A stretch of 52,187 nt of DNA from a virus (IMGVR_UViG_3300025015_000015); one strand, 5' to 3'. Counted from the first letter of the stretch, positions 1-52,187 are shown. A program made the numbers and translations. Notes: a model not told the origin generated them from the letters alone.

Positions 1-433
1 AAAAATTTAACTTCCATGCTCTACGTTTTGATTTTGAATTTATTAGCCCAAAATCACAAAAAATAGATTTCAAACCTTCATAATTACAAACATAGATATT
101 ATGTTTTTCTTTTAAAAGTTTCAGCCTCTCTTCAGGTGTTCCAGTTAAAAATACAACGGATAAACCTTTGAATTTATAAATATCCAGTTTCCAAGGACCA
201 AAGGCACGTGGTGGACAAACCACAAGAACTTTTTTATGTTTTTGTATTTGATTCCAAAGAAGAACAGATATTGTTTTTCCAGTACCAACACCGTGAGCCA
301 TCAATATTCTTCGTTTGTCCGCTGCGAAAGCTAGGGAGACCAACTGATGCCATCGTGGATTTATTGGAAACTTGATTCCATTAAAGACATATTCTAATTC
401 TTTTTTACTTAAATTTTTATAAAAATTAGACAT
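1..433 (-). CDS. SNF2/SF2-family helicase, N-terminal part (runs off the window edge; not in the ORF track)
   Basis: Manual translation from ATG 433: MSNFYKNLSKKELE...HGVGTGKT (Walker A)...VLVVCP...NYEGL. Frame stays open to base 1; the ATG overlaps the stop of the upstream helicase. Confidence 0.75.
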   Translation of the reverse strand, partial: MSNFYKNLSKKELEYVFNGIKFPINPRWHQLVSLAFAADKRRILMAHGVGTGKTISVLLWNQIQKHKKVLVVCPPRAFGPWKLDIYKFKGLSVVFLTGTPEERLKLLKEKHNIYVCNYEGLKSIFCDFGLINSKSKRRAWKLNF

Positions 434-1842
434 TAACCTTCATCTTCACCATCTTCATTATCTCCTTTTTCAACTTTAAGATTCCATGTGCTTAATACTG
501 GTTGTCCAATATCCAAACACTGCCAAAATGTACAACCATATTTTTGTGGACCATGTCTATTAGCAAGTACATAAGCATTACGGAAATCTCGTTTAGCTTG
601 TCTTTTGGTTTGTGTTATAGCAAGCATCATATCAACTGTATCAATTTTTCTAATATCTTCAGCCGTATCTCCTTCATCAGGAATTTTCTTATTATATCCA
701 CCCCTATTTGTTTGGCTTGCATTTATCCATAAGATATGGCGTTCATCAGCAATACGCTTACAATCAATAAATATTTGATGAATTTCATCATTTCTATGAT
801 CACCACTACCAATTTTCATTTTTTCAGGATAATCATTAATTATAACATCAGGAATATAACCTTCATAACTTTCTGAAGCATCTAAGTAACGCTCTAACTC
901 TCCCATAGTAGCTGTTCCCATTGGATATTTCTTAATTCTAAGCTTTCCTCCAAATTTACCAATTTTCTTTCTTGCTTCTAATGTTTTTTCTTTATTAAAA
1001 ACACAGTCAATAGCAACATGCTCTTCATCTATTTGAACACCATTTTCATCAAATGTCCTTATGATAGTTGATTTCATGTCTGGATATTGAGTCATTGCAC
1101 CAAACATTTTATCAAATCTTTGCTCTAAATCTTCTGCTGAAACTTCATGTGTAAAATATAAAACGTTGTGTCCATTATAAAGAGCTTCTCTTGCCAAATG
1201 TTGAAGAGTCCAAGTCTTACATCCTTTACCAAATCCAAGAACTCCCAATAGATCCGTTCTACAACATCCACGTTGATATCTATTATCTATAATATCAAAT
1301 CCAAAGTGCATCAAAAATTTTCGTTTTCCATCTTCACCTTCAACATCATAATAAGACGGAGTTTCAAGACTAAAATAATCAATACCTTCATTTACACTAT
1401 TAATACCGGATCTAAGAGCTTTTTGCATTAGCTCTTTAGCCTTGGTAAAATCTCCCTTTGATGCTAAATCTGCAAATTTAACGGCGGCTTGTTCAAATTC
1501 TCTTGCTTGAACAAAATTATTAACTCTACTTATTACATATTCTTTATTTGGAATTGTAATAGTTTGAAGTCGTTCCAAATATTTAATATACCGATCTTGT
1601 TCCTGTTCAGATTTACTATTTAGAATACGTTCTACTTCATCATGGAAATGATCATTAGGTGCTACTGCAAATTGATCAAAATAGGAATAACAAATTTTGA
1701 TTAAATCTTCTGTAACTGATGAAGAAAAATACTTTGGGGAGATGGACTTACGACATATACTTAAAAACTTTTGATCCGTTATACACAGAAGCAAAAAAGC
1801 ATCTTGCACGCGTTGACTGACCACAAAGTCATTTTCGACCAT
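433..1842 (-). CDS. Replicative DnaB/gp41-like helicase
   Basis: Variant Walker A GFGKGCKT, Walker B-like VIINDY, SQTNR, EDIRKIDTVD and NRHG motifs of DnaB-family helicases. Confidence 0.82.
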   Translation of the reverse strand: MVENDFVVSQRVQDAFLLLCITDQKFLSICRKSISPKYFSSSVTEDLIKICYSYFDQFAVAPNDHFHDEVERILNSKSEQEQDRYIKYLERLQTITIPNKEYVISRVNNFVQAREFEQAAVKFADLASKGDFTKAKELMQKALRSGINSVNEGIDYFSLETPSYYDVEGEDGKRKFLMHFGFDIIDNRYQRGCCRTDLLGVLGFGKGCKTWTLQHLAREALYNGHNVLYFTHEVSAEDLEQRFDKMFGAMTQYPDMKSTIIRTFDENGVQIDEEHVAIDCVFNKEKTLEARKKIGKFGGKLRIKKYPMGTATMGELERYLDASESYEGYIPDVIINDYPEKMKIGSGDHRNDEIHQIFIDCKRIADERHILWINASQTNRGGYNKKIPDEGDTAEDIRKIDTVDMMLAITQTKRQAKRDFRNAYVLANRHGPQKYGCTFWQCLDIGQPVLSTWNLKVEKGDNEDGEDEG

Positions 1843-2512
1843 ATGTCCTCTTAACTAAACAAAACATAAATCCAATACAAAGAATTAATATTGTGGCTGG
1901 TTCAGGTACATTAACCGCAATATAATCTTGGAAGTTTCCTGAGGAAAGGGCCATGATTTTGGAATTACGAAAGGGATATTCATCACCTTCCAATCCACTA
2001 AGCCACTCATTTGCTAATTTATAATTAATACCCTTACAAGCAAACCCAGACTTTTCATAAGAACCAACCTTAGAAACATTATACAAAGAAGGATCTTTAT
2101 TATAATCTTCGTAAATTAATTCCCATACCGCACACTGAAAAGCTGCAGCTTCCTCACTTTCTTTAATATTCCATTTTGGATTATAAAACTTTTGATATAA
2201 TTCTTCAACATACCAACTCTTAAGAAGTCCCATTGGATCACCAGGAGTTGGAACTTTTGATAGCTTAACTACATCATATTTTTGTGGAGAATAAGAGACC
2301 CATTGACCCAAATCAACACAAGTTCCGGTAACCTTCTTTTCATCAACTATAAGATTATAAACTCCAGCATAAGCACTTTCCCAATTATGACCACCACTAT
2401 AAATTTGAACAATCTTTCCAGTATTAATACTATCAAATTGAACAATGGCAGTATTAGCCGATGCTAACTGACCAACAAATACAAAAATTAAAATTGAAGT
2501 CCAAATCTTCAT
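1829..2512 (-). CDS. Secreted PEP-CTERM protein with a putative Cys-Gln thioester (TED/TQXA-like) domain
   Basis: Signal peptide MKIWTSILIFVFVGQLASA; C-terminal VPEP + hydrophobic helix + KRTYGRK; GTCVDL and AFQCAVWEL motifs. Confidence 0.85.
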   Translation of the reverse strand: MKIWTSILIFVFVGQLASANTAIVQFDSINTGKIVQIYSGGHNWESAYAGVYNLIVDEKKVTGTCVDLGQWVSYSPQKYDVVKLSKVPTPGDPMGLLKSWYVEELYQKFYNPKWNIKESEEAAAFQCAVWELIYEDYNKDPSLYNVSKVGSYEKSGFACKGINYKLANEWLSGLEGDEYPFRNSKIMALSSGNFQDYIAVNVPEPATILILCIGFMFCLVKRTYGRK

Positions 2513-2520
2513 TTGTTCTC

Positions 2521-2811
2521 CTATTCAAGAATAAAATTAGGACCGTTTTGAACGTATCTAGCAGATAAAAGAGCAGCTTTCATACGATCTCTTCCAACGG
2601 AATTCATAGTAACAAGCTGAACCTTCTTTGGAAGTCTTGCTTCCTTCAATGCCCACATTATAAGATCATATCCAGTTGTCTCCGATCCTAGATCATGATC
2701 CATCATAACACAATTCCAATGATGGTTACCAAGTAACATCATTCCAGCTTCAGCGGTTCTGGCAATTACATCAACGTTGAAGCTACGCTCGTCATCAATT
2801 AAAAGCCACAT
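2521..2811 (-). CDS. Cyclic-phosphate-processing receiver-like domain protein
   Basis: LLIDDERS...MDHDLG...TGYDL...TMNSVGRDRM pattern. Confidence 0.6.
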   Translation of the reverse strand: MWLLIDDERSFNVDVIARTAEAGMMLLGNHHWNCVMMDHDLGSETTGYDLIMWALKEARLPKKVQLVTMNSVGRDRMKAALLSARYVQNGPNFILE

Positions 2812-2820
2812 AATCTACCT

Positions 2821-3003
2821 CTATCCAACAGGAGGATAATCCGGCCTGTTATCTTCGTTGATCTTTCTTACTATATCAGGATACTGCTTGAGAAGCTGTT
2901 CAATTGCCCTTTCCCTCTCTGTTGTATTACCAATGAGTTCATCAGGAAGGTAAGTTCCAGAACAAAACACATTAGCCAACAACTGATGAAATCTTGCATT
3001 CAT
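2821..3003 (-). CDS. Hypothetical protein
   Basis: 60-aa ORF with SD-like gaaagg, co-oriented with neighbours. Confidence 0.5.
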   Translation of the reverse strand: MNARFHQLLANVFCSGTYLPDELIGNTTERERAIEQLLKQYPDIVRKINEDNRPDYPPVG

Positions 3004-3092
3004 AATTTACCTTTCTTGATTAAAAAGGGAAAAATAGGACTTATCAGGTCCTACTCTCCCATCCAAAAGTACCAGACAGTGTTCACGTTTAA

Positions 3093-4073
3093 TTATACAG
3101 TTACAACATTCGATAGAAGGTCATAAGCCTTCTGCTTAAAACGAGCGGATGATCCATTTGTAATGGACTGAAGGCGTGCTTCTTCCTTAGATCGGTTATT
3201 ATTCTCGATGAATTGCTTACGGTGATCAGCATATTCGGTAGCTGCATTAAATGCTGCCCATGCAGTACCGGCAACAGCAGCATTACCCTTACCAGTCGTA
3301 AATAGACCAACTAGCGTTTCCCTCTTGAGGAGAATAGGCTTGGACTTGAAATCTTCTCGGAAGGGGAAAAGCTGCTCGGACAGCTTCATCATCTGATTCT
3401 TGGTGAACTTGGTCTGGAGGAATTGGTTGTACTGCTTCTCCATGGCTTCATAGTAATGACTTGCAAGCCCAAGGACCTGTCTTGCCTGTTCAACCTTGTC
3501 AGCAAAGTTGATAGTATGTCGAATATTGATGGAATCGGTTAACGTCTTACCAAGAGCAACATTCAGCGTGTTGGCACAGACGACACGAACAGGAGTCCAT
3601 TTGATGTTCAAAGACTTAGTACCATCATGGGAAGTTGAAAGAAGAACGTACTGTTCGATCTTGTCGTCACCTACCTTGGAGTCCTTGGGAAGCTTCAGAG
3701 TAATAAAAACAATCTTTCCTCCGAAAAGACTTCCAGCAGTATGGAAGACGGCCTGGCCTGAACCAATCAAGGTGTCCAGGAAGTTGAAACAGTCAGCATT
3801 GTTAATGATTGTATAGTCTGATCCAACAGTACCAAGATACTTCTTATCGGACTTACGAACGACAGCGAACTTGTCGTCAATGATCTGACTGACAACCGGA
3901 ATTCCATCAACCAACTTATCGCTGACGACGCCAATTTTCTCCTTGTAGCACTCCCAATCCAAACCGGCAAATCGGATAGCCGCTTCCGATGTAACCTCCT
4001 TTTCAACACCAACACCAAGACCATGCCAAGGAACTGAACCAGCATACATTAATGTTTCTACTTGATGTGCCAT
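3093..4073 (-). CDS. DUF932 family (phage/plasmid-like, TIGR03299-type) protein
   Basis: MAHQVETLMYAGSVPWHGLG start, TAGSLFGGK, SHDG, TPVRVVCANTL, GTAWAAFNAATEYADH. Confidence 0.85.
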   Translation of the reverse strand: MAHQVETLMYAGSVPWHGLGVGVEKEVTSEAAIRFAGLDWECYKEKIGVVSDKLVDGIPVVSQIIDDKFAVVRKSDKKYLGTVGSDYTIINNADCFNFLDTLIGSGQAVFHTAGSLFGGKIVFITLKLPKDSKVGDDKIEQYVLLSTSHDGTKSLNIKWTPVRVVCANTLNVALGKTLTDSINIRHTINFADKVEQARQVLGLASHYYEAMEKQYNQFLQTKFTKNQMMKLSEQLFPFREDFKSKPILLKRETLVGLFTTGKGNAAVAGTAWAAFNAATEYADHRKQFIENNNRSKEEARLQSITNGSSARFKQKAYDLLSNVVTV

Positions 4074-4089
4074 TGTCTAAATCCTCCAA

Positions 4090-4248
4090 TTAAAGTGAAA
4101 GAAACAGTTTCGTGAGAATGGGATGATTCTGCTCCCAATCATAGGTCTTTGAACAGTCATAGAGTCCAGGAATTGGACGACCAAGACAAGAACTACGACA
4201 ACAACTACAGGAATGACTTTTCAAAAACCACTTCTTCAAACGATTCAT
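4090..4248 (-). CDS. Small Cys-rich hypothetical protein (52 aa, not in the ORF track)
   Basis: MNRLKKWFLKSHSCSCCRSSCLGRP...; gaagggg SD upstream; fills the gap between co-oriented genes. Confidence 0.4.
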   Translation of the reverse strand: MNRLKKWFLKSHSCSCCRSSCLGRPIPGLYDCSKTYDWEQNHPILTKLFLSL

Positions 4249-4260
4249 CTGAACCCCTTC

Positions 4261-4455
4261 CTACTTGGTGTTTTGAATGGTAATGATTCTGATTCCAAAG
4301 ATCCGAACAACACGACAAAACTTAGTTTCATCAAATGGTTCACGGAAATCAGCTCCAACAAGTTCAATTTGAATACTAATTGGAGTTGTGATCTTTCCAA
4401 AATCAAAAATGTCCACTAAAATGAACTTGATCTGTTCGAACTTATTCTTAAACAT
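4261..4455 (-). CDS. Hypothetical protein
   Basis: SD gaaagga upstream, shared with the 4902 start. Confidence 0.5.
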   Translation of the reverse strand: MFKNKFEQIKFILVDIFDFGKITTPISIQIELVGADFREPFDETKFCRVVRIFGIRIITIQNTK

Positions 4456-4473
4456 CTTTATCCTTTCAATTAA

Positions 4474-4511
4474 TTTTCATGACCGTGAGAATAAAATTTA
4501 AAGTCCGATAA
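4474..4511 (+). promoter_or_regulatory. 38-bp bipartite motif, copy 1 (18-bp quasi-palindrome + 8 bp + AAAGTCCGATAA)
   Basis: ttttcatgaccgtgagaa-N8-aaagtccgataa; other copies at 5056-5093, 5106-5143, 6353-6390 (rc) and 18955-18992. Confidence 0.7.
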
Positions 4512-4902
4512 CCTTTGAAATTATTTCATCAAGTTCCAAATGTCGTTGATAATCAGCATCATTAATTTCTTCTTCAACAATATCAATGATGCTGATAACA
4601 TATTTGATCACTGACTCTTCTGGAAATCTGATGAAATTTGAAGCACATCTTGCCGACCAAGCCTCAGATGATGCTGGTCTTCGTCTTGAAGCAAATCCAC
4701 ACAAACACGCTTCATCCGCAATCATTGTTGCCAATTCAACTGACCTGTCTTTGTTGGAAATCCAATTGTTTGCCCAATCAGCAAAAGAATGATCAACAGA
4801 ACTTTTGTTAATTTCTAATGCTACAAGAATTCCGATTGATACTTGTTTCTTTTTTGACATTTCAGCAATTTCACTTTTTTGGTTTTTAAACGTCTTCTTC
4901 AT
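4498..4902 (-). CDS. Hypothetical protein, first gene after the leftward promoter
   Basis: SD gaaagga; 134-aa ORF. Confidence 0.6.
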   Translation of the reverse strand: MKKTFKNQKSEIAEMSKKKQVSIGILVALEINKSSVDHSFADWANNWISNKDRSVELATMIADEACLCGFASRRRPASSEAWSARCASNFIRFPEESVIKYVISIIDIVEEEINDADYQRHLELDEIISKVIGL

Positions 4903-4941
4903 CGTTTTATCCTTTCAATTGAGGATCATTCCTCTAAATAA

Positions 4942-4970
4942 AGTATAACACATGAGAAGTATTTTGTCAA
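4942..4970 (-). promoter_or_regulatory. Strong sigma70-type promoter, leftward
   Basis: TTGACA (4970-4965), 17-bp spacer, TG-n-TATACT (4947-4942). Confidence 0.85.
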
Positions 4971-5055
4971 GTCCAGATTTTACAAAAGAAGCTTTCCTGA
5001 TATATTTTGAATATGTAGTTTGTAACGTTTGTAGTTGTTATAATATTATATTTAA

Positions 5056-5143
5056 CTTTCATGACCGTGAGAATAATATTGAAAGTCCGATAATATTTAA
5101 TATTGTTCTCACAGCCTTGAGACGTATATCTAAAGTCCGATAA
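5056..5143 (+). promoter_or_regulatory. Bipartite motif, copies 2 and 3 in tandem
   Basis: ctttcatgaccgtgagaa-N8-aaagtccgataa and ttctcacagccttgagac-N8-aaagtccgataa. Confidence 0.7.
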
Positions 5144-5196
5144 TGTTTAAAATTGATATATCAAATGTATAATAACCCTATCTGGAGGTTTTAGAC

Positions 5197-5835
5197 ATGC
5201 AATTATCTGAAGAGGATATTCAAGTTATATTTGATTTTTGGAATGAATATAAAGGAAAAGGTAATTGGAAAAGTCATCTTAAGCTTTCTGATGATATGCT
5301 TCTTGCTATAGTTAATTCTCTTAAGAAGTATAATGTTGAAGAAATATGTTCAGCTATTGATAATTATGCAACAATTTTATTAAATGATGAATATTGGTGG
5401 ACACATGCATGGTCATTAACGACTTTTCTTACGGTAAAAGCTGGAACTTATAAGGATGCTCCACTTAAATGGTTAAGATTTCATCCTGACAACTTTATAA
5501 TTGATAACTATAAAACTTCCAAAGGAGCACCTGAGGATGTAAGAGAGGTAGAACCTGAGTTTGTTGATGATATAATTAGGAGATTTGGACGACTTATTGG
5601 AAATAAAGAATACGTTCCTGATAGAATGGGAAGAATCCATTTTGCTAGTTGTGCCAATAAATTAAGAAAATATACAAGTAAATATGGGAAAAAAGAAGTT
5701 GTTCAAACATTTTTTGATTTTTTGGAATCGGAATTTATTGATAAACAAAAAATTATTTATCCGGCTAATTTAAATAATAAAACCACAGTTGACGTTATGT
5801 TTCCACAATACTTAAAGGATATTGGAGTAATTTAA
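5197..5835 (+). CDS. Helical DNA-binding protein, possibly replication initiator/helicase-loader-like
   Basis: IFDFWNEY...YNVEEICSAIDNY resembles the C-terminal domains of phage initiator proteins; SD ggagg. Confidence 0.4.
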   Translation: MQLSEEDIQVIFDFWNEYKGKGNWKSHLKLSDDMLLAIVNSLKKYNVEEICSAIDNYATILLNDEYWWTHAWSLTTFLTVKAGTYKDAPLKWLRFHPDNFIIDNYKTSKGAPEDVREVEPEFVDDIIRRFGRLIGNKEYVPDRMGRIHFASCANKLRKYTSKYGKKEVVQTFFDFLESEFIDKQKIIYPANLNNKTTVDVMFPQYLKDIGVI

Positions 5836-6309
5836 ATGAAGTTTGTGTTTGGAAAAGCACATAAACTAGTTGAAGCTTCCTGGTATCTTTTAATTGATGA
5901 TACTTCAAGAGAGCTAGCTGGAATATTAATACAAAGCTCCTTTGAAAGAATAATATCAGATCCATATATTAAAGCTGAAAGTGCCTCAACATATTGTGGT
6001 ATTATGATGATTGCAAGTTCAAAGGTACAAATATCACTGGATCTTGGAGAACGAGATGGTTGGTATATAAATATAAATGGTGGATGTTGCCAGAATTTGT
6101 TCTCAATAGAAAAAGAAATTGAACTTGATCATTTTCCTGAGAAGGAAGATAGGATCAAGGTTTCAAAATGGCCTAATGGTAAACATTGGTATGCAACAGT
6201 AGACTTTGAATCCGTAACTGATGAATTAGGACGCAACAAATGGAATACACAAGGAGAAGCTTTTAAAGAGGCTGAGAAGTTTTTTAAGAATAAATCGGTT
6301 AAAAAATAG
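5836..6309 (+). CDS. Hypothetical protein
   Basis: 157-aa ORF starting directly after the 5835 stop. Confidence 0.65.
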   Translation: MKFVFGKAHKLVEASWYLLIDDTSRELAGILIQSSFERIISDPYIKAESASTYCGIMMIASSKVQISLDLGERDGWYININGGCCQNLFSIEKEIELDHFPEKEDRIKVSKWPNGKHWYATVDFESVTDELGRNKWNTQGEAFKEAEKFFKNKSVKK

Positions 6310-6350
6310 AGTTTCATTAATTTTTCTTGATTGTATGAACACTACTTTAA

Positions 6351-6515
6351 GATTATCGGACTTTAAATATACGTCTAAAGGTCGTGGGAATAATATTAAA
6401 CGTTAAAGATGTTACAAACGTTAAGAACTACATATCTTGAATATTAAAGAAATCACTTCTTTGTAAAATTTGGACTTGACAAAATACTTTTTATATGTTA
6501 TACTTTATTTAGAGG
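6351..6515. repeat. Right arm of the inverted repeat; contains motif copy 4 (6353-6390)
   Basis: Aligns to the reverse complement of 4930-5145; 6412-6470 recurs at about 19015-19070. Confidence 0.9.
6476..6504 (+). promoter_or_regulatory. Strong sigma70-type promoter, rightward
   Basis: TTGACA 6476-6481, 17-bp spacer, TG-n-TATACT 6499-6504. Confidence 0.85.
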
Positions 6516-6539
6516 AGTTTGTGATTCATACAAGAACGA

Positions 6540-7090
6540 GCCATTTTTAAAAATGGGATCTTGATTCTGAATCAAAAGGATTGATGATATTTGACTTAAC
6601 AGTGTTGATGGATGCCACTCCTCAACTGTTAAGTTTAAGCGTCACCTGCTTAGTGGCGAGTTCGACGATGCAAACGCCTGAATTAGGTAGCTCAATTGGT
6701 AGAGCAATTCTAGTGGAAAGTATGTGAGTTCGAATTTCACCCTAATTCTTTTAAGTTCTTTGACAATGATATATGATAGTAGCAAGGAAGCTTTTGAAGG
6801 CGTTATGATAAACAAACCTTTTGTCGCTGTCCTTAGGACTAAAAAAGGTAGTATCTGATTAAAATGATGTAAGGTAAATTCCAGAAATCTTCGGAGGATC
6901 TCAGGATTGGGTCTGGAATTATCGGTTCGATAATTGGCCTCTCCAATTATTAAGCGAGTCATTAACCCTAACCCCATATAATTCTTTATTAGGGAAGAAT
7001 TATCAGGTACAAGTTAATACTTCATTATATATCTAAATATTAAAAATTTAAAACCTTAATAAGAAATTTATCAGATTATTATTTCTTATG
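6540..7090 (+). ncRNA. Candidate multi-hairpin non-coding RNA region
   Basis: No credible sense ORF; successive stems acttaacagt/actgttaagt, aattccaga/tctggaatt, aattatcg/cgataatt, taattctt/aagaatta, ataagaaat/atttcttat. Confidence 0.45.
6681..6748 (+). ncRNA. tRNA-like element with shrunken anticodon arm (pseudo-tRNA or tRNA mimic)
   Basis: 7-bp acceptor AATTAGG/CCTAATT, D-arm GCTC-AATTGGTA-GAGC, T-arm GTGAG-TTCGAAT-TTCAC; only 17 nt between A26 and the T-arm. Confidence 0.65.
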
Positions 7091-7314
7091 GGGTAAAAAT
7101 ACCTTTTATTAAAAAATTAAATAATTATATAATTAAAAGGTCAAAGTTTAATATTAAATGAAAATTTAAGAAAATGTGGGAAGTAAAATGGTATAATTAT
7201 CATTGGTATGTTAATAAGTTAATATTATCCACAGAGGATATAATAAAAATTTATCATATGATAAGGACTTTTATTTGTCAATTAACGCTATTAATTAAGT
7301 GAAAGGTTGTAGTA

Positions 7315-7578
7315 ATGTGTGGTCCAAAGTCAGTTAATAATCAAAATCCGGAAGATGTTGTTAATTACTCAGATGAAGCTTTCAAAGAAGCCGACGCAAT
7401 AGTAAAAAGGGTCTTTGATGTTGATCTGGTAGCAAAGCATAATCGAAGGGTCAAAAGCCCTTTCAAGACAAGAAAAATACGTTTTGATGTAAAGGGTGAA
7501 GATATTGATAAGACAAATCGTTTAAAGAACAGACGTAAAAGTAGGTGTAATAAAGCTAATAAACATAAGGATGATTAA
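7315..7578 (+). CDS. Basic hypothetical protein
   Basis: SD gaaagg; K/R-rich C-terminus. Confidence 0.55.
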   Translation: MCGPKSVNNQNPEDVVNYSDEAFKEADAIVKRVFDVDLVAKHNRRVKSPFKTRKIRFDVKGEDIDKTNRLKNRRKSRCNKANKHKDD

Positions 7579-7752
7579 ATGAAAAAGAAGCAATCGTGGA
7601 TTGTAACAGTTAGATGTATAATAATTAAAGAAATTGAAACTGATAATTGTACTGCAGAAGAAGCTCGTAAAAATCCTTTTGATCATTCAGTAAATGAAAC
7701 TGAATTGGAACAACAAGATTGGTATGTTGATAATATAGAACCTAATAATTAA
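7579..7752 (+). CDS. Small acidic hypothetical protein (57 aa, not in the ORF track)
   Basis: ATG directly after the 7578 stop; MKKKQSWIVTVRC... Confidence 0.5.
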   Translation: MKKKQSWIVTVRCIIIKEIETDNCTAEEARKNPFDHSVNETELEQQDWYVDNIEPNN

Positions 7753-7902
7753 AGGGAAATTAAATCATTTTTTGTTGTTTAATAGTAGATTATCAATTCA
7801 AATTTGGAAGAATTGGTTTTGACATCCATCAATGTTTAATTATCACGGATGTGTTTATAAGTGGTATTTTCTTGGTTTTATAAAAATAGGAGTTAAAAAG
7901 TA

Positions 7903-8190
7903 ATGCTTAATCTTAAAGAAGTCTTTAATAAATTTGATAATGAATATACTAAGTTTGATAGGGTTGAAAATCCACTAAATCATCGTCCAGATTTATGTGC
8001 ATTTCTTCTTCTTGATCAGCTTGTTCGGGGGAAAATAAATATTGTTTCTAATGCAGAACATTATGGAATTTATCTTTCAATAGATTGTATTAATTTAGCA
8101 GAGGTTGCATCTGAAGAAGATATTTTAACTCTTATTCGTTGTGGAGTTATATATAATTGGGAAAATGAATCTCTTCGTATGTTTGTTTAA
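7903..8190 (+). CDS. Hypothetical protein
   Basis: SD aggag; 95 aa. Confidence 0.6.
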   Translation: MLNLKEVFNKFDNEYTKFDRVENPLNHRPDLCAFLLLDQLVRGKINIVSNAEHYGIYLSIDCINLAEVASEEDILTLIRCGVIYNWENESLRMFV

Positions 8191-8259
8191 TTATTTAATT
8201 TACAATTAATTATGTTTAAATTTTTTTAATTAATGTTTATAATGAGAGGTTCTGAACAC

Positions 8260-8646
8260 ATGTTATCTGAAGAGCAATCAAGCCTATTAAACCGCCTAAT
8301 TATAGCAGAAAAATACTTTGGTAAGGTGTATTCAGTCCATGTTGATGCAGCTAAACAGCTTTATGAAGAAGGGGATTATGATTCTTGTAAAGAAGTTCTG
8401 GACGTGTTTCCTACTCAGGAACAGCTTCTTGATGAATTAATACATAAGCTTGAAGGGAAGTCCATTTATAAAACTATTATTGAAGTTCAACATGGTGGAT
8501 GTACCAATAAGTTCACTAAGATCAAGATGATTTCATCTTTAATTACCCATGTTTGTATTGAATGTGAACATCCTAAATCTGACCTGCGATATTCTTATCT
8601 TCTCCCTTGGTTGTATAATCAGTTGTCTAAAGAATTATATAATTAA
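8260..8646 (+). CDS. Hypothetical protein
   Basis: ATG 8260 preceded by gagagg; in frame with the tracked ORF. Confidence 0.6.
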   Translation: MLSEEQSSLLNRLIIAEKYFGKVYSVHVDAAKQLYEEGDYDSCKEVLDVFPTQEQLLDELIHKLEGKSIYKTIIEVQHGGCTNKFTKIKMISSLITHVCIECEHPKSDLRYSYLLPWLYNQLSKELYN

Positions 8647-8998
8647 ATACATGGAGTGAAGAATAAATGGCAAAGGCAACAAGAACTGATTTGGATTATA
8701 TGGTTACTTTAACATTATCTGGAAAAGAGGCAGAAGCTTTGCTTAAGATGTGTGGTAACATTGTTGATAGTCATAGTGGTCCTGGAGAACACATATCTAA
8801 TATTTTTTATGCTCTTAAGATTGTTATTTGTCCATTGTTCTAATATGGAACAACTTATCCAATTAATGGAGTTTAAATGTATCTATTAGATGAAGTTGAA
8901 ACTGACACAGATCATTATTTATATGGAAAGCATATTGATATTAAGCCTAGTAGGTACATATTTATTAAAAACAATTAACTTTAGATGGAGAGTTAAAA

Positions 8999-9793
8999 AT
9001 GAATAATGAAAATTATGAGTATAAATGTAATGATTGTAAGGATAAAACCAAGACTTATACCTATCAAGATGTTTATCCTCCTGTGAAGATTTTTCGTAAG
9101 ATTGATGACGGAGAAGTTAAATTTTCAGCACCAGGTCATTGGGGTTTGGTATATGAAGATCAATTTAATATTTTTGTGGTTGATATTTTAGATGGTGGAA
9201 CTATTATGGATGATATTTTAAATTATATAATTATTACGGATGATAGAGGACAGTTTGATAATACTAAAGGTAAATTTAGATTTGATAAGAAATATTGTTA
9301 CTCTATCAGATTACCTCATAGTGGTAAAGTGGCCAAGGAAAGCCAAGGAAAGGCCCAAGATGATACTGATTGTAGTAAGTTTACTTATTTGGATGGATTA
9401 GGATCTTATTATGCAAATACCTTTTATGGTTCACAAATAGTTAATCCATATCCACTATTTTCCGTGAAATGGAAGATTTGGAAGAATAGTTATATTAAAG
9501 CCCATGATAAGATAAGGGGTAAAAATGTACAATTTAAAATAGTAAATGATGGAAAATATGATACTATTAAAGTTGAAGAAAAGTCTTTGGCTTGGATTAT
9601 TGGTCATTTGATTAGGTATGCTCATGTTGGACTTAAATATAATCCGTTTTATGAGAGGACACAGGAATATAAAGATTTTATGGCAGGACTTAATACTAAG
9701 TATTGCAGACGAATGGGTGCAGATTATTTAAATTTACCAATTAAAATTGATGATGAGGATTATGAAGTAATAGTTAGGAGAAAAAATGTCTAA
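8999..9793 (+). CDS. Hypothetical protein
   Basis: 264-aa ORF, SD ggag. Confidence 0.65.
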   Translation: MNNENYEYKCNDCKDKTKTYTYQDVYPPVKIFRKIDDGEVKFSAPGHWGLVYEDQFNIFVVDILDGGTIMDDILNYIIITDDRGQFDNTKGKFRFDKKYCYSIRLPHSGKVAKESQGKAQDDTDCSKFTYLDGLGSYYANTFYGSQIVNPYPLFSVKWKIWKNSYIKAHDKIRGKNVQFKIVNDGKYDTIKVEEKSLAWIIGHLIRYAHVGLKYNPFYERTQEYKDFMAGLNTKYCRRMGADYLNLPIKIDDEDYEVIVRRKNV

Positions 9794-10385
9794 GTTAAAG
9801 ACAAATTTTGATTTTAATGAATTTGAAATTGGTGATTGGGTTGTAGTTACATCTTTAATGGAAATGGATTATGTTGGAAATATTCGTGTTCCAACGAAGA
9901 TTGAATTAACTGAATCTATTGTTGGTCAAATTGTTGGTGTAAAAAAGTTTTTCATGGGAACATATAAAGGATCATATAAAGGATCAAATTATTATGATTC
10001 TGATGATCCTCCGTATCTCTCTGTTAAGAAAGGTGATTTGATTTATGCTTGGGAGGTAAAAACTGGACTTCTTAACAGACCGGTTTACGCTTGGAATGGT
10101 TGTATAAATGGAGAGTCAAAGAAATTTACCAATGTTGATGAGTTAATGAAGGATCTTTATAGGAAGCTTCCTATTATTAATGTTAACTTTACAGATAAAG
10201 ACAGGAAGAATCTTAGTTGTACAATGAAGTATGAGATGAAGAATTGGCCGCGAGATGAAAAAGGTAGATGGAAGAAATATGTAAGTTTTAAAGGTGTAAA
10301 AATTCCTGTTGCTAATAAACTTCCTAGTGTTGGGGAGAATTCGGTTAAAGGACTTAATATGAGTTTGTTTCCGATTAAGAAATAG
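9786..10385 (+). CDS. Hypothetical protein
   Basis: 199-aa ORF overlapping the upstream stop. Confidence 0.65.
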   Translation: MSKLKTNFDFNEFEIGDWVVVTSLMEMDYVGNIRVPTKIELTESIVGQIVGVKKFFMGTYKGSYKGSNYYDSDDPPYLSVKKGDLIYAWEVKTGLLNRPVYAWNGCINGESKKFTNVDELMKDLYRKLPIINVNFTDKDRKNLSCTMKYEMKNWPRDEKGRWKKYVSFKGVKIPVANKLPSVGENSVKGLNMSLFPIKK

Positions 10386-10395
10386 GAGAAATTAA

Positions 10396-10611
10396 ATGTT
10401 TACTGCTTATTTAATTGGTTCAATGCTTGCCGCCGGAATGGGAAGCTGTTATATTTGTAAGCGGATTGATGAAAATTATAGTATTAAAACTGATGGAATA
10501 AGGCTGAAATTTGTTCTTATTATTATGGCTGGTACTTTATCGGCATTATTTAGTTGGTTTACTGTTGGTGTTATTATAGTTGATGAATTTAATAAAAGTA
10601 GAAGGTCTTAA
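10396..10611 (+). CDS. Small membrane protein
   Basis: Two hydrophobic segments; SD aggag. Confidence 0.55.
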   Translation: MFTAYLIGSMLAAGMGSCYICKRIDENYSIKTDGIRLKFVLIIMAGTLSALFSWFTVGVIIVDEFNKSRRS

Positions 10612-10647
10612 ATGATTGTTTATGTTATATTTAAGCGGAGGTCTTAA

Positions 10648-10953
10648 ATGGCAAAATATATTGAAATAGAAGAGGTTCATACTGATTGTATTTATGAGGG
10701 AGAACTTTTTGGAGAGTTTAAAACTCGTAGGCGTTGGCTTGATCCTGAAATGGTTAAGACTTTCTTTATAGATACAATGATTACTAATATAATTGATAAG
10801 GATGATCCTGATTATGAAGAAGGAAAAACTGGTAATAAGGAAAAGGAAGTTTTAAGGGAGTTGGTAATTATTGAGCTACATGATAATAATCACATTTTTC
10901 TTGATATAACTAATGTTGATTGGTTTATTGAAGCTTTGGCTTTAGGAGATTAA
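10648..10953 (+). CDS. Hypothetical acidic protein
   Basis: SD ggagg. Confidence 0.6.
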   Translation: MAKYIEIEEVHTDCIYEGELFGEFKTRRRWLDPEMVKTFFIDTMITNIIDKDDPDYEEGKTGNKEKEVLRELVIIELHDNNHIFLDITNVDWFIEALALGD

Positions 10954-10956
10954 ATT

Positions 10957-11370
10957 ATGACACGAACTATTGATATTGAAGAAACTCTTATTTCACAAAA
11001 TGGACAGGGAATTTCTATTGGTCATATGATAACTACAATTGTTGTTGATAAGGTTACTTCATTAAGGCCAGTTCAGCTTCCAAGTAGTGTCAGATGTAAC
11101 GATGGAACACCTGCCTTGATTCAGGGAACGGCTATTAGTATTGGTGGTGATCAAATTTTAGTTGCTAAGACAATTAATGATGTTAAAGGATTGCTTGGGT
11201 TTAATGAATTTAATGCTGAATTTGAAAATAAAGTTGAATCTACTACAGAAACGGAATATCCTAAGAAGGCTGTTAATGTTGATGGGGAAGTAGTTGATAA
11301 GGATGGTCCTGATGATGATCGTGCTGAACCTAAGATTATTCAATTCCCTGGTAAGGAGGAGATTAAATAA
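10957..11370 (+). CDS. Hypothetical protein
   Basis: Tightly packed with the upstream gene; SD aggag. Confidence 0.6.
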   Translation: MTRTIDIEETLISQNGQGISIGHMITTIVVDKVTSLRPVQLPSSVRCNDGTPALIQGTAISIGGDQILVAKTINDVKGLLGFNEFNAEFENKVESTTETEYPKKAVNVDGEVVDKDGPDDDRAEPKIIQFPGKEEIK

Positions 11371-11475
11371 TGAGTCATTCATGTGATGAAGAAAATGAAA
11401 AGGTTGATAAGTTCTTTGGTTGGTTCTTTATTATAGTTTTTGTATTTGTTGCTGTTGTGCTTATCTATAAGGCTT

Positions 11476-12027
11476 ATGAATATGTCTGACCTTAATATAA
11501 AGTTTAAAGAATATGCTGAATTTGTTCGTTCTCTTCAACAGCAAAGGGAAGATCGTACTAGGTATGATTTAAATTCTGACGATCTTTCAGAGGATTTGGA
11601 TTTTCTAATGTTTCACGGAATCATGGGTGTTATTACCGAATCCGGTGAGTTGATGGATTTAGTTAAAAAGCATCTTATTTACGGTCGTAAGTTTGATAAG
11701 AAGAAAGTTGCCGATGAAGCAGGAGACTGTTTGTTTTATTTAATGATGATTATAGATCAGTGTGGTTTAACTATTGGTGATATAATTGATTTAAATGTGG
11801 CTAAGTTAAAGGCTCGTTATCCTGATGGATTTACAAAGGATAAGGCCAATAATAGGGATCTTGAAGCTGAAGAAAAAGCACAACATCGTTTCCTTGGTAA
11901 GGGCACTGATACACTTCCAGAAAATGTAGTCAATTGTAATCATTCTGATTCCAAGGTTATTTATAGAGATGGTAAAGATATAATATATAAATGTAATTCA
12001 TGTACTGCATGTTGGAGTATTAAATAA
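11476..12027 (+). CDS. mazG: MazG-like nucleoside triphosphate pyrophosphohydrolase
   Basis: ESGELMDLVKK...DEAGDCLFY...NVAKLKARYPDGF motif set. Confidence 0.85.
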   Translation: MNMSDLNIKFKEYAEFVRSLQQQREDRTRYDLNSDDLSEDLDFLMFHGIMGVITESGELMDLVKKHLIYGRKFDKKKVADEAGDCLFYLMMIIDQCGLTIGDIIDLNVAKLKARYPDGFTKDKANNRDLEAEEKAQHRFLGKGTDTLPENVVNCNHSDSKVIYRDGKDIIYKCNSCTACWSIK

Positions 12028-12350
12028 GTTCTTTAATTGTATAATTAAATTATGAATAATTGGATATTGATTAATAATTTGGTGATTCTTCAAGCTTCTC
12101 TTGAGCATATTGCTAATGATGCATGTTCTGGACAGCGTGTAAGGATGAATGATATTAAACTTGAAACTGATAAAGCTTTGGATATTGTAATGGATCTTTT
12201 GTTAAAGGTACAGAGTGAAGAATAAGCCAGAATATAATATTGAACCGCTTAAATTTCAGGATCTTCATTCAGAGATTACTGGGTATATCAAGTGGTATAA
12301 TGCTACTTTACTTAAACAGGCACAAGAATTCTTCAAGATGTTAATGGAAA

Positions 12351-12821
12351 ATGAATATGAAAAATAAATCCTTATATTGTTGTATGGTTGTTGGTATTAT
12401 AGTTACTATTTTGATGAATTTACCAAATATATTTTGTGTACAATCCAATCCTCCTACCACAGATTCAAATCTTGTTGGTGTGTGGGATGTAAATGATTTA
12501 AATCATGATGGAAAGGTTGATATTAAGGATTTTGAAATTTTGGCTGATAATTGGATTTGTGAAGAGCAACAAATTGAAGATGTTAATGATTTATTAGATA
12601 CAAGTGAACATGAACCAAATACTATAAAGGAACTTTTACCCGGTAGAGAATTTGATAATGATAGTCAAGTTAATATAAAGGAACTTTTACCCGGTAGAGA
12701 ATTTGATAATGATAGTCAAGTTAATATAAAGACTATTAACTATGACGGACGTAAATATATTTTATTTTATTATTCACAAAATAGTGAACGACAAGGTTTG
12801 GCCGTTATGCTTTTGCCATAG
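12351..12821 (+). CDS. Membrane-anchored/secreted protein with a dockerin-like EF-hand loop
   Basis: N-terminal hydrophobic helix; DLNHDGKVDIKDFEILADNW. Confidence 0.65.
   Translation: MNMKNKSLYCCMVVGIIVTILMNLPNIFCVQSNPPTTDSNLVGVWDVNDLNHDGKVDIKDFEILADNWICEEQQIEDVNDLLDTSEHEPNTIKELLPGREFDNDSQVNIKELLPGREFDNDSQVNIKTINYDGRKYILFYYSQNSERQGLAVMLLP
12623..12731 (+). repeat. Perfect in-frame 51-bp tandem duplication
   Basis: IKELLPGREFDNDSQVN occurs twice with identical DNA. Confidence 0.95.
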
Positions 12822-12963
12822 GACGTATTTTAATGAAAAATAAATTAATAAAACTTATAAATTATAATTTTGGCTCGGTATTAGTAATAATTATTGCCTT
12901 TTGTATAATAATTTTGTGTTTAATTGGATTAGCTTATTATCTTGATTTTATTGGAGTTAATTA

Positions 12964-13161
12964 ATGTTAAATCTTCCCGATGTTACGGCTTTTGATGAAG
13001 GTGGTAATAAGTTTGTTAAACACGTTGAGGTAAGGCGTGTCATAAATTTTGGTTGGCCTTGTGAATATAATGTTGATCATCTTAATGGTCATGGATTGTG
13101 TATTGATGCTGGTGGTAGAAATCATTTAGGATTGGGTCAGTTTGTTGATATAAAGGCTTAA
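12964..13161 (+). CDS. Hypothetical protein
   Basis: SD ggag. Confidence 0.5.
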   Translation: MLNLPDVTAFDEGGNKFVKHVEVRRVINFGWPCEYNVDHLNGHGLCIDAGGRNHLGLGQFVDIKA

Positions 13162-13163
13162 TT

Positions 13164-13355
13164 ATGAATAATATCAGCTTTCGAAAAGAGTTGCAACAAT
13201 TAATAAATAAGAATTCAATGGAAAATGGAAGTAATACACCGGATTTCATTCTTGCTAAATATCTAGTTATGTGCTTGAATGCTTTTGATACTGCAGTTAA
13301 TCATAGAAATGCTTGGTATACTCCTAATTCCAAACCAGCAGACGTGTTAGAATAA
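13164..13355 (+). CDS. Small uncharacterised phage protein (ENGSNTPDFILA type)
   Basis: FRKELQQLINKNSMENGSNTPDFILAKYL resembles a recurring phage hypothetical family (recalled). Confidence 0.6.
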   Translation: MNNISFRKELQQLINKNSMENGSNTPDFILAKYLVMCLNAFDTAVNHRNAWYTPNSKPADVLE

Positions 13356-13497
13356 AGAAAGATTGGGAAAAGGCTGGAAGAGAAGGAATTGTAATTGGTA
13401 ATTTAATTCATACTACTGATGAAATGTCTTGGACTCCAGTTTTGTGGGATGATGAAGAAGATCCTGACTGGTGGAAATCCATTTCTTTGGAGGAAAT

Positions 13498-13773
13498 ATG
13501 AAAACTAAGATGATTCATTATATTGAGACTAAATTGTTGAATGATCTTCCTCAGTTTAAGTATTTTATTTTGGCCGAAGATTATGATAAGGATAATGCAC
13601 GAGTTTATACGATTTTTTCTACTGTAGTTGAAGGTGGGAAAGTTATTGAATATCATGTAGTTTATATTGGTGGTGGAACTCGTGATGATGATTCTTGTGG
13701 AATTAAGGAAATATTGTCCGGTGATACTAAAGTTCATGTGGTATCAATTAAAGGAATAACTTTCGCTGTATAA
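13498..13773 (+). CDS. Hypothetical protein
   Basis: ATG 13498 after ggagga. Confidence 0.55.
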   Translation: MKTKMIHYIETKLLNDLPQFKYFILAEDYDKDNARVYTIFSTVVEGGKVIEYHVVYIGGGTRDDDSCGIKEILSGDTKVHVVSIKGITFAV

Positions 13774-13921
13774 TTATATTAGGAGAAATTATGTGGTTTA
13801 ACTTAATTTTTTCAATAATTAATGGTTTGTTTGTAATTGATAATCCAACACGTTGGTTAAATGCTATGGCTTGTGGTTTTTGTTTTTCTGTATTTATTGG
13901 TTGTTTGATAAATAGGAGTAA

Positions 13922-15169
13922 GTGATGTTTACTAAATCAGAAACTAATAATGCCATAGTTGTTAAACTTCAAAATGTTCGTAAACATCCAAATGCGGATC
14001 GACTTCAGTTAGCAACTGTTTTAGGAACACAAGTTATTGTTGGGTTGGACATGAAGGAAGGAGATTTAGTAATTTATTTTGATTCTAATCTATGTTTAAG
14101 TCCTGATTATATTAAATACAATAATCTGTCTTCATGTTCGGGTTTAAATCTTGATCCTAAAGCTAAAGGTTATTTTCCTAAGTCTGGGAAGGTTCGTACT
14201 GTAAAGTTGCGTGAATCAATATCCAATGGATTTGTAGCTCCAATTGAATCGGTTTTTAATATTCCGGATGCCCCTGCTGATGGAATGGGTGTTATTGATT
14301 TTGTTGAAGGTTTGGAATTTATACATGTAAACCAGGTTGAAATTTGTTCCAAGTATATTATTCCTCATAATATGCCAGGAGCACCCGGACTAAGAAATAA
14401 AAAGAAAAAGAAGAAAGTTCGTTTCATTATTGAAAATTTCTGGCAACATTTGGATACTAAACAGGTAATGCGTAACCTTTATCGGTTCGGTGATAAACAA
14501 CGTGTGGTTTATATTGAAGAAAAGATTCATGGAACTTCAGGTCGTACTGGTTATGTTCTTGTTAAGAACAATCGACCATTTTGGAAGTTTTGGATTCCAA
14601 AGGAGGAATGGAAGATTGTAAGTGGTACTCGTCGTGTTGATAGTATTACTGGACATGCTAATGTTATTCGTCATGAGGTTGAAGATCGGGTTGCAGATCA
14701 TCTTCGTATGGGTGAACAGATTTATTATGAAATTTTTGGTTATGATGGTCAAAGCCAAATTCAAAAGGGCTTTGATTATGGCTGTCGTATTGGTGAATAT
14801 AAAGTGTTGCTTTATCGAGTAACTATTACAACTCTAGACGGTAAGTGCTACGATCTTGATCGTGAACAGGTTTATGCTCGTGCTCGTGAGTTAGGAATGG
14901 TTGTTCCCACACATGAACGAAATTTTTCCGATGCTGCTGGTATTCGAGAAATTTGTAAGAGTATGACGTTTATAAATTTTGTTCAGATTTCACAAGAAGG
15001 AAGTTTTCGGTCTAGTTTAGATTATGATACTCTTTTTGAAGGATTTGTTTTTTGGTTTCAGAATGATGAAGGGCATTGGATAGCTTTAAAACATAAATCG
15101 GAAGAATTTTTAGAATTTACGTCCAAGCAAATGGATGAAGAAGTTGGTGATCCGGAGGATAATAATTAA
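13922..15169 (+). CDS. RNA ligase, DRB0094/Rnl5-like, with N-terminal OB-fold
   Basis: VRKHPNADRL N-terminus; motif I EEKIHGTSGR; YYEIFG; FEGFV; ALKHKS. Confidence 0.85.
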   Translation: MMFTKSETNNAIVVKLQNVRKHPNADRLQLATVLGTQVIVGLDMKEGDLVIYFDSNLCLSPDYIKYNNLSSCSGLNLDPKAKGYFPKSGKVRTVKLRESISNGFVAPIESVFNIPDAPADGMGVIDFVEGLEFIHVNQVEICSKYIIPHNMPGAPGLRNKKKKKKVRFIIENFWQHLDTKQVMRNLYRFGDKQRVVYIEEKIHGTSGRTGYVLVKNNRPFWKFWIPKEEWKIVSGTRRVDSITGHANVIRHEVEDRVADHLRMGEQIYYEIFGYDGQSQIQKGFDYGCRIGEYKVLLYRVTITTLDGKCYDLDREQVYARARELGMVVPTHERNFSDAAGIREICKSMTFINFVQISQEGSFRSSLDYDTLFEGFVFWFQNDEGHWIALKHKSEEFLEFTSKQMDEEVGDPEDNN

Positions 15170-15303
15170 ATGGAATTTAATGAAGATGATATTATTTGTG
15201 ATGAAAGATGTTTAACTTGTAAGTATAATATTATTAATGCATGATTGGACATGGAAAAAGTTTGTGTTAGAGAGGATAAACCTTATATTTCTTAGGAGTA
15301 ATA

Positions 15304-15507
15304 ATGTGTAGTGGACATAATGGTTATAAAGAACCAAATAATTTAAAATTAAGTAATTCCGTTACTGATCTTACTAAAGCTATTGATACGCTTGAGGAAA
15401 GTATTTTAAATCTTCAAACTTTTATAAAATATCAACAGTTTGATCTTGAAGCTACCAGGCGTGAGCGTGATCATTTTAAGAAGATGTTTGAGGAAAAGAA
15501 TGGATAA
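15304..15507 (+). CDS. Small coiled-coil protein with IKYxxFDLEATRRE motif
   Basis: LEESILNLQTFIKYQQFDLEATRRERDHFKKM; SD aggag. Confidence 0.65.
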   Translation: MCSGHNGYKEPNNLKLSNSVTDLTKAIDTLEESILNLQTFIKYQQFDLEATRRERDHFKKMFEEKNG

Positions 15508-16117
15508 TAATGAACTAATTAAATCCGGACTTAAATCATTTGATAATGAAGATGATTTTCGTCATTTGGTCGGTCAGTTTATAAATACTAATCAATGGTT
15601 TCATTCTCCGGAATACATTTATAAATGGTTTGGATTTATGCAAGCTGTTGATTATATTAAATGTTCTAAATGTGGTAAGAAATTAGAGTCAATAACTGAT
15701 AATGAAGGATGTACAGTTTCATCTCCAATTCAGGATTCTTTTGAATCTGTGGCTTTTGAATTAAGAAAAAAATTTGAACGTTATCAATGGGAAATAGCTT
15801 GTAGTGAACTATATCTTTATTTAAAGAAAAATGATCAAATTTCTGGAGATTGTCAAAGTTTAAGTCATTGGATGATGAGTTATGTTTTTGATCCTAAGAT
15901 TTGGATACTTATTTCATGTTTAATATTAAATGAAGAACAATATTTGAAAGATATTGTAGCCAATAAAGCTCCTGATCCGGTACATCAATTTGAAGGTAAG
16001 TGGTGGTTTTGGGACGAAGTTTGGTGTGATAGACTTGGTCCGTATGATACAAAAGAAGAAGCTGATTTAGCTATAAGTTCTTATATTAGTCAACTTATTG
16101 GAGAATATGATGAATAG
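15500..16117 (+). CDS. Hypothetical protein
   Basis: ATG 15500 overlaps the upstream stop; C-terminal WWFWDEVW..GPYDT motif. Confidence 0.6.
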   Translation: MDNNELIKSGLKSFDNEDDFRHLVGQFINTNQWFHSPEYIYKWFGFMQAVDYIKCSKCGKKLESITDNEGCTVSSPIQDSFESVAFELRKKFERYQWEIACSELYLYLKKNDQISGDCQSLSHWMMSYVFDPKIWILISCLILNEEQYLKDIVANKAPDPVHQFEGKWWFWDEVWCDRLGPYDTKEEADLAISSYISQLIGEYDE

Positions 16118-16709
16118 AGAAGAGTGGTTAAATAAAGCCGTAGTTGAATTATCAAATTTATTTAATCGTAAGGGACTTGAATTACCTACCAATATTTCGG
16201 TGTCTTGTGGTTGGCCTAGTAAGGCAATTGCAAAAAGTGTTGGTGAGTGTTGGTCAAATGATCAGTCTGATGGTGGTGTGTTTGAAGTTTTTATTAGTCC
16301 TCGTTTATGTATTGTTGCTAGTTCAATGGGTGTTCTTTCTACTTTAGTGCATGAATTACTTCATATTTCAATTGGAATAGAACATAGTCATAAAAAGCCG
16401 TTTCAGAAAGCAATGAAAATAATTGGGTTGGAAGGAAAGGCTACCTCAACTGAGGCCGGTCCTGACCTTTTAACAGAATTGGAAGCAATAGCTAAAACTT
16501 TAGGTGAGTATCCACATAAATCACTTAATCTGAAGGGAAAGCCAGTTAATAAACCCATTAAGAAAACACTTAAGGCTTGTTGTCCTGAATGTGATTATGT
16601 AATTCAGGTAAAACGTACATTATTTGAAGAAAAAGGTGCTCCGATTTGTCCAGTGCATGGAAAGAAATTTGAAGAGGAAAAGATAGAAGGAACAGAGGAT
16701 GTTAAGTAA
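16098..16709 (+). CDS. SprT-like zinc metalloprotein
   Basis: TLVHELLH (HExxH), later H residues, C-terminal CPEC...CPVH zinc ribbon. Confidence 0.75.
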   Translation: MENMMNREEWLNKAVVELSNLFNRKGLELPTNISVSCGWPSKAIAKSVGECWSNDQSDGGVFEVFISPRLCIVASSMGVLSTLVHELLHISIGIEHSHKKPFQKAMKIIGLEGKATSTEAGPDLLTELEAIAKTLGEYPHKSLNLKGKPVNKPIKKTLKACCPECDYVIQVKRTLFEEKGAPICPVHGKKFEEEKIEGTEDVK

Positions 16710-16728
16710 TAAGGAAAACTTATAATGT

Positions 16729-17025
16729 ATGAAATTATTGAAACTAATTTACGAACAATTATTACTTTATGCTTACTTTCATTTGTGGCTGGTATTTGGT
16801 CATATTATCAATACACTATTTTGTGTAAATCCCTTGAGAAATTCGGGGAGAAAGATAAAAATGAGTGAATATAAAGTTTTATGTGGTGTTGAAAAGGAGG
16901 ATTTGGTTGATTCAATTTCTAATGCTATGGATAAGGCTATTAGAGAAAATGGTCTTTCTTCATATACTGAAATTCAAGAAATTATTGAACAAGTTTTAAC
17001 TGTTCATGAGGAAAAGAATGAATAA
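16729..17025 (+). CDS. Hypothetical protein (true start may be ATG 16861)
   Basis: ORF track; internal ATG with a ggggag SD. Confidence 0.45.
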   Translation: MKLLKLIYEQLLLYAYFHLWLVFGHIINTLFCVNPLRNSGRKIKMSEYKVLCGVEKEDLVDSISNAMDKAIRENGLSSYTEIQEIIEQVLTVHEEKNE

Positions 17026-17203
17026 AGATTCAACTTCAAACGCTGTTCCTAATCCTGGATCTCCTGAGGCCATAGTTTTAAGGTGTAAATGCCCAGTTAT
17101 GGATAATAATTATGGACAAGGAATTCCAACTAAAGATGGTATAGTGTTTTGGTACTCTGGGGATTGTCCAATTCATTGTGGTCCTTTTAAGGACTTATTG
17201 TAA
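17006..17203 (+). CDS. Small Cys-containing phage protein
   Basis: PNPGSPEA...CKCPVMDN...FW...CPIH. Confidence 0.6.
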   Translation: MRKRMNKDSTSNAVPNPGSPEAIVLRCKCPVMDNNYGQGIPTKDGIVFWYSGDCPIHCGPFKDLL

Positions 17204-17385
17204 TGGAAAAAGATAAGATAGAGTTTACGGAATTAAATGAAGCTGAAGCAAATGATGTTAATTTGTTTTGGAATATAAGTATTGGTCATGATTCCATTAC
17301 TGAAAAAGCTATAGAATCACAGAAAAGATTTATAAAGACTTTTGGAAATTTATCTGATTTTACCGAGGAACGAATTGGTGGTTGA
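17203..17385 (+). CDS. Hypothetical protein
   Basis: TAATG translational coupling. Confidence 0.5.
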   Translation: MEKDKIEFTELNEAEANDVNLFWNISIGHDSITEKAIESQKRFIKTFGNLSDFTEERIGG

Positions 17386-17595
17386 AAATAAACAGTTTAT
17401 TAATACAATGAAAATTGAGTTTATTGATAATATGTATTGGTTAACAATATGTTGTCCGGATGGAAAGGTTGCCTGTTTAAATATTGGAACTTCAAAACTT
17501 GATACTGTTACCAATTGTTTAAAACAAGTCATTAAAAATGGTTTATATATGGCTTCCAAAGACGTTTTTGAATTAATAAATTCTGGAGTAAATTA

Positions 17596-18162
17596 ATGAA
17601 TAAATATACTTGTTTTCTGGACATGGACGGTGTATTAGTTGATTTTGTTGGTGGAGTATGTAAGGCTTTTGGAGTGAAATCATACTCATATCTGAATTAT
17701 CCTTTTACAAAAAATTACTGGAATTTCCATAAAGAAATATCCGGTGCTACAGGAAGTGATTATCATGAGGCAATAATTAAGAAGGAGTTTTGGGCCAATT
17801 TAGGTTGGATGCACGATGGAAATAGTATTTATGAATTAATTATTCAAAAGTTTGGTTTAGATAATGTCTTTTTGTTGACTGGAACTGATGTTGATCCGGT
17901 TGACCAAGTTATTGCCGGAAAGATGAAATGGATTGAGGATGGTCCAACTGAATTAATAGATCATGTTATATTTGCTAAATGTCCAAAAGGATGTATTGCT
18001 AGTCCGGATAAAATTTTAATAGATGATAAAGAGAAGAATGTTGTTGATTGGAATATAAACGATGGTAAAGGATTTCTTATCCCAAGACATTGGAATGTCG
18101 GATATGAAAATGCCAATAGATCTTTAGATGTGGTTAAAGAATTTTTAGATAGTATTAAATAA
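17596..18162 (+). CDS. HAD-family 5'(3')-deoxyribonucleotidase
   Basis: FLDMDGVLVDF (DxDxV), LLTG, ILIDDKEKN. Confidence 0.85.
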   Translation: MNKYTCFLDMDGVLVDFVGGVCKAFGVKSYSYLNYPFTKNYWNFHKEISGATGSDYHEAIIKKEFWANLGWMHDGNSIYELIIQKFGLDNVFLLTGTDVDPVDQVIAGKMKWIEDGPTELIDHVIFAKCPKGCIASPDKILIDDKEKNVVDWNINDGKGFLIPRHWNVGYENANRSLDVVKEFLDSIK

Positions 18163-18219
18163 GTTTCGTGTTTGTATAATAAAAATATTAAGGTCAGTTT
18201 AACTTTTGGAGGATTTAAT

Positions 18220-18672
18220 ATGATAATTATGGTTTTTGTGTTAACAATTTTTGTCGGGGTTTTGCTTGCTGTTGTTTCTTATCTTAATGATAAAATTGAG
18301 ATACTTAAGATTGATATGAGAATGTATGATGATGATCTAACGGATATTCTTACAGTTTATAGTGATATTAAGCGTATTGATGGTTGTATTAATGAATTAT
18401 ATAAAAGGCTTGGTTCTATTAGACGTGAATTAGCTGATCACAAAGTTAATCATGTTTATAGTACGTTAACTACAAGTACTGTTGATACATCCAATAATAT
18501 TATGAAGGTTACTGGTGCTGCGGAAACATTTATTAACGAATTAAATGCAAATATTAATAAGAAAGGTGAAAAATTTAAACTTTCTAAGAAGTATACAAAG
18601 GTTCGTAAGAATAAGTCAAAGAAAGTTAAGAAGGATTTTATGCGTAAGGATAGTAATAATGAAGTTGATTAG
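18220..18672 (+). CDS. Membrane-anchored coiled-coil protein
   Basis: ATG after ggagga; N-terminal TM helix; basic tail. Confidence 0.55.
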   Translation: MIIMVFVLTIFVGVLLAVVSYLNDKIEILKIDMRMYDDDLTDILTVYSDIKRIDGCINELYKRLGSIRRELADHKVNHVYSTLTTSTVDTSNNIMKVTGAAETFINELNANINKKGEKFKLSKKYTKVRKNKSKKVKKDFMRKDSNNEVD

Positions 18673-18682
18673 ATTGATAATT

Positions 18683-18952
18683 ATGTGGCATAAATTTTTA
18701 GGACTTAAGTCATGTAAGAAGTGTGGACGAGTCTTAATTGATGATTCGTGGTATGGTGGAATTTGTCAGATTGGTATTACTTATCCTAAAGTTTTTGGTC
18801 TTTGGATTATTCGTTGGTTTTGGAAGAGGATTAATTGTAAGCGTGGAATGCATCTATGGGATGAAGTAGAAGATGATTTAAATCATTTTCTTTATTGTGA
18901 TGCTTGTGGAAAAGAATTATTTATTGATGATTCCGGAAAGTTTAAATTTTAA
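18683..18952 (+). CDS. Cys-rich hypothetical protein
   Basis: CKKC...NCKRGMH...CDAC. Confidence 0.5.
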   Translation: MWHKFLGLKSCKKCGRVLIDDSWYGGICQIGITYPKVFGLWIIRWFWKRINCKRGMHLWDEVEDDLNHFLYCDACGKELFIDDSGKFKF

Positions 18953-19155
18953 TATTATCGGACTTTCGATTTTATTTTCATGACCGTGAGAATTAATTAA
19001 AATATTATAACCACTACAAACGTTAAGAACTACATATCTTGAATATTAAAGAAATCACTTTTTTGTAAAATATAGTGGTAAAGTAAATGGTTCTCCTGCT
19101 ACAGGAATTGATGAATTTTTAATAAGTTAATAAAAAGTTTAAATTTTAATATTAT
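18937..19155. repeat. Composite insertion bounded by 22-bp direct repeats
   Basis: aaagtttaaattttaatattat at 18937-18958 and 19134-19155; encloses motif copy 5, a promoter-module fragment and a 40-bp copy of 42697-42736. Confidence 0.85.
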
Positions 19156-19171
19156 TAAGTGATGGATAAAA

Positions 19172-19981
19172 ATGATTACACTTACAAAAGATGATTTTAA
19201 AATTTTAATTTATCCTGATGGACAGCCCCATGTTAGTGTAAAGCCCAAAGTTTTTGTTACATCCGTTCGTTTGGTTATGTCAATTAGGAATCCAAATGAA
19301 CTATTTATTATGTCTGCTATGGTTAATGCTTTACGACATGATGGAGTAGAAAAGATTGAATTATGCGTTCCTTATTTGATGGGTGCAAGATCTGATAGGC
19401 TTCAGATTCCTGGACATAGTGTTGATCTTGAGGTTGTGGCTGAAGTTATAAATAGTTGTGGATTTATTCGTGTTGTGGTTTTTGATGTTCATAGTGATGC
19501 AGCAAGTAAGATGATTGGTAGGCTTCATAATATTGAAAATAAATATTTGGTTGAAAAATATCATAGACCAGGAGCAATTGTTATCTGTCCTGATTCTGGT
19601 GCTTATAAGAAGCTTCCGATTGTGTGTAGCTGGAATAGCAGTTTTGTTGAATATGTAACATGTACAAAGCAGCGGGATATTGAAACAGGGAGAATAACTC
19701 TTGTTGTTGATGACCCAAAGCGGTGTGAAGGTCGTATTTGTGTTATAGTTGATGATATATGTGATGGTGGTGGAACATTTCTTGCTATTGCTGATCAGAT
19801 TAAACCTTCTCATCTTACATTGATTGTTTCCCATGGAATCTTCTCAAAGGGATTTAGTGTGTTTAGTGGAAAGATAGATGAAATCATAACCAGTAATAGT
19901 TATTCATACTGGTCGAATGGTTTTGGTGGAAATCCGCTTGTTTATACATATTCTTTGAAGGAGGATTGGTATGAGGATTAA
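19172..19981 (+). CDS. prs: Ribose-phosphate pyrophosphokinase-like protein (NARP1 Adps candidate)
   Basis: YPDGQ, PYLMGARSDR, DVHS, CPDSGA, IVDDICDGGGTF. Confidence 0.85.
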   Translation: MITLTKDDFKILIYPDGQPHVSVKPKVFVTSVRLVMSIRNPNELFIMSAMVNALRHDGVEKIELCVPYLMGARSDRLQIPGHSVDLEVVAEVINSCGFIRVVVFDVHSDAASKMIGRLHNIENKYLVEKYHRPGAIVICPDSGAYKKLPIVCSWNSSFVEYVTCTKQRDIETGRITLVVDDPKRCEGRICVIVDDICDGGGTFLAIADQIKPSHLTLIVSHGIFSKGFSVFSGKIDEIITSNSYSYWSNGFGGNPLVYTYSLKEDWYED

Positions 19982-21431
19982 TCCGTTGTTGCTTGCAGAC
20001 TTTTATAAGGTTGGTCATGTGTTCCAATATCCAAAAGGTACAACCAAGGTTTATTCAAATTTTACTCCGAGAAGATCCCGTATGGAAGGAGTCAATAAGG
20101 TTGTTTTCTTTGGACTTCAATATTTCCTTAAGGAGTATCTGCAACGGATCTTTTCGGAGAATTTCTTCTGCCTGAGTGAAGAGTTGGCCGTTAAGTCATA
20201 TAGTCGCATTGTTAAGAACTCACTTGGTGTAGATCTTCCTACGTATGATCATATACGACAACTTTATAGGTGTGGATATCTTCCACTTAGTATCAAAGCT
20301 CTTCCTGAGGGAACATTGGTTCCTATTGGTGTTCCCTGTTTAACTGTTACTAATACGAAACCTGAGTTTTATTGGCTTCCTAATTTCATTGAGACAATGC
20401 TATCGTCTTGTTTATGGCAGGCTTGCACATCAGCCACAATTGCACATCAATATAAGAAGCTTCTTGATGGTCATGCTGAATTGACTGGTATTCCTAAAGA
20501 ATTTGTTCAATGGCAGGGTCACGATTTCAGCTTCCGTGGAATGGGATCTCCTGAGAGTGCATTGTTATCAGGTATGGGTCACCTTCTGTCGTTCTCTGGT
20601 ACTGATACAATTCCGGCCATTGTTGCACTTGAGGAATACTATTGTGCAGATGTTACAAAGGAATTGGTTGGTGGTAGTGTTCCGGCTACGGAGCATAGCG
20701 TAATGTCCTGTGGTGGAGATTTCAATGAATTGGAAACCTATAGAAGGTTGATAACCGAGGTTTATCCGAATGGGATAGTTTCAATAGTTTCCGATACGTG
20801 GAATTTGTGGAAGGTTTGCACTGATTACATGCGTACATTAAAGAATGAAGTTCTTAATAGGAATGGAAAGGTTGTAATTCGTCCGGATAGTGGTAATCCA
20901 GTTGATATTTTGTGTGGTGATTCCGGATCGTCCAATCCTAATATTAATGCTGGTGTTGTTCAGTTGTTATGGGACGTGTTTGGTGGTACATACACCAGAT
21001 CTGGATTCAGACTTCTTGATTCTCATATTGGAGTAATTTATGGTGACGCAATTACTCTAGATCGTGCTGATAAGATCTGTAAAGGTCTTGAAGAGAAGGG
21101 ATTTGCCTCTCAGTGTGTATTAGGTATTGGTAGTTATACCTATCAGTATAACACAAGAGACACGTTTGGATTTGCTATGAAGGCAACCTATGCTGAAGTC
21201 AATGGTGAATCTAAGACACTGTTTAAGGATCCTGTGACTGATAGTGGTGAAAAGAAGTCAGCTAGAGGATTGCTTTGTGTCAAGCGTGATGATTGTGGAC
21301 GATTGGTTTTGATTGATAATGTTACTCCAGAATTGGAGAAGACAGGAGAATTGGTTGAAGTGTTTAATGATGGTGTAATTACAAATGAAACCAGTTTGTT
21401 CGAGATTAGGAATATATTGAAAGGCTCTTAA
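19971..21431 (+). CDS. nadV: Nicotinamide phosphoribosyltransferase-like protein (NARP1 Namat candidate)
   Basis: DFYKVGH, HDFSFRG, GTDT, PATEHSVM, SIVSDTW, IRPDSG, IYGDAIT, KDPVTD. Confidence 0.9.
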   Translation: MRINPLLLADFYKVGHVFQYPKGTTKVYSNFTPRRSRMEGVNKVVFFGLQYFLKEYLQRIFSENFFCLSEELAVKSYSRIVKNSLGVDLPTYDHIRQLYRCGYLPLSIKALPEGTLVPIGVPCLTVTNTKPEFYWLPNFIETMLSSCLWQACTSATIAHQYKKLLDGHAELTGIPKEFVQWQGHDFSFRGMGSPESALLSGMGHLLSFSGTDTIPAIVALEEYYCADVTKELVGGSVPATEHSVMSCGGDFNELETYRRLITEVYPNGIVSIVSDTWNLWKVCTDYMRTLKNEVLNRNGKVVIRPDSGNPVDILCGDSGSSNPNINAGVVQLLWDVFGGTYTRSGFRLLDSHIGVIYGDAITLDRADKICKGLEEKGFASQCVLGIGSYTYQYNTRDTFGFAMKATYAEVNGESKTLFKDPVTDSGEKKSARGLLCVKRDDCGRLVLIDNVTPELEKTGELVEVFNDGVITNETSLFEIRNILKGS

Positions 21432-21809
21432 ATGAAGCTTAAAGATCCAAAGATTACAATTTTGTTTAATGATGATGGAATGTCAATTGAAGTTTATGAT
21501 AATAAATCTTCTGTTACTTTCCTTAAAGCAAAATTAAATACAAAACAAACATGTCAAGTTTTATCCAGGCTTGGACACACAGATTGTGAGGCTGAAGTTT
21601 TTCATCTTGATATTATTGGAAAGAAGATGGAACATAAGCCGTTTGAATTTATAGTTCCTGAATATTGTAGTAAAGATAAAGCTGCTAAAATAGTTGTTAA
21701 AGTTTGTCCGGAAGGATGGTTTCCTGATATTAATTTTAGTTGTCAAGGATCGTTTTTCATAAGAAATGATCTTTTCTATGCTAGAACTACAATTAAGAGA
21801 TGGGTATGA
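21432..21809 (+). CDS. Hypothetical protein
   Basis: Starts directly after the NAMPT-like stop. Confidence 0.6.
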   Translation: MKLKDPKITILFNDDGMSIEVYDNKSSVTFLKAKLNTKQTCQVLSRLGHTDCEAEVFHLDIIGKKMEHKPFEFIVPEYCSKDKAAKIVVKVCPEGWFPDINFSCQGSFFIRNDLFYARTTIKRWV

Positions 21810-21996
21810 CGGAAGAGTGTAAGAAGAATTGCAGGAATTGTGCCTTATGGTTTCCTGATAATGTTCTTGTTCAGGTAGCTATGTGTCGTGTTAATAGACA
21901 ATGGAAGTATTTTAATGATATTTGTGAAGAACATCAAAATAAAGACCTGCATCCTGAAATGGATAATATTGTTGGATAATATGAAAGGTTGATTGT

Positions 21997-22179
21997 ATGA
22001 TTAATTTTGTTGTAGTATCAACAATTGTTTTTGCTATTGCTTTTATTTCTTATATTATTTGTTTTGGAAAATTATTGATTTCCCCATGGAATAAAATTCA
22101 CCCAGCATACAGAATTGCAGCTTTGATTGATCTTGGTTTGGCTGTTTGGGGAACGTTTGTTATATTTGGTTGTAAGTAA
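21997..22179 (+). CDS. Small two-TM membrane protein
   Basis: Two hydrophobic segments; SD gaaagg. Confidence 0.5.
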   Translation: MINFVVVSTIVFAIAFISYIICFGKLLISPWNKIHPAYRIAALIDLGLAVWGTFVIFGCK

Positions 22180-22253
22180 GCTGATGTAGCTCAGTTGGAT
22201 AGAGTAACGGATTTCTAATCCGTGTGTCGAGGGTTTGAGTCCCTTCATCGGCG
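22180..22253 (+). tRNA. tRNA-Arg(TCT)
   Basis: Cloverleaf GCTGATG...CATCGGC; anticodon arm ACGGA-TTTCTAA-TCCGT; no encoded CCA. Confidence 0.9.
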
Positions 22254-22271
22254 TATTTTGGAGAAAAATAA

Positions 22272-22484
22272 ATGGTTAGAGCTACTGATGGTTGTGGAAA
22301 AACGGATGATCCAAGGCCGGTGAATCGGCGTAAATATGAGGAAAATCATGTAAGGATATTTGGTATTAAATGCCCAAAAGGTTGGCATTGTGAAGGTTGT
22401 TTTTTTAAAAATGATGGAAAATGTAAAAGTGGTAAAATTTATTATTTAAATTTATATAATGAAATTTTAAAAATAATGGAGTAA
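22272..22484 (+). CDS. Small Cys-rich protein
   Basis: SD ggag; CPKGWHCEGC..C. Confidence 0.5.
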   Translation: MVRATDGCGKTDDPRPVNRRKYEENHVRIFGIKCPKGWHCEGCFFKNDGKCKSGKIYYLNLYNEILKIME

Positions 22485-22629
22485 TTATGATTCGTTTAAT
22501 TAAGATTTTGATTGTTACCGGTGTATTATTTTGTGGTGGTTGCATTTGTAGTTATTCCAGTGATAATATGGATTTAGGTTTTAATGGATCGAATTTTTCT
22601 TTCAATTGGAATTCATAAGGAATTAGTAT

Positions 22630-22860
22630 GTGATATTTAAGGATGTATCCATGGAGCTTGAAGATATTAAACGAAAAGCTTCTAGTTTAGGGATTAATCC
22701 TGATGGTTTAAGTTTGACTGAATTGGTAAGATTCATACAGATTAAAGAAAATAATAATCCATGCTTTGGCAGACATTTAGTTAATGCCGGTTGTGAAAAT
22801 TGCTGTTTCAAGAAGAATTGTTTCGGAATTATACCATTTATAACATTTAATGTTGTTTGA
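22630..22860 (+). CDS. SAP/Rho-N-like helical protein with a C-terminal Cys cluster
   Basis: IKRKASSLGINPDGLSLTELVRFIQIKENNNPCFG...CENCCFKKNC. Confidence 0.55.
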   Translation: MIFKDVSMELEDIKRKASSLGINPDGLSLTELVRFIQIKENNNPCFGRHLVNAGCENCCFKKNCFGIIPFITFNVV

Positions 22861-22866
22861 TTTTCT

Positions 22867-22905
22867 CCCAACTGGATCAATCGAAAGATCTCCAAGTTGG
22901 GTTTT
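22867..22905 (+). terminator. Hairpin plus T-tract just upstream of tRNA-Pro
   Basis: cccaact...agttggg stem followed by tttt. Confidence 0.4.
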
Positions 22906-22908
22906 GAA

Positions 22909-22982
22909 CTAGGTATAGGAAAGTTTGGTACTCCGCGTGGTTTGGGACCACGAGATCGAAGGTTCAAATCCTTCTACCTAGA
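22909..22982 (+). tRNA. tRNA-Pro(TGG)
   Basis: CTAGGTA/TACCTAG acceptor; CGTGG-TTTGGGA-CCACG; GAAGG-TTCAAAT-CCTTC. Confidence 0.9.
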
Positions 22983-22984
22983 TT

Positions 22985-23308
22985 ATGATTAGAGCAAGGA
23001 AGTTTAAGCTAAAGAAGAAAATGCCTTCAGAATTATGGCATCCTTTTGTACGAGCAATCCGGTTTGATGGGAGTCAGAAAAGTAGTGATCAAATTAATTA
23101 TTTAATTAGTGTTGAAAGTTGTACAATAAATGTTGATGATAAAGGTCCATGGTTTTTAATTACTACTTGGATAATTGATAAGACAGGTAATGTAAAAGAA
23201 GAAATTAGAGTTGATGTTGGAAATTGGGTTTTGGTTTCTGCTAATAATAAGAAAGCATCGCCAGAGGTTTGGTTCGATGATTTATTCCAAAAAGCGTATA
23301 GAAAATAA
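22985..23308 (+). CDS. Hypothetical protein
   Basis: 107-aa ORF between tRNAs. Confidence 0.55.
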   Translation: MIRARKFKLKKKMPSELWHPFVRAIRFDGSQKSSDQINYLISVESCTINVDDKGPWFLITTWIIDKTGNVKEEIRVDVGNWVLVSANNKKASPEVWFDDLFQKAYRK

Positions 23309-23383
23309 GCTCCTGTCTTCTAATGGTCCAAGGATTCAGCCCCTTCAAGGCTGAGATAGCGGGTTCGAATCCCCTCAGGAGTA
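23309..23383 (+). tRNA. tRNA-Glu(TTC)
   Basis: GCTCCTG/CAGGAGT acceptor; CAGCC-CCTTCAA-GGCTG; TTCGAAT loop. Confidence 0.85.
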
Positions 23384-23385
23384 GT

Positions 23386-23526
23386 ATGGAAAAATTAAAA
23401 TATATAATAGTTTATCAATATGATGATATAGCTGCATTTAAATATGCCGGTGATAGGGATGCGTATTTAGAATATTTGCGTGAAAATCATTCCGATTGTG
23501 AATTTTCTACCTTGGAAAGGGATTAA
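23386..23526 (+). CDS. Small hypothetical protein
   Basis: ATG 23386 just after tRNA-Glu. Confidence 0.45.
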   Translation: MEKLKYIIVYQYDDIAAFKYAGDRDAYLEYLRENHSDCEFSTLERD

Positions 23527-23702
23527 ATGAAGACAAAGACTATGTATTTCAAAGTTGACAAACGTACAATTGGAATTAAGTTTCATAAATTTGGTGATAG
23601 TTATTATTATCCTTGCAAAATGAGTATGCCTAAGATAATTAGGTTTAAATAGATGACCGCATTAGTTTTCCTGAGGATCTGCAGATTTTTAGGATTTGAT
23701 TT

Positions 23703-24080
23703 ATGACGGATGTTTGTCAATCAACACAGACTGTAGTTAAAGTTGGAATGTTTGTCAGGAGTTTCAGAAGTGAACCGATTATTGGTTTAACATTAGATAG
23801 CTTTAATTATAGATTTTTAATAAAACCCAATTCTGTTGTTAGTTTATCGGGTCATTCCTTTGTTGATCTTTCCGGTGCTCCGGGTTTTTACAATATAATA
23901 TTAAATGAAGATGATACTCAATATACTGGCCACGCTATACTTGTTTTCCATGATAGAAGTTTATTATCTTCAGTTATTGAAGAATTGAATATAATAACTC
24001 CAGAAGCTTGGCAAGTAAAATATGGTCCTCCTTCTCCACCATTTCAATGTAATTTTTCTTCAAGTCCAATAGTTGTATAA
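23703..24080 (+). CDS. Hypothetical protein, probably virion-associated
   Basis: Beta-rich; C-terminus SSSPIVV resembles those of the downstream genes. Confidence 0.5.
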   Translation: MTDVCQSTQTVVKVGMFVRSFRSEPIIGLTLDSFNYRFLIKPNSVVSLSGHSFVDLSGAPGFYNIILNEDDTQYTGHAILVFHDRSLLSSVIEELNIITPEAWQVKYGPPSPPFQCNFSSSPIVV

Positions 24081-24168
24081 CTCTTACAATACTAAATTCT
24101 CTCTGTATTAATTTTTCTATATATAGAAGAATCATATTCATATACAGATAATATAAGGAGAAGATTTT

Positions 24169-24699
24169 ATGGCTAATGAAAAGAATTTTAAACTTGGTGC
24201 TGCTATTGCGATTAGGTATCAGGCTCCTAATGCTGTTACCGGATTAGCTCCTGTGGCGGAAATTTTTGATGAAACTGGTGCTAAGGATTTAGTTAATTTT
24301 CCAGATGTTGTATTAACTGAAATTGGGGCTACTGGTCGTTATGTTGGATCATATGTACCAGACGCAGATGGAGAATGGTTAATTCAGATTAATGATGGTA
24401 CTGGTAAAGGTAAAGTTATTATTGCACATTCTTGTGGATCGTGGAATATTCATGAGATTGGTCAAGCAATGGCGAAGGATTCTACTGTAGCTAAAGATGC
24501 TACTGTTGCCAAGGATTCTACTGTAGCTAAAGATGCCACCGTAGCAAAGGATTCTACTGTAGCTAAAGATGCTACTGTTGCTAAAGCTGCTGATCTTGCT
24601 AATTTAGATGGTGATGTTGTTGCAGTAAAGGCTGTTGTTGATAGTATTCAGTCCGATATTGATAGTTTGGAAGTTTCCAGTCCTCCAATGGTAGTATAA
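24169..24699 (+). CDS. Putative virion decoration/fibre protein (Ig-like head + repeat stalk)
   Basis: Paralog of 25469; (AKDSTV-AKDATV)x3; SD aggag. Confidence 0.6.
   Translation: MANEKNFKLGAAIAIRYQAPNAVTGLAPVAEIFDETGAKDLVNFPDVVLTEIGATGRYVGSYVPDADGEWLIQINDGTGKGKVIIAHSCGSWNIHEIGQAMAKDSTVAKDATVAKDSTVAKDATVAKDSTVAKDATVAKAADLANLDGDVVAVKAVVDSIQSDIDSLEVSSPPMVV
24472..24585 (+). repeat. 18-bp tandem repeat (6 x AKD[S/A]TV)
   Basis: Read directly from DNA and protein. Confidence 0.9.
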
Positions 24700-24720
24700 A
24701 TTGGTTTGCTAAATGTTTAA

Positions 24721-25026
24721 ATGGTTGATATATTTAAACCTGGAGTTAATAAAGTATTCTATAAATCTAAAGGATTTAATGGTGGGATACTAGTAACTGT
24801 TGAGATGGTATTCCCCAATTTGGTGGATAGAATAGGGTTATATTTAGATGAATTTGAAGAAGGTGTTTATTTTTTAGAATATAACTTTGAATTTTTGGGT
24901 AAGTATGTTGGAGTATTTTATGAAAATGGAAAGAAAGCTCAAGTTTCTTCATTTTTAGTTGTTGATTCAACATTCCTTGGTGATTCAGGATATAATAATT
25001 CATCTGGTGTGTTTATAAGTAGATAA
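24721..25026 (+). CDS. Small beta-rich putative virion protein
   Basis: EFEEGVYFLEY...GKYVGVF resembles the neighbouring Ig-like proteins. Confidence 0.5.
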   Translation: MVDIFKPGVNKVFYKSKGFNGGILVTVEMVFPNLVDRIGLYLDEFEEGVYFLEYNFEFLGKYVGVFYENGKKAQVSSFLVVDSTFLGDSGYNNSSGVFISR

Positions 25027-25027
25027 A

Positions 25028-25273
25028 ATGGAAATTAAAGATATAAATAATCAAATTGATGTAAATAAAATTTTTCTTATATTGAAGGAAATAGTATCTT
25101 TAATAGATAAAAATTTTGAATTAAAGGATAAATTAGTTTCATTTAATAATGTTGAAGATGTTTTGATTTGGATCAGAATTTGTATTAAATACTCAAAGTT
25201 TGAAAATGAAGCACAAAGACGAGAAATTAAGTATTTATTAAATATTATAGAAAGATTAAGTAATGGCAAATGA
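25028..25273 (+). CDS. Small protein related to 15304 (IKYSKFENEAQRRE)
   Basis: Shared C-terminal motif with 15304..15507. Confidence 0.55.
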   Translation: MEIKDINNQIDVNKIFLILKEIVSLIDKNFELKDKLVSFNNVEDVLIWIRICIKYSKFENEAQRREIKYLLNIIERLSNGK

Positions 25274-25457
25274 AGTATTTCCAGCTTCAGATCATGATCT
25301 TTTAATTAGGTTGGATACTAAGTTGGATGCTATTGATAAAAAATTAGATGGTCATATCCAAGAGCATGTTACACTAAAAAGTAATATAGTTAAAGCGTTT
25401 ATTACATCAATATTTTCGTTAGTGTGTTCAGGTTTAGTATACATTCTTAAGAAGTAG
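25263..25457 (+). CDS. Coiled coil + TM protein, possible holin/antiholin
   Basis: LLIRLDTKLDAIDKKL coil, then a TM helix and KK end. Confidence 0.4.
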   Translation: MANEVFPASDHDLLIRLDTKLDAIDKKLDGHIQEHVTLKSNIVKAFITSIFSLVCSGLVYILKK

Positions 25458-25468
25458 GGGGTTATATT

Positions 25469-25885
25469 ATGGCACAGAAAAATTTTAAAATTAATGAAGC
25501 AATTCAAATTAGGTATGTGGCTGCAAATGCCCAAACCGGGTTAACTGGTGTGGTTGGGGATGTCTACAATCCCTCAGATGCTCTGGTTTCTAGCGTCCCT
25601 CTGCTTGAGGAAGAGTCAGGACTGTATGTTGGCACTTTTACTCCTGATGCCGATGGTGAGTGGCGAGTTCGGTCGCATAAGGCTGATGGAACTGGTGTTT
25701 CTTATGAGCCGTATAGTGTTGGTGCGTGGAATGTTGATGCTATTGGTGCTAAAGCAAATGAAGCTAATGCTAGAATCATTGCTTTGGATTTTAAGGTTGA
25801 TGCTTTGCAGGGTGCAGTTAATGCTATTGGTGCTAAATGTGATGCAATCCTAGCTGCTGTTGGTGGTGAACCAGAAGGTTTCTAA
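25469..25885 (+). CDS. Putative virion decoration protein, paralog of 24169
   Basis: NFK...AIxIRY...TGL...G.YVG...PDADGEW...GxWN shared with 24169; coiled-coil tail. Confidence 0.6.
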   Translation: MAQKNFKINEAIQIRYVAANAQTGLTGVVGDVYNPSDALVSSVPLLEEESGLYVGTFTPDADGEWRVRSHKADGTGVSYEPYSVGAWNVDAIGAKANEANARIIALDFKVDALQGAVNAIGAKCDAILAAVGGEPEGF

Positions 25886-25907
25886 TAATTTAGTAATATT
25901 TAATGGA

Positions 25908-25931
25908 CATGAGTAATATCATGTCCAATGT
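25908..25931 (+). terminator. Intergenic hairpin
   Basis: tggacatga-gtaata-tcatgtcca, 9-bp perfect stem. Confidence 0.45.
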
Positions 25932-25946
25932 TATTATAATTTAATA

Positions 25947-27101
25947 TTGGGTGTTTTAATGGGACGTGCTTGGACACAAAGAGAATTCACGACTAAGCAA
26001 TGGAGATCAATTGGGATGGATTCTGATGGATCTGCGTTTATTGCAGGCATAGCTGGCGGACGTTTATGGACATCGCATGATTACGGACAAACTGGAACTG
26101 AAAGACAACCAGGTGGAGCAGTTGATCTGGGGTGGACAAGGGTATGTTGTGATTCTGATGGAAGTTTTTTTGTGGCCTGTGTGGGTGATGGTCGATTATA
26201 CTCTTGTGCAGATTCAGGAGTTACATGGGTAGAAGAGATTCCTGCCGGAGATGCCGATAAAAATTGGCAGGCACTTGGAATAGATGAAGACGGGTCAGTT
26301 GTAATAGCAGGCATATATGGTGGAAGATTGTGGTTATCAACAGATTCATGTGTAAATTGGGGTGAAGTGCAACCTGCCGGGGCTAGTAATATTACGTGGA
26401 ATTGTGCTTGTTGCGATTCTGATGGATCAGTTATTGTAGTCGGAGCTAATCCGGGAACGAGGGGCGGACATTTTTGTATATCGGTAAATTCAGGAGTCAA
26501 TTGGGCAGTTAAAGACGCAAATAATACAGGAGGGGGAGGCAATTGGAGAGATGTTAAATGTAGTGCAGATGGTTCCGTTATTATAGCATGTGAAAGTGGA
26601 TATAGAGTTTGGCTTTCCACAAATACAGGTAGCACTTGGACAGAAATACGTCCAACAGGTGTTAATGAAAACAAAGCTTGGGATGGTGTTTCATGCAGTG
26701 CCGACGGCCAAATATTGTGTGCTATACATGATTCTCGTGCATATATTAGTGAAAGTCAGGGAGCGGCGGGAACGTGGGTTGAGTTACAACCTAGGGGCGA
26801 TGTTGGAGCCGATTGGACAGCAATAGATATGTCTGATGATGGTGCAAGAGTACTTCTTGCTGATTATCCTGGAAAGCTTTACACATCATACATGGCTGAC
26901 TTTCCTGCAACTGGAGATGTCAGGGATGGTGTGATTTACGGTGAAACTGGATCTGCTCAGACCGGAACACTTGAGCTTCCTACAGAAGCCCAGGTTGAGA
27001 ATGGAGTCGGTTTTGGAGAACTTGGTACTGAATTTACTGGTTCGTTAGTGTCTGGTGGTGGTGGTGCAGTACTTGGTTCCCCAATTGTTAGAGGAGTTTA
27101 G
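25947..27101 (+). CDS. Beta-propeller (Asp-box/BNR-like repeats), putative receptor-binding protein
   Basis: About seven repeats of W..xxCSxDG...G.lw.SxDxGxxW; C-terminal PATGDVRDGVIYG...TGTL; start may be ATG 25959. Confidence 0.6.
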   Translation: MGVLMGRAWTQREFTTKQWRSIGMDSDGSAFIAGIAGGRLWTSHDYGQTGTERQPGGAVDLGWTRVCCDSDGSFFVACVGDGRLYSCADSGVTWVEEIPAGDADKNWQALGIDEDGSVVIAGIYGGRLWLSTDSCVNWGEVQPAGASNITWNCACCDSDGSVIVVGANPGTRGGHFCISVNSGVNWAVKDANNTGGGGNWRDVKCSADGSVIIACESGYRVWLSTNTGSTWTEIRPTGVNENKAWDGVSCSADGQILCAIHDSRAYISESQGAAGTWVELQPRGDVGADWTAIDMSDDGARVLLADYPGKLYTSYMADFPATGDVRDGVIYGETGSAQTGTLELPTEAQVENGVGFGELGTEFTGSLVSGGGGAVLGSPIVRGV

Positions 27102-27102
27102 A

Positions 27103-28146
27103 ATGCAATTTTATAGACCTGGTGATTCATACTATGGGGAGTTTACTACAGCAAGATTTGACACTGGTGCTGCTGCTAATGCTACCGGTGATCCTATAGC
27201 AACTGCAACTAAGAATGGAGTTGATGATGATGCTTTTGTTTTAACTGTTGTTAATATTGATACAGGTAGATATAAGATTACTGGAACTGTTCCTGCTGGA
27301 TATGTAGCTGGTGATAGAATACAGGTATCAGTTTCTGCAACGGTAAATGCAGTTGCCGGAAAAGGTGTTGTTGATGCCTTCCAAGTAGCATCTGCAGCGT
27401 CAGGGATACCAATTTTGCACACTGATAGTAAGGTTTTGCTCGGTGGCACTACACATACAGCAGCAGTAATTCCAACTGTTACTGATGTTTCTACTAAGAC
27501 AGGATATACATTAATCGGTGATTACGATGCTGCTAAAACTGCTGCACAAGCTGGAACGGCACTTAGTAATATCGTGTGGACAAATGCAAGAGCAGCACTT
27601 ATTGATTGGTTAAATATTAGTGGACTTGTTGCGTCAAAGGCGGATATTGAGTCTATTACTCAGTCTATGCGGGTTAGAATCATTCTTCCATCTCCAATGA
27701 CTAGAATGCAAGCTTCAAGTATTGCGTATAGAATTTGGGTTTATGCTTATAATGAACTACATCAAGCTGAAGATCTTGATGCTAATCCTGTTATTACCGT
27801 TGAGAATAATTCTGGTGTGGATCGTAGTGTTAACCTAAGTGTTGTTACTAAACCGGTTGGAACTATCGGTCAATATTATGCAGATTATACTGTAGCTGTA
27901 GCACATGGTCTTGAAGGATTAGTTTTTAAAGTTGAAGCTATTGAAGGTGCGGTTACTACTAATTATGCAGCAAGTACAATTGTGGTTGAAGAAGGAGCAG
28001 GATCCGAACTTGAAGAAAATGTAACTGATATTAAAACCGTTACTGATGCTATTGATGCTAAACTTCCAACTTCTCCATATCTTGCTGGGTCTGATGATCC
28101 TGAAGGTACTACTGGATCAGTTGGTGGAATATTTATTGGTGGTTAA
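27103..28146 (+). CDS. Multi-domain Ig-like virion protein
   Basis: ATG 27103 after gaggag; A/T/V/G-rich beta domains. Confidence 0.6.
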   Translation: MQFYRPGDSYYGEFTTARFDTGAAANATGDPIATATKNGVDDDAFVLTVVNIDTGRYKITGTVPAGYVAGDRIQVSVSATVNAVAGKGVVDAFQVASAASGIPILHTDSKVLLGGTTHTAAVIPTVTDVSTKTGYTLIGDYDAAKTAAQAGTALSNIVWTNARAALIDWLNISGLVASKADIESITQSMRVRIILPSPMTRMQASSIAYRIWVYAYNELHQAEDLDANPVITVENNSGVDRSVNLSVVTKPVGTIGQYYADYTVAVAHGLEGLVFKVEAIEGAVTTNYAASTIVVEEGAGSELEENVTDIKTVTDAIDAKLPTSPYLAGSDDPEGTTGSVGGIFIGG

Positions 28147-28161
28147 TTATTAGAGGATAAT

Positions 28162-28485
28162 ATGACTGCAATTGATAGAATATTGTTTGATTCCGGTGGT
28201 CACACTAGTAAGGTATATTATGTAAGACATATAGAGGCTGATACTGATGAAATATTTAATTCTGTTACTGGCGTATTGTCTTTAACTACTACATGGGATG
28301 ATAGTGTAACTGAATTAACAGAAAATGATGAAACTGGACAATATCCAATTCCCATTCCGGATTTACTTCCTGCAGGTCATTTATATGTTGTTGCTGTATA
28401 TGAAAGGCTTGGATCAAATCCTTCAAATGCAGATAATGTTTTACAAACATATAATGTTCAACGTGGTAGTATTTTTGGTTTTTAA
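28162..28485 (+). CDS. Small Ig-like putative virion protein
   Basis: ELTENDETGQY motif like the neighbouring genes; SD gagga. Confidence 0.5.
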   Translation: MTAIDRILFDSGGHTSKVYYVRHIEADTDEIFNSVTGVLSLTTTWDDSVTELTENDETGQYPIPIPDLLPAGHLYVVAVYERLGSNPSNADNVLQTYNVQRGSIFGF

Positions 28486-28502
28486 TTTGATTTATATAAG
28501 GA

Positions 28503-30797
28503 GTGATGGTTATGAGTCGTGATCTTTTTAGTTATTTGGTTGATCGGAAGAAGAAACTTGTTGAGTCTACTACTATGAGTTCTATTGGTAATGGAACTTG
28601 GCGTAATCTTGGTTGGACTGTTGGTCCTAGTGGTCATCCTCTTCTTGATAACATGTTCTTAAAGGATATTAAGCAGAACCGTATTCTTCCTTTGAAGGAA
28701 GCTAATGAATCCAGTATTACTGCTATAAATGGAAAGTATATTAAACTTTCCGATTTGGTTGAGTCTAAAGATTATGAACTTGTGGATGAAGATAAGAAAA
28801 CTATACATATTAATAAGAATAAAAAAGTTGAAATAAGTGAAAAGAAGGAAGAAACTAATGAGGCTGAAAAGAGATGGAATAGAAAAACATCCATAATTCC
28901 ATATAATAAAATGGCTATGAAAATGTTTAAGAAGAAATTTATGGATCTTAATGATAAACAAGAAGAAGAGGTAATGAGGGCTGTGAGAAAAGAAAATGCA
29001 GAGGAATTGGAAAAGAGTTTTCCATCCGATACTAATGAATCTGTAGATGAAGCTAAGAAGGATCCTAAGGCTGGTGTTAGAAATCGTGGTAAGTGTGTAT
29101 TTCCTTCCGACAGCCCAAAAGTAAAGGATGATAAGGACCATTTTCCTATTGGTGATATAGGTCATGCTCGTAATGCCCTTTCTAGATCTGCTCAATACAG
29201 TTCTGCTCCGTCTTGGTATAAAGGTTCTTTGTCTTCTTTAAAGAATGCTGTTAAAAAGGCTGTTAAGAAGGCTTTTCCAAAAATTGAAGTTACAGAGTCA
29301 ACATGGCTTAAGGAAAATAAGATTAGTTTTGAGTTAGAACTTGAAGAGGGTATAGCTCCTGATTTCAATAAGGATGTTGTTATTTCTAAGGGAAAGGATT
29401 CTAAAACATGGAAATTTAATGATTTAATGAAATATTTTGCTGCTGCTGATTATAAGAAATTTCCAGAATTAATCCCAGACTTAATGAAACATAAAGAGGA
29501 TAAAGTTGATGAAAATACCGTTACTATAAAGTATAAAGGTAATAAAGCATACTGGTCTCCAGACAATCTTACACAACATATATTTGGTTTTAATTATGAA
29601 GAAGTTCCGGAAATTGTTAATACTTTAGTTGGAATTGAAGATAAAGATGAACTTGAAGAGGGTATAGCTCCTGATTTCAATAAGGATGGTGAGGAAGCTC
29701 AAAGGAAGAAGTTGGTTGAAGAGGATGATGAAGAACTTAAATTAGATGATGAAGATGAGGAAGATCCTGCTGAAGAAGGTGGAGATGAAGAAGTTGGTGG
29801 TGACGCAGATGGCGAAATGTCTGCAGATGTTCCTGCTGGAGATAAGGATGTTGCTGCCTATCCTGGTATGGGTTCAGATTTAGATGGTGGAGAGGAAGAA
29901 GCTGAAGGTGAGGCTAAAGAAGAAGTTCCACAAATAACTAAGAAGATGTTATTCGGTGTAAATAATGATGGTGATATTAGTTATTCAATTGAACCTGTTT
30001 TCAAGGGGGAAAATGTTTTAGAGGATGTTGTAATTAAAGATCAAGAGGATAAACAAGTTTGGTCTGCTAAAGAATCTGATGATCTAGACATAACTAATTC
30101 TACTCAAGTAATTCTTCGTGCCATTCGAGATTTGGATGTTATGATTGAGAAGGATTTGTTTATGACTTATCTTTATGAACCTCTTGTTCATGAGGCCGAG
30201 GAAACTCCAGAAGAGGAAGCTGCTGAGGAAAAGGATGAAGAAGGAGAAGAGACAAAAGAGTCTGTGGCTGCTGCTTATAAAGAGGCAAAGGAAGCTATTG
30301 CTGAATTTAATGCTGCTAAAGCTGAAAAGGTTGATGAAAAAGTTAGTAAATCTGTAAGGGCTAAAGAGAAGAAGAAGGATAAATTAAAGAAAAAGGCTCA
30401 GAAGGATATTGATAAATACAATAAGGCTAAGGATAAATATAAGGCTGCTAAAGCCAAGGAGGATGAGAAAGAAGCAGCTAAGGCTGAAAAGAAAGCTGCT
30501 AAAAAAGCACCAAAAGAGGATGAGGCCCTTAAACCCAAACAGGAAGAAAATGCTTCTGAGTCAATAGAAGTTGAACACAAAGGAAATAAATTTGTTGTGT
30601 CAGTTAAGGAAAATGGACCAGCAAATATGAAAATGATTTGTATTAATGGTATTGAATTTGGTTTTTCAAATGAATTTATTACTGATGTTTGTGGTGTAAA
30701 GGAAGCCAAATTTGATATGAATAATTTAAAAGTGTTTACAAAAAAGGTTCTTAATTTGATGGATAGTGATGAATATAAGAAATTAATTAAAGGTTAA
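28503..30797 (+). CDS. Large acidic head core/internal protein
   Basis: Upstream of the protease gene; many (L/V)xE sites; FPIGDIGHARNAL domain; D/E tracts and a K/A-rich tail. Confidence 0.6.
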   Translation: MMVMSRDLFSYLVDRKKKLVESTTMSSIGNGTWRNLGWTVGPSGHPLLDNMFLKDIKQNRILPLKEANESSITAINGKYIKLSDLVESKDYELVDEDKKTIHINKNKKVEISEKKEETNEAEKRWNRKTSIIPYNKMAMKMFKKKFMDLNDKQEEEVMRAVRKENAEELEKSFPSDTNESVDEAKKDPKAGVRNRGKCVFPSDSPKVKDDKDHFPIGDIGHARNALSRSAQYSSAPSWYKGSLSSLKNAVKKAVKKAFPKIEVTESTWLKENKISFELELEEGIAPDFNKDVVISKGKDSKTWKFNDLMKYFAAADYKKFPELIPDLMKHKEDKVDENTVTIKYKGNKAYWSPDNLTQHIFGFNYEEVPEIVNTLVGIEDKDELEEGIAPDFNKDGEEAQRKKLVEEDDEELKLDDEDEEDPAEEGGDEEVGGDADGEMSADVPAGDKDVAAYPGMGSDLDGGEEEAEGEAKEEVPQITKKMLFGVNNDGDISYSIEPVFKGENVLEDVVIKDQEDKQVWSAKESDDLDITNSTQVILRAIRDLDVMIEKDLFMTYLYEPLVHEAEETPEEEAAEEKDEEGEETKESVAAAYKEAKEAIAEFNAAKAEKVDEKVSKSVRAKEKKKDKLKKKAQKDIDKYNKAKDKYKAAKAKEDEKEAAKAEKKAAKKAPKEDEALKPKQEENASESIEVEHKGNKFVVSVKENGPANMKMICINGIEFGFSNEFITDVCGVKEAKFDMNNLKVFTKKVLNLMDSDEYKKLIKG

Positions 30798-30857
30798 AGT
30801 TGAAAAGTAATGAACACAATTGAAACTGGTTGAGTAGCATTTTACTTATGGTGAAAT

Positions 30858-31979
30858 ATGAAGTTTGATGATATTTTAAAAAGAACATTAAATAAGGTAA
30901 ATGAATCGTATGATATTAGAACAGGAATTGGTTCTGATGTTAGAAATGTTGATTATGGTAAATATGTTGTTATTTTCAGTGATGGGGATCAAATAGAAGT
31001 TGAAGCAGATAGTAAGTTTGATGCAAAAAATAAAGCTTTAAAGCAAAATCCAGGAAAAACACCTACTAATGTCAAGAAAGTTGAAGAGGGTAAACTTTCA
31101 GATTTTAATAAAGATGATGAAAAAACTCAAGAAAAGAAGCTTCTTGAAGATGAAAGTGAATATAAAATAGTTTACATTGATTCTCAAGGGAATCAAAAGG
31201 AAAAGGTTTATGATGATTTAAATTCTGCACAACATGGATTTAATAGAATGGCTGAATTAAAGACTCCCGCCAAATTATATAAAGGTGATGAATTATTAAA
31301 GAGTTGTGAATATAATGCACCAACAGATAGATGTGTAGTTGTTGATGAGGCTAAAACAAATATGTACAAATATGAAATTGTGGTTACCTTTGATCTTAGT
31401 TGTGGGAAAAAATATACTTGGGATCAAATGAATAAAATTGTTAAAAAAACCATTAATTCTATTTCGTCATTTGTTGATTGTCCAACAATTACTGATTATA
31501 ATATGATGTGTATTGAACCTGGTGATAAAGATAAAGTTGTTGATGAAGCTACTCTTGATAGAAAATACGAAAGGATGATAAAGCGAGTAATTAAAGGTTG
31601 GATGGATAATTATGGAGAAGAGAAATTAATAAATAATGTTGAAGCTCTTGATATGTTATCAAATATAATGAGTGATGGGGGTTGGGGACATAAGATCAAA
31701 GATGAATTTTTTAATGGTCCTGATGAGTTTAGAGAAGAACTTGAAAATAGATTGCTTGCAAAATTGAGAGAGGAAAATCTTCTTGAAAATCCTGAGATGG
31801 TAACAAGAAAAGATGTGGAAGAAGCAATAGGTGATCCTGGTGAAATATTAGCTATTAAAAAGCAATTGGATGGAATGTTTGTTCTTCTTGATTATTATGG
31901 TCATAGATTTTGTGCATATAAAACTCCTGAAGAAGCTGAATTATGGGCTAAAGAAAATGGCTATAAAACTTCTAGATAA
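30858..31979 (+). CDS. Acidic putative head internal protein
   Basis: Leader MKFDDILKRTLNKVNES; VDEA sites; VEEGKLSDFNKD variant motif. Confidence 0.55.
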   Translation: MKFDDILKRTLNKVNESYDIRTGIGSDVRNVDYGKYVVIFSDGDQIEVEADSKFDAKNKALKQNPGKTPTNVKKVEEGKLSDFNKDDEKTQEKKLLEDESEYKIVYIDSQGNQKEKVYDDLNSAQHGFNRMAELKTPAKLYKGDELLKSCEYNAPTDRCVVVDEAKTNMYKYEIVVTFDLSCGKKYTWDQMNKIVKKTINSISSFVDCPTITDYNMMCIEPGDKDKVVDEATLDRKYERMIKRVIKGWMDNYGEEKLINNVEALDMLSNIMSDGGWGHKIKDEFFNGPDEFREELENRLLAKLREENLLENPEMVTRKDVEEAIGDPGEILAIKKQLDGMFVLLDYYGHRFCAYKTPEEAELWAKENGYKTSR

Positions 31980-32065
31980 TTTTAAATAGGACTAAACACA
32001 ATAATTATACATTTTTTTCTTTAGTAGAGGATTATAGATAATTAAATATATGATAGGTTTAAATT

Positions 32066-33667
32066 ATGAAAAAATCCAAAATACCGATTATTGAATCTAA
32101 TATAGAAAAACCAAATTTAATTGAGTCAGAAACTTTACCTCCTGGTGTATTGTGTCGTTGTGTTTTCCCGATTTGCAATGTTGATAAATTAAATGCAAAT
32201 AAGCGTAGATATAGTAAAAAGGTCTGGGAATGTGTGCTTTCCAAACCAGAAATTAAAGAGAAGCTTGAGAAGCGTAGTTTGTTTGGCCAGGGTGAGCATC
32301 CTGCCGGTACTCAGTCGGATCTTCAGTTAACTTCTCATGTTGTTACTGAATTTAAAATTGATGATAGTGATGGTCGTGTTTATCAGAAATTTGATGTTTT
32401 AAATACTCCTGCTGGTCGTGTTATTAATGAACTTCTTCGTGCTGGTTGTGGTGTTGGGGTTTCAACTCGTGCTGAAGGAGAATTAAAGGAAGCTGAAGAG
32501 GATGGACAGAAGATTTATGATGTTATTCCAGAAAGTTATGATTATATAACTACGGATTTCACGTCCAATCCTTCTACTGCTAATATGGCTGCTAAAAGCA
32601 TTGAAATGCTTCGTGGAAAAATTCAGACTGAAGCCAATAATGAAGCATTAAATGCTAATGAAAAGAAATTTGTTACTGCTATTTTGGAATCCATAACTAC
32701 TAATATTGAAACAGATGATGCTTCAATTTCTGTTGCGGATAATGGAAGTGTTTCTGTTACTAAAAAGAATGTCGTTCAAAATGCCGGTTCGGTTCAGGCT
32801 ATTGCTCCTGTTAATCCTCCTTCTGTTCCGGAAGTTCCTTCTACTGAAGAGGAAGTTGTTGAACCGGAAATTAAAGATGAAGAATTAGGAGAGGCAAAAG
32901 TAAATGAGGCAACTGATATCAATAAATTAAAAGAGCTTAAGAAGTATTGGGAAAATGCTAAATTAAAAGGTGTTGTTGATAAAACCCATGAAAAAGGAAT
33001 TAATGACACAATTGATTTATTAGATAAAGAGATAAATAAAGCTGAAACTAAAGAATCAGTTTCTAATTTACATAAGGAAATTGTTGAATTAAAAGTTAAA
33101 GAAGCTTCTACTCGTGCAGAACGTGATGTTGTTATTGAGGAATCACGGTTGGTTGTTGCATCTAATAGGGCATTAAAGGTTGAAGTTAATACTTATAGGA
33201 AGCTTGTTGGTGGTGGTAAGTCTATTGTTGAAGGTTTAAATTTAAAATTAAAAGCTCTCACTGACATGCTCAAAGGAGAGATTAATAAACATAAGAAGCT
33301 TTTGGAAGTTAAAGATAAGAGCATTACCGAACTTAATGAATCAAAGTCAACTGATATTAAGAGTGCTGAAGAGTTGGCTTATCATAAGTTTTTGAAAGAA
33401 TATGTTGATAGGAAAGTTAAAGATTCCGGTTTGAAATTGAATAATTCTTCTCTAGCACTTCTAGAGGAATGTGATTCAATTGCAGACGTTGATGAATCTT
33501 TTGATAGGATTGTTGATGCTATGCGTGTCCGTGCACTTCACGGCAATGGAGCTAAGACGATCGAAGTAATTGAGGAAACAAAATCAGTTAGTGAAAATGA
33601 ACGGAAAGAAGAAAATAGAAAGACCTATATTAAAGAGAGTGTTAAGTCTTTAGTAAAAGGTTTTTAA
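32066..33667 (+). CDS. gp21: Prohead protease (T4 gp21-like) fused to a coiled-coil scaffold region
   Basis: NANKRRY, GEHP, LNTPAG, GVSTRAEG, TDFTSNPS; long helical C-terminal half; directly upstream of the capsid gene. Confidence 0.85.
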   Translation: MKKSKIPIIESNIEKPNLIESETLPPGVLCRCVFPICNVDKLNANKRRYSKKVWECVLSKPEIKEKLEKRSLFGQGEHPAGTQSDLQLTSHVVTEFKIDDSDGRVYQKFDVLNTPAGRVINELLRAGCGVGVSTRAEGELKEAEEDGQKIYDVIPESYDYITTDFTSNPSTANMAAKSIEMLRGKIQTEANNEALNANEKKFVTAILESITTNIETDDASISVADNGSVSVTKKNVVQNAGSVQAIAPVNPPSVPEVPSTEEEVVEPEIKDEELGEAKVNEATDINKLKELKKYWENAKLKGVVDKTHEKGINDTIDLLDKEINKAETKESVSNLHKEIVELKVKEASTRAERDVVIEESRLVVASNRALKVEVNTYRKLVGGGKSIVEGLNLKLKALTDMLKGEINKHKKLLEVKDKSITELNESKSTDIKSAEELAYHKFLKEYVDRKVKDSGLKLNNSSLALLEECDSIADVDESFDRIVDAMRVRALHGNGAKTIEVIEETKSVSENERKEENRKTYIKESVKSLVKGF

Positions 33668-33683
33668 GTTAAGGAGAAATGTC

Positions 33684-35162
33684 ATGACTTATCAGGAAAT
33701 GGTTGCAAAGCGGATGCAGGCAATATTTGAGCATACTGATCAAATGGTTGCTGCTTGGAGTGATTTTATTGAGGCTGTAAATGAAGGTTTAAAGGAGAAG
33801 GAAAATAGAGAGCTTAATGAATTTGAGAAGCGTAATATTGCCATTTGTATGGAGAACGCTCTTATCCAGGGTGGGATGAGAAATAGAGCTAGATTGTTTG
33901 AGGAAACTACTGAGGATAACATCAGTTTCTTAGGAATTCAGCTTCCCGTGATTGCGGCGTTGCTTCCTTCGTTAGCCTTAAATGATGTTGCTTTGATTCA
34001 GGCTATAGATCGGCGTATTGCTGCTGTGTTCTATTTTGATGTTAAGGCCGGAACTACAAAGGGTTCAGTTACCGCTGGTGATTCTTTAATCCATTCCAAG
34101 ACTGGTCATAATACTACAGAAGGTGGTCGTAGATACGCTATGGCTATTTCTGCTGGTGAGACTATTGCTACTGGTGATGGTACTGTTACTGCAACTCTTG
34201 CGTATGCCCCTGGTATCATCCTTATGGATCAGATCGTGATCAAGGATTCTAATGGTAATACTATTGGTACATCAACTTCTTCTGGTGCTGTTACTGGAAC
34301 TGGTATTACTGGAACTGGTACTATTAGTGCTGATGGTACTTATACCATTACGTTTACTGGTTTAGGATCTGCAGATGCTCTGATTACTTATTACTATCAG
34401 TATGACCTTCCTGAGGATACTTATGGTAATAAGGATGGTGTACCTGAGGTTGATTTCTCAGTTTCACAGTCCACTGTTACTGCTGTTGACTTTCCAGTAA
34501 GGTCCAAATACAGTATCGGTGCTGCTTTGGATTTGATGAAGGCTCATGGTATGAATCTTGAGAACGAAGTTACCAAATATCTTGGTAACGAGGTTAAGTT
34601 CACCATTGATCAGGTTGGTCTTGATATGATTGATGAAGCTGCCGCAGGTACTGGTGCTGCTACTGCTATTACCAATTGGAATGCTAAGATTCAGTCCGGT
34701 CAAGAGTGGGTTTGGAAGAAACGAGAGTTTCTTGATAGGATGTATGAAGGTAATACCAACATTATCAAGAAGACGTTACGTGCAAACGCTACGTTTATTA
34801 TTGCTGGTCTTAACGTTGCTCGTGTCATTCAGCAGCTTGAGGGTAACTTCAAACCAACCGGTGATATGACCAAGAAACCTGTTTCCGGACCTGTTAAGAT
34901 TGGTACTCTTGATGGTAGGGACGTGATCCTTAATCCGTTTAAGAATGATGATTCCTATACTATGGGTTATCGTGGTGATAATTACTTGATGGCAGGATTT
35001 GTTGCTTGTCCGTACATTCCTTTGTTTACTACGCCTACTCTGGTGACTTCTGATCTTATGGCTCAGAAGGGCTTCTATAGTTCGTGTGGTTTCAAGGTTG
35101 TTAATGCCGGTATGTTCTGTACTGGAACGATTACTAATATCGGTACGATTGTTGGATCATAA
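33684..35162 (+). CDS. gp23: Major capsid protein, T4 gp23-like
   Basis: RSKYSIGAALDLMKAHGMNLENE..., GYRGDNYLMAGFVACPYIPL; G/T-rich insertion domain. Confidence 0.92.
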   Translation: MTYQEMVAKRMQAIFEHTDQMVAAWSDFIEAVNEGLKEKENRELNEFEKRNIAICMENALIQGGMRNRARLFEETTEDNISFLGIQLPVIAALLPSLALNDVALIQAIDRRIAAVFYFDVKAGTTKGSVTAGDSLIHSKTGHNTTEGGRRYAMAISAGETIATGDGTVTATLAYAPGIILMDQIVIKDSNGNTIGTSTSSGAVTGTGITGTGTISADGTYTITFTGLGSADALITYYYQYDLPEDTYGNKDGVPEVDFSVSQSTVTAVDFPVRSKYSIGAALDLMKAHGMNLENEVTKYLGNEVKFTIDQVGLDMIDEAAAGTGAATAITNWNAKIQSGQEWVWKKREFLDRMYEGNTNIIKKTLRANATFIIAGLNVARVIQQLEGNFKPTGDMTKKPVSGPVKIGTLDGRDVILNPFKNDDSYTMGYRGDNYLMAGFVACPYIPLFTTPTLVTSDLMAQKGFYSSCGFKVVNAGMFCTGTITNIGTIVGS

Positions 35163-35186
35163 ATAATTTGAGTTGTAAAATGTCCT

Positions 35187-35250
35187 TTAAGGGGACCTAG
35201 TGGTTAGGATGACCTGTTGGAAGGGATTCTCCAAAACTAGGTCCCCTTAA
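35187..35250 (+). other. Branched stem-loop after the capsid gene (terminator or structured RNA)
   Basis: 15-bp perfect stem ttaaggggacctagt/actaggtccccttaa enclosing two small hairpins. Confidence 0.7.
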
Positions 35251-35266
35251 TTTTATTTGGAATTAA

Positions 35267-35635
35267 ATGTCTATTTCTTCTTCACAATTTGATTCTTTAT
35301 TTAAACCTATTTCACAAGAAGAAATTCTTCAAAGAAGACTTTCTAATTGTGTTAGAAATTCTGATGGTACTTATTCTTCTGATGGTGATGTTGATTTAAC
35401 TAAATTACCGGTTAAATTTAAATATGTAAAAGGTAGTTTTTATTGTTATAATAATCAGTTAACTTCTTTAGAAGGTTCTCCACAAGAAGTTGGCGATAGT
35501 TTTTATTGTTCTCATAATCAGTTAACTTCTTTAGAAGGAGCACCACAAGAAGTTGGTGGTGATTTTTACTGTTCTTATAATTCTGTTCCATGTGAAAAAT
35601 TAATGAAAACTGTTAAAAGAAGTTATTTAAAATAA
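35267..35635 (+). CDS. LRR-like 21-aa repeat protein, copy 1 (2 LTSLEG repeats)
   Basis: Conserved N-cap MSISSSQFDSLFKP and C-cap VPCEKLMKTVKRSYLK; 5-aa deletion in the N-cap. Confidence 0.85.
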   Translation: MSISSSQFDSLFKPISQEEILQRRLSNCVRNSDGTYSSDGDVDLTKLPVKFKYVKGSFYCYNNQLTSLEGSPQEVGDSFYCSHNQLTSLEGAPQEVGGDFYCSYNSVPCEKLMKTVKRSYLK

Positions 35636-35645
35636 AGGAAATTAA

Positions 35646-36359
35646 ATGTCACGAACTTTTGTATTAAATGGTGAAGAAGTTACAAACCTTGAATGGATTA
35701 AAACCGAATTCCAGCCTTTAACTTTAGCTACACCTGATGATACTTTGAATCAGATGTGTGAAAATGCTATTAGGTATTGGAATACAAATTCTGCTTATAA
35801 GGTATCAACATTAGTAGATTATACTTCAGGTTTAAAAAGGATTCAAATTCCTGTTGAAATTAAGAGTGTTTGTGCCGTTTATCCAACTAAGGTTCAGTCG
35901 TATGTTTGGAATGATCATCCTCTTTGGACTTTAACTGGAATTGCAATTATTGATAGTGTAACTACAGATTTAATTCTTACATCTGAAGCATTTAAGACGT
36001 TTAGACTTTATGTCGGTTCCAATTTTGATTGGACTTTTGATAGATCAAAAGACTCATCCGTTGGTGGTTATCTTTATGTTATGAATCTTCCTTCTACCTC
36101 ACAAGGAGTTATTGTGGTAGGGACAAAGAGAATTCTACCCGATGAAGTAATTCGTTGTGATCATATAAGTGATTGGATTCTAAGATATTATAAAGCACTT
36201 ACAAAGCAGGTTGAAGGGAATACTCTTCGGAAGGTTGGTATAATTAATGTTCCTAATGATGGTGGTGACCTATTTACCGAGGGCATGAATGAACAAAAAG
36301 AACTTAAAGAAGAATTAGCTAAAAATGGCAGGTGGTCTTGTTTTATTGCAAGGAAGTAA
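35646..36359 (+). CDS. Neck/head-completion protein, gp13-like
   Basis: Follows the capsid gene; AIRYW, WILRYYKALTKQVEGNTLRK...P..GG.L..EG..E..EL.EEL pattern. Confidence 0.7.
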   Translation: MSRTFVLNGEEVTNLEWIKTEFQPLTLATPDDTLNQMCENAIRYWNTNSAYKVSTLVDYTSGLKRIQIPVEIKSVCAVYPTKVQSYVWNDHPLWTLTGIAIIDSVTTDLILTSEAFKTFRLYVGSNFDWTFDRSKDSSVGGYLYVMNLPSTSQGVIVVGTKRILPDEVIRCDHISDWILRYYKALTKQVEGNTLRKVGIINVPNDGGDLFTEGMNEQKELKEELAKNGRWSCFIARK

Positions 36360-36592
36360 TGATGTTTAGTTTTTTTTATTTGAAAGGATATTAAAATTAG
36401 TTGAAGCTATTGTGCTTCCTCCACCACCACAGAAATTGATTAAATTCTGATGTTATTGATGAAATTAAAGATAGAAAAGATGTTAAAACAGTTAAGTCAA
36501 TGATATATTCAGTTGGTGGTGATTTTTGTTATAATAATCAAGTTTCTATTAATAAACTGAAGAAGACAGTTAGAAGAAGTTATTTAAAATAA
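36359..36592 (+). pseudogene. Chimeric remnant: frameshifted leader + copy of 39342 C-terminus + diverged LRR C-cap
   Basis: About 36450-36520 matches about 40066-40136; ends GGDFCYNNQ...KTVRRSYLK*; T8 run and a stop break the 5' part. Confidence 0.7.
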
Positions 36593-36602
36593 AAGGAATT
36601 AA

Positions 36603-37175
36603 ATGTCTATTTCTTCTTCACAATTTGATTCTTTATTTAAACCTATTTCACAAGAAGAAGTTCTTCAAAGAAGACTTTCTAATTGTATTAAGAATTCTGA
36701 TGGTACTTATTCTTCTGATGGTGATGTTAATTTAAGTAATTTAGGTTTAACTAAATTACCGGTTAAATTTAAATATGTAAAAGGTAATTTTTACTGTTCT
36801 CATAATAAATTGACTTCTTTAGAAGGTGCTCCACAAGAAGTTGGTGGTGGTTTTGTTTGTTCTTATAATCAGTTAACTTCTTTAGAAGGAGCACCACAAA
36901 AAGTTGGTGGTAGTTTTTATTGTTATAATAATAAGTTAACTTCTTTAGAAGGTGCTCCACAAGAAGTTGGTGGTGATTTTAATTGTTCTGATAATAAATT
37001 GACTTCTTTAGAAGGATCTCCACAAGAAGTTGGTGGTGATTTTTATTGTTCTTATAATAAGTTAACTTCCTTAGAAGGTGTTCCTCAAAAAGTTGGCGGT
37101 GATTTTTACTGTTCTGGTAATCCTGTTCCATGTGAAAAATTAATGAAAACTGTTAAAAGAAGTTATTTAAAATAA
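36603..37175 (+). CDS. LRR-like repeat protein, copy 2 (5 repeats)
   Basis: Same caps; 63-bp periodicity. Confidence 0.88.
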   Translation: MSISSSQFDSLFKPISQEEVLQRRLSNCIKNSDGTYSSDGDVNLSNLGLTKLPVKFKYVKGNFYCSHNKLTSLEGAPQEVGGGFVCSYNQLTSLEGAPQKVGGSFYCYNNKLTSLEGAPQEVGGDFNCSDNKLTSLEGSPQEVGGDFYCSYNKLTSLEGVPQKVGGDFYCSGNPVPCEKLMKTVKRSYLK

Positions 37176-37186
37176 AGGAATATATC

Positions 37187-37777
37187 ATGCATTTTGATTT
37201 AATATTTGAAAAAGTTATTAATGAAAACACAAGAAGTATAAGGCTTATAAAACTTATTAGAAGAGTTTATACAGATTTAAATAAACAGATTACCCCAGAT
37301 AAACTTGATGTATTTAAAGCATTGAATGAATTAAAAGATTTTTTTTCCGAAATTGTATTACCGTATGAGAAAGATCCTAGTAAACTAAGTAAAGATCCTT
37401 TTCAATCTGGAAGCAGCATGAAAAGGACGATGATTAAATATGGAGATAGAATTAAACAAATTGATGACGCTATTAATTCCGATGATATTGGAGAGCTAAT
37501 TGCCGCTCTTGATTCTTCTATAGATCAAATGCATGTTGATATGCATTTCTTTGAACAACTTAGAAGTAATATACATGCTAGTATTCTTCATGGAAGAGGG
37601 GCAGAGGAAAAGGATTTGGATAATATAAATGCATTAATTAGTTTACTAGTTTCAATGGGGAAAGTTCCCAAGTTTCCAAAAACTGATATTCATGGAAGAT
37701 CAAATATTGATCCAGAAATATCAATAGAAAAATTACGTAGTGATCAGGAAATTGTTAATAAATATAAGGATAAATAA
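37187..37777 (+). CDS. Helical hypothetical protein with leader MHFDLIFEKVINE
   Basis: First 12 codons identical to those of 41153. Confidence 0.65.
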   Translation: MHFDLIFEKVINENTRSIRLIKLIRRVYTDLNKQITPDKLDVFKALNELKDFFSEIVLPYEKDPSKLSKDPFQSGSSMKRTMIKYGDRIKQIDDAINSDDIGELIAALDSSIDQMHVDMHFFEQLRSNIHASILHGRGAEEKDLDNINALISLLVSMGKVPKFPKTDIHGRSNIDPEISIEKLRSDQEIVNKYKDK

Positions 37778-37893
37778 TGTCACGAACTTTTGTATTAAAT
37801 GGTGAAGAAGTTACAAACCTTGAATGGATTAAAACCGAATTCCAGCCTTTAACTTTAGCTACACCTGATGATACTTTGAATCTGGTGCAATAA
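37776..37893 (+). pseudogene. Duplicated 5' fragment of the gp13-like neck gene
   Basis: 37776-37882 identical to 35645-35751; stop at 37893. Confidence 0.85.
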
Positions 37894-37899
37894 GAGCAG

Positions 37900-38073
37900 T
37901 AGATGGAAAAATGGAATTTAATATTGAAGGTGATGGTTTAAAACATAGAAAAGAAGATGGATGTAATGGTGGTTAAAATTTTTATAATTGGATAAAGAGA
38001 AATAATTTTCCACCAAATCTTCAAGTTTTATGTTGGAATTGTAATTGTGGTAAGATGGTTATTGGAAATAATT
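37900..38073 (+). pseudogene. HNH endonuclease remnant
   Basis: GDGLKHRKE..GG*NFYNWIKRNNFPPNLQVLCWNCNCGK with an in-frame TAA. Confidence 0.7.
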
Positions 38074-38075
38074 AA

Positions 38076-39338
38076 ATGATTAGTTTTTATAATATATTTG
38101 AAAAGATTATTGGTAAAGGGATATGTGAAGCTACATATTCAGAAATTGGAAGAAAACAATTAAGTATAACTAAACTTTTTCCAACATTTCCTGAACGAAT
38201 GAAAGCTGTTCAGGATCGTGGTGGTGTTCATTTGGTGGATACCGATAAAAGTATACTTCATTTTAAAGTTCATAGTGGCACTAAGGATTTGTGGTATGAA
38301 AATGGAATACAGTTTAAAGGACTTACAAACATATTAAAGAATCTTATTTATCTTGATAGGTCTGTTTGGAAAGAAGATCGATCTAATATTGATTTTCGTA
38401 AATTAGCAATGTCTTTATTGGACAATGCTGAAATTAGATTAAGTTGTAGTTGTCCGGCAATTCAATACTGGGGTGGAAATTATATTCTTTCAAGACCTAA
38501 GCGTGATGCTAAAATTGGAGAACCAGAAAATAGACCACCAGTTCAAAGGAATCCTCGTGAATACGGTGCAACATGTAAGCATGGGGCTAATTTATTAAAG
38601 GCTCTTCCTTTTTATGGCCCAACTATTGCTTCCTGGTTAAAGGAATTTCACGCTAAAGAGATAGCTGGAATAGTTAAAGATTATAAGACTGAGATTGCCA
38701 GAATTAAAGGAAAGAAAACAAAGGCTGTAGAAGAACCGGAAAAGGCTAAAGCTCCTGGAAAAGAACCAACAAAGACTGAACCAGCCAAGGAAAAGCCAAA
38801 GGAAGGTACTCCAAAGGTCAAGGAAAAACCAAGGAAAGCCAAAGAAGAGAAACCGGAGGTTAAAATAAGTGCTGAAGTAAAGAAAGAACCTAAAAAGGAT
38901 AAAGAAGAGAAGGAGTCAATTTTAAGGTTTAATTCCCTATCAAAAATAATTGAGGATCATAGTAAAACTATAAGTGGTGGTTTTATACACAAAGATGGTT
39001 ATTTAATTTCTATAAAATCCTCTCATTATGATTATATTTCTTCTTGGGCTGAAAGGAACAATGTAGATGAATTTCCAGAAGATAAAATGATGAAACAATT
39101 TTATGATAAAACTGGATATGTTGATTTTGTACTTTTTGAACCAAAAATTGAATTTGATGTAAGAATTTTTTCAAGGATAACTAATAAACAGTTGGAAACA
39201 ATTAAAAATAAAAGTATTTTATACAATACTTTTTATTGGGATATTTGGGGGGAGGGTAAGGACAATAGATTAAAAAGTGGACGTGATTTTAATAGTCTTG
39301 AGTTAGCAATTAGAGAATTTGGATTATTGAGAGATTAA
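38076..39338 (+). CDS. SWIM zinc-finger protein with K/E/P-rich linker
   Basis: SCSCP...RNP...TCKHG (CxC...CxH). Confidence 0.7.
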   Translation: MISFYNIFEKIIGKGICEATYSEIGRKQLSITKLFPTFPERMKAVQDRGGVHLVDTDKSILHFKVHSGTKDLWYENGIQFKGLTNILKNLIYLDRSVWKEDRSNIDFRKLAMSLLDNAEIRLSCSCPAIQYWGGNYILSRPKRDAKIGEPENRPPVQRNPREYGATCKHGANLLKALPFYGPTIASWLKEFHAKEIAGIVKDYKTEIARIKGKKTKAVEEPEKAKAPGKEPTKTEPAKEKPKEGTPKVKEKPRKAKEEKPEVKISAEVKKEPKKDKEEKESILRFNSLSKIIEDHSKTISGGFIHKDGYLISIKSSHYDYISSWAERNNVDEFPEDKMMKQFYDKTGYVDFVLFEPKIEFDVRIFSRITNKQLETIKNKSILYNTFYWDIWGEGKDNRLKSGRDFNSLELAIREFGLLRD

Positions 39339-39341
39339 ATA

Positions 39342-40190
39342 ATGGGTTATTATAATTTAATTAATAAAATTAAAAATATGTTAAAAGAAGATACCACAAT
39401 GTCCACCATTTCTTATCTCCCATCTCAGGTTGGTGTTGTTAAGGCATTTATTGGTGATTTATCCAAGGAAAAAGATGATTGGGATCTTGAAGTTTTGGAT
39501 GGTAAGGATTATAAGAGTGTAAAGTTTGGAGGAAAATCTTCTATTAATGTTCTTCATAAGTATTGGGATTCGTTTAATAAATTGTTTGGTGGAAAATTAG
39601 AGCACGGTAAATCATTAAAAGTTAAAGGATTATTTGAGGCTAATGTTGATGAACTTAAAGCTATTAGATCAGAATTAATGCGTGCCATCCATAATTTTTT
39701 TAATTTTAGAAAGTTTAAGGTTTTACGTTTAATATATACGAATTTTAGAAATTATTTTAAGGTTAATAATACATCAAGTCCACGTTATGTTGTTGCATTA
39801 AATGATATTGATAGAGGAATTTTAGATTTATACGGTAAGATCCTTAAGGAGTATGGTGAGGATAGAGGAACTCTTGAAATGATGGTTACTGCATTTCAAG
39901 AGCAAAAACCGTTAGGTAAATTTACATTATTTGGGAAGAATGATTTTATTTGTGGTTTGAAGGCTGAAAGTCGTACTAATGGTGTTACTTTGGTATTAGA
40001 ACTTGGTATTGATATTAATGATGTAGGTGGATCAATTCAACAGTCTTTATATGTTGGAAATCCTAATGTTATTGATGAAATTAAAGATAGAAAAGATGTT
40101 AAAACAGTTAAGTCAATGATATATCCAGTTGGTGGTATATTTACCGAAAGTTTCTTTAAAGATTTACATGAATTGATTATGGAGAATTAA
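39342..40190 (+). CDS. Hypothetical protein
   Basis: 282-aa ORF; its C-terminal segment is duplicated near 36450. Confidence 0.65.
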   Translation: MGYYNLINKIKNMLKEDTTMSTISYLPSQVGVVKAFIGDLSKEKDDWDLEVLDGKDYKSVKFGGKSSINVLHKYWDSFNKLFGGKLEHGKSLKVKGLFEANVDELKAIRSELMRAIHNFFNFRKFKVLRLIYTNFRNYFKVNNTSSPRYVVALNDIDRGILDLYGKILKEYGEDRGTLEMMVTAFQEQKPLGKFTLFGKNDFICGLKAESRTNGVTLVLELGIDINDVGGSIQQSLYVGNPNVIDEIKDRKDVKTVKSMIYPVGGIFTESFFKDLHELIMEN

Positions 40191-41141
40191 ATGTCTATTT
40201 CTTCTTCACAATTTGATTCTTTATTTAAACCTATTTCACAAGAAGAAGTTCTTCAAAGAAGACTTTCTAATTGTATTAAGAATTCTGATGGTACTTATTC
40301 TTCTGATGGAAATGTTGATTTAAGTAATTTAGGTTTAACTAAATTACTGGTTAAATTTAAATATGTAAAAGGTAATTTTAATTGTTCTGATAATAAATTG
40401 ACTTCTTTAGAAGGTGCTCCACAAGAAGTTGGTGGTAGTTTTTATTGTTATGATAATAAGTTAACTTCTTTAGAAGGTTCTCCACAAGAAGTTGGTGGTT
40501 ATTTTGATTGTAATAATAATCAGTTAACTTCCTTAGAAGGATCTCCACAAAAAGTTGGTGGTGATTTTAATTGTTCTCATAATAAATTGACTTCTTTAGA
40601 AGGTGCTCCACAAGAAGTTGGTGGTAGTTTTTATTGTTATGATAATAAGTTAACTTCTTTAGAAGGATCTCCACAAGAAGTTGGTGGTGATTTTGATTGT
40701 AATAATAATCAGTTAACTTCTTTAGAAGGTTCTCCACAAGAAGTTGGCGATAGTTTTTACTGTTCTGATAATAAGTTAACTTCTTTAGAAGGAGCACCAC
40801 AAGAAGTTGGCGATAGTTTTTATTGTTATAATAATAAGTTAACTTCTTTAGAAGGTTCTCCACAAGAAGTTGGTGGTAATTTTAATTGTTCTGGTAATCA
40901 GTTAACTTCTTTAGAAGGTTCTCCACAAGAAGTTGGCGATAGTTTTTACTGTTCTGATAATAAGTTAACTTCTTTAGAAGGAGCACCACAAGAAGTTGGT
41001 GGTGATTTTGATTGTAATAATAATCAGTTAACTTCTTTAGAAGGAGCACCACAAGAAGTTGGTGGTAGTTTTTACTGTTCTCATAATTCTGTTCCATGTG
41101 AAAAATTAATGAAAACTGTTAAAAGAAGTTATTTAAAATAA
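40191..41141 (+). CDS. LRR-like repeat protein, copy 3 (11 repeats)
   Basis: 316 aa = copy 2 + 6 x 21 aa. Confidence 0.88.
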   Translation: MSISSSQFDSLFKPISQEEVLQRRLSNCIKNSDGTYSSDGNVDLSNLGLTKLLVKFKYVKGNFNCSDNKLTSLEGAPQEVGGSFYCYDNKLTSLEGSPQEVGGYFDCNNNQLTSLEGSPQKVGGDFNCSHNKLTSLEGAPQEVGGSFYCYDNKLTSLEGSPQEVGGDFDCNNNQLTSLEGSPQEVGDSFYCSDNKLTSLEGAPQEVGDSFYCYNNKLTSLEGSPQEVGGNFNCSGNQLTSLEGSPQEVGDSFYCSDNKLTSLEGAPQEVGGDFDCNNNQLTSLEGAPQEVGGSFYCSHNSVPCEKLMKTVKRSYLK

Positions 41142-41152
41142 AGGAATATATC

Positions 41153-41794
41153 ATGCATTTTGATTTAATATTTGAAAAAGTTATTAATATTAAAGAGAGC
41201 GAAAGTAATGCTCGGAAATTATATTCTGATAAAATTCCTGAAGATATTCTTAATAAATTGATTGAGGCAGATCCAACCAAAACAAAGAAATACATTGAGT
41301 GGATGTGTAAACAATATGTTAGTGATCCAGAAAGAATTACCCATATAATTGATGTTGTTAAATTATTTAATAGTTTTGTTGAGAAAAATTTAATTAAAGG
41401 TTCTGATTCGGATATTAATAAATATAAAACTTTAGATGAAATTGACTCGGTAATTTCGTCAAAACAAGATGTAAAAACAAAAAGTGAAGAGGAAAGGGAA
41501 ATTAAGTCATCCGGAGTTGATAAAGTTTACGAAGATGAAAATATTTTAATAGTTCATCCTAAAACATATGAAGCTTCCTGTAAATATGGGGCAGGAACAA
41601 AATGGTGTACTGCTTCCATTACTAGAAGTTATTGGGAATCATATTGGAGTGCTGGAGTTAATCTTTATTATATTATTGATAAAGTTAATAATAAAAAGTA
41701 CGCCGTTGCAGTTCATCCTAATGGACAAAAAGAAGGTTTTACTGAAACTGATAAATCAATAAGTTATGATAAAATTAAATCATTGTTTGTTTAA
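41153..41794 (+). CDS. Uncharacterised large-phage protein with YGAGTKWCTA motif
   Basis: DPTKTKKYIEWMCK...ASCKYGAGTKWCTA. Confidence 0.6.
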   Translation: MHFDLIFEKVINIKESESNARKLYSDKIPEDILNKLIEADPTKTKKYIEWMCKQYVSDPERITHIIDVVKLFNSFVEKNLIKGSDSDINKYKTLDEIDSVISSKQDVKTKSEEEREIKSSGVDKVYEDENILIVHPKTYEASCKYGAGTKWCTASITRSYWESYWSAGVNLYYIIDKVNNKKYAVAVHPNGQKEGFTETDKSISYDKIKSLFV

Positions 41795-41799
41795 TAATT

Positions 41800-42624
41800 A
41801 TGTCTATTTCTTCTTCACAATTTGATTCTTTATTTAAACCTCTTCCTAAAGAAGATTTAATTTCTAGGCGTCTTTCTAATTGTGTTAGAAATGAAGATGG
41901 AACTTATTCTTCTGATGGTGATGTTAATTTAAGTAATTTAGGTTTAACTAAATTACCGGTTAAATTTAAATATGTAAAAGATGATTTTAATTGTTCTGAT
42001 AATCAGTTAACTTCCTTAGAAGGATCTCCACAAAAAGTTGGTGGTATTTTTTACTGTTCTGATAATAAGTTAACTTCTTTAGAAGGAGCACCACAAGAAG
42101 TTGGCGATAGTTTTTATTGTTCTCATAATCAGTTAACTTCTTTAGAAGGAGCACCACAAAAAGTTGGTGGTTATTTTGTTTGTTCTAATAATAAGTTAAC
42201 TTCTTTAGAAGGAGCACCACAAGAAGTTGGTGGTGATTTTGATTGTAATAATAATAAGTTAACTTCTTTAGAAGGAGCACCACAAGAAGTTGGTGGTGAT
42301 TTTGATTGTAATAATAATCAGTTAACTTCTTTAGAAGGTTCTCCACAAGAAGTTGGTGGTATTTTTTATTGTTATAATAATAAGTTAACTTCTTTAGAAG
42401 GTTCTCCACAAGAAGTTGGCGATAGTTTTTATTGTTCTCATAATCAGTTAACTTCTTTAGAAGGAGCACCACAAGAAGTTGGTGGTGATTTTGACTGTTC
42501 TAATAATAAGTTAACTTCTTTAGAAGGAGCACCACAAAAAGTTGGTGGTTATTTTGTTTGTTCTGGTAATCCTGTTCCATGTGAAAAATTAATGAAAACT
42601 GTTAAAAGAAGTTATTTAAAATAG
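41800..42624 (+). CDS. LRR-like repeat protein, copy 4 (9 repeats)
   Basis: 274 aa = copy 2 + 4 x 21 aa; N-cap slightly diverged. Confidence 0.88.
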   Translation: MSISSSQFDSLFKPLPKEDLISRRLSNCVRNEDGTYSSDGDVNLSNLGLTKLPVKFKYVKDDFNCSDNQLTSLEGSPQKVGGIFYCSDNKLTSLEGAPQEVGDSFYCSHNQLTSLEGAPQKVGGYFVCSNNKLTSLEGAPQEVGGDFDCNNNKLTSLEGAPQEVGGDFDCNNNQLTSLEGSPQEVGGIFYCYNNKLTSLEGSPQEVGDSFYCSHNQLTSLEGAPQEVGGDFDCSNNKLTSLEGAPQKVGGYFVCSGNPVPCEKLMKTVKRSYLK

Positions 42625-42631
42625 GATAGTT

Positions 42632-43060
42632 ATGGCTGCTAGATTAGATGTTTATAAGCAAATGATAACCGTTATTGGTGAATATATCGTTAAGTTTCCT
42701 GCTACAGGAATTGATGAATTTTTTAATAAGTTAATAGAAAATGGTGTAAAGACAGTTCCAACCGATGATAAAGCATTGAATATTGTTGGTGCTATATTTT
42801 GTGGAATTGGTCCTGATACTAGTGAACCATGTGAATTTTCCGGACCAAAGGCTATTCAGAATTTCATGAATTTAAGATTTTCGGATTTATCTGTTAGACT
42901 TCGTCCTCTTTATAAGGATGGAGAAGGGATAAAAACTGCTTCATGGTCTTGTGGTGAATGCGTGTCTGATCGAGTTAAGGATTTGGTTAATCCAGAAGGA
43001 AAAGCTACAGGTTTTTGGTGTAGTGAAGATGGTGATAAAATTTCTTTGATTGAACTATAA
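42632..43060 (+). CDS. Hypothetical protein
   Basis: 142-aa ORF; source of the 40-bp segment copied at 19094. Confidence 0.6.
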   Translation: MAARLDVYKQMITVIGEYIVKFPATGIDEFFNKLIENGVKTVPTDDKALNIVGAIFCGIGPDTSEPCEFSGPKAIQNFMNLRFSDLSVRLRPLYKDGEGIKTASWSCGECVSDRVKDLVNPEGKATGFWCSEDGDKISLIEL

Positions 43061-43071
43061 GGGGTGTTAGG

Positions 43072-45270
43072 ATGTATTTCGATAAACTATTTGATAGAGT
43101 TAATAAAGCTGTTCGTGAATCCAGGGTAAATGAGACTGAAGGTCAATATAATCCACGTGGTACTAAGTCAAAATATGAAGATAATAAATTCAAGGTTTTT
43201 GGTATGCGTGAACCTCTTGATGATTATATAATAAAAGCTGCTCCAACACATAGAACTAAACTTGCCGGTTATATCGATGCACTTCATGTAATAAGAAATA
43301 ATTTTGTTATATATGTTCATTTGAGTGAAGTTGGTAAATATATTAAAGGTTCAATTGAAACTGCTGCATTAAAGTTATTAAATCAGTATGAAACTGAAAA
43401 GAAAGTAAAGCCTGATGAAGATGATTTAACTCCTGAAGATGAAGAGGATATTCAGAATGAAATAGAAGCAGAAGAAGAAAGAATGGAAAGAGAAGGAGAA
43501 TTTGATGTTAAAGAATCAAAAATAAATGAAAGTGAGGAAGAAGTTGAATTTACTGATGAAGAACAAGTCGAAGATTTGATTAAAACAATATTAATTCAAT
43601 TTAATGAAGTAGTAAAGAAACGTGAAGTTAGATTTGATAGTTGGGCTGAATATATAGCTGATATTATTGCTGATAATGATGTTTTGATTAAAGCTGCTAA
43701 AACTGAAGAATTTAAAAGTTCATTAAAGAAAAATGGTCTTGAAAAACTAATTAAATATATTGATAATTCCTTAAGAGGAATTGAAGATGATTTAACTCCT
43801 GAAGATGAAGAGGAACAGGAAAGAGGGGAAGTAGATGAAGGAATAGAGCCTGATTTCAATAAGGATGGTGAAGAGGTTAAAATTAAGAAATTGGTAGAGG
43901 GTGTTCGTGAATTGATAGGTGAAGTTCCCGGTATAAATCCTCAAGATCAGGAAATTCTTCAATGGGCTTTGAAGAATGATGTAATTTATGATCAATTCCC
44001 AGAAGACGATGTTATGATTGATGCTCTTGCTTTGCTTGACATGACTGGAATGGAAGATAAAGATATCGGTGATGCAGATGATGTTGGAATTAAAGCTTAT
44101 TATCTTAAATATATAATGCTTCCGCGTGCTAAAAAAGAATATGCTGAACAAAATGGTGGTGAAGAAATATCGGATGTTGAGTTAGATAGTCATGAAGAAG
44201 GAGAGAGTGGAATCGATTGTGATATGTGTGAAGAATTTGTGAAAGAAGAGGATATTAAAGTTGATAAATTTGATAATACAGTGTGTCCAATTTGTAAAAG
44301 GATTTCTGACATATTGTCTGAATATGGATTAAATTGGGAAGATGTTGGTGAAGAAGAAGGTGAAGAATTAAGAACAGCGGTAAAGAATGATGATGAATTT
44401 AGGATTGAATCAATTATTAATAGTTTAAAACACTTTGATGTTCATGAATCAAAAGTTGATGAAGCTAAAATAGAAGTACCTGATAGTGTAAAGACGTTTT
44501 CAATTATAAGTCCTGGAATGGGTGATCCTGGTGGAACATATTGGGAGTTAAAAGTAAACGGTAAGACATACAAGAAATGTAAAGATAGGGAAGAATGTTA
44601 TACTGAACTTGCTAAATATAAGCCTGTAGAAGTAAAAGAAAATGGTGGTTTTGCTAAAAAGGCTGGAAATAAACCTGAAGATTTTGATAAGGATCAACTT
44701 GCTGTTGGAATAAAAGTTGAAATGGAGCATACGGACAATAAGAGCAAAGCCCAAAAAATTGCTATGGATCATTTAATAGAGGATCCTAAGTATTATACTA
44801 AATTAAAGAAGATGGAAGCTGGTGCTTGTAATGAATCTATTAATGATGATCCAACAAAAGAGGATATGTTAGCTACTCTAGAAGAAATATTTGGTCTTGA
44901 AGATGGATTTGAAGAGGATGCAGAAATAGCAATGTATTGGTTTGCCAATCATAATCACGGTGGTCAGGATAGTAATCTTTATTCTGTTCTTTCTACTTCA
45001 GAATTTAAACCAGGACCAAATTCATCTTTTGAATCAGAAGGTGATGGTATGGTTAAGATGATGTATGATACTTTAACTGATAAATATATTATAAGTCCAA
45101 ATATAAATGATGTTGATGAAGCTACTGAGCCTGAGAGTGATTTTTATACAGTAAATCCAAAAGTGGTTGATAAAAGAGAAGCCGATGAGTTAGCAAAGAA
45201 CATAGATGCGATAGTAATAGAAAACCCTGATCATAGTTTTAGTGTCATTAAGAAAAAGGGATCTAAATAA
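43072..45270 (+). CDS. Large acidic putative head protein containing a DUF5661 domain
   Basis: QLAVGIKVEMEHTDNKSKAQKIAMDHLIEDPKYYTKLKKME; leader MYFDKLFDRVNKAVRES; VDEGIEPDFNKD. Confidence 0.7.
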   Translation: MYFDKLFDRVNKAVRESRVNETEGQYNPRGTKSKYEDNKFKVFGMREPLDDYIIKAAPTHRTKLAGYIDALHVIRNNFVIYVHLSEVGKYIKGSIETAALKLLNQYETEKKVKPDEDDLTPEDEEDIQNEIEAEEERMEREGEFDVKESKINESEEEVEFTDEEQVEDLIKTILIQFNEVVKKREVRFDSWAEYIADIIADNDVLIKAAKTEEFKSSLKKNGLEKLIKYIDNSLRGIEDDLTPEDEEEQERGEVDEGIEPDFNKDGEEVKIKKLVEGVRELIGEVPGINPQDQEILQWALKNDVIYDQFPEDDVMIDALALLDMTGMEDKDIGDADDVGIKAYYLKYIMLPRAKKEYAEQNGGEEISDVELDSHEEGESGIDCDMCEEFVKEEDIKVDKFDNTVCPICKRISDILSEYGLNWEDVGEEEGEELRTAVKNDDEFRIESIINSLKHFDVHESKVDEAKIEVPDSVKTFSIISPGMGDPGGTYWELKVNGKTYKKCKDREECYTELAKYKPVEVKENGGFAKKAGNKPEDFDKDQLAVGIKVEMEHTDNKSKAQKIAMDHLIEDPKYYTKLKKMEAGACNESINDDPTKEDMLATLEEIFGLEDGFEEDAEIAMYWFANHNHGGQDSNLYSVLSTSEFKPGPNSSFESEGDGMVKMMYDTLTDKYIISPNINDVDEATEPESDFYTVNPKVVDKREADELAKNIDAIVIENPDHSFSVIKKKGSK

Positions 45271-45629
45271 TGAATATGAATGATTTACTTGAAAGAACTT
45301 TAAAAGAAGAACATGATCAAAATACCTATAGGACTGAAGTTGAAGTTCATATAGTTGGTGAGTTTGATGAAATATCACCAAAAAAGGTTATGGTTGAGTG
45401 GTATGCTGTTTTAGATCATAAAAGGTGGGGGATAAAAGGAGTTGATGTTTCTGTTGTTAATATTGATGAAGTAAGTTATAAAACTTTAGATGGTAAGGAA
45501 CATGTTATTGATATTCCGGTTGAAAGTATTGTTATTGATGGTGAAATGAAGTTTCCGCTTGGACCAACTGATTTAGAAGTAACAATTGATAAAGATAATA
45601 GCCTTGTTGAGGCTAGATTGGATTTCTAA
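45270..45629 (+). CDS. Hypothetical protein with leader MNMNDLLERTLKEE
   Basis: TAATG coupling. Confidence 0.6.
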   Translation: MNMNDLLERTLKEEHDQNTYRTEVEVHIVGEFDEISPKKVMVEWYAVLDHKRWGIKGVDVSVVNIDEVSYKTLDGKEHVIDIPVESIVIDGEMKFPLGPTDLEVTIDKDNSLVEARLDF

Positions 45630-45631
45630 AA

Positions 45632-46008
45632 ATGAATAACATACTTGAAAGATTGTTTAAGTTAGTTAGTATTAATGAAAAGAAGTCAAAAGTTATTCCA
45701 ATAAAAAAGAATGGATTGATATTATAGATGGTAAGAAGAGACCTAAATGGAGTCGTGATATATACAGTTTGTTGGAACTTAGTGAAGATGGAAAAGTAGC
45801 ATACATTTTTGATATGGAGGATAGTTGGATTCATAAAGCAGTTCCATGCAAAAAGACTGATGATGAATATCCAATATTGAAAATATTTGGTAATTATTAT
45901 TGTTTTTCTGAAGATGCTTGGTCTATAGTTATTGATTATGATAAAAATGAAACTGTTGGTATGGAGAAAGTAAAATCTCAGGCTGAAATTGAAGCTTCAA
46001 AGAAATAA
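45632..46008 (+). CDS. Gene split by a -1 frameshift at A-AAA-AAG (programmed or mutational)
   Basis: 0-frame from ATG 45632 stops at 45727; -1 frame is open 45679-46008 with no early ATG; heptamer 45703-45709 is correctly phased. Confidence 0.5.
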
Positions 46009-46020
46009 GGAACTGTTTAA

Positions 46021-46503
46021 ATGAGTAAAATGATCCCAAGAGAGACTATTGATGCACTTAGGAAGCAGATTGATGTTTCCCTTGATAATTATGGAATTGA
46101 TTGTACTCTTTGGATTCCTAATGATACTTCTCTTGGTGTTTACGAAGCCAAGGATGCTTATGGTGTAGATGGAGATCTTGATTATACCGAATATACTACA
46201 AAGGTTTTTATAAATTGGAAGCCTAATATACATAAGTTAAAAGCTCTTGGTTTTCATGTTGAAGATCAAAGACCTATAATAAGTTGGTTTGGTCATAAAG
46301 CAATACCAGTTTCTGGATCAAATGCCGGAGATGAAATTGATGTAACAATAAAAATACATTCATTTTTTCGTATTAATATTGAATTTGTACCAAATGATAT
46401 TAATTCAGAACATTTTGAATGTATTGATATTATAATTCCAGAAATGCATGATAGTTTGATAAGGCAGACTTTTCTAGTTGTACCAAAGAGAATTGAATTA
46501 TGA
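46021..46503 (+). CDS. Head closure/neck protein, gp14-like
   Basis: Position before the tail terminator and sheath; IDVSLDNYGIDCTLWIP pattern. Confidence 0.5.
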   Translation: MSKMIPRETIDALRKQIDVSLDNYGIDCTLWIPNDTSLGVYEAKDAYGVDGDLDYTEYTTKVFINWKPNIHKLKALGFHVEDQRPIISWFGHKAIPVSGSNAGDEIDVTIKIHSFFRINIEFVPNDINSEHFECIDIIIPEMHDSLIRQTFLVVPKRIEL

Positions 46504-46748
46504 TAGATTTATTATCAGAAACTAGAATTTGTGATGATTGTGGACGTGAATTACCTCTCAATTCTGATAATTTTCATGTAGATTCTAGCAGGAAAGATGG
46601 ATTAAGAGATAAATGTAAAGATTGCACTAATAGACATAAAAGAGAATATCAATTACAACACAAATCCGAATGGTTAATCCGTAATGATTTTTTACCAGGA
46701 TATCAGGTCCTTTGTTTTAATCATAATAGTGGTAAAGATTTAGTTTAA
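46500..46748 (+). pseudogene. Internally deleted HNH homing endonuclease
   Basis: N-terminal CDDC...CKDC zinc finger joined directly to the C-terminal WLIRNDFLPGYQVLCFNHNSGK; central HNH segment missing. Confidence 0.6.
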
Positions 46749-46763
46749 TTTGAAAGGTTTAAA

Positions 46764-46979
46764 ATGGGTGTTAGACTTACATGTATTAAAAATACAACTG
46801 ATCATCAAATTACGGTAAAACAAAGTTCCTTTAACACAATTCTTCCTCCAAGATGCCAATTAACTGATGTGGTAGTTGAAAACTTTGATTATTTGAAGAA
46901 TTCCGGAGCTTATATGAAAATTGATCTTAGAGAGGTTGACAAGCTTAAAGAAAGTAAAAAATCCTTATTAATTGACTAA
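46764..46979 (+). CDS. Small hypothetical virion-module protein
   Basis: SD gaaagg. Confidence 0.5.
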   Translation: MGVRLTCIKNTTDHQITVKQSSFNTILPPRCQLTDVVVENFDYLKNSGAYMKIDLREVDKLKESKKSLLID

Positions 46980-46988
46980 GGAAGTTAA

Positions 46989-47936
46989 ATGGCAAGTAGT
47001 TTTCTTTACACAATGGACATTGGTCTTCGTACTTTGTTATATTCAAAGTTTGGTGATATTCTTGGAATTTCCACACAATCTTCTTTTGAAGAGACTAATA
47101 TAAACAAAGGAGTAATTTTAATACCTAAAGAAACAGCTTTAAGAGAAGTTTCCGAAAAACGTGGTAAAAATTTTCTTGAATTCATTAATTTATGGCGTGT
47201 TGGAACTGAATATTCCTGGTCCAGGAATAATACTTATGTTTCACGGAGGGGTATTGATCTTCCTGTTATTGTTGGAAATCGTTCCTCATATACCACGGTT
47301 AAAGCTGTTCCAATGGATCTTAATTATGAAATATGTTTTTGGAGTAAGGATCTTGATAAAATAAATCTGTGTACAGAACGTTATATGTTTTGGATTCATA
47401 ATAATCCAAAGCTTAATATAACCTATTCTGATTTATATCCTCTTGCTTTTGATATTCATTTTAGTCCGGTTAATGATGAGTCAACAATAGCAAGGAAATA
47501 TACAGAAGGTTTAATATACGTAGCTAGTGCATCAATCAAAGTGGATGGTTGGACGTTTAATAGCGAAACTTTTAACTCTGGAATTATTTCTAAAATTAGA
47601 GTAACTACATATGACAAGGATGAAGTAGAGAATTATTATGAAATATGTGTAGAGGATGAAGATCAGAATGTTGAATTAGCTGCGGCATTAAAGATGCTGC
47701 GACAAAATTTATATGGAATTTTCTCAATTAATGCTTCATTAAATACTATTAAGATTCTTGGAGAATTTGCCTCCGATTTTCTTGAAGGAAAGAAGATTTT
47801 TATTGAAAACTCTACAGATAATAATGGAGTTTATACCATCATTTCCTCAACACAAACAGATGGTTTTACATATGTTGAGTTGGATGAATCTTTAACTAGT
47901 GATACTAATGACGGAAATTTATACTTTGTTGAGTAA
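46989..47936 (+). CDS. Tail completion/terminator protein (gp15-like) with C-terminal extension
   Basis: PMDLNYEICFWSKDLDKIN...ERY pattern; directly upstream of the sheath gene. Confidence 0.6.
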   Translation: MASSFLYTMDIGLRTLLYSKFGDILGISTQSSFEETNINKGVILIPKETALREVSEKRGKNFLEFINLWRVGTEYSWSRNNTYVSRRGIDLPVIVGNRSSYTTVKAVPMDLNYEICFWSKDLDKINLCTERYMFWIHNNPKLNITYSDLYPLAFDIHFSPVNDESTIARKYTEGLIYVASASIKVDGWTFNSETFNSGIISKIRVTTYDKDEVENYYEICVEDEDQNVELAAALKMLRQNLYGIFSINASLNTIKILGEFASDFLEGKKIFIENSTDNNGVYTIISSTQTDGFTYVELDESLTSDTNDGNLYFVE

Positions 47937-47968
47937 TTAAAAAGGTCAAAATAAATTAGGAGATTATT

Positions 47969-49594
47969 ATGGGAGTTTATCTTAGTCCTGGTGTTTATCC
48001 GATTGAAAAAGATATTTCTGATGTTGTTCCAGCCGTAGCTACTTCTGCTGCTGCACTTGTTGGCTATTCGGCAAAAGGCAACACTGATGATATCGTACTT
48101 ATCACAACTGGTCAGCAATTTATTGATGAGTACGGAGAACCGGATCCAACCACGGGTCATTATTTCCATTATACTGCACTTGCTTATTTGGCAAAAGGAT
48201 CTCAACTCTATTGTTTGAGAGTTCATAATGGTGCTTTATATGGTGGTATATATATAATGTCGTCAACTTCTAGTGAAGTTAATGAAGCTTTAACTGTGGG
48301 TCAATCCGTATCTACTTTTGTTGCTGCTAGCGGTTTGGATGATGATATTGTATTTCAAATTCTTGGAGCAAATCCGGGTGTGTGGAATGATAAGCTTGAA
48401 GTTGTAATTCAGAATGTTAAGACTGGATCTGAATCCGAAGCTACAGAACAGTATACATTTGAAATAGTTGTATATCATCAGGATGATGATGGTAATTGGT
48501 CTCAAGTTGAAAAATGGAAGGTTTCTAGAAAGAATAAACTTGATGGATTTGGAAAGCAGATGTATCTTGAGGATAAGATTAATGGAATAAGCAAGTATAT
48601 CGTTGTTGCTGATAGTGCTTTAGCTGATACTGTTCTTCCACAAGCTCAAGCTGTTGCTTTAGTTTTTGATGGTGGATATGATGGTGCTGCTATTTCTTCT
48701 GCTCAGTTAATACTTGGTTGGGCTGAATTTATAAATCCTGATAAGGTTGATGTTAGAATTCTTATCAATGGTGGTGAAACAGCAGTTGCAGTTCAGACAG
48801 AAATGAAAGTAGTTGCAGAAACAAGAGCGGATTGTATGTGCATTCTTGACGTACCATATGAAAATATAACTTCTGTTGCTAGTATGGTAACGTGGAGAGA
48901 TGATACACAGAATTTTAATTCTAGTTATTGTGCATTATATGCTCCGTGGGTTCAAATTTATGATTCTTTTAACGATCAGCTTGTTGATGTTCCGGTGTCC
49001 GGATATGTAGCTGCACAGTATGCTTATAATGATTATATTGGAAACCCATGGGATTCTCCTGCTGGATTTGATCGTGGAACTTTGAATGTTATAGCTCTTG
49101 CCGGTAGTGTGGTGTTTACTCAGGGTGAACGTGATGTGTTGTATCAGGCCCAAATCAATCCAATTCAGAAGTTCAGTGGTAGTGGTATTGTGGTTTGGGG
49201 TGACGTTACTCAACAGGTGAAGTCAAGTGCATTTAGTCATGTTAATGTTAGAAGGTTGTTTATTGTTCTTGAAAAATCAATGAGTATTTCACTTCGTCAA
49301 TTTGTGTTTGAAGGAAATACAATTGAAACAAGGACTAGAGTCATTTCAATGCTTGAAGAATATCTTGATAGGTTATCTTCTCAAGGTGCTTTCCAAACTG
49401 AATCTGGTGATCGTGGCTATCGTGTTTTGTGTGATACCACTAACAATACCTCTGTTGTAATTGATGCCAATCAGTTGAATGTTGATGTTTTCATTAAGCC
49501 GGTTAGGTCCATCAATTTTATTCAGTTACAGACTATTGCTACTCCTACTGGAGCATCGTTTGAAGAACTGATATCACGCGGAGTAATGTTCTAA
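47969..49594 (+). CDS. gp18: Contractile tail sheath protein
   Basis: YLSPGVYPIEKD, PAGFDRG, LYQAQINPI, WGDVT, NVRRLF, FEGN, DVFIKPVRSINFI. Confidence 0.95.
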   Translation: MGVYLSPGVYPIEKDISDVVPAVATSAAALVGYSAKGNTDDIVLITTGQQFIDEYGEPDPTTGHYFHYTALAYLAKGSQLYCLRVHNGALYGGIYIMSSTSSEVNEALTVGQSVSTFVAASGLDDDIVFQILGANPGVWNDKLEVVIQNVKTGSESEATEQYTFEIVVYHQDDDGNWSQVEKWKVSRKNKLDGFGKQMYLEDKINGISKYIVVADSALADTVLPQAQAVALVFDGGYDGAAISSAQLILGWAEFINPDKVDVRILINGGETAVAVQTEMKVVAETRADCMCILDVPYENITSVASMVTWRDDTQNFNSSYCALYAPWVQIYDSFNDQLVDVPVSGYVAAQYAYNDYIGNPWDSPAGFDRGTLNVIALAGSVVFTQGERDVLYQAQINPIQKFSGSGIVVWGDVTQQVKSSAFSHVNVRRLFIVLEKSMSISLRQFVFEGNTIETRTRVISMLEEYLDRLSSQGAFQTESGDRGYRVLCDTTNNTSVVIDANQLNVDVFIKPVRSINFIQLQTIATPTGASFEELISRGVMF

Positions 49595-49604
49595 GGAGTG
49601 AAAT

Positions 49605-49973
49605 ATGTTTGACGAATTATTTGAAAAAATAAAAGAAGCTGTAGAATCTGAAGTTGATATGTATAAAAAAGTATTAGAAGAATGGCCCGATGTTCAGCAA
49701 TTAAAAAAGGTAAATCGTGATTTAATATATAAAATTTCCAATATTGAGAATGTTGTGGTGCATCATGTGTGGTATGAAAATAGAATGCCTTGCTTTACTG
49801 TTAGTTTTGTTGATCAATCAAAAAAGGAATGGAAGCTAAGTTTTTGGGAAGTTAATGAATCAGTTATTATGAATGCTAAAGGTTCAAAAGTTTCATCTTC
49901 ATCAAAGAAAAGATTCATTAATAATTTAAAACATTTGGTTGAAGAAAGTGAAAATATAAATATTGAAGAATAA
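49605..49973 (+). CDS. Hypothetical protein inserted between sheath and tube, leader MFDELFEKIKEAVES
   Basis: SD aggag. Confidence 0.6.
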   Translation: MFDELFEKIKEAVESEVDMYKKVLEEWPDVQQLKKVNRDLIYKISNIENVVVHHVWYENRMPCFTVSFVDQSKKEWKLSFWEVNESVIMNAKGSKVSSSSKKRFINNLKHLVEESENINIEE

Positions 49974-50001
49974 GTTATGTTTGATAACCGGAGGTTATAC
50001 T

Positions 50002-50556
50002 ATGGTAATGTCAATTGATGCACTTAAATTTAATCTTACAAATCCAGCAAGAGATTATGAATGGGAAGTTACTTTTCCAACTATGCTTGGTGGTGGGGAT
50101 AAGAAAGCTATGTCAATTCGTTGCCGTAGTGCTGTTATTCCTGGTCGAGGCTTTGGAGAAATACTTATTCCGTTTAGAGGTACTCCAGGTATAAGTATTC
50201 CAGGTAAAGCTACAGTTCCACATGCCTGGACTGCTATGTTTATGGAAGGTACAGATAAAAAGACATTTACTGCCATTAATGCTTGGATGGAGAGAATTAG
50301 GCAGATTAGAAGTGGTATTGGTACTTCAGATTTGCTTATCAAGTCTGATTTTATTATGAAGATGTTAGATCGTGCCGGAAATGCATGGTTATCTCTCAAG
50401 ATGGTTGGTGCTTATCCAAGAAATATAGATGATACACCCATTGCACAAGATGCTGAAGGTGTTGTTACTTATAGTGTTACTTGGGCCTATGATTATTGGG
50501 AGGAAGCTAGTTCTTCAATTTCCGTTAATGTTGGTGTGTCTATTCCAGGTATTTAA
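50002..50556 (+). CDS. gp19: Tail tube protein
   Basis: NPARDYEWEV, CRSAVIPG, GAYPRNID, YSVTWAYDYWE; ATG 50002 after ggagg. Confidence 0.88.
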   Translation: MVMSIDALKFNLTNPARDYEWEVTFPTMLGGGDKKAMSIRCRSAVIPGRGFGEILIPFRGTPGISIPGKATVPHAWTAMFMEGTDKKTFTAINAWMERIRQIRSGIGTSDLLIKSDFIMKMLDRAGNAWLSLKMVGAYPRNIDDTPIAQDAEGVVTYSVTWAYDYWEEASSSISVNVGVSIPGI

Positions 50557-50580
50557 TTAAAATAGAAACCATGTCTAACT

Positions 50581-51126
50581 ATGGATACAAATTTTAATTT
50601 ATCTAAGATTTCAAAGACATGGGATCTCCAACGGACCTTTGATTGGCAATTAATAATGCCTCATAATATAAGTGGAATTAATGGTATGTATGTGTCTCAG
50701 TTTTGCCAATCGGTTTATTTTGGAAATTACAACATTCCTGAAGTTGAACAGTTTAGATACGGTCCCCATCAGAGATTCTTTCCAGGATTAATGAATATTG
50801 ACAGAGTTTCATTGGAGTTTTTAAGTCCGATGGATAATGCTGTTTATTTATATTTCATGGAATGGCGATATCTTGTTGTTGACAGGGACGGTTTTTATAG
50901 TCCTAAAAATAGGTATACTAGAAATATACATGTTGAAACTACTACTCAAAGTGGTATAATTAATAATAGATATGAGTTGAAAAGATGTTTTCCCACAAAA
51001 TTACCTGAAAATGATCTAAATCAGGCTACTGAAGAAGTTTTAAGATATAAAATAGAATTATCTGTAGATGAAATTGAATTAACAGGACTAGATAATATTT
51101 CATGGAAGAGAAATCAAACAATTTAA
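50581..51126 (+). CDS. Tube-like baseplate/tail-tube initiator protein
   Basis: gp19-like fold pattern (FMEWRYLV, CFPTKL, IELSVD). Confidence 0.65.
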   Translation: MDTNFNLSKISKTWDLQRTFDWQLIMPHNISGINGMYVSQFCQSVYFGNYNIPEVEQFRYGPHQRFFPGLMNIDRVSLEFLSPMDNAVYLYFMEWRYLVVDRDGFYSPKNRYTRNIHVETTTQSGIINNRYELKRCFPTKLPENDLNQATEEVLRYKIELSVDEIELTGLDNISWKRNQTI

Positions 51127-51142
51127 CTTTGAAAGGTTTAAA

Positions 51143-51895
51143 ATGGGAAAAGAAGACTTCTTTTCAATTTCTCTTCCGTCAAGATGCATTCCTTATAATA
51201 TCAATCCTGACGCTGTTAAAATTAGGCCGTATTGTGGTGAAGATCAAATTATTCTTTCCACTATTAATTCTTCAAATTTAGACAAAAAATTCCTTGTTGT
51301 TATTGAACGAGTTCTAAAGGGTGTGGATCCAAAGAGTGTTACTCTTGGTGATCGATTATATATAATGCTTTGGGAGTATATTAATTCATATACTAATATC
51401 GTTAATGTTAATTATGTTTGTTCTTATTGTCTAAACGAGGTAAAAGTTCAAGTTGATCTTAATACTATGGCTACCATTGAATTACCAAAGGATTTCAAGT
51501 TTCCATATCCAATAACTCTTTCCAATGGAAAGATTATTAATCTTAGACCATTTAATGTTGGAGATACTATTTCAATAAGTGAATACATAGATGGTCATGA
51601 TGATCATCATCTTTATAAGTATGCAAGAACAATAACAGATGAAGGTAAGATTGAAGATAAAGTTCAAATGTTGAAGGATTTTTCAACTAAGGATCTTGTT
51701 CTTATTTATGCTTTCCATGAAAAATTCTTTCATGGATTAGACATGAAAGCCAAAGTTGAATGTCCAAAATGTAAGGTTGAAGCAGAGAAAGAAGGATCTA
51801 AAATTGATCCGGAGGAAATAGAAATACCCTTTCGACTTGACTTTTTATTTCCAACAGGATCCACAATTACAGACGCTTTTGGAAGTAGAATTTAA
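51143..51895 (+). CDS. Baseplate hub assembly protein, gp26-like
   Basis: ISLPSR, IRPY, LTLGDR-like, CSYC and CPKC, PFRLDFLFP. Confidence 0.75.
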   Translation: MGKEDFFSISLPSRCIPYNINPDAVKIRPYCGEDQIILSTINSSNLDKKFLVVIERVLKGVDPKSVTLGDRLYIMLWEYINSYTNIVNVNYVCSYCLNEVKVQVDLNTMATIELPKDFKFPYPITLSNGKIINLRPFNVGDTISISEYIDGHDDHHLYKYARTITDEGKIEDKVQMLKDFSTKDLVLIYAFHEKFFHGLDMKAKVECPKCKVEAEKEGSKIDPEEIEIPFRLDFLFPTGSTITDAFGSRI

Positions 51896-52058
51896 TTTGT
51901 GTAGATTACCTGGTTTTAATATTAGAGATATTAGAGAAAAGCTTACTACAAGGGAGATTGATTGGTATATTTCAAGGTTAGCCAGGCAAATTCAAGATGA
52001 TGAAAATAAAATTAGTGGCGGTATTGGATTTACTAAATTAGGTGGAAAGACATTTTAG
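51837..52058 (+). CDS. Baseplate hub assembly chaperone-like small protein (start uncertain)
   Basis: Follows gp26-like; EIDWYISRL pattern. Confidence 0.45.
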   Translation: MTFYFQQDPQLQTLLEVEFNLCRLPGFNIRDIREKLTTREIDWYISRLARQIQDDENKISGGIGFTKLGGKTF

Positions 52059-52060
52059 TT

Positions 52061-52187
52061 ATGTCTATTTCTTCTTCACAATTTGATTCTTTATTTAAAC
52101 CTATTTCACAAGAAGAAGTTCTTCAAAGAAGACTTTCTAATTGTATTAAGAATTCTGATGGTACTTATTCTTCTGATGGAAATGTTG
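52061..52187 (+). CDS. LRR-like repeat protein, copy 5 (truncated by window end)
   Basis: 127 bp identical to 40191-40317. Confidence 0.85.
   Translation, partial: MSISSSQFDSLFKPISQEEVLQRRLSNCIKNSDGTYSSDGNV

Follow-up and report, generated by a model that had tools for sequence, protein, structure and literature searches.

An uncultured phage from groundwater encodes five paralogous LRR genes that are scattered among the genes for the virus particle. The stretch of DNA analyzed here (the window) is 52,187 nucleotides long, and the genes within it very probably represent a diversifying, recombining family of LRR binders. The fullest account, to which we give slightly less than even confidence, is that of a germline family of small, cytoplasmic, acidic LRR binders in T4-superfamily myoviruses, the members of which recombine, are linked to a PcfJ-like protein, and are probably loaded into the head. 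Exchange among the dispersed copies, through homologous recombination, unequal crossing-over, and gene conversion, keeps the caps and scaffold uniform within each genome and also alters the number and order of units. Selection diversifies four predicted concave-face residues per unit, such that each copy has a different predicted binding surface. The LRRs would serve as target-recognition modules working with the neighboring PcfJ-like protein, as fusions in relatives suggest, and the set would be synthesized late, alongside the virion proteins, would probably be packaged in the head, and would act on host proteins as the next infection begins.

Organization and fold of the LRR genes

Open reading frames (ORFs) were present at all five positions at which a reading of the sequence alone had placed LRR copies, each on the + strand. 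Copy 1 (35267..35635; 122 amino acids [aa]) lies directly 3′ of the major capsid gene and the terminator hairpin of that gene and consists of an N-cap, two full units (35435-35560), a terminal half-unit, and a C-cap. Copy 2 (36603..37175; 190 aa) carries 5 units (36786-37100), and copy 3, as placed in the window assembly (40191..41141; 316 aa), carries 11 units (40374-41066) with a higher-order period of 189 bp. Copy 4 (41800..42624; 274 aa), whose N-cap is the most diverged, carries 9 units (41983-42549), and copy 5 (52061..52187) is truncated by the window end, with an N-cap identical to those of copies 2 and 3. Every full copy has its own ribosome-binding site, start, N-cap, C-cap, and stop codon. 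Alignment bore out the claim that the caps are near-identical across copies and indicated cassette boundaries, with inter-copy identity running from the ribosome-binding site to the stop codon. Copies 2 and 3 have in common the C-cap and the ribosome-binding site and first ~15 codons of the following gene. The LRR proteins are acidic (pI 4.4-6.6).

Tandem Repeats Finder reported 63-bp arrays of 2.3, 5.3, 11.4, and 9.2 copies in copies 1 to 4, and the LTSLEG anchors were spaced exactly 21 aa apart. Units start with x-F-x-C-x-x-N-x-L-T-S-L, and when 27 units were compared, the F, C, N, L, and L residues were invariant in 27/27, 13 positions lacked variation, positions 8, 15, 18, and 21 were nearly binary, and positions 1, 3, 5, and 6 held the diversity (entropy of 1.4-2.1 bits). 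Moreover, pN/pS was 2.05 at positions 1, 3, 5, and 6, 0.62 at the four near-binary positions, and 0.00 at the 13 scaffold positions, where pS was 0.16, and these ratios are indicative rather than a formal test because the units are non-independent paralogs under gene conversion. Both entropy and the per-position check of selection therefore peaked at the four x positions to which non-conservative variation had been said to be limited. The same positions were also the most variable in four other phage genomes (G003, L017, G004, and L020) and correspond to LRR positions 3, 5, 7, and 8. The x residues of the LRR pattern LxLxxNxL line the concave ligand-binding face, and by that rule the side chains of the variable residues are probably exposed on the classical concave face.

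AlphaFold2 modeled copy 2 with a pLDDT of 94.9 and a pTM of 0.86 and predicted two short strands per 21-aa turn, recurring each 21 residues at the F-x positions. Pfam LRR_4 matched copies 2, 3, and 4 at 29.8, 50.7, and 53.2 bits (cut-off of 27), and copy 1, with its 2 units, fell below detection by that model. The best Foldseek matches were the LRR domains of IpaH7.8, SspH1, IpaH1.4, and YopM (E of 5.5e-4 and weaker; TM of 0.4-0.63), and 50/50 of the PDB matches listed were LRR proteins. By sequence, the top PDB matches were InlJ (3bz5; E of 4.5e-22) and then SspH2 (3g06; E of 5.4e-21). Consistent with the solenoid proposed earlier, model confidence, LRR_4 scores, and PDB matches to InlJ and IpaH/SspH agreed, and we conclude that the copies are LRR solenoids, as confidently predicted by modeling.

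The segment LxxLxCxxNxLxxL that is conserved in 21-residue units of InlJ/IRREKO was present in the window units (consensus for these bacterial LRRs in PMC2946307). Full assignment to IRREKO was rejected, as the units read L-E-G-(A/S)-P-Q-(E/K)-V-G-(G/D) in place of the variable segment LDLxx(N/L/x)xx with its nested 10/11-residue periodicity, and the IRREKO-type Leu at LRR position 16 and second Lx(L/C) were absent from the window units. Compared with the "Bacterial" class, LxxLxVxxNxLxxLP(D/E)LPxx (20-22 residues), the length and the Pro at LRR position 18 fit, but Pro15 and Leu17 are missing and one additional residue precedes the first hydrophobic position. We conclude that, as judged from its residues, the unit is a hybrid whose conserved segment has the cysteine ladder of the InlJ type and whose variable segment is IpaH/YopM-like.

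Recombination among copies and the reliability of the arrays

The remnant noted near ~36510 is genuine and constitutes a recombination scar (36450..36593, + strand), in which a diverged LRR C-cap (…KTVRRSYLK*) follows in frame on ~70 nt that duplicate the 3′ end of gene 39342-40190, the two parts meeting at a GTTGGTGG microhomology. As had been claimed, the same module types appear in varying order from gene to gene, and exact tracts shared between copies run to 110-119 nt, the longest being 119 nt. In a tree of N-caps, the four window copies fell together (95/93), as did the G004 copies (98/95), the L017 copies, and the G001/L013 set, irrespective of locus. The caps thus group by genome rather than by locus, which indicates concerted evolution. 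Shared tracts, the microhomology scar, and the clustering of caps by genome all support the proposed intra- and intergenic recombination.

We consider it very unlikely that the repertoire is largely an artefact in which short-read assemblers moved fewer real arrays between loci and the reordering of modules is not biological. Logan contigs from four runs spanned the unique genes as well as the junctions at the caps, with 100% identity across the boundaries of unique DNA and caps in several runs and studies, but the contigs broke inside every array, such that they upheld the junctions and not the array interiors. Arrays 1, 2, and 4 were nevertheless recovered exactly in independent assemblies: an identical copy 1 protein in L044, with a 122-aa gene in L026/L027 (other assemblies of the same phage); an identical 190-aa copy 2 protein in three assemblies (L026, L029, and L031); and copy 4 at 825/825 nt in L045, with which partial assemblies L047, L048, and L052 were consistent. 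The unit counts of 2, 5, and 9 in the sequence-only reading therefore stand. The 11-unit copy 3 gene is identical over 951/951 nt to a gene that other assemblies put at the fifth locus, where a 316-aa, 11-unit gene is followed by a 592-aa gene, and the third locus in one assembly holds a different array of 8 units. The placement, unit number, and unit order of copy 3 are therefore uncertain; copy 3 may truly duplicate copy 5 or may have arisen by a mis-join, and module order, at least that of copy 3, may be partly a product of assembly. Several contigs also have repeat-mediated joins, with L028 and L030 looping round to copy 2 again from an array further downstream and L044 and L046 omitting 5.4-5.6 kb that contain conserved genes. 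Arguing against a general artefact, an N-cap unitig common to copies 2, 3, and 5 had a depth of 67 compared to ~22 for unique DNA in run X3 (~3x), no exact repeat of at least 141 nt occurred within the arrays, and the assemblies together contained five loci and as many different arrays (2, 5, 8, 9, and 11 units). Moreover, independently assembled relatives share the architecture, including an 11-unit gene after p282.

The diversity could in principle be programmed, either by VLR-like copy-choice from donor cassettes or by a retroelement that mutates AAY codons. AAT is among the alleles of each hypervariable codon, all codons there are NNT/NNC, and modules recur across genes. NNT codons, however, reflect the codon bias of an AT-rich genome, and the occurrence of identical modules in separate genes is contrary to what random mutagenesis would yield. 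A diversity-generating retroelement was rejected, as a scan of window ORFs revealed no reverse transcriptase and the adenines of invariant codons were constant (AAT at position 7, GAA, CAA, and TTA identical in 27/27 units). The same scan of window ORFs found no AID/APOBEC-like deaminase and no transposase, in agreement with what had been reported for the latter, and the LRR copies included no VLR-type incomplete germline gene or capless donor cassette. The VLR analogy offered earlier is not supported as a mechanism, as each copy forms an entire gene that has a start, caps, and stop of its own and lacks signs of programmed or somatic assembly. Programmed diversification is largely refuted, and we give it almost no credence. 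We conclude from the gene sequences that the copies are germline paralogs evolving through unequal crossing-over and gene conversion.

The head module and the PcfJ-like protein

The clade that carries the family is one of uncultured T4-superfamily myoviruses, in which it is maintained in the head-neck-tail gene module. Comparison with related phages found LRR genes of 0-11 units at 15 loci on 11 IMG/VR contigs, which hold several such genes in virion modules, and nearly all copies on these contigs lie inside the head-neck-tail module. Sites include positions 3′ of the capsid gene, the gp13-like gene, and p282, 5′ of the sheath gene, and around the baseplate hub, and relatives also have tandem runs of 4 and 9 genes. 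One exception is an L007 copy in a non-structural region, and a homolog in the cultured Vibrio phage VB_VaC_TDDLMA adjoins a DnaB-like helicase gene, not virion genes.

The window encodes a predicted prohead protease, Peptidase_S77 (T4 gp21 family; E of 2e-11), fused to a scaffold-like region (32066..33667, + strand). Seven non-LRR genes of the head-tail module begin with a leader of the type (F/Y)-(D/E)-x-(L/I)-(F/L), a pattern that was picked post hoc and that matched internally once across 14,070 positions. The orphan gene 3′ of copy 2 (37187..37777, + strand; 196 aa) has the head-module leader MHFDLIFEKVINE, and the PcfJ-like protein (41153..41794, + strand; 213 aa) has MHFDLIFEKVINIKE as its leader and an S..YG..TKWC motif that is invariant. 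Most LRR copies of relatives bear the same leader as the head-module proteins, with starts such as MFNELYENI…, MIELLEKML…, MFSHLFEHIL…, and MYYQLFENLI…. The leader on relatives' LRRs and on the window PcfJ-like protein ends in hydrophobic-x-Glu, which would be the kind of site used by a T4-type prohead protease, and both leader and site are conserved across the PcfJ-like family. The five LRR genes of the window lack the leader and start at MSISSSQFDSLFKP, approximately where the LRRs of relatives would begin once cleaved, with a stop codon immediately upstream. We note that the FDxLFxP motif is internal in fusion proteins and therefore belongs to the N-cap rather than being a terminal tag. In T4, diverse internal proteins are loaded via a conserved capsid-targeting sequence that is later removed by gp21 (PMC3012670, PMC9958956). 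The lack of a leader and the acidity of the window LRRs count against the fullest account given above. Delivery of the LRR proteins in the virion is a tentative proposal that we judge to be doubtful rather than probable.

PcfJ-like-LRR fusions occur in P0063 and P0133, the reverse order, LRR-PcfJ-like, occurs at L013:1152, and L018 and L022 encode the two in neighboring genes. Viral Atlas clusters place the PcfJ-like fold N-terminal to LRR, ankyrin, WG, LRV, and DUF4116 repeats. Pfam gave no match for the 213-aa window protein, and PF14284 matched 1/26 members of its family (E of 1.8e-4). AlphaFold DB cluster matches named PcfJ-like had E values of 1e-3 to 9e-3, one Atlas cluster had PcfJ on 33% of members, and a search found no solved relative of the domain. 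Prediction of a complex between the 213-aa protein and copy 4 gave a score of 0.60, compared to 0.00 for the best control, with at least 58% of contacts agreeing across runs and a partner pLDDT of at least 89. When the test was benchmarked, its mark was reached by 51/78 solved complexes and 2/108 mismatched pairs, and passes at 0.60 or lower accounted for only 5/78 solved complexes but for all 4 passing mismatches. The modeled complex weakly supports the pairing with copy 4, and for a partnership of the LRRs with the PcfJ-like protein we consider the chances evenly balanced.

One alternative is that the LRRs are not virion proteins but accessory intracellular binders, produced late or at any time when the structural operons are expressed, which might block a host defense or protease or chaperone assembly, with their location in the module resulting from recombination seeding. 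The window copies are leaderless and acidic, copy 1 sits behind the strong terminator hairpin of the capsid gene (sequence 35180-35260), and the L007 and VB_VaC_TDDLMA genes lie outside virion surroundings, all of which fit such a role. We nonetheless find it somewhat unlikely, as it sits poorly with the concentration of copies in the head-neck-tail module, the leader on most LRRs of relatives, and a PcfJ-like partner with a family-conserved leader and hydrophobic-x-Glu site. It is quite unlikely that the LRRs are instead displayed on the particle exterior as adhesins or accessory receptor-binding modules, with the PcfJ-like domain as the anchor. The nearest analogies would be the repeat-bearing DUF7941 tail proteins of Goslar, in which an N-terminal anchoring module precedes LRR/carbohydrate-binding domains suggested to serve host recognition (PMC13742148), and Hoc-type decoration. 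Display on the exterior is consistent with the joining of one conserved domain to varied repeats (LRR, ankyrin, WG, and LRV) in viral proteins and with LRR genes near neck, sheath, and baseplate genes. Trimerization, fiber, and Ig-like anchoring features were not seen in the LRR proteins, however, which are small and monomer-like, lack an export signal, and have a buried cysteine ladder typical of cytoplasmic/bacterial LRRs; the leader and cleavage-site pattern, moreover, indicates the head interior. Beyond the preferred reading of recombining, PcfJ-like-linked, probably head-loaded binders lies a bolder one, unlikely in our estimation, of modular injected effectors in which a head-packaged PcfJ-like enzyme or adaptor, loaded by means of a cleavable leader, is directed to various host proteins by interchangeable LRR subunits that the phage maintains as a recombining repertoire. 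If true, it would parallel in a virus the IpaH/SspH design of LRR plus effector domain, with the capsid and tail taking the place of a secretion system.

Comparison with known systems

Internalin J of Listeria (3bz5) and IRREKO proteins have the same 21-residue unit, LxxLxCxxNxLTxL, with Cys at LRR position 6 forming a cysteine ladder, but the phage variable segment is L-E-G-x-P-Q-x-V-G and not LDLxx(N/L)xx. Internalin J is a bacterial surface protein, whereas the window LRRs are phage genes and their products are without its signal peptide, Ig-like inter-repeat domain, and cell-wall anchor. IpaH, SspH, SlrP, and YopM likewise have short units (20-22 residues) with proline in the variable segment, and IpaH/SspH-type proteins were the best fold match and, through SspH2, the second-best sequence match. 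In these delivered proteins the LRR provides target recognition beside a separate effector domain, which parallels the PcfJ-like-LRR fusions. The phage proteins differ in having Cys at position 6 in place of Val/Leu and a PcfJ-like partner instead of an NEL E3-ligase domain, and delivery, if any, would be by head and tail rather than by a type III secretion system.

Like T4 with its internal proteins (IPI, IPII, IPIII, and Alt), the window phage encodes a gp21-family (S77) prohead protease, and a short N-terminal leader that terminates in hydrophobic-x-Glu is common to many unrelated head-module proteins. The proposed phage cargo, like that of the hyperplastic IP loci of T-even phages, varies widely and evolves fast, and T4 internal-protein cargo counters host defense (PMC3012670). 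The phage leader nevertheless differs from MKTYQEFIAE, the window LRR copies are leaderless, and T4 internal proteins are small, basic, and DNA-associated, whereas the window LRRs are acidic predicted solenoids and putative head cargo.

Lamprey VLRs and plant NLR/R-gene LRRs resemble the phage family in having a constant scaffold, hypervariable concave positions, and shuffling of whole modules. Somatic assembly of VLRs draws on capless donor cassettes and involves cytidine deaminases, whereas the phage copies are finished germline genes; R-gene clusters, like the phage, undergo unequal crossing-over and gene conversion among paralogs. We conclude that the resemblance is one of R-gene-style paralog evolution and not of VLR assembly. 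Finally, the ankyrin, FNIP/LRR, and BspA-like expansions of giant viruses and huge phages are likewise viral multigene families of repeat binders that vary in repeat number and share their termini, but those genes form tandem arrays, whereas the window copies lie one at a time among conserved structural genes and have a link to a PcfJ-like protein.

LRR genes among the virion genes

The part of the window described here is the head-neck-tail gene module of a myovirus placed distantly in the T4 superfamily, with genes for a Peptidase_S77 protease-scaffold (32066-33667), a Gp23-type major capsid protein (33684-35162), a gp13-like protein (35646-36359; Pfam family found on identical genes), the tail sheath (47969-49594), the tube (49963-50556) and a T4_baseplate hub (51143-51895). 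Interspersed among them are four complete LRR genes (copies 1 to 4; 35267-35635, 36603-37175, 40191-41141 and 41800-42624) and the start of a fifth (52061 to the window end), which, together with a scar at about 36450-36593, agree with the dispersed family proposed by an earlier sequence-only reading. No transposase was found among the window ORFs scanned, as that reading had also stated. The public runs that contain window sequence are groundwater and soil metagenomes.

Copies 1 to 4 carry 2, 5, 11 and 9 repeat units, each exactly 63 bp. Thirteen of the 21 residues in the unit are constant across the 27 units and four positions are near-binary (8, K/Q; 15, A/S; 18, E/K; 21, G/D), while all non-conservative change falls at positions 1, 3, 5 and 6, matching the proposed restriction of variation to the four x positions of the x-F-x-C-x-x-N type unit. 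When phased on the LRR consensus, these variable sites are LRR positions 3, 5, 7 and 8, which by the general rule for LRR structures are the exposed residues of the concave beta-sheet. A Nei-Gojobori count, the per-position check that had been suggested, gave pN/pS of 2.05 at positions 1, 3, 5 and 6, 0.62 at the near-binary positions and 0 at scaffold positions (pS 0.16), a strong contrast rather than a formal test because the units are non-independent and undergo conversion. Four other phage genomes likewise had their greatest variability at these four positions.

AlphaFold2 modeled copy 2 with a pLDDT of 94.9 and two short strands per 21-residue turn. All 50 Foldseek matches listed were LRR proteins, led by domains of IpaH7.8, SspH1, IpaH1.4 and YopM, at modest scores (E of 5.5e-4 and weaker; TM 0.4-0.63), consistent with the predicted LRR solenoid. 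The best solved sequence relatives were internalin J (E 4.5e-22) and SspH2 (E 5.4e-21). Under published LRR class definitions (PMC2946307), the conserved segment of the phage unit shares the cysteine-ladder type of InlJ/IRREKO and its variable segment is proline-containing, as in the "Bacterial" class; judged by its sequence, the unit appears to be a hybrid of the two. The LRR proteins of the window are acidic (pI 4.4-6.6), and no signal peptide was found in them.

The family is very large; more than 7,900 metagenomic proteins matched at an E of ≤1e-5 among 8,000 scored candidates, none of those matches bearing an informative name. Comparison with related phages, another recommended step, indicated that the near-identical gene ends (N-cap and C-cap) of the window family are present at 15 loci on 11 IMG/VR contigs, nearly all inside the virion module, with 0 to 11 units and with tandem runs of four genes on one contig (L017) and nine on another (L020). 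The gene order of the related contig G003 (gp13-like, LRR, LRR, p420, x, p282, 11-unit LRR, p142, p732) nearly mirrors that of the window. In the closest relative (L012; IMGVR_UViG_3300029288_000106), the LRR copy at 1964-2368 is broken and out of frame after two units, with the remaining part behind a TAG stop, which shows gene decay inside the family. A unitless LRR gene of 99 aa, in which the N-cap is joined directly to the C-cap, lies outside the structural module of another related contig (L007:1468-1767). Finally, the cultured Vibrio alginolyticus phage VB_VaC_TDDLMA (PP083315.1) encodes, next to a DnaB-like helicase gene, a 211-aa hypothetical protein (3330-3965) whose repeats are 65% identical to the phage LRR family, and this phage is a possible tractable experimental model.

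Several further features of the region were observed. The major capsid gene is followed by a long G+C-rich hairpin with a T-rich tail (35180-35260), which looks like a terminator or attenuator, and then by LRR copy 1. Promoter and terminator scans of the window, including one for the T4 late-promoter motif TATAAATA, indicated no enrichment and nothing on timing. The 420-aa protein encoded at 38076-39338 (p420) has a CxC…CxH pattern (LSCSCP…GATCKHG) resembling a SWIM zinc finger and a low-complexity center rich in Lys, Glu and Pro, had no Pfam match at an E of 0.01, and is encoded next to p282, a conserved adjacency in all relatives. Three large acidic proteins (28503-30797, 30858-31979 and 43072-45270) have a common internal motif, (E)EGI(A/E)PDFNKDGEE…KKL(V/L)E, which occurs twice in the 764-aa protein and could act in scaffold binding or as a protease site. 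The paralogous proteins encoded at 24169-24699 and 25469-25885 begin MA(N/Q)(E)KNFK(L/I)…IRY, the former gene containing a perfect 18/36-nt tandem repeat that encodes KD(S/A)TVA, and a homologue lies at 3384-3878 of the related contig L002. In two related phages (L002:9989-13121 and L001:9953-12033), the major capsid gene is interrupted by a zinc-finger or endonuclease-like ORF; in L002, the inserted 367-aa frame ends with the last residues of the capsid protein. The arrangement points to a mobile insertion of the intron or intein-like type.

Recombination among copies and the reliability of the arrays

Identity between copies extends from the ribosome-binding site (GGAATTAAATG) to the stop codon. 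For copies 2 and 3, it continues across the spacer and ~15 codons into the following gene, beyond which the two following genes are unrelated. Exactly identical stretches, the longest 110-119 nt, link one copy to another, and a higher-order period of 189 bp is present in copy 3. The scar at 36450-36593 consists of a copied 3′ end of the p282 gene (39342-40190) joined to a diverged C-cap, the junction lying at GTTGGTGG, VGG codons that are common to the repeat. In an N-cap tree of five phage genomes, copies clustered by genome (window copies with support of 95/93, those of the related contig G004 with 98/95) and not by locus, though some loci (those following the capsid gene, the gp13-like gene and p282) are common across genomes. 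Scaffold residues were likewise genome specific (LTTLEGCPQKVGG in G003, LTSLQGAPAHVGG in G004 and LTSLEGAPQEVGG in the window). Because the copies group by genome and the scaffold residues are genome specific, we conclude that the family undergoes concerted evolution via gene conversion and unequal exchange, with binding-face diversity kept, and the recombination between genes that had been proposed from the sequence is upheld. The proposed likeness to lamprey VLRs holds at the level of architecture but not of mechanism. VLR-type somatic assembly and a diversity-generating retroelement were both weighed and rejected, no evidence of either having been found in the 27 units or among the window ORFs scanned.

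Arrays of near-identical units could also arise as assembly artifacts. Logan contigs from four runs covered all unique genes and cap junctions at 100% identity and stopped inside every array, and the N-cap unitig common to copies 2, 3 and 5 had ~3x the depth of unique DNA. Strain comparison of the exact junction pattern found no match in metagenome contigs or viral contigs, and megablast of 37187-40190 found none among GenBank phages. Exact-protein look-ups retrieved over 20 further assemblies of the window's phage, with flanks 99.96-100% identical. Copy 1 was recovered in these assemblies, copy 2 in three complete ones, and copy 4 in one complete assembly (825/825 nt), with four partial assemblies consistent. 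In other assemblies, the 11-unit gene was confined to the fifth locus, flanked by p73 and a 592-aa gene, where it is identical to window copy 3 (951/951 nt), and one assembly (L028) has after p282 a different 8-unit array, four units of which are absent from the window.

Other assemblies contained odd joins: a downstream array wraps into copy 2 (L028 and L030), copy 2 is joined straight to p142 with 5.4-5.6 kb skipped (L044 and L046), or the sequence jumps between arrays (L039 and L042). None of these joins was counted as polymorphism. Since p420 and p282, the genes skipped, are conserved throughout the clade and the breakpoints fall in common unit sequence, repeat-induced mis-joins are at least as likely as real recombinants. 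A joint at 37360>41219 was left out, as it had only 21 letters on one side. We conclude that the dispersed family is real and that the arrays of copies 1, 2 and 4 are solid, whereas locus 3 of the window may hold a genuine second copy of the locus-5 array or may be mis-joined; if it is mis-joined, the array that truly belongs there may be the one of 8 units. Overall the family is real, interesting and probably in part mis-assembled, and the placement and order of such arrays in short-read assemblies are unreliable.

A possible PcfJ-like partner and a leader peptide

A 213-aa protein (41153-41794) is encoded between LRR copies 3 and 4. Its viral family is marked by an invariant S..YG..TKWC motif and remotely resembles PcfJ. 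PcfJ-like and window-type LRR sequences are fused in relatives in both orders (proteins P0063 and P0133 versus L013:1152), the two genes adjoin in contigs L018 and L022, and in viral Atlas clusters the PcfJ-like fold lies N-terminal to ankyrin, WG, LRV, DUF4116 or LRR repeats. The 213-aa protein had no PDB sequence or fold match, and its AlphaFold DB matches were only unnamed or PcfJ-like entries. The product of the gene after copy 2 (p196; 37187-37777) matched nothing above noise in the Atlas, and a leader is the sole part that it has in common with the 213-aa protein. Complex prediction for the 213-aa protein with copy 4 scored 0.60 versus 0.00 for the best control, with contact agreement of at least 58% and partner pLDDT of at least 89. 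In calibration, 51 of 78 solved complexes and 2 of 108 mismatched pairs attained the mark, but those attaining it at ≤0.60 were only 5 of the 78 solved complexes and all 4 mismatches that passed. The prediction weakly suggests that the two proteins may interact.

About ten unrelated genes (28503-49973) encode the N-terminal leader M-x-(F/Y)-(D/E)-x-(L/I)-(F/L)-(E/D)-(K/R)-(V/I/T), for example M-x-F-D-x-L-F-E-K-V, followed within ~15 residues by hydrophobic-x-Glu; leader-bearing genes start at 28503, 30858, 37187, 38076, 39342, 41153, 43072, 45270 and 49605. The leader is kept in L002 and L008 orthologues and in the PcfJ-like family. T4 gp21 cleaves after (L/I)-x-Glu. The leader may serve as a signal for capsid targeting and for cleavage by the S77 protease. 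In T4, a conserved capsid-targeting sequence loads diverse internal proteins and is then removed by gp21 (PMC3012670, PMC9958956). LRR genes of relatives bear such a leader, while those of the window are without one and start approximately where the processed proteins of relatives would start. Because the window's LRR genes are leaderless, we consider virion delivery in this phage rather doubtful; the LRR proteins could be delivered by riding on the leader-bearing partner. The recurrent PcfJ-like fusions and the link to the leader yield concrete, testable hypotheses on possible phage delivery of proteins into cells. Should the LRR proteins target host defense proteins, such repertoires would offer natural inhibitors in abundance, as well as compact binder scaffolds that can be evolved.

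Relation to known binder families

The sequence-only reading was largely right on structure and evolution, and the function of the family is one that we infer. Phages diversify binding proteins via retroelements and tail-fiber mosaicism, and T-even phages also do so via hyperplastic internal-protein loci. The LRR family represents a different route, in which solenoids are seeded between conserved virion genes, recombination homogenizes the family and selection appears to favor change on the binding face. Neither this family, nor phage LRR multigene families, nor LRRs as phage counter-defense or internal proteins were described in the literature searched. A paper on a coral-mucus vibriophage mentions one weak LRR-like protein of the tail module (PMC10945359). 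New relative to that literature are the occurrence in a phage, the dispersal of copies among conserved virion genes, the putative PcfJ-like partner and the head-module leader in relatives. An LRR binder family with module exchange and a hypervariable concave face is itself of an already known kind, exemplified by plant R genes, internalins and VLRs.
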